A stretch of DNA of 63,456 nt, filler included, from Bonamia ostreae (GCA_040357525.1; 39 parts of 39 records of this genome joined end to end with filler, not necessarily neighbours in it); one strand, 5' to 3'. Counted from the first letter of the whole stretch, positions 1 to 63,456 are shown. The notes: generated by a model from the letters alone, not told the origin. Translations and numbers: made by a program.

Positions 1-88
1 AAGACAACAAAAGTGAATTAAAACTTCACGAACAAGGTATTGAAACGCTAGGGCGTGCGGCAAGATACGCAGATAACAAGGAGGCTAA

Positions 89-358
89 ATGAACGAAGAA
101 AAAATAGTAATGATCCCACTTGTAGCACACGAAAACGCTATGGCAAGAGAGGGCAAAAAGCTAGTAGCTGTAATAATTGCATTTGCCGTTGTATGTTCTC
201 TATTGATTGGATACATAGCGTTTGACAGGCACAAGGATTCACAATCAGAGTTTGAAACAATCGAATATACAGCCGAAAGCAACGACTCAGGTCATGCTGT
301 AGCTTCTGGGGAAGGGGATGTAAATATTAATGGCGAGAGCGACATACAAGAAAACTAA
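89..358 (+). CDS. Phage hypothetical protein with one transmembrane helix (89 aa)
   Basis: AAGGAGG RBS at 78-84. ATG overlaps the TGA of an upstream partial ORF. Hydrophobic segment LVAVIIAFAVVCSLLIGYIAF followed by an acidic tail. Confidence 0.75.
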   Translation: MNEEKIVMIPLVAHENAMAREGKKLVAVIIAFAVVCSLLIGYIAFDRHKDSQSEFETIEYTAESNDSGHAVASGEGDVNINGESDIQEN

Positions 359-401
359 GAAAACAGGCACACGCAAAAGACGTGTAAGGCGTAGACGATG
401 A
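330..401 (+). CDS. Unannotated 23-aa Arg/Lys-rich peptide MARATYKKTKKTGTRKRRVRRRR
   Basis: Purine-rich RBS GGGGAAGGGGA at 308-318. ATG at 330. Stop TGA (399-401) overlaps the next ATG (398), indicating translational coupling. Confidence 0.6.
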   Translation: MARATYKKTKKTGTRKRRVRRRR

Positions 402-619
402 ACGCCAAAAACAAAACCAAACGGCAAGATGTAAAAAACATTCAGACGTTATCTGAATACAAGCAGTATCGTGATAGTCTCAAGCTCACAGACGAGCAAA
501 AAGAACTCATGGACATGGTATTTGTCAGGGGTTGGAGCTACAATATGATAGCTGATACAATCGGATGCGCTGAGTGCACAGTAAAACGCAAGATGCGCAA
601 AATACTAGATTTGCTATAA
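398..619 (+). CDS. Sigma-70 region 4-like HTH protein (phage regulator-like), 73 aa
   Basis: LTDEQKELMDMVFVRGWSYNMIADTIGCAECTVKRKMRKIL fits the sigma region 4/LuxR-type HTH pattern. Confidence 0.75.
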   Translation: MNAKNKTKRQDVKNIQTLSEYKQYRDSLKLTDEQKELMDMVFVRGWSYNMIADTIGCAECTVKRKMRKILDLL

Positions 620-623
620 AAAG

Positions 624-651
624 AACCGCTCACTTAATTGTGGGCGGTTTT
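624..651 (+). terminator. Intrinsic terminator after the HTH ORF
   Basis: AACCGCTCAC-TTAATT-GTGGGCGGTT followed by a T tract. The stem needs a U:G pair that forms only on the + strand. Confidence 0.7.
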
Positions 652-667
652 ACTATATTACAACAAA

Positions 668-698
668 TAAAAATGCCCCATGCTAAAAAACATGAGGC
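668..698 (-). terminator. Intrinsic terminator, minus strand
   Basis: GCCUCAUG-UUUUUUAG-CAUGGGGC-AUUUUU. The 8-bp stem has a U:G wobble that is valid only on the minus strand. Confidence 0.6.
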
Positions 699-744
699 TA
701 AATATAGAAAGAAGGAGGAGAAAAACTATGAAACAAAAAACTTT
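668..744 (-). ncRNA. Candidate ~77-nt sRNA exposing an anti-Shine-Dalgarno and anti-start-codon sequence
   Basis: Bounded by a minus-strand sigma70 promoter (751-778) and a minus-strand terminator (668-698). The body reads UUUCAUAGUUUUUCUCCUCCUUCUUUCU. Confidence 0.5.
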
Positions 745-750
745 ATATTT

Positions 751-778
751 ATAATATCACAATGAAATTAAAAGTCAA
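751..778 (-). promoter_or_regulatory. Sigma70/SigA-type promoter, minus strand
   Basis: TTGACT (778-773), 16-nt spacer, extended -10 TG-A-TATTAT (759-751). Confidence 0.55.
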
Positions 779-850
779 TACTTTTATGACCTTTTTTTAA
801 GACAATCACAAAATAATATTATATATAATGATAAGAAAGGGGTGGTCTGA

Positions 851-1015
851 ATGTCAGCGATGGAAAGCCTTTTAATTTTTGGCGTTGAACCAAAAAAGGC
901 GCAAGAAATAACACGGACGTGCGATTGCCAAAAATTAGAATGTTGGCTTTGCAATGCTCCGATTTTACAAGTTATACGTGATATGATTGAAAAGGGGTGG
1001 CTTAATGGACAATAA
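851..1015 (+). CDS. Small phage protein (54 aa) with a CxCx4Cx2C cluster
   Basis: RBS AAAGGGGTGG at 836-845. MSAMESLLIFGVEPKKAQEITRTCDCQKLECWLCNAPILQVIRDMIEKGWLNGQ. Below the ORF-track length cut-off. Confidence 0.55.
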   Translation: MSAMESLLIFGVEPKKAQEITRTCDCQKLECWLCNAPILQVIRDMIEKGWLNGQ

Positions 1016-1118
1016 GCAACTACTCGAAATTATATTGAAGTGTAAAAGTGTACCAATGATAGATGTAATTAAGGTGCTAAATGCTGTGAAGGAGGTGGTA
1101 CTAGATGAGAACAATTAA
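1005..1118 (+). CDS. Small phage protein (37 aa)
   Basis: Same RBS AAAGGGGTGG at 991-1000. MDNKQLLEIILKCKSVPMIDVIKVLNAVKEVVLDENN. Overlaps both neighbouring ORFs. Confidence 0.55.
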   Translation: MDNKQLLEIILKCKSVPMIDVIKVLNAVKEVVLDENN

Positions 1119-1543
1119 AATTGAACTCGATACCGCAAGGCAAGATGAGCGAATCGAAGTAGACGGCATACTGCAAGGCAATCAAAACGTTGAATTTGAG
1201 GTTAGGTTAGCCGAGGATGGTGAACCGATAGCAATTGCAGATATTAAAAAGCCGAAGATTATTTGGCGTTACACGCGAATTGGAGTAGCTACTACACTTG
1301 CAGAAGGTTCTACAGGTTATAATATCACAATTTCAAATAACGTTATAACGATTCCTGCTAATGAGCTTATTGTTCACGAGTGGGGAGATATACGCATGAC
1401 TATACTACTTGATGATATTTATTCCTATTCGTGCATTTACTCGGTAGACGAAAATAAAAACTATCCTGCACCACCTATTATCCCATCTACAACGGTAGAC
1501 TATGCTAAAAGTGACTTGTCTAACGTTCCCGGTGTATCATCCG
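1105..1543 (+). CDS. BppU-like (upper baseplate/tail fibre) N-terminal protein, 3' partial
   Basis: RBS GAAGGAGGT. ILQGNQNVEFEVRLAEDGEPI resembles the BppU N-terminal pattern. YAKSDLSNV resembles a motif common in phage tail-fibre proteins. Confidence 0.55.
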
Positions 1544-1643
1544 NNNNNNNNNNNNNNNNNNNNNNNNNNNNNNNNNNNNNNNNNNNNTTAATTAATTAAN
1601 NNNNNNNNNNNNNNNNNNNNNNNNNNNNNNNNNNNNNNNNNNN
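1544..1643. other. Artificial contig linker N44-TTAATTAATTAA-N44 (first of 38 copies)
   Basis: An identical 100-nt spacer recurs every ~1.62-1.64 kb. TTAATTAATTAA gives stops in all six frames. Contig lengths between linkers fall steadily from 1543 to 1515 nt. Confidence 0.98.
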
Positions 1644-1822
1644 GATGAAATAGATTTTTTTTGTAATAATTGTTTTTTCGATGAAATAGATTTTTTTTTG
1701 TGAAAATTATTTTAACGATGAAAAGATTATTTTTTGATAATTATTTTTCGACAAAATAGATTATTTTTTGTTATAATTTTATAAAAATTCATTTTGTGAT
1801 AACGCAGAAATGAAGAAAAAAC

Positions 1823-2247
1823 TTTGATCGGCGTTTGCTGGAAATAGAGAAAAAATGTTTTAAATTCGGTGAGACTGACCGATTGCTCGTGTTCGACGTT
1901 CAAAGCGAATTCAGACAAAACGTCGTGGATCGCTGATTCCGGCACGACCGGAGCCAAATCGCACGATCTCAAAATGTCTACGTTAGACAAAATTTAGAAA
2001 TGCCAAAAATCGGAAAAATTTCGAATTTGAATGAACCGAAAAGAAGAGATATCAGTTCAGTCGCCGTTAGATTTTTAGAGTTTACGGAGTATCGAAGGAA
2101 AATCTCTTTCATTGCGGCGTCAGTCATTTTTTCGTTTTGGCAGTGCTTTAACAAGTCGACGTTGCTGAACGATTTTAGTCTTTTTGTTTTGTCTTCCGCG
2201 ACTTTTTGTTCGGCGTCCTGAGCGTTTAAGCTTTTGTTTTTGTTCAT
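1823..2247 (-). CDS. Protist protein, possibly a degenerate EF-hand pair; 3' partial
   Basis: Two ORFs are joined by the 59-nt intron 1978-2036 (GTTCA...CTAACGTAG), giving ...LLF/DILRSC... Segments KEIFLRYSVNSKNLTATELISL and SVSLTEFKTF are EF-hand-like. Confidence 0.5.
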
Positions 2248-2546
2248 ATTAAAAGTTTAGGATGTCGAATATAATATAAATTCGCCGTTTTATGGTCGTG
2301 TTGTTAGTGCTGTTGAATAACTGAATATTTTCGCATTTTTTTGTTTTTTGCTTTACTTTTATGAACGGAATGTTAAGATTTTAAAGCTTGTTTTATTTTG
2401 TTGAAATGTTAATATTTAAGAAATTTTAATTAATATTTTTAATTCCACAATTAATTAAAAGTTCAATCGATATTAATTATTTTATAAAGATTCCATATAA
2501 CATTTTAAGCTTCGCAAGCTTTAAATATTATATGTTAATTCGGTAA

Positions 2547-3061
2547 ATGCAAAACAGCAATCCGCTCATCAAAAATCTCTTAAACGCGCCCAAACGCCAA
2601 TACAAACATATTCCGCAAATCGAAACGAAGCGAGAACCGATCGACGCTCTCGAAATTTTCGGTTCGAAAATTGACTAAAGACCTTCTAAGACACATCGCC
2701 GACCCGGAACATCCGCTCACGCTCGAACAACTCGGCGTCGCTTCGTTGGACGGCGTTGTCGTGGATGACGAGGCTTCCAGAGTAGAAGTAAAGTTCACGC
2801 CGACGATCCCGCACTGCAGCATGGCGACTTTGATCGGATTGTGCATCCGAGTAAAGTTGCTGAGGTGTTTGCCGAAGAGGTTTAAGGTTCGGTTGGCTGT
2901 CACGCCCGGATCGCATAGTTCCGAAACTAGTCGTTTTATTGATTGACAGAAAAGTGAACAAACAGTTGAACGACAAAGAAAGAGTTGCGGCCGCGTTGGA
3001 GAATGGGAGGATCGTTACAGTTGTAAACAGGTGTCTTGAGAACTCGGATCCTTATTTTTAA
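2547..3061 (+). CDS. CIAO2B: Cytosolic Fe-S assembly component CIAO2B/MIP18/FAM96B (Cia2), 3 exons
   Basis: Removing introns 2662-2680 (19 nt) and 2933-2954 (22 nt) gives MQNSNP...[21 protein letters not shown]...[22 protein letters not shown]...[18 protein letters not shown], the family signature. Confidence 0.93.
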
Positions 3062-3093
3062 TAAATTTTTGAGATCTTTTTTTTGTAATTTTT

Positions 3094-3185
3094 TTTTGGA
3101 AAATTTAATGGACAAAAAAAGCGATTTTGGTTTTGGAAAATTTAATGGACAAAAAAAGCGATTTTGGTTTTGGAAAATTTAATGG
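3094..3185. repeat. ~37-bp AT-rich tandem repeat at the contig end
   Basis: TTTTGGAAAATTTAATGGACAAAAAAAGCGATTTTGG repeated about 2.5 times. Confidence 0.85.
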
Positions 3186-4984
3186 NNNNNNNNNNNNNNN
3201 NNNNNNNNNNNNNNNNNNNNNNNNNNNNNTTAATTAATTAANNNNNNNNNNNNNNNNNNNNNNNNNNNNNNNNNNNNNNNNNNNNGTCACTTTCAGAAAC
3301 GATAAAAATCAGATGGCAATGTATAACATTCACACTATCTGCTTTTCTTATTTGATAGATATTTAGAATAAGAAATAAAAAAAACATAAGTTTGTTGAAG
3401 TTCTTGGTGGTAACGTGGTGAGAAATCATCCTATGGTTGTCATGGCAACAACTTCCCAACACACTTACGTTATTTGCATGTGGATAATCATATTCCCTAC
3501 ATTCCCTACATTTTACGTTATTGTTGCAACCATATTGATATAAAGTGTCCAGTGTCTTGACCCAGTAATCTCGTTGTCTACGAAAGGGTGTATTTAATGG
3601 GTTGTTGGTACGATAGTGAATGTTTAAATTTGTGATATTTCGCCTACAGCTGGTGACTTGGCAATATCAGTTAGCTATTCTCGAATTCTCGTGCATTCTC
3701 ATTTGATTAAAATGAATGGAAAATGATAGAAATTTTAAAACTATACCTTCAAATTGAACAAGCAGTCTATATTTTTTCCATCCAGCTGTACTGAAAAAGT
3801 GAAGATAGCGACCAGTATTCTAGACAACATGTATCAAATTGAGCAATTAGATAATTTGTTCATACTCCATATGTCATATGGTAATATACTGATTGGCTCG
3901 ATTTCTTTATCAGTTCAACTGGGTTTCAGTGATTCAGATAGACGGGGCCTAATCTTAGTTCATATTTATATATATAACAAATAATGTTGAGTTTATGAAA
4001 TGGAGTGGCGTGATATTTCGTCTGATTGCAATCATTATTGAATGAAAAGCGAATATATCAATCTCATAAATCCTATAAGCAATTTAATAAAGATAACCCT
4101 AACCCTGACACATAGATTTTCAAATTTGCTAAAACATAAGTACAAACAAAACATTTTACATAAGAAAAATATGTACAAAAATCTAACACTGACTCTCCAA
4201 GCGTATATACACCGTCTTCATCGTTTTAAACTTGCTAAGCATTGTTTTCTAGGGAGTGAATATGGATACGTCCTATTCGCCCAATGGGTTAATCCACAAA
4301 GCGCGAAGAAACGTGATTAGTTTCCAAGGATGATCAGTTAGTGTAATCAGCGCAAAAATCAAATTCTACCTGGTGGAATTCCTTATTAAGCACCATGAAA
4401 ACATCTCATATGGCCAAAGAGACAAAAGAAAGTATACTGTATTGAAATCGGTTGNNNNNNNNNNGGTTGTGATTTGACAGGTCATACGATTTCTGTTAGT
4501 ATTCTTTGTTTACTGTGTGTTTAAAATCATCATAACTTATAAAAAAAATATAAAGCAAATGCCTGTGGGTATCACCCCTTTTCGCCGGCTTTGACATTTT
4601 TTGACCCCCTTCTCTAACCCATTGTGAACATATGCTGTAAAAATACTGCACACGAATTGAATCATAATTGAACCTTTCCAATTACATTGCGTTTTACAGG
4701 CTGCCACCATAATAAACATTTTTATTGACCTTATCAATGAAAGGGAAGTTTTCACCCTACTCGAAAACAAGGTTGAGAGAGATGAAATGATTTTTTCAAC
4801 AATTTCACCTCAATCTAATTAAAATNNNNNNNNNNNNNNNNNNNNNNNNNNNNNNNNNNNNNNNNNNNNTTAATTAATTAANNNNNNNNNNNNNNNNNNN
4901 NNNNNNNNNNNNNNNNNNNNNNNNNCATTTGCTTCATTAATTAAAATCGGCAAAACAAATTTATCATCTTAAAAATTACCGAAA

Positions 4985-6294
4985 ATGCTTTTCAAAATTA
5001 CTATTTTATTATTTCAAATCAAATCGATTCACTCTTTGTGGAACTATTGCAGCCACGTGAAGATAGATGCCTCGAGTGTTTTTATGTACGGAGACACAGA
5101 GATTGCTTGGACTGGAAAGAACATTACTGTTTTTGCCGACGTAAAGGTTTCAATATTTTATGCAAAACTTATCGACAGGACAGTTGTGGAGACCTGTTTC
5201 ACACAACGAAAAACCTCACTGATATGATAGATTTAAGAGTATCATTAAGAATGAAAAATAACGACACCGTCAAACCTTTGGAAATAGTCCAGAACAACCT
5301 CGGCACAATGAAATTTGTCTTCAATGTTGAGAAAATAGGTGTTTGGGAACTTGAAACCCTCTCCGAAACCTCCAAAATATTAAAACACCCTTTCTTGTCG
5401 GACAAGGTATACGTCTTTTCTTCTGAAACAAGCGGGGACAAATCGGTGTTTAGTCATTACGGCCACAAACTGAATTCGAAAGCGATTAAACTAAGCCCGT
5501 CTTCGAGTTTTGGCGGCACTACATTAAATCTGACCCTAAGAGACGAGTTTGGCAACAGAATATTCGAGGATAGATGCAATAAACTGAGAATGGAGCCAAA
5601 CGATTTTATTAATTTCAAGACAAATTCCATCAAGAGCGGGAACCATTCCTTGGTCTGCGGGATCTTTTTATCGGGGACAGTTTCCAAAAAACACAAGATA
5701 CAACTGTACACCACTGACATAGAGGGCAACATTTTGCGGTTCTCCCCGTTCTTTGTTTACATCGAAGCGGGCGATTTGCACCCCGAAAAGGTTTCTATGG
5801 ATTTGGAAGAACACGAAATGGCTTACGTCGATATCTACTTAGATCCCAGAGACCGTTACGGAAACAAGTACAAGAAACTGATGTCCAAAAAGATCTCCAT
5901 CGAGGAAACCTGCGACGCTTCAAACTTTACAGAGAAAACCCCCATTTTGAATTTTCGCGAAGTCGGCGGATACAAAGTTCGCCATTTTCTGCAATTCCCA
6001 GCAATATCTTGTCGCGTTAGATTGATCAACCTAATTATCGCGGATAAAGAAAACGGAGAAGACATTGTATCGAAAAGATGGCAACTCGGAAAAGAAAATT
6101 TTGCTAAAGCATACTTTTACAGAACATTTATCGAAGCCTCCCTCAAAGAGGAGCTTTTGTTAGTTCGAAAGTCTATTGTGTTGGAAACGGAAATTGATGA
6201 AGAGACATTGGTTGAATTTTTTATTTTTAAGAAAGATGAGCTGTCGCATCGGAAAAGCATAGCTGAGAGTTTGGGAGTCGATTGGAGCAACTGA
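4985..6294 (+). CDS. Secreted/surface protein with filamin-type Ig-like repeats (GEX2-like architecture)
   Basis: Signal-peptide-like MLFKITILLFQIKSIHS. Intron 5147-5178 (32 nt) joins this exon to the 418-aa ORF. Repeats ITVFADVKDSCGD, LNLTLRDEFGN, IQLYTTDIEGN and IYLDPRDRYGN match the filamin-repeat D..GN turn. Confidence 0.6.
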
Positions 6295-8242
6295 AGAATT
6301 TACTTTACATATTTTTTAATTTGCAAACGGAGCTATAATTTTTTCAATGACATGTTCATAATCTCATATTGAGGCACAATGCATTTTTTCTTCTTGATTG
6401 AGAAAACTTTATCTTCTATAAACTATTTCCATTTTTTATGCCATAATCCGTTTTTAAAATATAATNNNNNNNNNNNNNNNNNNNNNNNNNNNNNNNNNNN
6501 NNNNNNNNNTTAATTAATTAANNNNNNNNNNNNNNNNNNNNNNNNNNNNNNNNNNNNNNNNNNNNGAGGTATGCATTTCAGGCATTTATCCCTCTTACTT
6601 GATGATCAATTATTAAGTAATCCATTTCCTATAAAGTTTAATATTTTCTCATGGTTAATGTTAAGGCTGTTCAATAAACAAGATGCTTGATTATTCTAAC
6701 GGATACGCAGTGTAAAAAACTTAAGTGATATTTGATGTTTTATCTGTGCAATTCGTTAAAACTACAGACAACAATCCAAGTTAAGAAGATTGAAAGATAA
6801 TCTTTAATACCAAGTCTTAGTGATAGCCGGTAATATATGATCCACGGCAGCTGGCTTATTTGACCATCATTCAAATATTTATCAAACGGGTATCGGGAAA
6901 AGAAAATACATGTACATTATTATCTACAATCTGACAAAACCAGACCGCCATGAGTGTTCATTGATACCTTAAAGTTCTAATGTTTTTGTTTACATCTCAT
7001 CTCCGTCGGATGTCTTCATTGATAATTCATTGTAGATGTGTAGAGTGGCCTGATACTTTTACAATCCTTATTTGCTAACTTACATTTGTAAGCATCTGTT
7101 GACACATACACAAACGGGCACTGTGAACATGGTACTGGCGTGGTGTAATGCTCTTGTATCAATGCTCCCAATTCGTTAAACTCAGCACAGGCACCACCTA
7201 TTGAAAAGAGAATAAGATGTTAGCTTGTAATGTAACAACCATAGTCCTCACTTTAACACGTTATTTAAGGGCACATCATTCCAAATAGAAGTTTGTAAAA
7301 CTATTTGTAAATGCTTTAATGTTTTTAAAAAAAACTAATATTTACCATACAATGTTCCAATGAAACCGTGTTTCTAGCATTATTCACAAACTTTATCTAA
7401 AATTCAATGCCATAGTTTGTGGTGTACAGTGTTAGCGCTATATCATTGTTACTCCATCTGTCAATCTAGTTTCTTTACATCAGTAATACTGAAGCTCATG
7501 TGCTATTTTTTTCACATACTTAATTAATAACTTGTACAACACCCTCGTGCATTTTTTTTAATTGAATAACCTCGCATACTTTGATAAATTTTGAATTCAT
7601 AACTTTTAGTGATATTTTAGTTATTTGCATTCTCTGTGCAGCGATCCGTGACTAATAACCGTATCAAATAATTTACACCATTACTCACTATTATAGAGGA
7701 GTTGTGACTACATTTTTTATACACGACTTTGGACCATTAACCATACGATGTACTTTGCACCATGTTTCCACTCCTACAATGAACCTACACCGCGATTTTT
7801 CGTACTCGACTTTGAACCATTAACCGTCCGAAGTATTTTCACCCTTCATTACTTTCATATAGGATTCGTGCAACGACTTTTCTTACATGACTTTGTACCA
7901 AATAGTTGTACAATATATTTTGCACGTGCGACTACCTCCAAACAGACAGGTGTCCTGGGAGTTCACGCACGCGAGGAGAAACCAAAGCGGAACGCAAGTT
8001 CAATGGGAACATTATCATCATAGGTTGTGGTACTAGTAGAAACAGGTATCTACATATGTATGTAATCAGCAGCAAGGTGCGAACCTAAATAACATCTTGC
8101 AAANNNNNNNNNNNNNNNNNNNNNNNNNNNNNNNNNNNNNNNNNNNNTTAATTAATTAANNNNNNNNNNNNNNNNNNNNNNNNNNNNNNNNNNNNNNNNN
8201 NNNTAATAAACAGATCGAATTGATGACATAAATTTATTTACA

Positions 8243-8648
8243 TCAAATCCATCCAATCACAAAAACAGCCATCGAAAACGAAAAAATTTCCAATTTTGAA
8301 TTGTTACTGTCTAATTTTTGTTCTTCGTTTTTACCATTCCCATAGTACTCATCGTTGCCATTTTTCAAACCAGATTTTTCATTGAAATATTTGTTTACGT
8401 CGTTTATCAATTTTGTCAAACTGATTTTATTATGCTCTTCTGGCACCATTCTTCTTGCCACATTTAGTGCCATGAGATAATAATCTCTTTCGTTTTTTGT
8501 CGATTTTATAATCTCTTGGTACATTCCATCAAAATTGCCATCTAAAAAGATTTTCTTTAAAGTTACCAATAATCTCCTTCCGAATATCTAGTCCATATTG
8601 GGACACAGCGAAGACAAGGAAAAAATGAATGTAAATGATGGCGATCAT
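8243..8648 (-). CDS. Small protist surface protein: signal peptide plus C-terminal hydrophobic tail (GPI-anchor candidate)
   Basis: MIAIIYIHFFLVFAVS leader. The 25-nt intron 8542-8566 restores the frame. Ends ...DSNNSKLEIFSFSMAVFVIGWI. Confidence 0.6.
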
Positions 8649-9270
8649 TTTTAATGAGGATTATGTTAATTTTCGAGATTTATTTATAATATTTGTGCTT
8701 TATTTTCGGTTAATATTTATAATATTTTTCCGGCTCTTAAATTGTGTAAAATAGCCGTGACGTATTTTTTTGTTTCAAGTTATTTTTTAAAATTTTTCAA
8801 TGTTTAACGATTTTAAATTTTTTATGTTTCAAGTCAATATTTGTAAATATTAATGATTTTGACTGTGTTTTTGTACAAGAAACATGGCTGAAAAAAGAAA
8901 TATTTTGAAAAATTATATTTCATTTAACTTGTTTCGTATTTTGGAGGCGGTTCTCCATTTTTACCAAGAAAAAAATTTTCTGTCAACGTAATTTTCGTAA
9001 GAAGCATATTAATTTATGCCAAAATAACTTTAATCTTAAAATGTTTTATGACCTCCATTTTCCTTCGAAAAGTAAAAAAATATTGCTTAAAAAGCAATTT
9101 TTCTGTTTTAATGAAAAGACTGCGAAATTTACAAATCCAATCACAAAATATTTTTTAGATTTTTGTAAATACGCAAATGATAACAATTATTTTAAAAACA
9201 TCCAACTAATATTTAATTACACACAAAAACCTTAAAAGATTAAAGCTCTTAAATCGAAACTTTAGCTTTA

Positions 9271-9741
9271 ATGGCGCTCGACGGGATATATGTTTTTGAC
9301 GAAAAAGAGAAAAAATACAAAAAAGATTTACGTCCAAACACAAATGTTCATTAAAATTTACAATTCCCAAAAATTCAAAGGACGTCACAAAAACACAAAA
9401 AATGAAATTTGTTCAATTTGGACTAAAACGAAATTTGCTGAAAGGAATTTATTCCGCGGAATATTTGTTCCCTTCTCCGATCCAACAAGAGGCGATTCCA
9501 GCCATTTTATCCAAACAAAACATTTTGGCGCGCGCCAAAAACGGAACCGGCAAAACAGCCGCTTACGCCATTCCCGCAATACATTTAGTCGATCCTCATA
9601 ACTCAGCTCCCCAAGTTCTGGTCATCGTTCCTTCCAGAGAACTCGCTTTACAAACGAGTTCCGTCTTTGAAAAATTGGCCAATTTTTGCCAAATCAACGT
9701 TAAAATTTTTGCAAATTAAGTCCGTTTTACAGTTTCAAGTT
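9271..9741 (+). CDS. DDX6: DEAD-box RNA helicase DDX6/Dhh1, 3' partial
   Basis: KDLRPNTN/DVT (35-nt intron 9346-9380), Q motif PSPIQQEAIP, ARAKNGTGKT (DDX6-type motif I) and motif Ia VPSRELALQTS. Confidence 0.92.
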
Positions 9742-12156
9742 NNNNNNNNNNNNNNNNNNNNNNNNNNNNNNNNNNNNNNNNNNNNTTAATTAATTAANNN
9801 NNNNNNNNNNNNNNNNNNNNNNNNNNNNNNNNNNNNNNNNNCATTTAACGACACTGTTGAGACACCCGTAGCATTCACTTATTTGTCAGTAGCTTGTCAC
9901 GATATCGAAACTCTTAGATTTTTAATTATTTTAATTATGATCAAGTCATGTTCATTATCATTTTATTTATCCATTATCATAAACCTTGGAATAAAGATGA
10001 TGAAATGTCAAGATATATGCATCTGTTAATATCCAATATTCGGTCATCATATGATGATTCGATTGCCCAAACAAATCGCTATTATTAATATTTTTCAGAA
10101 TTGGAAAAGCAGCTAAGAGGTATTGTTGTATTAATACTTTTTAATTAGATTTGTGTGCATAAGTTAAATTTCATTTCTAGAAAGTGTATGCAACCTACAT
10201 ATAAATGCTATAAAACATTGGACGTTGATTATGAATTAAGGTCAATGTGTTGTAATCTTAATTAAATATTCACAAAGCAATTTGAAGATTTATATATTGA
10301 AGTATATGCACTTGTTAGACTTGATTTTAGATTGCTAGAGAAAACAGGTATTTTAGTTGCAAAATTGCACTTTTTAAGACATTTTCATGCTATAGCATTG
10401 CACGAATTTCCTTTTTTAACAAGTATTTAAATGTTTGTTGTATTATAATCAGATGGATATGATATTAATCTTTTCATAATGCTTTTGTTAGTATTGAATT
10501 CAAAAATTTTTGTATTTGTAAACAGTTCCTAGCACATGGAAATTTGCTATTTTGTTCCATTTACCAATTTTTAGAATTTATTAAACGGATTAGTTTAACT
10601 ATGGATAAAAAACTTTACAACTTACAAATACGCAATCAGTCGTGGTCGTGTGCATTATGTTTGCACATGGTGAAATTAAATTTTCAATGATTATAATGTC
10701 ATTGTGTGACCACTTGAACATCACTGAATGTCATGCTCTACAATAAAGTAATTGTGCAGTAGTAATTCAGTGACCATGGGTAACTTTACAGAAAAAATCC
10801 ACTTTATCTAGTGCAACAACAGTGAAAGTATATAATTGTGACAAGAACAATTTTCTATACATGCTTACAGGTACACGCTGTAAAAATTTCAAAGGAATGA
10901 GAAATAATTTAGCAATCATCTACATGTAAAGTGCAATGGATCAAAACCAAAATAACAGAAATTCACAAACGAAGCATGCGAAATGTCGATGCATAAACAA
11001 AGGTTATGCAATGACATGTTCGAGATGAAAAGCATAGAAAGATACAGCAAATCGATGAATCGTTTTCTCTCTTGGATAAATGGCTGTATCTTCAATCTAG
11101 ATGTATATATTTACAAGATGTGAATGTGCTAATATATTTTATATCAATATGTAGTTTTAATTGGATGATTGTAAAGCAAAATTAAGTACAGGTCCTCGTC
11201 ATTAAAATGATATTGAGATACATGATGTGATATTACATTTTTAACAAAATACAAAAATACATACATGTATATGTTCGCGGCAAGGCAAGTTTATTCCTTG
11301 GGAATCACAAAAATGACTGATATCCAGACCTGAATATCGTTTATAATTGTCTATGTTATATTTTATTTGGCAGAATCCNNNNNNNNNNNNNNNNNNNNNN
11401 NNNNNNNNNNNNNNNNNNNNNNTTAATTAATTAANNNNNNNNNNNNNNNNNNNNNNNNNNNNNNNNNNNNNNNNNNNNCCTTTGGGATATTTGGGTAATC
11501 GGGTGGTAATAGTAGTGAGCAATGCAAACAGTACCACATTTAAATTAATTTTAATCAGCATTTCGGTTCAAAAGCTCTGATGACTTTGCGAAAAGATTTT
11601 AAAGTTAGATAATTAAAATCCCATTTCAATTTCAAATCGCGTGTCGTCAAAATCATATCCAAGGAACACACTTTACTTCTGAGTTGACATACTGGATGGG
11701 ATATTGTCTTTGCATATTGACTTCTCTGTTGGTATTTCCCATTTAAACTTTCCCATGTCAGGAAGATTTCCATTCTCTTTCCATGCACCTGATTGCCATC
11801 ATCAGTGTCTGGATGTCCATTGTCCATTTGATGTCTACATTCGGTTTTCACAAACATAGCAATATATCATAGTGAAAGTAATTACTCTTTCAGGTTCACA
11901 AGCCATTGTGGTGAGGGGACATTTAAATCGTTAGGCCAAAATACTGAAGGCGTTTTATACAACTCTTCCGGCGCAGGGAATTCTTTAGTTGAAAATCCTT
12001 TCCTTATTAGACATTTTTCTGATGTGCAGTGGACTCATCATCCAAATTTTAAGTGCAACGGCATTGTTATCAACAAGGAGGTAGCTGATATGTGCATTAT
12101 CGTTGGTTAGAGGATAAGGTGTAGTCTGAGGGAGTACCGAGGAGATCTATAGCTCC

Positions 12157-12270
12157 AGTATTTTCAGTCGCTGAATATCGCAGTGTTAATGCTAAGTTTA
12201 GTCCTGGTTCCAAAGCTTTCTGAAAAGACGTTCTTCTTTTCTCATTCCTGGGTCCCACTCGTTCTGGAAT
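12157..12270 (-). mobile_element. PIF/Harbinger transposase relic (host)
   Basis: Minus strand reads ERVGPRNEKRRTSFQKALEPGLNLALTLRYSATE, matching the Harbinger R.ALEPGLKLAITLRHLATG motif. The flanks are disrupted. Confidence 0.65.
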
Positions 12271-12647
12271 TCCTTTGAAGACGTGGTCAGTCTGTAGAAA
12301 ACGTCTCTACTTTAAGGCAATCTGCTTTGTGCTTCCGTGAGGCCAATCTGAATTAATCGTACAGTCGTACTAACACCGTTCTTACGTCGACTACGTAATG
12401 CATTGTAATGCTCCCCATCGCCTAAATCTTAAAGGGACATTTGCGAAGTTTCAGTTATCAGTTTGTCAACTTTCGCTTCGCACAACATCCTGTGTTCTCA
12501 AACTTCCCGGTAGATCGTCCAGTTTTCTGCGTATTCCATCTTATATGGATCGTCTTTTCCTAAACATTTTCACCAGATCGTTGGTCAGTTTTTTTATCTG
12601 TTTTTTTTTATTTCCATAGTGATCTGTCTTGTGGGTGGTGTTTTTTC

Positions 12648-12791
12648 ATCAGCATTTGAACAACGAATGGCCATTTCATTTGAAAGAATGTGTGCACAAT
12701 TTTTGCTTTTTCGTTAAATCAGCATTTGAACAACGAATGGCGAGTTTTTTTTTTCAAAGAATATGTGCACATTTTTTGCTTTTTCGTTAAA
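12648..12791. repeat. ~70-bp imperfect tandem duplication
   Basis: ATCAGCATTTGAACAACGAATGGC...GTGCACA..TTTTTGCTTTTT.CGTTAAAT occurs twice. Confidence 0.85.
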
Positions 12792-13114
12792 TAATTATGA
12801 AAATATAAAATCACTGCATATGTCATAGTATACTTGGTATACTAGGATGTAGTATTTTACCAAATTCTCATTATCATAAACATTACTGAATGCGCAGTTT
12901 TAATGTTTAACAACTTGCTGAAATTGATTAACAATCGAATGGAAAATTGGACAGTACTAATAATAACAATCTCTATTTTTAAAATCGGCCTTACAAACAA
13001 CAATGAACATTAGTNNNNNNNNNNNNNNNNNNNNNNNNNNNNNNNNNNNNNNNNNNNNTTAATTAATTAANNNNNNNNNNNNNNNNNNNNNNNNNNNNNN
13101 NNNNNNNNNNNNNN

Positions 13115-13532
13115 ATGTAAGACTTGTTCGTGTCGGAGATGGTGTAGTACTTTTTGTTGGAAATGTTGTAATGATTGTTGTTGGATTGGTTTTTGATGAC
13201 GCTGTAGATGCTGGTGGACTTGGTGCTCTTGTTGATGTTGAAGTACTTGTTGTAGATGTCTTCTTACTTAATGTAATCCTCATGTTCTGGCTATTTGACG
13301 TTCTTTTTGCCGGGTCGGTAAACGCACTTTGAGTTTTTGAACCACTTGATGTGTCCATGAATATGGTTGGTTCATGTGATTGAATTTTACTTAATTCTAC
13401 GTGAGTTATTGGTTTGAATGTTTTCATGGTCGTCATGTTACTTGCCATTGACATTTTTGATACTGTTGATGTCATCATTGTGAGCACTCCAAGTAGAACT
13501 GAAAAGATAATTGTACTGAAAGATAATTTCAT
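13115..13532 (-). CDS. Secreted Ser/Thr-rich mucin-like protein, N-terminal part (host)
   Basis: Signal peptide MKLSFSTIIFSVLLGVLT followed by T/S/P-rich low-complexity sequence that runs off the contig. Confidence 0.55.
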
Positions 13533-16440
13533 TATTATAATAGATAACCATCAAAATTCGTACAAGTAATAACATACATACAAAAACTCATTTCGTTACT
13601 TGCTTATTATTTGTCACTGAAATTGAATATTTGATTCTTTTATTGTCACTGCTATCGTATAAACTCTTCCATGAAATGCAAAATTTTATTGGTTATTGAT
13701 ATCCTGTAAACTCTTACATAAACTGTAGGATATAATTGATTATGGTATATTGTAGAATCACGATCAGTTATCAGTAAAGACATTTCGATTGTCGGAGTTC
13801 AATAAATTTTCTTTTTAGCAAAAAACCTTTTAAAACTTTGTAATGGTTAAATTTTAGGAAGGTGATGCTATTGTGTATTTTATGGATTCATCTCAAGTTG
13901 CCCATCAACCTAAGCCACAATGTCAATGTCACAAACTATAGATTAACTTTACATCCAATGATTCAAATTCAATGAATATTAAAAAAAAGAATAAAAAAGT
14001 GTAATTGTGATAGGGTCAAATTCGATAGGCCACAGAAAACCACTAAAAAACGTGCAGCCTAGCTATTACGCGTGATATCACAGATCATACAATGTACCGT
14101 TCCGCTTCCCTTGTTTCAAATCAAATATCAAGTAATATCACCCGACATGCATAATAGATTAATTCTGCACGTATAATTGAAATCGACTGGATATTAAGTC
14201 ATTGACATATTCATTTCAAAACTTTTTTCATATACTTGTTACACAGTAATCGTCACTTATAAACGACGAAATTTCAAAGATTAAAATTTCAGTATGCAGC
14301 AAAAGAGACCAATTTGTCAAGACGATAAAACTATATAGATATCTTAATTCATATTGATTTCATGTATGACTTTATGAATAAGATCAAAATATCATAATTT
14401 ACTCGAAAAAATGTTTTCTATTGAGATATTCATAGACTATTGACTGAATATCGAGAAAAGTATGCCTGCCAAGATCACCGTGCGGTAAAGTAAAGTCTAA
14501 GCTTGCGAGGTCCGCTTTCCGGTAGAGACCAAGGGTGTACAAAGGATGATATGGTTTTGCTCAAGGAATCGACATATACAGTGAGATTCAGAATTCCGTC
14601 AAAAGAGCTTTCAATTTGGGGTCACCTTTTGCCTATATGCACTCAGATATNNNNNNNNNNNNNNNNNNNNNNNNNNNNNNNNNNNNNNNNNNNNTTAATT
14701 AATTAANNNNNNNNNNNNNNNNNNNNNNNNNNNNNNNNNNNNNNNNNNNNAAAGTTGAAATATATTACCCTTCCCTACGTAACTCTATACAAATGTCCCC
14801 GGTGTTTTAGATTTAATTGAGAAATTACAATAATAGATTACATTCCATGTGATAAATTGTAATCGTTTTACTTATAGTTTTATGAACTTTACTTAATATT
14901 TGTATAATGTTTTAAGAAAAATGTAGCAAGTGTTGTTAAAGAATCGTTCGACAACCACATGTAAAACTTTGTAGCTTGACATTTGCAGGAGCACGACAGG
15001 TACTTAGATAAGAAAAATAATCATACATCGTGAGGAAATCGACTGGAACAACACTGATAATATAAGAAAACGAAATAAATAAAAGACATTTTTATTAGAA
15101 CTAAGATGAATTCGTCTTCTCATAATTAGTAATGCGTTTGATTTGAACAAAACAAAAAACGCCTCTGAATTGCAAATGTCATTTATTATAAAGTACTGTT
15201 CATGAATGATAATCATACACATACAAAAACATCACTTACAGTGCACTAGTATAACAATATACAACAATAAAATATCTGTGCAGAAAGCATATCTAGTAAG
15301 TATAAATCTATAGATAAAAATGACAAACATTGTTAGTTTATGCTCCGTATACACAAATAAAGATGTTTTCAACTATACCGTATGTAAGGTAATCCCATAT
15401 GTGTCTAATCAGTTATCAAATTTATCTTATTCGAAATGAACCAGTGTAAATGGAAATGTTTGATAGCCCCGTACCCTTTATTTCATACCATACATACAGT
15501 GGGTATAGAATTTACTCTAATTGATCCAGGGTATGGGTACTTGATGGAACGTCTTCTGAATTTCTTTTGTTAGACAAAGGTAGGTTAACAATTATTTCAA
15601 TTTTGTAGTTGAACTTGAGCAATCAAAATTTTGAGATAATTTTAGAGTTTTGTTCTTTCTGTTGAATATCATTCGTGAAATCAATCAATTTGCTTAATAT
15701 TCAAATGAACTGATACCATTCGCGCGGTAATACCGATACTTAGTGTAAATAATCTGCCTATTCTCATACGAATTTTGTCTTTCTGAGTATGTGTCCTTTT
15801 GGCCTTTCTAACACTTCGTTTACATGTATCGTTAGTTAGTACTGAATGACGTCATATTTCAACCAATCTAAATATCATGTACTTACTGTCACATTCGATA
15901 AATGATTTTCTGAATACGTTAATAAATGCACACGGATAATATTACCATAAATTATGGATTTGATTATCTCATATGCATAAAAATACTTATTCACAGATCC
16001 AGTAAACATACAATCAATCCACAGGTCAAAAACCTCAATACTGAATAATACAATTAAAAATATGATAATGAGTGTCAAATCAGTTCTGATTAAATACACA
16101 CTGTTATTCGTTGTTTCTGGTAATGAAAGAATTGGTTCATCAGATGAAGATGGTGGTATAATTGTGAAAATTCATATCCGCCTTTCAATCTTACAACCAT
16201 AAACAATGTGTGTTTGTTTTCAATCCCCACGTCCTTTATTTTCTTATGCACTTCTTCTTGATCTACTAGTTTTTCTTTTCCACCGNNNNNNNNNNNNNNN
16301 NNNNNNNNNNNNNNNNNNNNNNNNNNNNNTTAATTAATTAANNNNNNNNNNNNNNNNNNNNNNNNNNNNNNNNNNNNNNNNNNNNATTTTTAGATTTTTT
16401 TTTTTTGTTGTTTAAATATGTAAAAATTATATATTGCAAA

Positions 16441-17624
16441 CCTGGAAAAATTCATTTATCAGACCGCCTTCATCAACGCCGATTTCTTTGCAAAAAACGA
16501 TTTTTAGCGATTTTTTTAATTGTTTTGTTTTGTAGTTCTCCAACTTTTAAATCAAAATTTAACCATTTTGCCATAATTTACTTTCAAAAATTAACCATTT
16601 TACCAAAATTTAATTCAAAAATAACAACAAAAAACAAATCTCAAAGTATCCGCGATAACATGTTCTCTGCAAACAACAAAATAGCAATATCGTGAAAGAT
16701 GCGAATCGAAGTCAAATTGGTTTCTTTCTTCAATATCAAAATCGATTTCATTTATCCCATTATTCTCGATCGAGTTCGCAACAGAACTCACCGAATTTGC
16801 AACAATCGAAGAATTTGCAGAGACCTCAAATTCCTCTGGTTCGAGCAGTTCTCTCTCCGTCGGCGGAAAGGCGATCGGAACTTCGTAATTCATCGATTCG
16901 TAGTCGTTTATCAATCTCAATGGCACTCTCTGGTTGTCTTCGCGCTCACGGTCAATTCCATAATTGTTTCCGTCACCGTTGCCACCAACAGCATTTCCGT
17001 TGCTGTTATCGTTCTCGTTTAGAACGATATTATTAAAATTGCTGTCGAAATTATATTGACGCTGCAACGAGAACTCGGAAAGATCGGACAAAATGGCTTC
17101 GTTTTGCTCTTTGGTGTTTTCAGTCGCGAGCAAAAACTGTTTTGTGTCGGTGTTCAATATCCATTTGAAATGGGGTCGAATCGAAGTTTTGATTTTGCTT
17201 TGGAGGTCGATATTGTCGGGATTGAGATGGAATTTTAGAGATTCGCACAGAGAATCGTTTTTGAAAATGGAAGGATTTTCGGGTTTGGATCTGTGCAGCA
17301 AATTGAGGATTTGGATCGGCGAGTTGATTTTTTGGATGTCAAAGTTGTGGTTCATTTGAATACAAGTTGACTATTTTTTGAAAATTTTGCGGTGAAACAA
17401 ATTTTAGTTAAAAAAACTGAAATATGTTGCTGTACAGAGTGTACAATCCTTTCAAACGATTTTTGTTTATAAACGGAAAAATTTTTTGCAAATTCTTCCA
17501 AAGACGATTTTTTGAGACTCGCGAAGAAGTCGAAAAAATCGTTTATTATTAAATGGCTTTCTTGTTCTCCACATAATTTTTCAAATGATGGCGATTCCAA
17601 TATTAAGATCAGAATTCTTTTCAC
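16441..17624 (-). CDS. HECT E3 ubiquitin ligase (HERC3-6/UBE3A-like), internal fragment
   Basis: KWILNTDTKQFLL...FVVCREHVIADTL, then a downstream exon (~16441-16542) LENYKTKQLKKSLKIVFCKEIGVDEGGLINEFFQ, which is the start of a HECT domain. Confidence 0.85.
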
Positions 17625-18020
17625 TTTTGAAGAATTTTTTGTCTGACATTTGACTTTTTTTTATTATTGAACAAAATTTTATTATGAAAATTATTTATTT
17701 GAGACTTGCATTGGAAAGAAGATTTTTGATTATTTGTCGAAATCGCTCAGTGAGAGAGTTTTTGACATCATTAAAATCTAATTTTTCAATTTTATCAAAA
17801 ATTTCTCTGATTCCGAACAGATTTAATCCAAAGAATATTTTTTTTGATTTGTTCTTTTTTATATTTTTTATTTGAGTTTGTTTATTAAAATGTCAAAAAT
17901 ATTAAATTTATTTTCGAAAANNNNNNNNNNNNNNNNNNNNNNNNNNNNNNNNNNNNNNNNNNNNTTAATTAATTAANNNNNNNNNNNNNNNNNNNNNNNN
18001 NNNNNNNNNNNNNNNNNNNN

Positions 18021-18353
18021 AACGATGTCATTCTCAACATATCCCCAGAAACCGTGATCAACCACAAAAACAACAGAGAAATCGAGCAACACCTCAAAAA
18101 ACTCAATTTCCGGTCGAACGATTTTGAGTGTTCTCCATTTTCCGTAAAAAGTGGCGATTTCGTGTTGTTTAATCTCGCCGCTGAAAAAGCGACAGAGAGA
18201 TTAAGGGCGACAAAAATTAGATTGTTGCCAAAATTGGGGACAATTAAGTCTTTACCCGAATTAAATGGCTTTGGGGAATTGCAAGATTATTTTAGCCGAG
18301 AGTTTTTTGATTTTAAAGAGGTTTTTCTGAATTTGCAAATCGCTTTTATCTAA
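18021..18353 (+). CDS. Cold-shock (OB-fold) domain protein, CSDE1/UNR-like, 5' partial
   Basis: LNFRSNDF...VKSGDFVLFNLAAEKATERLRATKIRLL parallels the UNR CSD pattern GD.V.FNI.TD.....RATNI. Confidence 0.6.
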   Translation, partial: NDVILNISPETVINHKNNREIEQHLKKLNFRSNDFECSPFSVKSGDFVLFNLAAEKATERLRATKIRLLPKLGTIKSLPELNGFGELQDYFSREFFDFKEVFLNLQIAFI

Positions 18354-18833
18354 TTTTTGTCCTTTTTTACATTTCAAAAAAGAGTGGCTTTTCAACTGGT
18401 GCAAAAGTGATATTTGAAGTGTCACCAAGCAAAAACCAGTCAAATAACAAAAGAGAAGCGATAAAACTGCGAAAAGAAAATTATTTGATTTTAGAAAAAG
18501 GCTTTTACGAAGGATATGTGAAGGAAATTGTATCCAAAAAAACTTCTGAAGTGTCATTGATAAATGTAAATGATTTATAAATACCTTTTTTGTGATTTAA
18601 AAATTGCAATTTTTTAGTTTTTTAACCGGTAATAAATCATGTCTCAAAAACTATTCAAAAATTAATGGTCAAATTTTTGCAAATTGCACAATATTTTGCA
18701 TAAAACAACTGTTAATTTTACCATTTGAAAATTTATTGACCGAAAAATCTGCAAAAATTATTTTGTAAATTTAAAAGAACATTGTCATTAATTTAAAACG
18801 ATCTATCAATTTAATGGGCACAAATACATAATT

Positions 18834-19289
18834 TTAATAGTATTTAAGTTTATTTTCCTCGACATCTCTAGAAAAACACATTCCCTTTTTCGATATAATG
18901 TGCACGATGTAGATAATTATTGTGTTCGGAAACACGTCAAGTACCTTAAAATGAATATCTGGAAAACTGTTGAAAGTCGATCAAAGAAAAAGTCTGTCAT
19001 CATCATTAACGAGATGATTTCTGCCGGAACATCGATTCCGACCATTTTTCCGTAAAATGGCAGGTTGAGAACAGATCCAGCAGGAATTGGAGGCGTTGTT
19101 ACGGAGAAAAACGTCGAAACCAAAACCAACAGGATTTTACTGGAAACAGGAAATCGTTGCTTATAGATGTGTGCGGTAAAGGAGATCACCATTACGTTGT
19201 AAGCAGTTGTTCCATTTATTTGGAGCATGAAAGCTAGTGGCACAAGAGCATTTGATAAAGTGTCTGAAACACCCATTTTTTTAGATGCG
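18834..19289 (-). CDS. SLC1/DAACS (dicarboxylate/amino acid:cation symporter) family protein, C-terminal TM7-HP2-TM8
   Basis: VPLAFMLQINGTTAY aligns to PLGATINMDGTALY. HP2 reads TTPPIPAG. Removing the 23-nt intron 18945-18967 gives TM8 DFFFDRLSTVLDVFPN. Stop at 18834-18836. Confidence 0.8.
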
Positions 19290-19879
19290 CTTTGAAAATG
19301 TTTAAATTATCGTAAAAATGAGTTAAATTGAAGAAAACAAATTAAAATGGCAAAAAAATTTAATTGGAGCAAAAAAGGCGAATAAAATTATTAAAATAAC
19401 AAAAAATTTTAATTTTACTAAAAAAGGCGAATAAAATTATTAAAATGACAAAATATTAAATTGTAAAAAAGCGAATAAAAATATTAAAATGACAAAAAAA
19501 TTTAAACTGTTGCAAAAAAATGAGTTTAAAAAATGGCGAAGAAAAAAAGATATAANNNNNNNNNNNNNNNNNNNNNNNNNNNNNNNNNNNNNNNNNNNNT
19601 TAATTAATTAANNNNNNNNNNNNNNNNNNNNNNNNNNNNNNNNNNNNNNNNNNNNCCATTATGTCAATTTTTTTATAAAACTGAAGATTGTCTGCTCTAA
19701 TATTCGCCAAACATCTCTTATGTAAGAGTAGGTCTAGATTGCTAAAATGGCGTGCAAAACAGATCAACGAAGTTAATGCAGTTAGAAGCACTCATACAAG
19801 AATAAAATAAAAAAAATAAATCCTTAAAGCCACATTTTATTCAAATCGCATATAAAATTATCTAAGAAAAGCTTAAATA

Positions 19880-20867
19880 ATGGCCATCCGCAAACTCTAC
19901 GAACCAGAAAAAAACGACAATTACACAGACAAAACATTTATCGATAAAGTCGATAAAATGGCCGCCATGAAAACTCCCGGACATTTCAGTTACATTATAT
20001 TGGCCTACAAATTTGACAAAGTAGTGCAACAAATATCTTCTGTTTTCGCCACCATTTTATTGTTCGATTTTGTTTCGAAAAATAGAAAAATTTTGGCTTT
20101 TGGACATTACAAAATTCTAGCGACCGAATTCGCCGCAATGGCTTCATTTTATTTCTTCTTTGTCCATTTTTGGAACATTCCAAAATTGCAAACATGTTTC
20201 ATTAAAGTCGGCAATTTTTAAGCTCATTTTGTTGAAATGTTTGTTTTTCATCTTTTGTTAGCCATTTTTACGCCGATTCTCAAAAATCTGACTTTTTATT
20301 ATTCCGATTCCGCCATTTGGTCTTTAGTCTCATTTTGTTTTGTCACAAATGTCGTTTTTCATGAATACGCCAAATTTGCCAGAATTGATGGTCCCGAAGG
20401 ACTATTGTCTGTTCCTCTTACTTTATCTGAAGCCACAAGTCTCAATGCAGCCATTTCCGGGTGTGTTATATTGTCTTCAAGATTGGACAGCAACTCGGAT
20501 GTCATTTTCTTCTTGACTTTGGCTTTCCAGATTTTCGTTTTCAGTCCAATTTTCTTCCGAATTTTGCGAGTTTTTAAAATATCGAAATTTTAAATAACGC
20601 AAAAGTGGTCAATATTAAATTTTGCAACACAAAAGAAAAAATCGAAAACGACGGAACTGGTTGTAACGGCTGTAATATCATTGGCGCTAATTAAATTTTT
20701 GCATTTGCGGAAATTGGAGAAAATTTTATTTTTTTACATTTCAATTCTCTTTGTTGTTTTTGTCATTTGCCCAATAATATTCTTCCATTTAAACAAACAA
20801 AAAGAGTTTTTTTTAGTTATTTGACAGAGTTTTTGAAGATGACAGATTTCCCGTTTTATTAAATTGA
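19880..20867 (+). CDS. PIGC: GPI-GlcNAc transferase subunit PIG-C/GPI2, 4 exons
   Basis: Motifs RKLYE...DNYTDKTF, FTPILKNLT..YSDSAIW, FHEY, SLNAAISGCVILSSRL and FVICP. Introns at 20196-20222, 20570-20605 (or 20635) and 20806-20827. Confidence 0.88.
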
Positions 20868-22925
20868 AATTTTTTTTGTAAATAAAGATTAATTTATTTT
20901 TCTCAACTTTGTTTTAATTGCGACAGTTCGTTTTTGATGATCAATTGTTTTAACGCTTTATCCATTTAAAGGCGAAATTTTGTAATTTAAAGGCAAAATT
21001 TTGTTTTTTTAAAAACGTTAAAATTGAGGTTAAATCAGCAATTTTATTGACAAAAAGACAAATTTAAAATAGATTTATTTTCTTTTAAATCAATGATATC
21101 AATCAAATCACTTTTTCTTAAAACAGCCATTTTGACTATTCCGATCGGTGTTATCAAGTTTTTAACTAAAAACTCTGTTTGTTTGCCATTNNNNNNNNNN
21201 NNNNNNNNNNNNNNNNNNNNNNNNNNNNNNNNNNTTAATTAATTAANNNNNNNNNNNNNNNNNNNNNNNNNNNNNNNNNNNNNNNNNNNNAGCTTTTTCT
21301 ACCCTTCCATCTCCCCATACATAAAACACATTGGTGAACATAGTTGAGTCTTTGGTAGAAAAACAAATATATTCCATATTCTCAAATGCGTTTAATGTTT
21401 ATCTTTTTGACAAAAAAATCTGAAATAAACTTTTTAATATAATATTTATTTTTAACAAAAGAGTAGAAGGGTTTTACTACACATACTTTTGAAGATTGAA
21501 AAACTATTTAAATATCTGTAACGTCACAGGGCGTTTTATAATTTTAACGGATACCTTAGGTTCTTGGCATTGATATCTCTTTTATCAAGAATCAAACAAT
21601 TGCCTTGGAGTTGCGTTAAAAAGACAATGCATAGCAGTCGTATTTTAAAGACAAAAGCATGAACGACAACATTTATGCATCTTTGAAACTGTTCAGTCTA
21701 GTTAAATGACGTGTAAAGTCCGAACTGAATTAAACCCTGTCCGAATTTAGCAAATGTATCAAATCATGGTGGATATCTAGAATGGTGGACCTCCTGAGAG
21801 TACGGGTGTCAATATATCGATATCATCTAAAGGTCATATTTCATTTCCAATAAAACAATTAAATACAAGATCCCAAACTTAATAATGCACTCCCTTAGAG
21901 AAAATACAATCATATGACATATACGTCTGATAAAGGGGACAGATAAACCTTGAAATTATCATTATGTTTATCACTTACATTTCAACAATGTTATATTCGT
22001 GCACTAGTTTCAAGTAAAATTAGAACAACCCTAGCATGCATCTCTTTTAGCAAGGATTTCAAGTATAATTGAATGTCAACATTTCGGAAATTTGATGGAC
22101 TTTATAATAATCATAGGTCTACTGTACTTTGCCCTGTTCTAAACCAATTGCTTGACCGTTCTTTACCTACCAAATTTAAGTGAGGATTATTCATTTTACG
22201 TTATCGGTACATTAGGTCCACGGCTGATATGACAAGTCAACAGATGCTGCATGCTCTTCGTAGGTTCTTGATCCCACCTTTGTGTTTATCCTATTCTTCA
22301 TTTGCTTTCGTTTTAAATGTTTTAGATCGATAAATGCTTGTAGTCGTCGCCTTTTCTGAACAATAACAACACTCTTGTTATATTCCTCTTCTAAAATTCT
22401 TCATCTGACAATAACAATCGAGCTTAAATAGAATTATGCGTGTTATATTTGAAAGACGATTTCCTTCCTTAAAATGATGGGGTGCTTTCTGTATGTTTCA
22501 AATGCGTATATTTTTGAACTGTTAATTGTTTTTTCTTGCAGGGTTCTTCTCGAGTTCTATCTGCAACCATCTCGCAGTATGAATCGAATTTGAATATTTC
22601 TAAAGAACAAAAAGGTACATTGCATAATTACGTGGACTTTGATTAAATATTTGATAGTAGGGAGTATGTTTTTTTCTTCATTAGACTGGAACCACATCTA
22701 ATACATAACCATATCATTAGTCATACATATATTACACGAATTAAAACTACAAATTTAACTTTGTTTTCACTAGAATTTGACCATTCATTCAAAATATTGA
22801 ATTTATGATTCTGAGCTCTCTCTTTNNNNNNNNNNNNNNNNNNNNNNNNNNNNNNNNNNNNNNNNNNNNTTAATTAATTAANNNNNNNNNNNNNNNNNNN
22901 NNNNNNNNNNNNNNNNNNNNNNNNN

Positions 22926-23258
22926 GTTTTTATCGAGTAGAGATCTCTTGTTGGAACTCTTTTTGTTCTCCTTATTCCGCGTTCTTGGCTTCATAACAAC
23001 AATTTTCTTCGATTTATCCAAATCTGTAAATTTCGGTCTCTCTTCCAAATCAATTTCTGGTCTTTGAATCTTTGAATTTTAAAAAATTACTTTTCCAAAA
23101 TTTTGGAATCTTTGCCTCGCCATTTTTGTATCGATAAAGCTAGTTTTTAATATATCAATATCAAAATCCGGATTCGGTTTTAGATTTGTTAATGGCTTTG
23201 AACGATTTAACTGCAAATGTGAATCATTGAAGTTTTCGTCGTCTTCTAGAACATCCAT
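22926..23258 (-). CDS. Protist hypothetical protein, 3' partial
   Basis: MDVLEDDENF... stays open to the contig end once the stop-containing 21-nt intron 23070-23090 is removed. Confidence 0.55.
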
Positions 23259-23322
23259 TCTTTATAAACTATTTTATGAAAAGCTTTAATCTTTTATCCA
23301 ACCATTTTAAGCTCAAAATTTC

Positions 23323-24459
23323 ATGAGCTCACTTTTTGATAACATAATAAACAGAGTCAGCAAAAACAACAAAAAACACAGAACACAAAAAGTTCTCGAC
23401 AAAAGAACTTTTTGCCGCGGATGCGGCTTCCACGTTCTCAAAAAAACTTACAAAATCCACAAAAAACTTTTCCGAAATTCCGACGGAATATGGCTCCCCC
23501 ACAATATGCAACCCTCTAGACAAAAAATCAACAAACGTTTTCACAAAAAAATTACAAAGCTTTAAATCTCTTAAAGTCCGAAGAAATGGACAAAATTAAA
23601 AAAATGGGCAAAATTAAAAATGCCGAAAAACGACAAAAATCGAAGAAAATTTACAAAAATTTTTGTGCGTTCTGTGGAAATTGCTGCATCGACGGAGAAT
23701 GCAAATTCGACGACAAAAATTTTTTCGAAGAACAGATTTTGCATTTTTGCTGTCTTTTCGCACAAAATTCAAACTTTCTCGACCAAATTATTCTTCACAA
23801 CAAATGCGAATATTGTCAAAACGAGCACTTTCACGTTTTTTTAGAAAAAAACCGTTTTAGTTTTGCCTCGAAAAATCGAAGGAGAAATCGAACTGCGCCA
23901 ATTGCGCTTCCAAGTTTCACAGCGTCAAAGATTGCAAAGAGCAAAAAATCGAAACATTTTACGCAAAGTCCGAAATGAGGCTTCCAAAAAAATTGGCTTT
24001 TTCGGAAGCGAAAATCAGTTTGATTGATTTGCCGATCGACCAAAAAAGTCGTCCAGTTCCTTCTTTCCAAAACAACTTTTTGGAGTCGATTAACGATTTT
24101 GTTCTGAAAAGTTCGTTCGAATCGCGAACGCAAAAACGCAAAAACACAGCTTTGGAAACTTCGCATAAACTAAAAAGACCGAAAAATTTTTATTTCAATC
24201 GGTTTGGAATGCCGCTTATCAGTGCTCGAGATTGTTCTGTTTTGGAAGACGAAGTTGTGAAAGAAAGTGGAAAGACATTAAAGATTGCGCATCGATCGAA
24301 AGATGGCGGTGCGGTGGGTTTGAAGGACAGTTTTAAATTGGATTTCGAAGAATCAAAGTTCATGGAAGGACCCGAGAATCCGCTTGCGAGGAAAAAGGAA
24401 GATATTTTGTTTAAAGAGAAAAATGGGAAAATCGATATTACGACAACCGGCCAGCCCGA
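23323..24459 (+). CDS. Cys/His-rich zinc-knuckle protein (possibly Air1/2-ZCCHC7-like), 3' partial
   Basis: Three track ORFs are joined by introns 23537-23559 (23 nt) and 23835-23860 (26 nt). The spliced product has an exact CCHC knuckle CANCASKFHSVKDC plus other CxxC clusters. Confidence 0.6.
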
Positions 24460-24618
24460 NNNNNNNNNNNNNNNNNNNNNNNNNNNNNNNNNNNNNNNNN
24501 NNNTTAATTAATTAANNNNNNNNNNNNNNNNNNNNNNNNNNNNNNNNNNNNNNNNNNNNTGGAAATTTTTGTTTTGAATTTTAATGGAAAATTTTAGCAT
24601 CTTAATTTTTATCGCAAT

Positions 24619-24876
24619 TTAATGTTTAAAATTATTTTTAATTATAAAAATAACATTTTTACAGTTACCACAATAAAGATCGATAAAGTTTGCATTTTTG
24701 TAATAGTAAAATCCAATTTTACCGTCATATTTCATCGCAAAATTTATCAAACCGACCGAATAAATTCCGTTTACTTCGTCAAAAAGAATCCAAAACGGAA
24801 ATAAAAACAGAGAAAATCCTAAAATCACCACAAGATAATTTATAACCATACTTGAAATCACTGCAAAAGTTTTCAT
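24619..24876 (-). CDS. Membrane protein N-terminus, claudin/PMP22-like (tentative)
   Basis: N-terminal TM helix followed by a W...GL motif (PFWILF...SVGL). A probable donor follows YCG. Confidence 0.35.
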   Translation of the reverse strand: MKTFAVISSMVINYLVVILGFSLFLFPFWILFDEVNGIYSVGLINFAMKYDGKIGFYYYKNANFIDLYCGNCKNVIFIIKNNFKH

Positions 24877-25119
24877 ACTTAACTTGAATTGTCAATTTTA
24901 GTGTGTAGTTGTTAAACTTACTTCTTTTTTGTTTTTAACGATTTTTTCTAAGCAATATTAAAAAGAAGCGAAAATTTTAAGAAAATAAAAAAGTTTAATA
25001 TTTTTGCTTTAAGATAACGAGGAGGGGACATTTTTAAAATCTAATTTTTTGTTTATCAAAAATAGTTCAAAAAGCGTTATAAAATAAATATGTGAATTGA
25101 ATGATTACATAGTTTATAA

Positions 25120-25443
25120 TCAATATAGTTCGACTGATTTCCTTATCAGAGGTTCTGTTTCTGAATCCGAGGAATTTTCTTTAGTTTTATTTTTATCTAC
25201 TGTTTCTACTTTCTGGGATATTATTTCATAACAACGTTTAGAAATCAAAATAAATATTGAAGAAAGAAAGATAAGTGTTGAAAATAGACACAATAAACCT
25301 ATTTCCAAAGCTAGATCAATAGAATTCCAGTATGTATATATGACAACATATCCCACAGAAAAAATTATCACAGATACAATTAAGAATCCGTAAGAGGCAA
25401 TTTGTGCTATCTCCCAAAAATTCTTATCCTTATTTTCTTCCAT
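25120..25443 (-). CDS. Two-TM small protein with an acidic dileucine-like motif (107 aa)
   Basis: Complete ORF with two hydrophobic helices and a tail SETEPLI ([DE]xxxL[LI]). TAGCTC lies upstream. Confidence 0.6.
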   Translation of the reverse strand: MEENKDKNFWEIAQIASYGFLIVSVIIFSVGYVVIYTYWNSIDLALEIGLLCLFSTLIFLSSIFILISKRCYEIISQKVETVDKNKTKENSSDSETEPLIRKSVELY

Positions 25444-26679
25444 TCGTTTTTATTATTTAGCAGATTTGATTGCTTTTCTTATTATTCGAGCTATTTAAAA
25501 AGGTCTGTTTATTCGTATTTATAAAATCTAAACCGCTTTCCTAATAATTATACAAATATGAAAAATTAGTATTTCGGACACATAACGAAAAAATCTTGCT
25601 GCTTTGGTATATTTACAAAAATTATTTTGGTTTTGTTTTTAATTTATTAAAAATTCTAATTAAAATTTAGCATTTACAAATAAAAGCAAATTTAGCCGTA
25701 CCGCTTGATCATCAAATAACTAAAAATACTATTTTATCGGTAAAAAATAGACAATTTCTGAAAGAAGAAAAGACAATTAGGTAAATTATTGGTCATTTCC
25801 ATCTTTTTCAATAGAAATTATTGTTTTGTCAGAATATTTTGAAACAAAGCTAAAAAAATTATTATAAAAAATTTCTGTCGTAAAACAACCATTAACGAGT
25901 CGTATAAACTATTCAAGAATTATAACAAAATCAACAAGAATTTAGAGCTCCCAAATTTTGAAGAGAGATTGTAGGCAACAATAAGGAGCCTTTTATAGAA
26001 ACCATAAGAAGAATAAATCATAATGACTTAATTTAATTTTCTAAAACAATGGCAAGTTACTGTTGAAAAATCAAGAAAACAAAATTCTATATTNNNNNNN
26101 NNNNNNNNNNNNNNNNNNNNNNNNNNNNNNNNNNNNNTTAATTAATTAANNNNNNNNNNNNNNNNNNNNNNNNNNNNNNNNNNNNNNNNNNNNGAAAATA
26201 TGCAAACTTTCAGTATCCGGCTTGTGAATAGCGAAATCCATGTTTTCATATATTTTGGTGTCGAATTTGGTCACTAATCGAGACATTTGTTAAAAGATTC
26301 ACTCAAAAGAAGATGTATTTTACATATTTTTGAGTATTCTTCTGATATATTCCAGGAATGGTTTTCGCAGTATCTTAAAAAAAATTAAAACTTGGCGACA
26401 GCATCTTCTAGGAATTGTACGAAGTATATGGGGAGGAATGGATTCGCTTTTTAATTCATACTAAGTAAGGATTCTAATTTGAAAATCGTGATTAGTTAAT
26501 TGCAAGTATTTTTAATGAAGATTTAAATTTTATCATGATGTGTTCCCCGGGACCCCAGAGGTTGGACAAAACTACTAGAAGTATCCATAGTTTCACAACT
26601 ATTCACCTCTACTTTTGCACATCTTGGATATCAATTGAATGCAGGGTTACAAAAAGCATAATGCTCTACCATAACTGTG

Positions 26680-26910
26680 CTTTTCCTGACACCCAGGGCT
26701 GGGGTTCTGTTTCCAGAACGGGTCCAAAGTAGTTACACAGTGAAAATGTAATAAATTTCGAAAATCGTCTTTACTGCAACTCATGCATAGTAAGGGATAC
26801 GAAGAGGCCGTGTAAGAATATTGTGTGTTTTCATAATCCCGTGGGCAGTGTTTCTTGCAGTTTCGGTCTTCAAGATGGGGCCAAACTGTACATATAGTGA
26901 AGATGTTCTA
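26680..26910 (+). repeat. Degenerate oyster Cg170-like satellite/Helentron-associated units (host)
   Basis: Two decayed units with recalled hallmarks TTC.TGACxCCC.GGGC.GGGGTTCT...CATATAGTGAA.ATG...AAAATCxTCT. Confidence 0.5.
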
Positions 26911-29900
26911 AATGAAAGGTGAATATAAACGAAAGTGATCAATCTCATAACTTAGAAAATATATACTCTTCTACATCTTGAAATATAGCAAACTGGATGC
27001 TTGGTGAGGAAGAGCATAATTCTGTATCTCCTGACTTAGGCCATAGGGTGGAAATTAGTTGGTAAAATTTTGGAAACATATTATAATTTTGAAAATCTTC
27101 TCTATTCATGGATAATTACTTCCAAAAAATACTACTACGATAAACATTTAGCCTTCTGTCAACATTTGAAAATTATAGCTCCCGGACATATCATTCATTC
27201 TCCCGGGTACGTGGTTCAAGCGCAGGGTCAGGGTTTCTATACATAAAACATGATCTGTATTTTTAATATTCCTCTGTTCCGAATGAAAATATATCAGGCA
27301 AACTGTTTGCAAAGATACAAGAGTATTTAACCCTAAAAGACATTCATGAATTCATGGCTACTTGGTTGATAGTTCTATCCCCGGGTTGTCTCTTAAGTCA
27401 GTCATTCATGGAAAATACATTTTGTCTTTGAAAATCTTTACTCGTGAATGTTTAACAAGCAATCCACTTCAAAAATATGATAAAAACATGTATGACTTAT
27501 ATATGATAAATGTAAAAGTTGAAACAAGTTTCCAGCAGCTAGTTATTTTTCACCTCAACAAATAAGTAGCTATTGTAGTTGTAAACCTGTCATCTATTAT
27601 TGACAAGAAGATATGAATATAGAACAAAAGGGACTTTTTATCACATTGTAAATAGACTTGGATTAGGATCTCCCAAACTTACATGTAAAGATATACTGTG
27701 CTAATTATAATCATTATGATGATCAANNNNNNNNNNNNNNNNNNNNNNNNNNNNNNNNNNNNNNNNNNNNTTAATTAATTAANNNNNNNNNNNNNNNNNN
27801 NNNNNNNNNNNNNNNNNNNNNNNNNNAAAAAATAAACAGTTTGCTAACAGAGAACCATAATACAGCTGTACATATAACAGGGTCAAACTGAAATATAAAG
27901 ACATACCATACTTACGAGATAATTCAAGGATTCTTCCTCGATCACCCAAGATCTGTAGATATTTCAAAAGATATACGGTGTATTTAATAATTTACTTAGA
28001 CACATGTCAGTACGTCATCTTATATTATGTAACATCATAATGTACATGTAGGCATAATTGAAAATTACAGTTTTGTTTTAAATCATGTTGATATTTATCT
28101 TTTCACAAAGATATAAAATGTTAATCTGTCATTTTGATAACGTGATAAATTATGTAAATACATACTTTGAAATACTTACATCTACATAGAATGTAGATAT
28201 GAAAAATAAGATGCAATTCATTATCACTGTTATAACAACAAAAATGACCAACACCAGCACAGCTTTGTAACATAACGACATGTCCCACTGCTTTAAACTG
28301 ATATAGTATAGTTATGTGGCCAGGTAGATAATCATTTCAATCCTTGCTAAATACAAGGTTATCTGCATGTCAACTCCTTACGGCAGATTATTGCTTAAGT
28401 ACACTATATAATGATTTATGTACAATTATATGTGATTTTAATTTTCCTAGTATTTGTGATTTTAAAATGATAAAACTGTGTAATCATAATCTGATTTGAT
28501 ATCAAATACTTGGTGAAATACGGGGGAGGGGTGGGTGAATGGGAATGAACTTCGCTGTGTTGTAGGTTACACATATTTGGATCAGCATTCATCCAAAAAG
28601 TACGGATATACAAGTACTTTTCCATAAATTCAGTGAAATAACCCAGTTTCCAATTACTAAACTCTAGTACTTAAAAAGTATGTCTACCCAACTGGATAAA
28701 CAGTAATGATTTAATATGATGACATCGGTCAGGTATGAAAATACTGATCTAGCTGTAAGCACAAACCTTCGTTGATTTGGTTGTAATTTGCGAAATTTGT
28801 GTGGGGATAAGTTCCATAATTTTTTGGGACATTTTGTTCGACGCCTATGAATGAAATGTAATTTGCTAACACATAAAGTTGAATATAGCCATGGTGTAAA
28901 GTCAATCATTTTTAATTGAAATTTAGAAGTATATTTTTAACTATTTAATTCAGTTTGAGCATTGGACTTTTAAAAACAAAAAGATAATTTCCATCACAGT
29001 TGAGAGATATAAAGATTGTCACTATCTGAACATATACATATTTGATAGTCCACTGAACGTATGTGATAAAAGGAGACTATCATTATTGGTTACACAAAAC
29101 TCTGCACACGTATCAAAGTTCATTGAGTTAGAATAAAGTTTACACTGTTCAATCAAATAGACAAGAAGGCTGCTTCGATGTTTCTATTCGACCACATGAG
29201 AGGTATTACTAATGCTATAAAACTCCACCGGGGTGTTAAAGTTTTCAATTATTTATGGAATGTAAGCAGAGGGAAAGAATGACTGACCAGAGAAGTGATT
29301 ACTACGAAAAAGTAGCGATTTTGTTTCTCTTTGTCTTCTATTTCAGGAAATGTCTAAANNNNNNNNNNNNNNNNNNNNNNNNNNNNNNNNNNNNNNNNNN
29401 NNTTAATTAATTAANNNNNNNNNNNNNNNNNNNNNNNNNNNNNNNNNNNNNNNNNNNNTACACCGGCGTCGATTCAGACGGGCGACGATTTGCGGTGTAA
29501 CGGGGGGGGGGGGTCTATTTAAGTTGGGAAGTATCTCTTAACGTAAAGAAATATCTCCTTTTTTGTACAGAGATATACCTTTATATATCTTTACCATAAG
29601 AGATATCTATATATGTATTTAAATTATAGATATATAATCCGAATAAATAGTAATACGGCTTGAGATATTCGTATACGAGACCTTGAAAATATTAACTTGA
29701 ATAAGACTTTTTTCAAAAACAAGATATACATTTTACATGTATCTCTTTAAGCGTCCAAAAATAGAAATATAAAATATCTCTCAAAGTTAACGAGACATCT
29801 CACTAAATTATCTTCATTCTGATTGCATGTATACAGGTATCTCTCAAAGTTAGAGATCTCTTTTTATGAAGATCTGTAATGAAATATCGTATTCATCCAT

Positions 29901-29987
29901 TTACATCGATACTGAAATATCTCTTTTACATCGATACAGATATATTTCTGAACGAAAAGGAATCGTTAAAAGTTAGGAAGATATTTA

Positions 29988-30043
29988 TTCACCGTAAAGA
30001 AATAGCGTTTACGCTTCACCGTAAAGAAATAGCGTTTACGCTT
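29988..30043. repeat. 27-bp tandem duplication inside an AGATATCT-rich repetitive tract
   Basis: TTCACCGTAAAGAAATAGCGTTTACGC occurs twice. Confidence 0.85.
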
Positions 30044-33000
30044 AAGAGATATCTGTGATAGTTACATAAATATATTTTCAAACCCATAGAGATATCTCTA
30101 AAGAGATATCTAATTTAAAGAAATTCTTTTCATTGTTTTGATAAATGTCAAAACAACTTCCCATCAAATTACTAGTTGTAGCTGAAGTTAAACAACCCAT
30201 CGTTTCTAGTACACTGACAATAGCTGATAATAGACTGAATTGAAAATTAGGAGAGTAAATTGCCTATTTTCCGATTACGCACCAGACCCAATTGTCCATG
30301 AACTTTTAGGCATGCCCTCATATAATCTCGCTTATTGAGACACAATTTGCGTAAATGGGGAATAAAGCAAAGCTACGATCAAAGCCATGCAGATATCATA
30401 ATAATTATGAAAACAAGTCACGTTTTTTATGTCTCGTTTCATTATTATTGTTATTTTAATTCAAAGCACAGCTTGGGTTTTATTATGCAATGTATCATTA
30501 AATTGCACATTCACACTTTTGCGAATGTAAAAAGTAGAACAGATTTTCATGTAGAAGTCAGTCTCGTGCCCTAAGGTTAAGAAACGACCATCTCGCTGTT
30601 TCTCAACAAGAAAACGACCCAGAATAATAGAGTGTCGGGTTTAACCACTATTTAAAGTGGTTTATTTTAGTGAACATGATATTTATTGAGGGTGTCGATT
30701 CAGATTGTGCAGGGTTTTTGTAATTACATAACATTCAAGTCATTGTGTGTCTGGTAATATCAATTTCATTTCTCTGGCATGGTGCCACGTATACATCGGT
30801 AGATGCGCGCACATAACACACCCTGAACAGTTATATAACCCATCTATTTGGGGGAAAGTGCGAATTCAAATTTGGGGTTTTTTTTCGGTTACAAACATAT
30901 TACACAACTGACTGTCATAGCCAGTCTGCCTCTTGCTGTCCACGTTTGTCTTTAGCTGGCTCTGTACATCACAGAATGTCAGGAAAAAGNNNNNNNNNNN
31001 NNNNNNNNNNNNNNNNNNNNNNNNNNNNNNNNNTTAATTAATTAANNNNNNNNNNNNNNNNNNNNNNNNNNNNNNNNNNNNNNNNNNNNAATTGGACTCA
31101 CTGGTCGGCTCTCAGCTCCCCCACAAAAGCTTTTCTCTGCGGCCTTTACCAACATACTTATATTGTGTGTTTTGCTGCATTCATACGATTCAATAAAGTA
31201 TAAACCTTACACTTGTGTTGTCAGTCATACTACCAAAGGATGGTATTTATGCTTCCCTGAATTATCAGGTCATGTGTACTTCTTTTTCATTAATTCATAT
31301 ACGTATAGTTCAGTACAAAGACAGATTTATCCGCATAAAAATATATCCGATTATTGTAATTGCTGCTTTGATTGATATCATTGTCCAAAGAATTCTGATG
31401 ATGGCCATCTGTGTTAACCCCTATGTCCTTCAGAATATCTTTCATTGTCACACATCATGTCAAATTATTAACTCTTAAATTCAAAGTTTATTTAGCGCAG
31501 AGTGATATCTTTTTATTTTTAAACTACAAAGTTAATCTAGATTGATGTTTATGTAGAGTATCATTTATACTTGCTATTTAGGTTTGTTGTGATACCTTGA
31601 AGTTCAAGTGATGCTGTATTTATTGAATTATTTCTGATCCTTGGGACTGGATACTACAATGGACATGATGATGCCATCTTGACCAGAGGACTGACCAACA
31701 GGTATTGACCAGTTGCTGATAGTAATGAACAGTATCCATAGCCCGGGTATACATTCGGCGATTTTATCAACTTGACGCCTCTTATGTGCTAATGCCTTGG
31801 ACCATTTGCTGAATTTGCTAAATATGAACTATTGTAACGTTGTGACTTGTTATATTCTAAGTGTGTTCTGAAATCTTGATGAACACACTTCTTAAACTAT
31901 TCTTCTAGATTAAGTTGACCAAAGTCTTTGAAATTTTCGTTGTTTCTGTTAAATCTCAACAATTGATCAGATATATGTAATTATCTTTTTCGCTTGCAAA
32001 TTCAATATTTTTGATCGCCAAATGCTTTGTTTTTCTAATCCTTTCTGTGCATGCCTAATGCATACCTTTTAAAGAATGTAGCATTGATCTTGTCATAGCG
32101 TGAAGTACCGGCTTTGGCAAGTGCTGAATATACATCAGTAACTTTGTCAATCAAAACGCTTTGAAACAAAGTTGTCCAAACAACTTGTGGTCATTTCAAA
32201 TTATCGGCGACTATATCAAATTGAGGAAAAAAATATATCTACTGATTTTTCTTTAAATTTTGGAACTCACCTGATATTTTTAGCAGCATCAAATGTAGTC
32301 ATTACAGACAAATGTCCAGATCCACGCTGCAAATTTAGGAGTAATTCTCCGTAAACATCAACATTTCTTTAGTAGTCATGTATAGGTATCCTTACCAATT
32401 TCGCTGAAATTTCACATATAGTGGTTATTTTATATTCTCTCACGTTCGCACCAAAATTAGTCATTGAGGTGTCCTTGCCTGTCCTTGCCTGTCCTTGCCA
32501 CAGTAACAAGAACACCTTCAAAATGGTTCCTAAGATGCTTTAAAATCCTCTATTGTGGCGTCTTTTCTATTAAAGAAAACATATGTTTTTGAGGGACGGG
32601 TGCACGAATGCCTTTATTGNNNNNNNNNNNNNNNNNNNNNNNNNNNNNNNNNNNNNNNNNNNNTTAATTAATTAANNNNNNNNNNNNNNNNNNNNNNNNN
32701 NNNNNNNNNNNNNNNNNNNCGCATTGACAAACAGAGATAATAATACTTCGTTAGTCAATCATATTGAGCACATGTGCATTTATGTCCTTGTAAGTAATTC
32801 AATATATACCTATACAGAACTATTACATCACTTTTCTTTATCTGCACCAGTTCATGAAAAAAAACTTAGTTATTGATATATATACATATATGATACACTG
32901 GTGTGTGTTGTGTAGCTGTTTCTTGTAGATATGGAACACATATGTACTATGTGCGTCTGTTATCGAAATGATGACATGTAGTGTCTGTTGGTAGATTTGC

Positions 33001-35222
33001 ATGCAATATTTTCCATGTCAAACTGATTATTTCATAGTACGTACTGCTTTACATTTTTACTTGTAGCAACCACAAACTATGAATTGATGACTAATTCATT
33101 GAAGATTATATTTTTAGTGATATCAAGATGTTTCAGAAAGTTTTGGGGTTTTTTTGCCCAGATTGGGTGTCTTTTTTTCCCATATCTCTGGACCCTACTT
33201 AGTTTCCATATGTAATTGTGTATCAATACATTAACATACTAAGTTATTTGATTTTGATTATTTTTTATTTTAGTTCATATTTAAGGCACAGGTTAGAAAT
33301 GGCAAAGAGAGAACAACCTGTTATGAAGGTAAATTGTATAATACTGTTATAGTTCTGTCTTATTTTTTTCAGTATTGTGTAATCACTCTTTTGGTGATTT
33401 TTAATTGTTAATGAAAACTAGTTATAATTGTAATAAGGACCATTACAGATGTTCTCCAAATGTTTCCCATTTACCTAGTGGTGCCAATTTCTGTTGAATT
33501 GTTCAATCTTTACTTTAATGAAGTAGTACAGTATAACTTTCATTTTCTTTCCTTGAGTTATAAGAGAGCTATGTAGTTGAAGCATTATCCAACCAAAATC
33601 AACTGATACAATACATACACCTGCTGGTCAGTAATATTAACTATGTGAATCAGTTAAGCATCTGAATAGATATCTACAGTATAGTTGAAACTCTTTCTTT
33701 TAGATGTTTAAGCATTATTCATTTAAAATTAAGTAAAAATACATGCATGTTGATAGAAGTGAATTTGATCGTGTCAATAAATTAAGCCTCTCATTTATAT
33801 GCGTGCACTTGTATTATTTATTCCATAATGAACAAAATCAGTTATTGACATTTAAGTTAATCCAATCAAAATACAACACACATACTTGCATGTGTTGTAA
33901 GTGATTTTGACCATGAATATTAGTAGAGAGTCCTAAGATATATCTACAACCTAAATTTCATCACATTATGATTTTATTAAAAACTAAAAATATTATAGGC
34001 AAATACTTGATTTTAGACATTTGAAAAGATATACACTGCACATACATTTTCGATTAGGCAATTTTTGATTACATCAATTATTAGGCATTCCTAAACCTGC
34101 AGTTTAAATTTCCATTCGATCGCAGTCTTTAATTCATGATAAAGTTATGGTCATTTTAGTGCCATGAAGTTGAAAGAAAAACAATGGACGAACATCCATG
34201 CATACACGAGCATGGCTACACTTGTGCTAATGCAAGGTGAAGATAACGNNNNNNNNNNNNNNNNNNNNNNNNNNNNNNNNNNNNNNNNNNNNTTAATTAA
34301 TTAANNNNNNNNNNNNNNNNNNNNNNNNNNNNNNNNNNNNNNNNNNNNCCATCCATCGCTATCATCGAAAAGGCAACCTAGATTATCGCTCATTTGGTTG
34401 TACAAATAATTACCAACGATTACAATAACAAATAACCCGAAAATTCCCACAAAATAACTAAAAGTAGTCGAAGATACAGCTTTATCATTAAAATGAGCTT
34501 CTTGGTCGTTTCTCTTCCGAGAAATAGCCGTAAAAAGGTTTTCCACAGCTATTTTTATTTAAAGTGATAATATTAAAATTTGTAAAATTAAAAATTTTCG
34601 AGTTTTTGCAAATTTAAACAAGGATCGTCAGGTATAAAAAGTCCATTACTTTTGCTTTGGAATGCCAATTTAAAAAGATTAATTCCGTCTGTTTCGGAAT
34701 TTGCTGTTTGAAATGATCTCTCAATATATATTTCGTCTTAAAATTTGAATTTTAAAAATTAGTGAAATTTGGCTGATCGAATTTAAAATTTCATAAAATT
34801 TAAAAACCAATTCTTTCGGGTTCGAAGATGCCATAAATATTAGTCCAATATAAATTGTTTTTTTCTATAAAATTTTAATTGAAACCATCTCCGAAATTTT
34901 CAAAATTAAAATTCCAATCTTTGAAACAATCATAACGATTATCGTTAATTAAGTCTTGGCATGCGGCCATTTCTTTCCGCAAATTTTTGGTTTCCTTGCT
35001 TACAAAAAGATTTGCTGACATTATAATAGATCTATATGCAATTTTTTAATAATTTTGTTTTATGGCTTATCCACATTGTTAATATCTATGATATAATAAA
35101 TTTTATTATTATTCTATTCGAAAGTTTTATTGTTATTAACTTTCAGTTTGCTCAAATTTTTTATCAAAAAATTAGTAAAAGACAAAAAAATTAAAATTTG
35201 AAAAATTGGTAAAGACAAAAAT

Positions 35223-35831
35223 TTAGCCATAGCAACCACTGTTATTGTCAAAATACATTTTTTTCTGATTACCAATCCTCATTTTTTCCTCACAACTGCA
35301 ATCTTCACTTTCCGCTTTTTGTAAATAACTTTTCTTTGCAAAAGTTTCGTTATCGTTATTGCCATTACAATTGTTTACATTATTAAAATCACTTTCATTG
35401 TTAAAATTATTTGCGTTATTGTTAAAATTCTTCTCACCGCAATTTTTATTAAAATGATAAGAGTTGTCTTCATTACTCGCAAAATAATTGTTTTTCTCGT
35501 TATTTCCGTAGATTAATTCTTCACAATTACCTTTTTCAAAAGATTTTCCCAAGTACTTTTCTTCAGATTTGTGGTCACAATGAGTGGGGGTATGTAATAT
35601 GTCTTTCCGATCATAAAAATGGTGTTCGTGTTCTACGTAACGATCGGTGTGATGATGGTAGTGGTGAATGTTGTGGTGGTGTATGTGTTCTGTGTAATAA
35701 TTATATGACTCTGAAGATTCTGATGTTGTCGGTTTATATTTTTTGTCTTTCTCTTCTTCCTCTTCCACTTTGTTACAATAATTGCTGTTATTCATGTTAT
35801 TACCGTTCTCAATAATTTTTGTTTGACGCAT
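35223..35831 (-). CDS. Protist low-complexity protein (Asn- and His-rich), first exon
   Basis: 202-aa open frame from an ATG with HIHHHNIHHYHHH and poly-Asn tracts. No domain recognised. Confidence 0.55.
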   Translation of the reverse strand: MRQTKIIENGNNMNNSNYCNKVEEEEEKDKKYKPTTSESSESYNYYTEHIHHHNIHHYHHHTDRYVEHEHHFYDRKDILHTPTHCDHKSEEKYLGKSFEKGNCEELIYGNNEKNNYFASNEDNSYHFNKNCGEKNFNNNANNFNNESDFNNVNNCNGNNDNETFAKKSYLQKAESEDCSCEEKMRIGNQKKMYFDNNSGCYG

Positions 35832-38355
35832 TTTTAACTAATTTTGGATTTTATATGACTAAATTTTCAATAAAAANNNNNNNNNNNNNNNNNNNNNNNN
35901 NNNNNNNNNNNNNNNNNNNNTTAATTAATTAANNNNNNNNNNNNNNNNNNNNNNNNNNNNNNNNNNNNNNNNNNNNTTTCACTTTTTTTTTTATATATTA
36001 TTGTTAGTTTTTTTTTTTATTTTTTTTTATTATTTTTTTATTTTTTTTTAATTTTTATTGATTTTAGTTGTTTTTAGTTTGATTACTTTGGGTTATTTTG
36101 ATTTTTAATTGTTTTTTTGATTTATTTGATTGTTATATTTTCGTTATATTGAGCTTTATTTGGTTTTTATAGTTATGATTTTTATCTTAATGTTTGAAAT
36201 GTTTTTTTTTTAGTTAATTTGGTGTAAATGATGTTTGGAATTATTAGCTGTGGATTGGCCTAATTTTTTGATTAATTCTACTTTTTTGTTTTTGTATGCT
36301 TTTGTTTTTTTTAGTATATTGTGGTTTTTTATAAAATTTATTAATTTTTTTATTAAACACGTCAGACAGGTTTTTTTTTATTTGTTTTTTTAAATAAAAT
36401 AATAAAAACGACCGTAGAATTTGTGAAATGCCTACTTTTAACGAGACCGTTGAAATCCCTGTAAGTTCATCTTAATAGTCAGTAGCCTGTCTAGATTTTA
36501 AAACACATGTCATGCTTTCGCATACCGAATCAGTTGTGAAACAAGAACACCAATTGCAAGTGATTTACACTATTACCACATAATTATGAGAAGATTACAA
36601 TGGGGAACGTGATATATCTAAATGATGAGTTGAAAGCCACAACAGAATAATTTTGCTCTCATGTAGAAGCTTTTCAATTGATTTTGCCTCATCAGAATAA
36701 AAAAGGTCAGCTAATTAAGGGGAACAATTCATGCCCATGGAATGCCAAAAATCTGTTGGATGAGCTGATCACAAAAGATAACATAGACACAGGGTGTCCC
36801 AGAATATTTTATACCGTTTTCAAACCATGCCATTAAATAATAAAAGTTGTAATCTCTAGCTCGTTCATAAAAAAAAATATGCTGAAAACTTCGGAATGAT
36901 ATACATGTACAATCATGTACATTATGATGTCACAAAATTGCATAATTTCTATATGATCAAACCGAATTTCATCAATGATTAGTTCGTCAAGGGAACTGGC
37001 TTATTGTGTTTTAAAACTGTATAACAAGATTTTTCCAATAGTCGTCAGATTGTATCAATCGGTATCCGTAAAATACAAAGTTAATTTAAATATTACTATN
37101 NNNNNNNNNAACGATAGAATAAAAACTCCTCACAGATCTGTTAGAAAAGTGTCAAATTATGTGAGCGACAGTTACATGCAGAATATCAAGCATGTACAGA
37201 TTCTTAAAACTTGATTAATTGATTGTATATTCTCTTATGTCGCACTAGATAGTTTTAAGTCATATCGGGGCGTTCTTAAAATTTGATCTTAATGTTTGAT
37301 CCCCATATAGAAAACTTATTATGCAACATCTCAAACAAAGTGATGTTCAAAGTTGCCTTACGTATGCACAATGCAGAAAGAACAACATTCAAGTTGTTGA
37401 TGACATTTTGTTTCTGGTGAAGCATATGTCTACCTAAACGGGATCGTAAATAAGAGCAATGTGTGTTACTGGGGTAGTGAGAAACCAATCTGTATCTGGA
37501 GAANNNNNNNNNNNNNNNNNNNNNNNNNNNNNNNNNNNNNNNNNNNNTTAATTAATTAANNNNNNNNNNNNNNNNNNNNNNNNNNNNNNNNNNNNNNNNN
37601 NNNAACGACCATAGAATTAGCGAAACTCTGACTTTTTGTTCTTTTCAACAATCATCCTATTTTTGTTGCTACTTGTATTATGATATATTGTGTATGACAT
37701 TTTAGAGGGTTGTCATGGGTAACCATTGGAATGGGCATATGCATTATATATCCACCATACTTATCCACCGTACATTTAATATTAAATAGCTGTTAAAGTC
37801 CACCTTTTTCATCCTATGTATTTGACAAGGTCTCTTGTTTTGAATGTACGTCTCTCCGTAATATATTGATATTTTCCTGTGCAATTGCTCATTTGGACTC
37901 CCAAAAATCGATTGTCCATAAGGATTACGTACAACCCATACTTAAATGAGTTGCCAATAATTTTGTTCTAGATGTTTTACATACAATTAGCCTTCATTTA
38001 TTTACTGAAAAACGTAAGCATTTATTAAGTCTTACTAGATTTTGGCAGCTTGTTTCGGAGCAGTTTCCATGTGGTGATGCGAACATTTGTTTTCTCTGTT
38101 AAAGGAATAACACATTATACATAAATGTACATAGTCACATTGTCACTGGTATAGAAAACTCTTAATTGTTTTGTTTTACGTTATACCGGGTCATGTGACC
38201 GTTTAATTTAATCAATTAGCTTTCATATCTGTATATATCTGACACACAAACTAACATAATTACATATCAAATGTCTGATTGAAATCACCTGTACAAAACA
38301 TTTAGATGTTTATTTTTTAAAACAGTTGATTTTATGGAATTGTAAACTCACAAAC

Positions 38356-38520
38356 CATTTTTAGAATTGTCCTTTCGTACATTTCATGTATGTCCTTGAG
38401 GTCATATTTAGCATCACAGTCCATCATTAAACAAGTGTACTCGTCACCAGCTGGGTCATCTAACATTCGTCTCATGCAAATGAAGCAAATCCCATGTTTG
38501 CAAGCAGGCACATCAAATGT
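38356..38520 (-). CDS. RING-like exon of a host gene
   Basis: 165-nt exon bounded by TTCAG and GTTTGTGAG, reading TFDVPACKHGICFICMRRMLDDPAGDEYTCLMMDCDAKY. Confidence 0.5.
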
Positions 38521-39229
38521 CTGAAATTGTTATAAGCATACACACATATCTTGTTTCATATCTTAATTGATTTTCAGAGATTTTCTAAGATATATCTTAG
38601 AGCAATTAATAGAAATGTAGATTTCAATATACAGTTTAACGGACAACTTTGGGCTCAAAACCAGTGTTTTTAATTTTTATGAACTGTATTATTATAAAAA
38701 TAAAATTAGTACCCAGTTTCTAATTGCACAGTTACGGATTATTGAGATGTACTGCTTGGTCGGTAATGTATCATGCAAGCACAGATTGTTCGAGGTACAA
38801 TTTCTTTGGTGAAACAAGTTTTGCAGACATTGTTTTGAAATACAAAAAGCAAGTGCAGTGAATTCCATATCAAAATATGATGCGTACTTGAGCATTACTA
38901 ATCCTTCCAGTCCATATTATTACCTATTATGGATTCATACTTTTTTATTTATTTATTGCGACACCAATTCCACATTTTCAATATTGCAGGTTGCATCACT
39001 CCAGTCAGTTGGAGGTTCATGTTGAATCATAACCGAAAGAAAAAAATCCTCGTATTATAGGACTCTCCTTACGAGGTAGGCTCCCCGAGTTCTGTGAGGT
39101 GTAAATCCAAGTATTGTGTTTGATATTTTNNNNNNNNNNNNNNNNNNNNNNNNNNNNNNNNNNNNNNNNNNNNTTAATTAATTAANNNNNNNNNNNNNNN
39201 NNNNNNNNNNNNNNNNNNNNNNNNNNNNN

Positions 39230-40744
39230 GTACATTACGAATTTGCAATTTTTTGTTACCGGAAAAAAGTTTTGTTGTGTACATTACGAATTTGCAATTT
39301 TTTGTTATAAAAAAACTGTCCATGATATCGATTTTGCCGGGTACTTTCAAAATATAAGTGAAGACAGATTGAATTTTGTCGATGTCTTTCGGATCGGAAT
39401 ATTTTAACAGATTTTTGAACAAATCAAGAACCAAATTTTCATTCGCGTTATGAGTTGCTATCAACTTTCCGATTATTATCGATCCATTAATGCTCAAAGT
39501 CGTGTTTGTTGATTTTTGGGCCAAAAGTGCACAGTTTACAATTTTCTGTTTCAGGTTTAATATTCCCTCGATGATTCCAATACATTTTTCAAGCATCTTT
39601 TTGTTCATTAAAATTGAGCAAATTTTCGTATTAAAAAAAATTACAAAATAAAATTTTTGTATTTAAGACATTACAAAAAGATTTCAAAAATAAATTTTTG
39701 TATTTAAGAAATTACAAAAAGATTTCAAAAATAACTTTTTGTATTTAAAAATTCAAAAAAAATAAAAATTACAAAAATAAATTTTCCTATAAAAAATTCA
39801 AAAAATTACAAAAATAAATTTCCTCATTTAAAAAATTAAAAAAATATATTGAAATAAATTATCAGAAACAAGATTTTTTGTATTAAAAGATTACGAAAAA
39901 ATTTCGAATAAAAAAAATTAAAAAAAAAATATAATTTGACCTTAAAAAATTCAATTTTAAAATCATCAGAAGACTTGTTCTGAGAAGTAATTTCACAATT
40001 TATCAAAGTGGAAATGTTCTCCGAAAGCTTTTTGTTGATATTGACGAAAAATCTCGGGTCGTTTAAAATGGGGTTTATGATATGTTTCATTATCTCCAAT
40101 TGCTCTCCTTCGAATTTTTTGAAATATTGGCAGCACGCGAAAACCGAAAAAACGCTCATTTTCTGTCGAACGTTAAGTTGCGGAATCATTTTGCGGAAGT
40201 GAACGATCAGAAAAGTTTTGTTTCCAATCAGCTCTTCTCGAAAGTACTTTGTGATCGCCGTCAAATTATCTTGGTCGACGAAGAAACGCTCTGAATGGAA
40301 AAGAAGACATTTTACGGCCAGTTGAGTTTCTTCGTTTATGTGATAAATCGGTTTCAGCTTTTTCGTATATGTTAACGGAGCTTTAACATCCGATAACGCA
40401 TTTTTTGAGGATTCGTATGAACCTCTGAAAACGTATTTTAGATAATCGGACAAAAATGTGCGCACTGTTTCTGATAATTTTGAGGAATTTTGTTTTAGAA
40501 TAGTCCATAATATTTTTACGATCTTTTTAATTGCGAAAATTATTTTCGTTTAAAAATTGATTTTTCGATAAAGTGAATAAAAATGTGATTTGGAGAAACG
40601 AATAAAAACGATCGAACTCAAATTAATTTGATCGTTTTCGATTCGATTGACAGAATAAATAATCGCGTCGATATTCTGTTTTAGCAAAAATCGGAATTTA
40701 ATCGGATCAGTTCTTTCAATTACGGATAAAAGCAATTTTAGCAA
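39230..40744 (-). CDS. Large helical-repeat (HEAT/ARM-like) protist protein, internal exons
   Basis: Three collinear minus-strand ORFs of amphipathic helical character, separated by AT-rich GTT...AG introns. No family identified. Confidence 0.45.
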
Positions 40745-41899
40745 TTTTGGTTCAGNNNNNNNNNNNNNNNNNNNNNNNNNNNNNNNNNNNNNNNNNNNNT
40801 TAATTAATTAANNNNNNNNNNNNNNNNNNNNNNNNNNNNNNNNNNNNNNNNNNNNAAATCTAATTATAATTGTAAAAAGATGTCCAAAAATTTTTATTAT
40901 TACAAAAATTCTAAAAACGCAGTTCAAAAAATTAAAAGATACATTTTAAATCATATTATTAAGGCATTTAATAGAATCCTGTTTTTAATTCAGCTTTATC
41001 ATCAGAGTTATCTCCACAAAAAAGTAATGCGGAAAATAATGCACAAATGGTTGCTCCAAGAATACAAAAGACGTTAAAAACATCTAAAGATTCTACAAAT
41101 TAACAGAAAAACCTTTGTTTTTGATCAATTCTAATACATTAACGATAGCCGTAGCTATAATAAAAGCGGCAGCAATAAAAGCTAATATAAGAGCTTTGGT
41201 ATGTTTTACAATTTTAGCACATATATTTTTGATAGCCATTTTTTGGTTTGTTAACTTAAATTTTATTGTAAAGTGTAACAAAAACAAAGCTCTTTTGGTT
41301 TGATTGGAATTTATGATTAACTTCATTTTTATTAATAACAAATATGATTTTCTTTTCTATAAAATTTTTTCTTTAGAAGTTTATCTAATTAATCTTCGGT
41401 TTTTGAAAAACATAAAAACAGTTAAATTTTGGTTTAATTTGTTTTTTTGCCAAATTTTTTGGTATATTAAGCTTGAATAATCTTTTCATCGCCAATAAAA
41501 ATGTTTTATCTTCTTATTTTTAAATAGTTTCGTTAAAAAAAATTTCTGATATTTTTAAATAATTTCTGATATTTTGTCATCTTTAAAAGATTCTCAGGAT
41601 AAACAGCCAAATCTAGATTGTTTTACTTCTCAAATTTTTCTAACCATCTTTTAAAATAGCTGTTAAGCATTTGATGCTGCGAATCCAGATTGTCCATATT
41701 TGTTTTATATTTAAGAGCGGTTTGCTTGACTTTTTGATCTAACGATCTGGATGTTTGCTTGTATCCGTTAATTCAATAAAGAATTATTATCTTAATTCTT
41801 TTTAAATCTTATTCAATTTCAAGAAACTTCACAAAGATTTTTTATAAATTTCGTATTGCGCATTAGATAAATTTAGCGTTTGTATATAAATCAGTGTGC

Positions 41900-42130
41900 C
41901 GCCGATTAGTTTAACGTCTGTAATTGGTAAATTGTTTGAAAGTATTGTAAATAACTGATTAAAAATTGTCTGTAAAAAATAAATGGTTACCAAAATATCA
42001 AAATAGTTTTAGATAAAACCGTTTAACTGTTAATGATTTAATTGTTTTACAAAAATAGATTCATAAATCATTTAAAATAAAGTTTTTTTGGCAGTATGTC
42101 TAGTTATTAAAATAGCGTATGATTATGTAA
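41900..42130 (+). pseudogene. Non-LTR retrotransposon reverse transcriptase relic
   Basis: PISLTSVIGKLFESIVNN*LK, QNSFR*NRLTVNDLIVLQK*IHKSF and LAVCLVIKIAYDYV correspond to early LINE RT motifs, with stops and frameshifts. Confidence 0.8.
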
Positions 42131-42481
42131 GTTCATAAAATATAATTATAAAAGTTTTCGAATCATTTATGTTATAAAAAGAAGTGCAAATATTCTTTTA
42201 AAGTGGAAAAATCAGTAAAGTTAAATGAATTTTACTCAAATATATTTTTTTTGTAATAAATGGTTGAAAAATCCAATAAAGTTTGAAAAGAGGTTAGTTC
42301 TGTTTAGAAAAATCAATATATATTTTACTGAGCGAGGAAGTTCTGTTTAAAAAAGAAACATTGGAAGGATCGAAAGGATATNNNNNNNNNNNNNNNNNNN
42401 NNNNNNNNNNNNNNNNNNNNNNNNNTTAATTAATTAANNNNNNNNNNNNNNNNNNNNNNNNNNNNNNNNNNNNNNNNNNNN

Positions 42482-42580
42482 TTTTTATAATTTGGTAATC
42501 AAATTAAGCGGAAGACAATTTTTATAATTTGGTAATCAAATTAAGCGGAAGACAATTTTTATAATTTGGTAATTAAATTA
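42482..42580. repeat. 37-bp tandem repeat within the CAP-G first intron
   Basis: TTTTTATAATTTGGTAATCAAATTAAGCGGAAGACAA repeated about 2.6 times. Confidence 0.85.
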
Positions 42581-42623
42581 TAAGGCAAATTTTTATCGTT
42601 AATTGAAATGCAAATTTTTGAAC

Positions 42624-42889
42624 AATATAAGGCCGCTGCTATACACGTCCACCCAATTCCTACCGTTGTGATCGGTTGTGGGAAATGTGGCGATTCGCGC
42701 GACAAATTTTAGAACTCGTTTTAGAGGAACAGTTTGCTTTTCAATGAAGAAGATTCGCTTGAGATACCGAAACAAATCTTTCAGAAAAGGCTTCGGGTCT
42801 TTGTGTTGTGCCCGTATTTCCGTTATAAATTGGGGGTGCGAGGAAAAGTTTTTCTGGGATTCTTGCAGACAGTTCTTTACTTCAACCAT
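42624..42889 (-). CDS. NCAPG: Condensin I subunit CAP-G (NCAPG/Ycg1), first exon
   Basis: VKNCLQESQKNFSSH...FLKDLFRYLKRIFFIEKQTVPLKRVLKFVARIAT follows the CAP-G N-terminal pattern F..YLK....YK.EPAVERVI.F.AKF. Confidence 0.65.
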
Positions 42890-42955
42890 AAGCTTTGGCT
42901 GATTTGAATTGGTTTTAAATTTTAGCCGTATAGTTTTAGTTTCTGTTATTTAGCA

Positions 42956-43942
42956 ATGCTAAAATCTTTCTCGATTGGCGTCAAAGATACTAATTCGCGC
43001 ATCGCGCGATCCATCAACATAATTAAACGAAATTTAGATAAATATAGGTCACTTTAATGTCCGAAGCTTTAACATATTTTTATTTTATAATGAAGGTCTG
43101 ACGAACTGGCTGTTTGTTTTAATGGCGGCAAAGATTCCACCGTGTTGATGTTTCTTCTGTTCCTCTGCTACAAATCGAAGGGCGCCAATCTGCTGCCGAA
43201 GGAATTGAGAGTGGTGTGCGTGACAGAAGAAAGGGAATTTGAGGATTTGAGGATTTTTAGGGAAAGAGTGTCCAAAATCCGCAAGTTCGCGATCACATAT
43301 TTGCCACCGCCCATGAAAAAAAGTCTGAACGATTTGGTGCGCTCAGACAAAATTAGGGCGGTTTTTAGCGGACAAAGAGTTGGCGATCCAGGCGCCAAAA
43401 ACATCGCCGAAGAAACTCCTTCTGACAACGGGTACGAACCCTTCCTAAGAATCAACCCCATCTTGCGATGGTCCCACGGCGACGTCTGGGATTTCATCAA
43501 AGCAAATAGAGTGCCGTATTGCGAGCTCTACAGAAAGGGCTACACGAGTCTCGGGATCCCCCCGTTTTCTCTGAAAAATCCATTTCTCTCGCAAGGGCCG
43601 AACCGCTTTTATCCGGCTTGGGATCTGCGCTTGTGGGAAACAGAGAGAATGGGAAGAGGAGTTCCTCTGCGCGATTTTAATGGTCTTTTTTGAGTCCGAA
43701 CGCACTCAAAGACAATCCATTATTCCCTAAAATTTTTAGGCGCTGGAAACCCGAGAGTGTGTCTTGTGGTGAGCAAAGATGCACTGCCGATTTCCAAAAC
43801 ACAACTAGAGTTTGCGAGGCAGAATTTCAGACATCTAATCGCGGCTAATTTAAAAAGCGGTCTTTTGCCCGATATAGTTATTCTGGACAGAAAAGACTTT
43901 AACGAAGCGAAGAAGGATTTCGATCTCGCCTATTTTCTTTGA
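42956..43942 (+). CDS. FLAD1: FAD synthetase (PAPS-reductase family, Fad1/FLAD1)
   Basis: The 48-nt intron 43048-43095 gives ...ELAVCFNGGKDSTVL. Later motifs GQRVGDP, RINPILRWSHGDVWDF, YCELYRKGYTSLG, NPFL and ERMGR. A probable 57-nt intron 43683-43739 extends the frame to 43942; otherwise it stops at 43693. Confidence 0.88.
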
Positions 43943-44261
43943 ATGAGTTATTTTTGTCTTTTCTATTTTTTTTTTTAATAATGTGATTAATTTTTTACTG
44001 TTTATANNNNNNNNNNNNNNNNNNNNNNNNNNNNNNNNNNNNNNNNNNNNTTAATTAATTAANNNNNNNNNNNNNNNNNNNNNNNNNNNNNNNNNNNNNN
44101 NNNNNNATTTTTTATTAATTTTTATTTTTCCGGTTTTGTTATTTTAGATCGATTTTTAATTTTTGTTCATTTTTTAATTCTTTTCTAGATTTTTTTTTGT
44201 TAATTTATATTTTTTATTAATTTTTATTTTTGATCAATTTATTTTTAAATAATCAGTGAAA

Positions 44262-45376
44262 ACATTTTCATACGGCTTCAGCGACTCCCTGTAAAGTCTT
44301 TTCTGACTGGTTGAGACATCAATTTGGTTATTAAAATGAGGAAAAGACGATTTTTCGATATCTTTAGAATAAATGTGGTTGATCTGGACAGCAAGAACAA
44401 TGTCTGGCGACGGATCGCAATTAAAAACAAAGCAACATTTTTCTTCTTCTTTCTATTAAAATTTTACACATTTGTCATATTTTGCAAATTTTTTAGATCA
44501 AAATTTGCCAAAACGTTAAAAGCAAATTCTGCAAATTCCGAAATTCTTTTATTCGCGGAAATGTCATAAAGAGCTGCTCTGCAGAAAAACGGCTCGATCA
44601 AATTTCCGTAATGCATGGAAAATTTTAATGGATAAAAAGCAAATTGAGTCGTTGGTTCCAACTCCCAAATTTCTGGTCTTTCATGTTCAGTCTCAATCTT
44701 TTTTTCAAATTTATTAAAATTGCATTTTCGCAAACTTTTTCATAGGACGAATTGTAACATTGCAAAATGGCTGATTCTTTGACGTTTAGCGAGTTTTGGA
44801 TGTTTCCCAATGGCAGAATTTCAAAATATTGATTTTTGACCAATTGATCAAAATTAATGTTTAAATTTTCTTCGGACACAAAACTGGTCGAAAACGATTC
44901 TGAATCCTTAAAATGACCAAATTTAAACTAGGCTCATGCTAACTGAAATCTCGTTACTGTAATCTTCGTCCGATCTTTCAGTTTTGCTCAATTTCATCGT
45001 TTTTTCTATTTTTTGATAAATTATTTGAAAGTTTTGGCAATTTGAATTTCATCGTTTTTTGATGAAATTTTGATTTTATTGCGAGAAATTTTAATTTTGT
45101 AAAAATTTTAATGCGAAGATAATTTTATTGATTAAAAAAATTTAATGGCGGAAAACCGGATATTGCAAAAGTTTTGAAATTTCCGCTTTCGTTTTGTTTT
45201 GAGCTGATTTGCGAATATTTGAAAGGATGATTCATTTGAACGCTGACAAGCGGTTCAGAAAAAGACTCAATCGCCTTTTTTGCAAGAAAATCGCTCTTTT
45301 CTTTGCTGATTTTATCGTCCAATCTACTATTCAAAGTAGAGTGCTCTACTTTCACTAATTCGTCAAAATTGAACAT
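44262..45376 (-). CDS. DOCK-C/D (Zir/Zizimin) family GEF, N-terminal exons
   Basis: LIEPFFCRAALYDISANKRISEFAEFAFN and CFVFNCDPSPDIVLAVQINHI match the DOCK6-11 IEP.F..LALYD....KISE.F.FDLN and IFS...PS.D.FLV motifs. Introns include 44907-44928 (22 nt). Confidence 0.8.
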
Positions 45377-45820
45377 TCGAGCTTATGGATTTTCAATGCA
45401 ATAATTATACGCAAAATGTAACTTTATTATATGAAAAAATTGTATAATTGTAAATGTTGAAAAAATGTTCTTATTGAATTGTTTTAAAAGACATAAATTC
45501 GAAAAACGTAATGGGACAATTTCAAAGCGCATTTTATTAAAAATTTACGAAAATAAAAATTTTAGAAGATTTGTGATTTTAAAACTGTCGTTTTGTTTGA
45601 AAATCGAAAAAATTGCAAAATATTGTCGTTTNNNNNNNNNNNNNNNNNNNNNNNNNNNNNNNNNNNNNNNNNNNNTTAATTAATTAANNNNNNNNNNNNN
45701 NNNNNNNNNNNNNNNNNNNNNNNNNNNNNNNAATTTAAAGTTTAATAAACTTGAAAACGCCAATTTTTTTGCAATATTCACAAATTTACAAAAAAAAACA
45801 ATTAAAAATTTACAAAATAT

Positions 45821-46069
45821 TTAATCTGCAGTAATTCCCGTTTTGGCCAATTCAGTTGTAGCCAATTTAACGTCTTCTTGCAATTCGGAAAAGGCCTCTG
45901 GACAATCTCGTATGGAAACAACCATTTCAACCGTTTTGGCGAACAACAAAAGCCCTGAAATTAGAGATATCGCGAAAGCCGATTTAAAAAACGAACGATT
46001 GAACCACTGCGCAACAAGCATTAATGCGATAGCACCAAAGACAAAAGCATTCAAACGGCCATTTATCAT
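45821..46069 (-). CDS. DPM3: Dolichol-phosphate mannosyltransferase subunit 3
   Basis: 82 aa with two TM helices followed by RDCPEAFSELQEDVKLATTELAKTG (the DPM3 DCPEA..EL..EI..A..DL..KG motif). Confidence 0.85.
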   Translation of the reverse strand: MINGRLNAFVFGAIALMLVAQWFNRSFFKSAFAISLISGLLLFAKTVEMVVSIRDCPEAFSELQEDVKLATTELAKTGITAD

Positions 46070-46135
46070 TTTACACTCGATTTTGATATTATATTAGAAA
46101 CGTTAGCAAAATTAGAAATGATGTTAAGCTCTAAT

Positions 46136-46666
46136 TTAATGCCGTTCGAAACAAATATCAATGACCTCGTTCTCGTCGAGCATTTTGCCGCCGTACCAAA
46201 ACTCGAACATTCCGTTTTTGCATTTTACGCGGAAACTAAAATTGCCTTCGTTTTCACAATCGAATCGATACACGTTTTGCTCGCTAAACTTCGCGAAGAA
46301 CTTTTTGAATTTGAAGAGATCGTCGAGAACACCAGTGTCGCATTGTTTTTCGACCTGGTCCGATTCTTTCATATTTCAAATCAAACCTACCGCAGTGCAT
46401 TCGGGCTCTCCATTAAACTTAACAATTTTGCCGGTAATGTCGTCCTCGACAAAGTAAACCGGTTCCGGTTTATCAAAACATTCGCCGAACAACCAACCGA
46501 ATTTTTTGTCGTTGTGGAAATTGAGGACTTTGTTCTTGTTTTTGCATTCGATGACAGTTCGTTTTAAGTCCTTTTCGTATCGGTCGTTGAGGTATCTCGG
46601 GAATGGGCAGACTTGCTTGCGAGATGTCAAGATGACATTCAGAAGTAAAATTAGAAAGAAGCTCAT
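46136..46666 (-). CDS. Secreted Cys-rich protein (~169 aa) with two 4-Cys modules
   Basis: Leader MSFFLILLLNVILT. The in-frame TGA is removed by the 21-nt intron 46366-46386. Eight Cys fall in two groups. Confidence 0.6.
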
Positions 46667-46902
46667 TCCGAGTTTATTTTACGAGTTTGTTATATAAGTT
46701 TTTTATAACGAGCTTAAAATATTTTATGTTAGCAGATTTGGATATATAAAAGTAAAACTGAATTGCAAATCGACAAATTAAAAAGAGGAGTTCAAATTGT
46801 TCTAATGTTTTCTAGCAATGCAAACTTTACTATTTCCGTATATAATATAAACAGTCAAAACTTTTACAAAAACAATATAATAAAAACTATTTTATACAAT
46901 TA

Positions 46903-47151
46903 ATGGCTTGTGAAACGATTCAGAAAAAACGCGTCATCCCAATTTCTTTATCAATTGTCTGCTTCGTCTTGTTGGTCTCCACTTTGGTCGCTTTTAAAAA
47001 CGAAAATGTCTCCGAAGAAGGTTTTCTACAAATAAAATAGTTTTGGTCTTCCAAAAAACTTTCATTGTGTTTCTCCTTTTGATGCTCATACGAATTTTCT
47101 TCTACTTAGACAAAGTGAATCGGGCCTTTAAAATATTCTCTCATTTCAAAT
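46903..47151 (+). CDS. Multi-pass membrane protein N-terminus, 3' partial
   Basis: MACETIQKKRVIPISLSIVCFVLLVSTLVAF... is joined to ORF 47043 by the 20-nt intron 47021-47040. Confidence 0.55.
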
Positions 47152-47356
47152 GTTCGGCCAAAGACAATAAAACCAATTTTTATTTTCTTCTTTTTAATAC
47201 ATTCTCCATTAAAACTCGTCTAACAAATAGCAAAAATAAACTTAAATTTTAAAACANNNNNNNNNNNNNNNNNNNNNNNNNNNNNNNNNNNNNNNNNNNN
47301 TTAATTAATTAANNNNNNNNNNNNNNNNNNNNNNNNNNNNNNNNNNNNNNNNNNNN

Positions 47357-47968
47357 AAACTTTGTATTATATTTTTGAGTCCTGTGGCGTACGTTTTGGT
47401 TAAAGCCTGTTTGATTTTTTCAGTTGTCAATCTCCCTACTCTGGCATTGTAAGCATTCTCAATAGTGGTGTCAAGGTCATCCAGAACATCAAGCGCAACT
47501 AGTCCTGAAAACAATAAACCACTCACACGTCCTGTTGCAGCCACGGCTCTTGCAGCATTATGTTTTACTACCATCTGTGTCATCAGGACACCTGTTGCAA
47601 CGGCTGGTGCACTGGAAGCAAAGAAGGGAACAAGAGTAGAGACGTTTTTTTTTTCGACATCAACGGGGGAAGTAAATCCTTTCATCTTCTCTGTAATCTT
47701 AGGAAGCGATTCATGTATGATGGTAAATTGTTCCGTAATCTTCTCCATGACATCTCTTTTAAACATTTCTTCAATGTTTGCCCGTTGCCAAATACATGTT
47801 TTTTTCACAATTCGAGAATCTATTTCGCTTCCAATTTTAATCCTGATATACTTTCCAATGCCTTGTAAAATTTCTGTTTTGAACTCTGGGCTATGAATGT
47901 ATCCATGGAGAGCCTTTGTCGTTTCTTCAAGAAAGTCATCCACATTTTGCTGAAGATTTTCTAAAGCC
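47357..47968 (-). CDS. Host coding exon, helical with a central hydrophobic hairpin (dynamin/mitofusin-like C-terminal region, tentative)
   Basis: Open for about 200 codons after a TTTCATTTTAG acceptor. The family assignment is only a recalled resemblance to expanded bivalve dynamin-like genes. Confidence 0.4.
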
Positions 47969-48081
47969 TAAAATGAAGGGAAAACCGATTACCTAATATT
48001 TTTGAATATCTGAAGATAGCGAAACATTAATTACTTGATATATAGATTTCAAGAGATTTCAATATAGTTCAAATCAAACAC

Positions 48082-48700
48082 TACGAGGGTTATCCCGAAA
48101 TTCCGTGAACTGGACTTATATATATTTAAAGTATCCATTAGAATTAATAAAAACTGCTATGGATTACCAACCATATCATTGTTCATCAACACCAAAAATT
48201 TCAACCTTGTCCTTTAATTAGCTTTTTCGAGAAAATGCAAGGTAGGGCTCGGTAGCGCAATTTGCGACGTCAATATGTTCGCCCGGTGTTCGCGCTTCTG
48301 TGAAAATCCTTTAACCATAAAAATCTTTTTTTCATTTTGAAAAGCCAAGGCACATGTACCCAACGTGCAGATGCTCTATGCATTCTTGAATTATCCGATA
48401 AAACGAGACGAACAGACGATTTACTGATTCCTAAAATTCCTTCAATCTCTCGTACTGTTCGATAACTGTTTTCCTAAATAGTGTCAGCCAGTAATTTTAC
48501 CGTGGTTTTTTATTACCGTCGGACGGCCTCTTTCCTGGCGTACTGTCCTTTCGAAACCATTTGAATGTGAGGGAAAGAGAAACCTTTCTGAACAATTCTA
48601 TCAATTTTAATTTCGTGTTAGTCTGCGTTGAAGTAAAGCCAAGTTCCGTGCAACATTTTTGGCTTTTCAGTGCGTCATGTTTGACGTTGACATTGCCATT
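48082..48700 (-). mobile_element. Mariner-like transposon relic (host)
   Basis: TA+CGAGGG terminal-repeat-like end at 48082. Minus strand KCCTELGFTSTQT...VSLSLTFKWF and ERGRPTV resemble the mariner N-terminal HTH and GRP motifs. The frame is disrupted. Confidence 0.6.
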
Positions 48701-48980
48701 CTGCTACACATTATCCTATTTAGCTCATCGTCTGTCATAATTGTTGACGGAATTTATAATAGAGACGTTATGTCGTCAATTTTTAAAATAAGTGGTTTCA
48801 AGTCCTCATTTTCAATGATACCGATATCACAACTAATATCATGCCCCGCTGAAAGAAGAAGAGGAACACGTAGGCGGATTNNNNNNNNNNNNNNNNNNNN
48901 NNNNNNNNNNNNNNNNNNNNNNNNTTAATTAATTAANNNNNNNNNNNNNNNNNNNNNNNNNNNNNNNNNNNNNNNNNNNN

Positions 48981-49870
48981 TAAAAACAGATTTTTGTCAC
49001 ACCTTGTCATTGCCTGAAATGCAACCAAATGCTTACGTAGCACTGGCGAAGAGGAATATTTCACCACAACAACATGAACAGGAATATTCTTAGTCTTTAC
49101 AAAGGTAGAAACAACCATCCATTATTTTTTGTTTATTTATGAAAATATTGATCCAAGTACAATGAAACATCAGTATAATATGCTAATGCAACAACAGGTG
49201 TATGAGCGGATACCCAAGAACAGTGAATGGAATTTAGAACTATTTCATTATATGCCTCTTCATGTGACGTCCTACGGGCAGATAAATCTAAGTATATTTT
49301 TCCATTTTACAACATCTTCATCCGACCCCCCCCCTCTCCAGTTACACGAGCAATTTGAGAAGCATCTCCTATGAAAGCAAAGTGATGCGATTGTCATTTT
49401 CTTTCAAAGACAAAAAGGTCCGGAAGAGGGACGTCTTTATTTTTCATCATCCTTCTAACTTGCACGTTTTCCTGATTCTATTTATCGGTCCCTCTACCAA
49501 TCTAACAAAACCTTGATCAACGAAGAGTTGTTTCCTTTCCTGAGAACAATTGAAACATTTTTCGTCAACAAAGTCGACAGATCTTTAATGCTATTGGTTT
49601 TAATGCTTTGAACTGAAGCTTGTCTATATATGATAAAAGCTGATGAATCACTGCCATTTCAAACTCACATCAAAATATCAACACACCTCAGCTCTCAAGA
49701 TTTGTTTCCAAATCTCAATCGACTGCTAGTGTTGGCAACTGAAAGGGGCACTGACAGGAGCTTGCGCTTAAAAATTTGCTCCAAATCAACCTCCCTTCCA
49801 GCTTTATCACGACCACCAATCAAGGTACTGCATAAGCAAACGTTACAAAAGGAACATGCCCATGATTAAC
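48981..49870 (-). mobile_element. Academ-type (XPG/FEN1-like nuclease-encoding) DNA transposon relic (host)
   Basis: Fragments in order: REVDLEQIFKRKLLSVPLSVANTSSRLRFGNKS, SAFIIYRQASVQ, KDVP, YTDV and IPVH...LVAFQAMTRCD (a decayed FHALTGCD). Confidence 0.55.
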
Positions 49871-51607
49871 ATCGGGTTGGACCCCTAATATTATTGTTTC
49901 GGAAGTAAGCTGACCCGTCCGATTTGAATTAAGGTTTAAGTCGAATTTAAGAATCTGATCGAATGCGAGATTTAATATACTATGACGGAATCATTAGCAA
50001 TACTCTCTGATGGCTCAACTGACACTTGAATTTGTTTCGAAGCGTGAATCGGCAGTAGGTTTTTACAAGTTAAATTTCCCTTTTGAACGACAAAATACAG
50101 TTTAAAACCAACCTGATACGGAATTACAAATACGATGCACTAAACAACGATCTTTGCTACTGTGTGTTGCATGGGTATTACCATTTGTTTTTCAATGACG
50201 TGTCATAATGAGTATTTCTTACCTGTATGTGTAAAGCTATGTAACTAGCATTGAACAGTATAATAATGTAAAAAGATTAAATAGAATAGAAAATCAATGT
50301 AATTTGGTATTGAAGTATAGTAAAAGGGTGAAAAATAATAAATAGGGGGACTAAGTAAGGATATTATGACTGATAATGAGTAAATTAGGAAAAAAAACTT
50401 ATACTAAGTGAAGTTCAAAAAGCAGGGCTCTTCAGGTAAAACGTATGTAAAAGAAACAAGTTCAAATAAACTAAAGAAAAAGATATCATCGCTACGTATA
50501 TTCANNNNNNNNNNNNNNNNNNNNNNNNNNNNNNNNNNNNNNNNNNNNTTAATTAATTAANNNNNNNNNNNNNNNNNNNNNNNNNNNNNNNNNNNNNNNN
50601 NNNNAGAATTTAAAACGGGAGAGCATGTATCGCGGCACATTAAAGAAACATCACTAATACCGCCCCGAGTGCTAAGCATAGGACATCACCTATAGCTGGT
50701 GACGTCTAAATACTTGTAATAGGTCCTCGATACGATGTAAAACAAACAAATAACCATCAGCCAACAAGTTGCAATTTGCACCAAGAGTGATTGAGTGATC
50801 ATGACATATATAAAAGAGAGTACTTCGGTTTTTTGGTATGTTTCCCAGGGAATTTCAGTAATTTAGAGCCGTCGCCAGCTGTGGGTGAAGTACCACAAAT
50901 TTGGACATCCCAAAATTTGCAATCTTGGTAGAGAAATTCCTGCTGTACATGGTAATGCAATTAGCGTTCCTTACAGATTGTGGTTGTGGAAAATATTTAT
51001 ACAAATTGTTCAAATCATGACAGTTTTAGCCCGTCCCTACGGCGTCGGGAGTGCAGGAGTCCTGAAATGAACAATGCATGCTCCTTTGTGCCAAAGATGC
51101 TTCATACTAAAGTTGAAAGGAAATGGAAGGGTAATTATCAAAAAGCTAAAATATGGCATTGTCATATGTGACGTACGAAGGGCAACAATGGATGCAGACC
51201 ATCAGCAATTGTAAAGCCACATGAGTCTACAAATTCATGTAAATCAAAGTACACACGAGTACCACAGTCTCCTTCCACGGTACAGCAAAATATGAAGATT
51301 CTGACTTTGCTTAACAATATGTTGATATAATATATCATAGTCTTCATCATAATTAATATTAGTAAATACATCAACATTGAACTACAGTTACCCAGTGATA
51401 TTTGTGAGGTTAGGGGTAGTGTAGAATACTGGAAATCCACATACCTTAATTTGAAAACACAAGGTGCATATATTTTGAAAATTAAAATAAGTTGCTTTGG
51501 ACGTGACCAAAATACAAACAATTATAATTCTCAATTTTCATAATTAAATATTGATAAAGACTTATTCTTAAATTGGACTACATGTATATGTTGAATACAT
51601 TATGTAC

Positions 51608-51805
51608 CTTTTCCTGCAGAAGATCGTACACATCGTGTTTGGTCACCCAATTAGTGTCTGCGTTAGACGTATATCCTGTATATACACACTGCGGACAGGC
51701 AAAAGCTTTGTCTGGTTTATGCTTGAGGAAATTTACAATCACTTCTGTCTTTTGGAGACAATGACCACAAAATGTATGATAGCAGTATGATATTTGGAAT
51801 TTTGC
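51608..51805 (-). CDS. RING-finger exon of a TRIM-like host gene
   Basis: 198-nt exon (TTTCAG/...AAG/GTAC) encoding CYHTFCGHCLQ...FACPQC. Confidence 0.55.
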
Positions 51806-52379
51806 CTGAAACACAATTAAATGACACAGATCTGCAATCAATGAATTATAATATTATATGAATAGACAACTCAAAACAAGAAATTGCAAGCAAATGTCAC
51901 AGTGCAATACTGGATGTATATGAGATGTTTCTCACCTTTTGTTTGCATTCATTAACTCCACATCGTGCAGCATTGACTGATACTGAAATCGTTCCTCTTT
52001 TCCCATGCACTGGTGGTCCATATTGTCCATTCTAAATTGCAAAAGATGCCCATGATCAAAAAGCTCATGGGACTCACCATTCATTTACAAAGATAAAGGT
52101 CCTAAATATTTTAACGACCTGACTTTGNNNNNNNNNNNNNNNNNNNNNNNNNNNNNNNNNNNNNNNNNNNNTTAATTAATTAANNNNNNNNNNNNNNNNN
52201 NNNNNNNNNNNNNNNNNNNNNNNNNNNCATTGAGATAACGTCGGGCCAACACAGTCATGCTATCTGGGATGTTAGTAGTCCTAGTGCAGTCTGATTTTTT
52301 GTCAGTTGTATAGATGTTGAAACATTCTGTATTGTTCCGAATAGTACATGTACTATAAACAGTGCCTAGCGGTTAAGGT

Positions 52380-53749
52380 TTAGAGTTTTCATCATAGAGT
52401 TGCAAGGCTTTGGTGGTAGGTCTCATGGGTGGATTGCTGTCTTGGGTAAGTATACAGTGTTGACGAAGTCCTAGAATATTGCGAGTAGATCCATAGTCAA
52501 GTTGGCAGATCACGTTCTTTGAGACGTATGATCAACTGTCATGTGTACTTTTGTAAACCAGTGTTTTCCATGCATTACATGCACAGTAAAACAAGAATTT
52601 GTAGATTCACAGTCACTAGAATAATCAATTTCATTTACTCCGTGCACTCGCTTCTTTACACTTTGACACGCTAAAGAGAAATGATTTTTTTTCTTTTGCA
52701 CAAGATATACGTCTGGCCTCAGCACGTCAATGTTTCGTCCTTTGTTGTGTTTTCCACCGCAGTATTTGCAATTGAATTCCTTGCGTTCTTGGTTGTCTTC
52801 TAAGTGAACTTCTTGGTTTTCACATCCTTGGAATATTTCTTAGGTCCCTTTAATGCAAAATTGACTTGTGGTGCAGCAGTAGCTCCAGTTTCACTCGGTC
52901 ATTGCAGTTTCGTAAGGTAATTGGAGGTTCTCTCATTGGTCCTGCACGTATCAGTAGCACTGTCTGGAGTGAACTTCGACTTTCGTAATAGTCTTCCGCG
53001 AACTCCCTGATCATTCGTGCTTAGCACAATTCTATTACGCAACATTTGGTAAGCGAAAGCGTTTTTGCTAGTTCTATGTGTCCACATTCTCTGTGTTTAC
53101 TGGTCATCTGATCTGCAGTGTTCATATATGACGTTTGCTTTGGCATAAAATGCTGATCAAGGGCTTCCAGAATCTTATCAATGTTCCTTCTGTCTTCTTC
53201 CGAGAACATGAGATTTTCATGTAATTGAAAAGTTTTTACCCATCACTGTGAGAAATGTGGCAACACGAATAGGTGCATCTTTTTTTATAAGTTCTGTTGC
53301 GATTTCATAGTTCGAACATTGCGCTTTAAAGAATTTTCAATTACCTTTTATATCTCCCTTACCGGCATATGTGCAGGAACAAGTAATTCTTTCGATACCA
53401 TACTTTCAAGTAGATCTGAACCGGGCGCAGCGGCAAACACGTGTTCAGTGAGGCTGCATTAGCATGTCAAGAATCAGCGGAAATAAATCGAAATAGCTAG
53501 CTAGAATATTTGGCGTTGATTCGCGTACACAAACGATCAATCCTGACTTCTTGCTTACGCTGGAAGGGCCTAGCTCAAAGTTGCTGAAGTCAGCTTGAGA
53601 AACCTGCGGACTTCTGACAACATGTTTTGGTTCAAGATTTTATTAACTACACAATAAACGATGATGTCACATACACATTACACAATAAGGGTAAGAATAA
53701 TGAACGTAGCAAGCAATATCATAAAACCGTGGGGGAATCTGGATCAAGC
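52380..53749 (-). mobile_element. Gypsy LTR retrotransposon relic: 5' LTR end, PBS, gag and protease start (host)
   Basis: LTR-terminal CA followed by PBS-like TGTTGTCAGAAG (53622-53611). Gag fragments NYEIATEL..RVATFLTVMG, MLRNRIVL..VRGRLLR, CKYCGGKH and KKNHFSLAC, and protease-like CQLDYGS, all frameshifted. Confidence 0.8.
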
Positions 53750-53941
53750 NNNNNNNNNNNNNNNNNNNNNNNNNNNNNNNNNNNNNNNNNNNNTTAATTA
53801 ATTAANNNNNNNNNNNNNNNNNNNNNNNNNNNNNNNNNNNNNNNNNNNNCAGCAAAATAAGAATATGTAACAAAAAAATTAGAATATGTAACAACAAAAA
53901 TAGAATTTGTAACAACAAAAATAGAATTTGTAACAACAAAG

Positions 53942-55140
53942 AGATAAAGAAAACGCGTTAAAGATGTATATGAAAAACGGTAACATTGAAAAAACAATGT
54001 CACTGTTAAATAACAGCAAAAAAGTGGAAGATGTGATAAAATTCGAAAGAATTTTGGAGAAAAATAAGGAATTCGAAAAATTGGCGTTGTTCCAATTAAA
54101 AAGTGGAAAGCTTGAAAAAGCTTTCGACAATTTTTTATTGTCAAAAAATCTTAACAAAGCTTTTGAAATTGTTTTTCAATATTTTGAAAACAAAAACTTA
54201 AACATTTTCGGTGGCAATGCCACTTTCAAGATAACTTAAATAAAACGAAAAATCTTTTTGAATAAAAAAATTTATTCGAAAACAAAAAATTTAAATAAAA
54301 AACCTTTTTGAATGGACAGATTGCCCATTGAAGCAGAAATGTAAAGTGGAGAGATTAAATCTTGTTAACCAAAATTCGTTAACAGAAATTTTATTTCAAC
54401 AAAAATAGATTAAAGAGACAAAAACGGAAAATATTGAAAAATTGGTCAGAGAAACCAAAAAAGAATATTATTTCCAGAGGAAAAATATTGAAACTAAAAG
54501 AAAACGTTACAAAGATTTGATTAAAAGATTGAGATCGATTCGATTTTTAAGACAAAACAATTTTTTAGGAAATATTAGTGAAGTAGATAACAAATCAGTT
54601 ATCTCGGGCAGCACCAATTTTACTTGGAACACCGTTTCCAGTTTCAGCATTGTTACCGAAACCGACTTTAACAATACTGGCGACGGTGTAGAAAGGAAAA
54701 AGAAGAAATTTGGTAAAAGTAGAAAAATCAAATTTGTTATTTTCCACATTTTAAATAGGGCGATCCTTCGACAGAACGATTTTTATTATCCGATTTGGCA
54801 AAATTAGTTCCAACAAAATCATTCAAAAAACAAATAAAAGATTTGGAAACGATTTTGTTGTCACTGAATTTGCGAAGCGAATTCGTTTTGCTGAAAAAGG
54901 ATTTTTCAGATTTTGTTAATCTCATCACCGAAGAAGAATCGAAGTCAATGGATTACTGCGAAAATTCTCTTTGTGGTAATAATGGTTAATTTTTAAAATT
55001 CACAAAAAGATTTTAAATGGCCAGAAGATTTGAAGAAGATAATAAAATCGAAGAATAAGAAAAGTGAAAATAAAAATTTGGTCATTGTTTTTAACCGGTT
55101 TGATCAAATTAACGAAGATATCATTGAAAAATGGGATTAA
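53942..55140 (+). CDS. ELP1: Elongator complex protein 1 (ELP1/IKAP), C-terminal exons
   Basis: KRLRSIR, a Ser-rich tract and basic ERKKKKFGKSRKIK. The 23-nt intron 54736-54758 then gives GDPSTERFLLSDL (Elp1 K.GSP.EE..L). The 25-nt intron 54985-55009 leads to the stop at 55138-55140. Confidence 0.75.
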
Positions 55141-55829
55141 ATTTTTCATAATTTTTCTATTTAAAAATGGCGCAATTTATTTATTGGTCAAGAATGATGG
55201 AAGCGCTGAGAGCAATTATATATTCTTCCGGCGCCAATTTGATCTTTTTTCTTTCGTTCAAATGTCTTTTCATTTTTGGCAGATGTTTGCGCACATTCGA
55301 TTGCGACTGATTTTATTTAAATTTTAAAACGACAGAAGCAGCTTGGATTTCCTTTTCAAATCGATCGATTNNNNNNNNNNNNNNNNNNNNNNNNNNNNNN
55401 NNNNNNNNNNNNNNTTAATTAATTAANNNNNNNNNNNNNNNNNNNNNNNNNNNNNNNNNNNNNNNNNNNNATCTGCTTCCTAAATCCAACACTTAAGAGC
55501 AGGTATGCAATTGAAGAATTATGCATACGTGTGTTTCTTTGATATTCTATTTCATTGTTTACAATTCTTTATGCAAGAATAAATTTCAAAAGTGGGTATA
55601 TCTAATTAAATGCTGTTTTCGTGTATATATAAGTAAACACTGTTACATAATCACACATACATATTTTCAAATTATCAACCAAAATATAATTTATAGATCT
55701 TCAACATCTCGTTCTATATAAAACATATCGAAATAATACGATTATGTACATCATTTTACCCTGGCATTTTGACTTTGTTCCAATGTTGCTTTAATGTCGT
55801 GCATATACTCAATAAACTGCATGAGGTTA

Positions 55830-56069
55830 TTGATGTTCGCCCAACGTCGGACCGACGTTGTGGTTTTAAGTAACTCTAAAATTTAGTTTTGTCAATGTTT
55901 ATAGTGTTCGCCCGATGATGGACCAACATTGTGCTACCAACTAATCTCTCAACACGAGTGAGAAAGTGTTACGTGAACATTGGTCCAATGTTGGACCAAC
56001 GTTGTTTGACCAACGCCAACGGTCCAACCATTAGTCAACGTTGGACCAACGTAGTCATGCAATCTGGGG
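55830..56069. repeat. Non-autonomous DNA element with CCAACGTTGG-like internal palindromic repeats (host)
   Basis: Multiple GGxCCAACGTTG units ending GTCATGCAATCTGGG. A near-identical terminus, GTCATGCTATCTGGG, occurs at ~52254-52268 in another contig. Confidence 0.6.
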
Positions 56070-57091
56070 ATCATCTAGTATACTTTAAAATACGAGTTAT
56101 AAGAAGAAGAAAATACGTAACCAACATTCGAAATCGCCAACATGTGCGTAAAATGTTTTTATCTTATCATTTAAACACCAATAAGAAGGGGAGCACAACG
56201 GATCTCGACAGGCTGTTGATAACGAAGCTGATCGTTACATTTAATCGCCGTCATAAAGGTAAGGGATTTCTTAGTTGATCAATAATTGTGAATTAAAATT
56301 GTAAAATGCAAATTGACAAGAAATCGGAAAAACTGTTTAAGATGACACAATTGCAATTGCTGTTCAATCATATCATGAGAAAGAGAGGTAGTTTGCAAGG
56401 AGTACACTTTTTCAGAAATTATATCATGAATGTGTTTACAGCCTACTTGAATTCTTTTTTCGCTGACATCAGATATTAGGTCGAAGTGCCACAAATTTTA
56501 ACTAGTACATGGGGCTTACGGTCGTAACAATAAAGGTTCTTTAGATATCGGTCTCCGGTTCTAAGACCATATCCGAAAAAAGTGACATTCACTTGTAATG
56601 CCAGGCAATTGGAGAAGAAACAATTGTTACTCATGTTTATACCTCAGGTTTTACGCGGTATCATAAACATCTAAACAATATTAAAATCCTAGCCTTCCGG
56701 TTAACTGGTATTTTCTCTTTCAAATATAAATAAAAATATAAAATATCACGTCGTATGTAATGAAAAATTATTATAATATTACATATTTGTTTAGAATGGT
56801 GTTAGAATGGTAGGCATTGACGTCTCGACATGGATGAAAGATTCTTGAAAGGAATATAAAGCAATAAACAAAACAAAAAGCAAAAATAATCCACCTGCTT
56901 ATACGTAAGAGACTTCATCATACCTACTCGAAAATATGCATGATAAAACAAGATAAAACGGGCCATCGAACTTGCATTATCTGGATGGATTNNNNNNNNN
57001 NNNNNNNNNNNNNNNNNNNNNNNNNNNNNNNNNNNTTAATTAATTAANNNNNNNNNNNNNNNNNNNNNNNNNNNNNNNNNNNNNNNNNNNN

Positions 57092-57670
57092 CGATCACGC
57101 CGGGCTTCAAATTGGAAAAAGACGCAAAATCGCGCACTAAAAAAAGACGCATTTCGGAAACCAAACAACGTTCCCTGCGAACAAGGCGTTCTTCTGGGCG
57201 AGCGGAGGGAGTCCGAAAAATGAATGAAAACGACGAAAAGTCTAAAAATGGAGAAAAGCCACAAACTAAAAACCCGAAAAACGAAAATGGCGACGAAGAG
57301 GATTTTATTCTGGAATGCTGCGCGGGCAGCACTCGGATCGACATCAAGAACCAAAGTGAGGGCGATGTTAATGTTGAAGGGTGGAGTCTCAAAAGGGAAG
57401 AAAGCAATTTAGTCAAAAGTCTTAATTTCCCGTCTTCGCTAAAACAAAGTTTGATCGCAAAAACAATTTTCTTAACAAAATTATCAAATAGACGAATCCT
57501 TTTATGTCTATCCGACCAAAGCGCTTATGAAAGAAGATGTCAGCGAAGGAATCAAAAAGGTGTGGGCTCCGGCTGCATTCGATTCCGAGAAAGGCTGTGT
57601 CATTATTGTCAACGAAAATGGTTCGGAGATGTACAAAATGGAAATCAACGAGAAAGAAGATGTTTTCTAA
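57092..57670 (+). CDS. Lamin-tail-domain protein preceded by a basic NLS, 5' partial
   Basis: KKRR, then IDIKNQSEGDVNVEGWSLKR...LNFPSSLKQ. The 43-nt intron 57449-57491 restores NESFYVY...VW...VIIVNENGSEM, completing the LTD pattern. Ends EDVF, with no CaaX. Confidence 0.7.
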
Positions 57671-57915
57671 ATAATGTTTATAAGGAAAGTGAGACTTAGT
57701 AAATCCTGTAAGCTGACTATTTATAGTTTTAAACAATTTTTTGTTTTTATGGGAAATTTGTTTTAAAAATTGTTTTTACGGGCAATTCTTAAAATTGCCA
57801 GATTTTCGTTTTAATGGCCAAAATTCAAAATCGACTAAAAATCTGTTAATAATTTATTTGTTCGTTAGTCTAAGCTCCCCTTTTCATTTGTTGCGCTTCG
57901 AAATTTAAAAAATAT

Positions 57916-57960
57916 TCAAGTTGCCGGTTTTACGACCAGATTTCTAAACCGGCAACTTGA
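57916..57960. repeat. Perfect 15-bp inverted repeat with a 15-nt spacer
   Basis: TCAAGTTGCCGGTTT (57916-57930) and AAACCGGCAACTTGA (57946-57960). Confidence 0.9.
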
Positions 57961-58127
57961 TTTCTAAACTTCGCTGAGATGGACTGTCAGATTAGTGAGC
58001 TCTCGTCTCTTAATTAAAAAAATCAGGAATATTTCGGAACATTATTAAAAAGGGCCACGAACGAGAACCGAGTTAAAACGATAACAGCCAAATTGGCAAA
58101 TTTGTTAAAGATATTCCATATAATAAA

Positions 58128-58525
58128 ATGTATGACAATGATGTGCATCATAAACAATCGAGAAAAAGACATAAAAACCAACTCGAATGTCCAAATCCAA
58201 ACCTAATCGCCAATCTCAAACCTTTCACTTCTTGTCATTACATTGAGCAACGTCTTAACTCTGAAGGGAAAATGAACTTTGACTATGTTGAATTTTTTCA
58301 TTAAAGATGATGAGTGAACCACTCGGGCGACACATGCTTAAAAGCTTTTTCGCGTCTGTGTTTTCGATTTCGAAAGTGATCTTTATGTCAGACGTAAAAT
58401 TGTTCCAGCGAATAAGAGCAGAATCAGCACGCAGAAAAGTGGCGGAAATGATTTTGGAAAGGTTTGTTTTGCCGGCAGACGACAGGGAAATAGAAGAATC
58501 TGTTTTCGCGCATGACAAATTTTAT
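58128..58525 (+). CDS. RGS-homology domain protein, GRK-like N-terminus, 3' partial
   Basis: The 20-nt intron 58287-58306 gives YIEQRLNSEGKMNFDYMMSEPLGRHMLKSFF...VIFMSDVKLF...RRKVAEMILERFV, which fits RGS helices. The lead-in resembles GRK2 [26 protein letters not shown]. Confidence 0.65.
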
Positions 58526-58841
58526 GTTTTTTTGCAATTTTTAACAATTTTCGCGAATCAATAATTTCTCTAAATTGCAATTTTTTCGAAAAGCAAAAAA
58601 TTGTAAAATANNNNNNNNNNNNNNNNNNNNNNNNNNNNNNNNNNNNNNNNNNNNTTAATTAATTAANNNNNNNNNNNNNNNNNNNNNNNNNNNNNNNNNN
58701 NNNNNNNNNNAATTTTTTCGATTAAATTTTCAATATTTTTTGAATTTTTTCGATTAAATTTTCAAATTTTTTGTAATTTTTTCTATTAAATTTTCAATAT
58801 TTTTTGAATTTTTTCGATTAAATTTTTTACTAAAATTTAAA

Positions 58842-59469
58842 GAATCTAAAAACATTAAAAACGCCTTCAAAAGTAGTAGATTTGTGTTTTAACAAAGACG
58901 ATTCCTTAATTTTCGTATTAATGAAAAGAAATCAATTTTTGGCAATTTCTACAAAAGATTTCAAAGCGACAAATTATTTTCTAAAATACGTTTTAATAAA
59001 AAAATTTTGAAAAAAGAAAAATAGAATAAAATCGATATTACACAATTTTCAACAATTCTCGAAATTGCAATTATCACCAAACAACAAAGACGGCTTTTTC
59101 GCTTATAACGATAAAATGATCGTCAAAATAGACATGTCCAAGTTCCCTCCACCGCCGCCCACAAAACTAAATTTTAGCCAAACAAATTTAAGTCAAAAAT
59201 TTGAACCGATTTTCGAAGAAAAAAATTTAATAAATGGCGTCAAAAGAAAAAATGGCGAATATTTTAATGACGAAAGTTCAAATTTGTTTTCGGAAAACGA
59301 CGACGGATCGTTTGACATGGACAATTTTCAAATCGAGAGAAATTTTAAGCCGGTTTATTTTACCGCTCTGAACGATTTTGAACGGATAGTCGTTGAACAA
59401 GACGCGGTGGCTCTTAGCAAAGATTTGCCAAGTACCTTATATAAACACAAATATGGAACTGGAATTTAA
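58842..59469 (+). CDS. UTP4: U3 snoRNP/SSU processome protein UTP4 (cirhin), C-terminal exons
   Basis: NFQIERNFKPVYF...IVVEQDAVALSKDLPSTLYKHKYGT matches the UTP4 C-terminus F.I...YKPLLF...VAVER.......LP....KKFGT. Confidence 0.8.
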
Positions 59470-62400
59470 ATCGCCGTCTTTTTTATATTTCAGATGTTTT
59501 TGTTACATCCGAAACACATTTTGTTGTTCAAAAAAGCAAATTTCAAAATTGTAAATTTTTAAAAATTAAAAATCGCTTAAAACATAAATAAAAATTGGAT
59601 AAAAATTCCTTAAAATGGAAAAATTGCAAAAATAAAATTGTTCAATAATGTTAAAAATGGTCTAAAATCACTTAAAATGGATAAATTATAAAATTGTTCA
59701 ATAATGTTTAAAATGGACTAAAATCACTTAAAAATTACAAACGAAATGACATTTACAAACGTTTTGGAAAAGTGAAGCAATCATCTTCTGTTATTAAGGT
59801 TTTGCTTTTGTTCAAATCGTTCATTGCATTCTTTATCTCTCTTTTTAGATTTTACTTTTTGCAATTTTTTTGGAATTTTGATTTTTTTTTAAATTTATTG
59901 ACAAACTTGTTATTTTTGCAAAATTTATTGATTTAGCGAATTTTTGAAATTTTAAGTTGTTTGTGAAAATTAAACGGATTGGGAGAATAATCAGTGTCAA
60001 TTTTTACATTTAAATGAAAATGTTTTTCAAGAGATTTTTTGCTTTTCGTGTTAGTCTTCAGAATAAAGAAAAACAAAATTATTTTAATTATCGACATTTT
60101 TGTGTGTTCGTATTATTACTATTGTTTCGTATTCATGAGCTTACACTCATTAATGTTTTATGATATAATTATGAAATTAATTAAGCTGTTTTTAATGACA
60201 AAGTTTTGCTGATTAAGCAATTTGAANNNNNNNNNNNNNNNNNNNNNNNNNNNNNNNNNNNNNNNNNNNNTTAATTAATTAANNNNNNNNNNNNNNNNNN
60301 NNNNNNNNNNNNNNNNNNNNNNNNNNCGTAGATAAGTTCCATGCCCGTGAGCGCTAGCGCATCTAAAAAAAAAACTTTCAAAGACTTTTGGAAATGTTCA
60401 TCATACTTAAATTTCCATCATTTTATACGTGATGGTTAACCTACATGTTGTTACGTCAAATATATTCATACGCAGTGATTGGCCTGTCGTGAGTTAGGAA
60501 GAATGTTCAGGGGGAAAAGGAGCAAATGTAATAATATTGCCGATTAGTAGGATGGTTTGTTTTTAATGATTTCGAATTCCTGGTTGACATTTTAACTCCA
60601 CTCATATCGACTGTTTTGATTATGTCACCGCATTACAGTACTGAGTGAGTCGGCTATGCTTGCTGTTTTGTCTCAGCTTTCTGAGTAGGATCAACATCTG
60701 TATTGACCCTGCTTTCCGTCTGCCTTAGCAAACACAAAGCAAACGGAGATCAGTCAAAATCTGGCTTGTGTTTACGTTATGTTTTATCTGTCTGTGGCTT
60801 ATATCCTTACTAGTTAGCACTTAGATCAAAAACCACATATCTAAATTCGGGATACTACATTTGCAGTAATCATTATTAACTATTTTCATGCAGGCATTTC
60901 TTTTGTTGATATGACTAATCAATTCATGTCATCTGTACTAAATATATGAGTGAAATATTTTATATAAAATTCCAATTGTAGTCGATTCGGAAGGAGGTCC
61001 GGGGTTTGGAGCTCAACGTGAATGTGCAAAACAAAATAAAAAGTTGCCAACAGAACTCTTACCGTCCGAATGGAGAGGGAATACCTATTGGATGGGATAC
61101 TCTAAAAGAAAGTCGAAATGGACTCAACTTTTAGGTAAAATATGACACCTATTTGTATAATAGTGGTATTATCTAATTATGGTCAATCGATTGATGATTC
61201 ATTAGAATTAAATATCTTTGTTGTAATCAGTATCAGCTGTTATTTACTGTCGATATGGAAATACATCCATCAAGATATATGTTCAGCTAAACTCTGCACG
61301 TCCAAGTTATTTCTCTCTGAAGAACTCGATTTCTGGGTAAAGAACAAACAGAATTTATTCATACGTGTTGTGGGAATTAGATACCGCCATTTTGTTCATG
61401 TAATAAGGTTATCTTTTGGCAGTGTAATTTTCTGAGTTTGCACGACACAAATTTAATCAAGTATGTTGATTAGTGATGTAGCTGTAAAGAAATGCATACA
61501 TGTGTTATATCATTTTGTTTTGTTGATTGTTCTTATCATGATTAGATATCAAAGATAGTATTACCTTATGGGACAGTGTGGGAATGCAAGAAACGTACAG
61601 CAATTTTAGTCCGTCATAATCGCAGTATATTGTAACTCATGTGGAATGAATGATCTCAACAATGAAAGGTCCATGACCCTAGGGGTCATATCAATGAAAT
61701 ATAATGACGAACTTTAAAAATTAGAAGCGATGCATGCTAAAGGTGCATAGTACATCATTTAAACTCTGAAAATGTTCAATTCTCCTGAAGTTTCTTTATT
61801 TAAGAAATACTAGTAATAATCGCCGAGGCTTTTATATTTCANNNNNNNNNNNNNNNNNNNNNNNNNNNNNNNNNNNNNNNNNNNNTTAATTAATTAANNN
61901 NNNNNNNNNNNNNNNNNNNNNNNNNNNNNNNNNNNNNNNNNAAGCCAAAACAAAATAATTTATACCCCCTTCCCTAAAACTTTACATTACTTCCAATGAA
62001 TTGTTTTACACATGATACAATGCACTTAATGTATATTCGAAATGGTGCAACTTGTACTTTTGTCGAAGCTGTTTTAGCAAAACTTAACTCAATCATCAAC
62101 TGCTTTCATTTCTCATTTTCCAGAAAAATCTTAGAAGGTGTCTCCTTTTATCAATGTTACCGAAAGATATTGAAGATATGATGTCTTGATGTATGTCTTT
62201 GTCATCATTGTCACAAACAAAAAACAGTAGTTGTCAAAACTTTTGAAGACTGCAATCGTTGTGAAATATATGTGTTTGTTCCATAAAGCAGTTCACTATT
62301 GAGGAATGATGATACACTGTAAACCAGAAATACATACATTTAGCAGCTTGGGTGATTTCTTCCTTGTTTAGGTTTTATAATGTTCACGGTTTTTAAAATG

Positions 62401-63456
62401 TTTATAAGTACATGTAGTCATCTTAGCCTGTGGGCTTGTTTAATGATTTCTAATCCTATTGGAAATCTTGACAGTTATTTGATACTCTACCTCGCAAAAT
62501 TTAAATTTTCAAAGATTGTATTTATCTCAATGCCCAGCATGGATCTTAAGCTAGGTTGTATCATTTAAATATTGCTTGTGTGGCATGACAAACTAGAGTT
62601 ATTCATCAATGATGTAAAATAAAATAGTTAACATTGCATTCAAAGGTATGTTGATAAAAGCACACTTTCGACTTCAATACTTAAATAGTTTTTAATTCAT
62701 TAGTCTATTTTTTTCGTATGTAGACCACATACATATACTAGAGTCTGATTTCTAGGTTTTACGCTTTCAAGGACTTTTTCTTATGTGAAATTAGTTGTTT
62801 GCGCNNNNNNNNNNTTGTATTCTTGATAGGAATTACAACATTGATGTCTGTTCGTTTTCTTCACCTTTCGTAATATACTGTCTGATAAAGCAAAATATAT
62901 TTAAATTGTTTAAGGGAACCCAATATATACTTACACATCAACATCATTTAAAGATAATTCAAATGCATGTATATGTGGTTTGATCTTTTTTTCTGACTGC
63001 ACAACACAGTGAATACATAGTGAATGTCAACAACGTCAATAATTGAACAGTGTTTATTACCCTAAGCTGCTTGCGTCACACTTTAAGTGAAATACTGTAT
63101 TGTGTCCCCTGTAAATGATATGTTTGTATTAAACACGGTGTATATATACAATTTCGCAATTATTATAAACTACGTGTATCTGAATTTGCAATGTTAACAG
63201 GGCAAAACGGGTCATCCGCCATTTTCATTCTTCTTTTTTCTTTTAATTTTAAATAAAAACATTTATTAAAGATAATGCATCAACGCTCCAATTATTTTCA
63301 TAAATCGATCAGATCATTAACCTCACCCTGTTATTTAGTCACTGCTGGTATGTACGTTGTTTCACATCACCCATCTGATCGCCAGAAGGTATAACTTTGA
63401 AGGGAAAAGGCATGTGCGAGAGCAGGTAATTGATTTTAACATATTTTATTGTATGA

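What the first reader, a model, noticed from the sequence alone, without database searches (positions are those of the whole stretch)
2662..58306. Ultra-short introns with a non-standard GTT...AAG splice signature in the protist contigs
Seen in sequence: 15 introns of 19-27 nt restore reading frames, several of them conserved motifs. They are 2662-2680, 2933-2954, 8542-8566, 18945-18967, 20196-20222, 20806-20827, 23070-23090, 23537-23559, 23835-23860, 44907-44928, 46366-46386, 47021-47040, 54736-54758, 54985-55009 and 58287-58306. Five more are 32-59 nt: 1978-2036, 5147-5178, 9346-9380, 43048-43095 and 57449-57491. Of these 20 hand-called introns, 17 begin GTT and none has GTRAGT. Twelve end AAG, six TAG and two CAG. 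The 3' regions are mostly A-rich, with no clear polypyrimidine tract. Established: typical major-spliceosome introns use GTRAGT and YAG, and AAG is disfavoured. Inference: a miniaturised splicing system with altered U1/U6 5'-site pairing and relaxed U2AF specificity, possibly length-guided. Tiny introns are known in ciliates, nucleomorphs, microsporidia and Mikrocytos, so the consensus rather than the size is the point to test for novelty.
Basis: partly seen in the sequence, partly recalled or inferred. Interest (0 to 1): 0.75.

Follow-up and report, generated by a model that had tools for sequence, protein, structure and literature searches.

The report
Tiny GTT-start introns of Bonamia
Genes of the oyster parasite Bonamia ostreae are interrupted by real introns only about 19-27 bases long that mostly begin GTT rather than the usual GTA or GTG, a rare splice-signal variant whose reading machinery is still unknown.

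Summary
The window is 39 short scaffolds: about 18 protist-like pieces, host-like pieces, and one piece with a bacterial-type domain hit. One exon is 99% identical to an NCBI protein named Bonamia ostreae.

All 20 called segments sit where stated and have the stated ends. Transcript-like contigs of run X3 lack exactly the three segments of the one scaffold I could lay, while a DNA run keeps them. Homologues or family profiles support four more. So 7 of 20 are independently supported and none is refuted. Ten rest on frame logic alone and three are doubtful. I add one missed intron at 20570.

GTT at the 5' end (17 of 20) exceeds the local background of 47.5% (p = 6e-4). AAG (12 of 20) does not exceed its 43.7% background (p = 0.11). 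Six unspliced GTT...AAG look-alikes lie in transcribed exons, so the ends and length alone do not define an intron.

These are ordinary-type spliceosomal introns near the lower size limit, with a GUU-biased, +5G-less donor. The closest precedent is Entamoeba's GUUUGU. The altered-U1 idea could not be tested, because the window holds no snRNA gene. Verdict: new variant of a known kind, moderate interest.

The parts
23070..23090 (-). 21-nt intron, GTA...AAG, phase 0
   Evidence: Left out of X3 transcript-type contig (record 9, depth 3799) and kept in DNA run X1. No shift of the boundaries is possible. An in-frame stop lies inside it. X1 carries one extra A in it.
23537..23559 (+). 23-nt intron, GTT...AAG, phase 1
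   Evidence: Left out of X3 contig (record 10, depth 172) and kept in X1 DNA.
23835..23860 (+). 26-nt intron, GTT...TAG, phase 0
   Evidence: Left out of the same X3 contig and kept in X1 DNA.
2662..2680 (+). 19-nt intron, GTT...AAG, in the MIP18/CIA2-family gene
   Evidence: Homologue P0113 residues 3-43 align to 2547-2660 and residues 44-125 to 2680-2925, so the residues are contiguous across a 19-nt gap. It is the only GT-AG pair that fits.
2933..2954 (+). 22-nt intron, GTT...AAG, same gene
   Evidence: Homologue P0003 residues 43-126 align to 2680-2931 and residues 127-158 to 2954-3049. The upstream CAG five bases before the end would break the frame.
9346..9380 (+). 35-nt intron, GTT...AAG, in the DDX6/Dhh1-type helicase gene
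   Evidence: Against a profile of 94 homologues the spliced model scores 169.2 bits, exon 2 alone 155.7, unspliced 159.3 and an alternative 89-nt intron 156.3. Short collinear matches were also seen.
20196..20222 (+). 27-nt intron, GTT...AAG, in the PIG-C (GPI2) gene
   Evidence: The public B. ostreae model P0121 uses exactly this junction. The alternative 66-nt intron scores 141.9 against 163.8 bits. An in-frame stop lies inside it.
20570..20635 (+). Either 66 nt (20570-20635) or 36 nt (20570-20605). It removes the in-frame TAA at 20591.
   Evidence: Pfam GPI2 continues in the next ORF. Against a profile of 64 PIG-C homologues, removing 66 nt scores 174.9 bits, removing 36 nt 163.8, read-through 161.0, and the truncated public form 147.5.
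18945..18967 (-). 23-nt candidate intron, GTT...AAG, in the SDF-family transporter gene
   Evidence: Frame logic gives 113 and 36 codons. The upstream exon aligns to ASCT2 up to residue 111 of 113. The downstream exon alone has no match.
43048..43095 (+). 48-nt candidate intron, GTC...AAG, in the FAD-synthase-like gene
   Evidence: It is the only GT-AG pair that joins the frames. The downstream exon aligns to human FAD synthase from its third residue. The upstream exon has no match.
58287..58306 (+). 20-nt candidate intron, GTT...AAG, just before the RGS domain
   Evidence: Unique GT-AG solution. The RGS profile starts at residue 2 of the downstream exon. Frame logic only.
1978..2036 (-). 59-nt candidate intron, GTT...TAG
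   Evidence: Frame logic gives 73 and 82 codons. My GT-AG-only parser, which ignores +3 and -3, picked it as well.
8542..8566 (-). 25-nt candidate intron, GTA...TAG
   Evidence: Frame logic only, 31 and 98 codons.
44907..44928 (-). 22-nt candidate intron, GTT...AAG
   Evidence: Frame logic only, 40 and 93 codons.
46366..46386 (-). 21-nt candidate intron, GTT...AAG
   Evidence: Frame logic gives 97 and 75 codons. The neutral parser picked it as well.
47021..47040 (+). 20-nt candidate intron, GTT...TAG
   Evidence: Frame logic only, 58 and 69 codons.
54736..54758 (+). 23-nt candidate intron, GTT...TAG
   Evidence: Frame logic only, 109 and 76 codons.
54985..55009 (+). 25-nt candidate intron, GTT...AAG
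   Evidence: Frame logic only, 75 and 42 codons. Alternative donors lie at -12 and -9.
20806..20827 (+). Doubtful 22-nt intron, GTT...CAG
   Evidence: Only 12 codons lie downstream. The profile score with it is 163.8 and without it 161.5, which does not discriminate.
5147..5178 (+). Doubtful 32-nt intron, GTT...CAG
   Evidence: The downstream 449-codon frame is already open from 4945, so no intron is needed. No Pfam support on either side.
57449..57491 (+). Doubtful 43-nt intron, GTT...TAG
   Evidence: If unspliced, the upstream frame stays open for 83 more codons. The weak LTD match is in the upstream exon only. The neutral parser did pick it.
17371..17417 (-). Further unverified candidate, 47 nt, GTT...TAG
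   Evidence: Joins open frames of 81 and 251 codons. No other evidence.
58990..59016 (+). Further unverified candidate, 27 nt, GTT...AAG
   Evidence: Joins open frames of 52 and 150 codons, with a stop inside. No other evidence.

Best explanation
The segments are genuine GT-AG spliceosomal introns of the haplosporidian oyster parasite Bonamia ostreae. They lie near the lower size limit, mostly 19-27 nt with a tail to about 60 nt.

Shown: they are absent from transcripts and present in DNA. Removing them restores conserved proteins residue for residue. The donor is G-U followed by U in about 85%, with only a weak U at +4, no +5 G and no exon-side consensus. The acceptor is AG preceded by A, U or C in roughly the proportions of the local A/T-rich composition, and never by G. 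The body is A/U-rich and G-poor (interior G+C 6-27%), U-richer in the 5' half and A-richer in the 3' half.

Inferred mechanism: recognition across the intron (intron definition) by a major-type spliceosome that reads a very small signal, namely GU, an A/U-rich G-poor body of limited length, and the first usable AG. Such a donor could form only two standard pairs with a canonical U1 5' end (ACUUAC as printed in the Entamoeba preprint). I therefore think early U1 pairing contributes little, and that the +3/+4 U preference reflects the later contact with the U6 ACAGA box (U-A, U-G, U-A) or a changed U1. Which of these holds cannot be told from this window. Retained introns would mostly be caught by premature stops: 13 of 20 hold an in-frame stop, including all four whose length is a multiple of three.
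For:: X3 contigs omit exactly 23070 (21 nt), 23537 (23 nt) and 23835 (26 nt), and DNA run X1 keeps them. X3 covers only the two genic stretches, at 22-fold different depth, as expected of RNA.

MIP18 homologues run without a gap across 2662-2680 and 2933-2954.

the DDX6 profile gains 13.5 bits when exon 1 is joined at 9345|9381.

an NCBI protein named Bonamia ostreae, 99% identical, uses the 20196-20222 junction.

the PIG-C profile prefers removal of a GTT...AAG segment at 20570 over read-through.

+3 T in 17 of 20 against 47.5% background (p = 6e-4). +5 G in 3 of 20. Exon -1 G in 8 of 20. -3 is A 12, T 6, C 2, G 0.

the spliced pairs are the most A+T-rich of the 15 GT...AG pairs of 19-27 nt in transcribed sequence.

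stop codons on retention.

passages of bioRxiv 10.1101/2022.06.08.495308 give the U1 and U6 pairing logic for a GUUU donor.
Against: Only 7 of the 20 called introns, plus my added one, have evidence beyond frame logic. Three are doubtful.

The sample is 20 hand-called introns from 27 kb. With a GTT background of 47.5%, the excess among the 8 supported ones is only p = 0.026.

The tool's label for X3 is 'RNA?', a guess. Contigs cannot show retention or minor isoforms.

No branch-site motif is detectable: yUnAy with its A at -4 to -12 occurs in 9 of 20 against 7.4 in shuffles, p = 0.29.

No snRNA or splicing-factor gene is in the window, so every statement about U1, U6 or U2AF is inference.

The published genome paper calls B. 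ostreae introns 'canonical' (passages).
Confidence: 0.75

Rival explanations
1. There is no special signature. These are ordinary GT-AG introns, and the third and third-from-last letters simply mirror the A/T-rich, GTT- and AAG-rich composition of the genome, amplified by hand-picking.
For: GTT is 47.5% of GTN and AAG is 43.7% of NAG in the protist-like pieces, and 12 of 20 AAG gives p = 0.11. Positions +3 to +8 are all T-rich (17, 11, 8, 9, 15, 13 of 20), so +3 T may be part of a general U-rich stretch. Several introns have alternative in-frame GT-AG pairs.
Against: 17 of 20 GTT gives p = 6e-4. Among introns fixed by RNA or homology, where no choice was possible, 7 of 8 are GTT. A parser that knows only GT, AG, length and codon usage returned 7 GTT among 9 introns, although at least one of the nine, on the antisense of the FAD-synthase gene, is spurious. 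Purines at +3 (2 of 20) and G at +5 (3 of 20) are far below what a usual GTRAGT donor shows.
Confidence: 0.2
2. The U1 snRNA 5' end has co-evolved to pair with GUU(U), as in Entamoeba, and the acceptor-recognising U2AF is lost or relaxed.
For: There is a precedent: Entamoeba's GUUUGU donor with a U1 that reads ACAAAC (abstract and passages). [quoted passage not shown] No pyrimidine tract fits into 19-27 nt.
Against: Nothing in the window bears on it. The same preprint reports that most lineages with atypical donors keep a canonical U1. The Bonamia donor has no extended consensus (+5 G in 3 of 20, +6 T in 9 of 20), so a complementary U1 would gain only one or two pairs. The -3 letters need no altered factor to be explained.
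Confidence: 0.3
3. The segments are not spliced from RNA. They are DNA-level differences such as strain indels, assembly errors or programmed DNA elimination, or they are bypassed in translation by stop read-through or frameshifting.
For: X3 is only guessed to be RNA. One 3n segment (20570-20605) could in principle be read through if TAA were a sense codon.
Against: Three exact GT...AG deletions occur in one 1.5-kb scaffold, in contigs that stop at gene ends and differ 22-fold in depth, while DNA contigs keep them. 16 of the 20 lengths are not multiples of three. Genes end at TAA (MIP18). Read-through scores below removal for PIG-C, 161.0 against 163.8 and 174.9 bits.
Confidence: 0.03

Closest known systems
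Entamoeba GUUUGU introns with a co-evolved U1 snRNA (Roy and Bowser, bioRxiv 10.1101/2022.06.08.495308; abstract and passages read)
   Same: U at +3 and, more weakly, at +4 of the donor instead of the usual purines. A/U-rich introns. A parasite with a reduced genome. The donor can pair with the U6 ACAGA box.
   Different: In Entamoeba 88-90% of introns have the full GUUUGU and most also have U at +7, and a U1 reading ACAAAC was found. Here only GUU is enriched, +5 G occurs in 3 of 20, and U1 is unseen. Intron lengths were not compared. Entamoeba is an amoebozoan, Bonamia a rhizarian, so any likeness is convergent.
Mikrocytid introns of Mikrocytos mackini and Paramikrocytos canceri (PMC10245619; passages and section 7 read)
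   Same: Same class, Ascetosporea. Parasites of marine invertebrates, A/T-rich genomes, introns at the lower extreme of length.
   Different: [quoted passage not shown] Here lengths spread over 19-59 nt with little sequence conservation, and transporter and lipid-anchor genes also carry them. The mikrocytid logo is a figure I could not see, so the donors cannot be compared.
Tiny introns of ciliates: about 25 nt in Paramecium and Nyctotherus (PMC5014332, abstract start in the search listing) and 15-16 nt in heterotrichs (cited in PMC10245619)
   Same: Similar modal length, A/T-rich, low-information signals. Premature stops on retention are a plausible check.
   Different: Here GTA is 2 of 20. 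The standard genetic code is used here, since genes end at TAA.
Chlorarachniophyte nucleomorph introns, 18-21 nt (cited in PMC10245619)
   Same: Very short GT-AG introns in a reduced genome, within the rhizarian host lineage.
   Different: The nucleomorph size window is narrow and the genome is a relic algal nucleus. I did not check its consensus.

Membership tests
Major (U2-type) GT-AG spliceosomal introns | Removed from the mRNA while present in genomic DNA | tested here: met
   3 of 3 introns on the one scaffold laid: omitted in X3 contigs, kept in X1 DNA. The other 17 were not testable because the single laying call was used.
Major (U2-type) GT-AG spliceosomal introns | GT at the 5' end and AG at the 3' end | tested here: met
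   20 of 20. For the 3 RNA-defined and the homology-defined introns no other placement is possible.
Major (U2-type) GT-AG spliceosomal introns | Extended donor consensus GTRAGT complementary to the U1 5' end | tested here: not met
   0 of 20 GTRAGT. +3 purine in 2 of 20 and +5 G in 3 of 20. This departs from the usual consensus but not from the class, since other lineages also deviate.
Major (U2-type) GT-AG spliceosomal introns | Branch site (yUnAy) upstream of the acceptor | tested here: inconclusive
   9 of 20 have such a motif with its A at -4 to -12, against 7.4 expected in shuffles, p = 0.29.
Major (U2-type) GT-AG spliceosomal introns | U1, U2, U4, U5 and U6 snRNAs present in the genome | not testable with these tools
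   No Rfam match in the window. No whole genome is held.
Minor (U12-type) introns | Rigid ATATCC- or GTATCC-type donor and a conserved branch site | tested here: not met
   None of the 20 donors begins GTATCC or AT. The defining motifs themselves are recalled, not taken from a call.
Entamoeba-type transformed introns | Near-universal GUUUGU(U) donor | tested here: not met
   +3 T in 17, +4 T in 11, +5 G in 3 and +6 T in 9 of 20. Only two donors begin GTTTGA, and none has the full motif.
Entamoeba-type transformed introns | U1 snRNA 5' end complementary to the atypical donor | not testable with these tools
   No U1 gene is available.
Mikrocytid-type introns | Uniform length of 16-17 nt and a shared conserved sequence | tested here: not met
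   Lengths are 19-59 nt and none is 16 or 17. There is no shared interior sequence beyond A/T-richness.
Bonamia ostreae (organism assignment) | Near-identity to a sequence named for the species | tested here: met
   The exon at 20222-20590 is 99% identical over 100% of its length to P0121, whose NCBI name carries [Bonamia ostreae] and whose longest contig is 1,535 nt, the length of this scaffold. Only one scaffold was tested this way. The other 17 protist-like pieces are grouped with it by tetranucleotide composition and CpG ratio.

The most novel reading that the evidence does not exclude
Bonamia, and perhaps haplosporidians generally, has rewritten the 5' splice-site code to GUU with no +5 G. 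It reads this either with a U1 snRNA whose 5' end has changed or without U1 pairing at all. That would be a second, independent case after Entamoeba of donor site and machinery changing together. It would also be a living intermediate between ordinary rhizarian introns and the fixed 16-nt introns of the related mikrocytids, where U1 was not identified.
Probability: 0.3. Interest if true: 0.7.

Novelty: new variant of a known kind. Interest (0 to 1): 0.5.

Why it matters
Very short introns test how little information a spliceosome needs. Here GU, AG and length are demonstrably not enough, because six GTT...AAG look-alikes stay unspliced in transcribed exons. A/U-rich, G-poor composition or an unseen factor must therefore carry the decision.

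A +3 U donor is otherwise documented only for Entamoeba, where it came with a changed U1. A second lineage would allow a test of whether donor and snRNA co-evolve as a rule.

There is also a practical side. Gene finders miss such introns. The public PIG-C model stops at a TAA inside a probable intron and loses the last quarter of the protein. Proteomes and gene-loss inferences for this notifiable oyster parasite are therefore likely to be biased.

In the held library I found no description of intron length or consensus for Bonamia or other haplosporidians. The genome paper's main text says only 'canonical introns', and the transcriptome paper never uses the word intron.

Tried and rejected
Whole-genome work: no genome is held, so no genome-wide logo and no snRNA or splicing-factor search was possible.

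Rfam at E up to 1 over the window gave only a sub-threshold CRISPR-repeat match. No tRNA was found.

Only one scaffold could then be laid, so 17 introns have no RNA test.

In one search, X5 matched only a 30-nt high-depth stretch. X6, a true RNA-Seq library, covered only 24220-24447, which holds no called intron. Neither bears on splicing.

I draw nothing from them about habitat.

A naive scan for GT...AG pairs flanked by 40 or more open codons gave 351 candidates and was too noisy to use.

Its training set mixes sense and antisense frames, so I use it only as a weak control.

Pfam on 150 ORFs of 50-69 aa found nothing. The last 76 such ORFs were not scanned. Pfam on 25 flanking exons at E up to 1 gave no new junction support.

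PDB searches with the SDF downstream exon and the FAD-synthase upstream exon found nothing.

The branch-site motif test was not significant.

The 'longer' homologue search for PIG-C returned only the Bonamia protein, so family members came from the representative search.

Earlier-findings look-ups returned nothing relevant.

The idea that the organism is a ciliate with TAA as a sense codon was dropped. MIP18 ends at TAA, the named hit is Bonamia, and read-through scores lower.

The weak IFT140/172-type TPR match at 53934-54236 is not evidence of cilia.

Full report
WHAT THE WINDOW IS

The 63,456 bases are 39 scaffolds of 1,543 down to about 1,505 nt. They are joined by 44 N, the spacer TTAATTAATTAA and 44 N, and three scaffolds have an inner 10-N gap, which gives 42 pieces. 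No whole genome is held for the window.

Tetranucleotide composition separates 16 pieces with positive first-component scores, 15 of them with CpG observed/expected above 1.2. Two more are borderline (4926-6465 and 42482-44006); I counted them as protist because they carry called introns. The other pieces are lower in CpG (0.4-1.15) and, apart from 1-1543, have only sub-threshold Pfam matches.

All 20 called introns lie in 11 of these 18 protist-like pieces. Pfam on 150 ORFs of 70 aa or more gave eukaryotic families only on those pieces: MIP18/FeS_assembly_P, DEAD, SDF, GPI2 in three successive ORFs, PAPS_reduct, DPM3, a TPR of the IFT140/172 type, and RGS. It also gave a bacterial Sigma-70 region 4 match on the first piece.

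The exon at 20222-20590 is 99% identical over its whole length to P0121. NCBI names that protein '[Bonamia ostreae]', and its longest contig is 1,535 nt, the length of this scaffold. B. ostreae is a haplosporidian in Rhizaria, Endomyxa, Ascetosporea.

CHECKING THE OBSERVATION

Every one of the 20 segments starts GT and ends AG on the strand of its flanking open frames, 14 on + and 6 on -. None is GTRAGT. Fifteen are 19-27 nt long and five are 32-59 nt. Each joins open frames.

Direct evidence
- The run search found a small run, X3, labelled 'RNA?' by the tool, holding 45% of the sampled words of four scaffolds. It also found DNA runs holding up to 85%.
I therefore laid one scaffold, 22926-24459.
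- X3 contigs leave out exactly 21 nt at 23070, 23 nt at 23537 and 26 nt at 23835. These are the three segments called there. The DNA run X1 keeps all three.
- X3 covers only the two genic stretches (22926-23197 and 23361-24291), at depths of 3799 and 172. This fits transcripts and not DNA.
- The flanking letters allow no shift of any of the three boundaries. So GTA...AAG, GTT...AAG and GTT...TAG are real junctions.

Homology evidence
- MIP18 homologues align without a gap across both introns of that gene. P0113 residues 3-43 end at 2660 and residues 44-125 start at 2680. P0003 residues 43-126 end at 2931 and residues 127-158 start at 2954.
- For the DDX6/Dhh1-type helicase, a profile of 94 homologues scores the model spliced at 9345|9381 at 169.2 bits. 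Exon 2 alone scores 155.7, the unspliced frame 159.3 and an alternative 89-nt intron 156.3.
- For PIG-C, the public model P0121 already uses the 20196-20222 junction. A profile of 64 homologues rejects the alternative 66-nt version, 141.9 against 163.8 bits.
- The same profile shows that the gene continues past the TAA at 20591. Removing 20570-20635 (66 nt) scores 174.9 bits, removing 20570-20605 (36 nt) 163.8, reading through 161.0, and stopping as the public model does 147.5.

Tally
- Seven of the 20 are independently supported and none is refuted.
- Ten rest on frame restoration only. For two of these the exon next to the junction aligns to a solved relative right up to the junction, but the other side is too short or too divergent to match (SDF; FAD synthase).
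- Three are doubtful. 20806-20827 has 12 codons downstream and gives no score difference. 5147-5178 joins a frame that is already open upstream. 57449-57491 has an upstream frame that stays open for 83 codons if unspliced, and a weak LTD match on the upstream side only.

IS THE SIGNATURE MORE THAN CHANCE?

In the 27,127 nt of protist-like pieces, both strands, GTT makes up 47.5% of GTN and AAG 43.7% of NAG.

- Donor: 17 of 20 GTT gives p = 6e-4. Among the eight introns fixed by RNA or homology, my added one included, 7 are GTT (p = 0.026).
- Acceptor: 12 of 20 AAG gives p = 0.11. The -3 letters (A 12, T 6, C 2, G 0) follow the composition of the intron interior (A 37%, T 43%, C 12%, G 7%), apart from the missing G.
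- Other positions: purines are rare at +3 (2 of 20), G is rare at +5 (3 of 20), and the last exon base is G in only 8 of 20. T is also common at +4, +7 and +8 (11, 15 and 13 of 20).
- Shape: the 5' half is T-richer (48% T) and the 3' half A-richer (42% A). There is no pyrimidine tract.
- Branch site: a yUnAy motif with its A at -4 to -12 occurs in 9 of 20, against 7.4 in shuffles (p = 0.29).

On hand-picking: for most introns the donor is the only GT that can join the frames nearby, and the alternatives mainly use acceptors further downstream that would delete coding sequence.

WHAT DEFINES AN INTRON HERE?

The 1,203 nt covered by X3 contigs hold 15 GT...AG pairs of 19-27 nt on the transcribed strand. 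Three are spliced. Twelve are not, and six of those are GTT...AAG. The spliced three have the highest A+T content, 0.77-0.86 against 0.67 or less. Across all 20 introns the interior G+C is 6-27%.

So the ends plus length are not sufficient. An A/U-rich, G-poor body, or something not visible at this sample size, must contribute.

If retained, 13 of the 20 introns bring a stop codon inside the intron and the other 7 shortly after it or further downstream. All four introns whose length is a multiple of three contain an in-frame stop.

MECHANISM

- Shown: splicing of GT-AG segments of 21-26 nt, and a donor biased to GUU without +5 G.
- Inferred: a major-type spliceosome working by intron definition on minimal signals.
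- The Entamoeba preprint gives the usual U1 pairing sequence as ACUUAC. With it, a GUU donor forms only two standard pairs. The same preprint notes that a GUUU donor can pair with the U6 ACAGA box.
- I therefore favour weak or dispensable U1 pairing, with the U preference set at the U6 stage. A changed U1 is the alternative. I put about 0.3 on 'U1 changed or absent'.
- Nothing in the window can test this.

COMPARISON WITH WHAT IS KNOWN

- Entamoeba is the closest case for the donor. There 88-90% of introns have GUUUGU and U1 reads ACAAAC (abstract and passages). Bonamia shares +3 U and weakly +4 U, but not +5 G or +6 U.
[quoted passage not shown] Their logo is a figure I could not read.
- Ciliates (about 25 nt, PMC5014332 abstract start; 15-16 nt in heterotrichs) and the chlorarachniophyte nucleomorph (18-21 nt) match the size but not the donor, as far as I recall.
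- The B. ostreae genome paper reports two introns per mRNA and calls them 'canonical', with no length or consensus in the main text (PMC11069148, passages).
- A later paper says intron numbers and sizes are drastically reduced in Ascetosporea (PMC13746701, passages).
- The transcriptome paper does not mention introns (PMC9329632, term counts). PMC9998036 reports no obvious introns in P. canceri (passages).
- Searches found no description of a GTT donor outside Entamoeba in the held library. Supplements were closed.

VERDICT

The introns are real and the tiny size is real. The GTT bias is real but moderate on this sample. AAG is composition, not signal. The proposed altered U1 is untested. This is a new variant of a known kind, of moderate interest. 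The practical consequence is that public gene models of this parasite probably miss some tiny introns.

Noticed in passing
whole window; e.g. 6566-8103, 9842-16285, 21291-22825, 26194-34248, 47357-53749: The window is 39 scaffolds of about 1.5 kb joined by N runs and a TTAATTAATTAA spacer. Tetranucleotide composition splits the 42 pieces. Sixteen are clearly protist-like, with CpG observed/expected above 1.2 on 15 of them. Two are borderline; I counted them as protist because they carry a called intron. The other 24 pieces have CpG ratios of 0.4-1.15 and negative PC1, and apart from 1-1543 showed only sub-threshold Pfam matches. They look like host (mollusc) DNA in the assembly.
   Followed up: partly
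1-1543: An ORF at 395-616 matches Sigma-70 region 4 (E = 1e-5). The piece groups with the non-protist set, so it may be bacterial contamination.
   Followed up: no
19880-20866: The public B. ostreae PIG-C model (P0121, 228 aa) ends at the TAA at 20591. A family profile shows the protein continuing for about 60-70 residues once a 36- or 66-nt GTT...AAG segment is removed. The public model is probably truncated by a missed tiny intron.
   Followed up: yes
1644-1780, 3094-3185, 19341-19505, 39630-39864, 42482-42580, 53854-53940, 58711-58826: Many protist-like scaffolds begin or end in A/T-rich minisatellites with periods of 21-49 nt, several of them 37 nt. This may explain why the assembly breaks at about 1.5 kb.
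   Followed up: no
23080: The DNA contig of run X1 carries one extra A inside the 21-nt intron 23070-23090. This is a length polymorphism, 21 against 22 nt, in a confirmed intron.
   Followed up: no
23362-23391: A 30-nt stretch is matched by many separate 31-nt contigs at depths of 45-245 in runs X1 and X5, far above the flanks. It is probably a short repeat or low-complexity word shared with other DNA in those samples.
   Followed up: no
23070-23090, 54985-55009, 9346-9380: Three introns in unrelated genes share the 3' motif AAAATTCA, and the first two are alike over most of their length. This could be chance in A/T-rich sequence, a branch-site region, or common descent. It was not tested.
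   Followed up: no
22926-23197 versus 23361-24291: Two neighbouring genes on opposite strands differ 22-fold in X3 contig depth, 3799 against 172. The small gene on the minus strand may be very highly expressed, but contig depth is a poor measure of expression.
   Followed up: no
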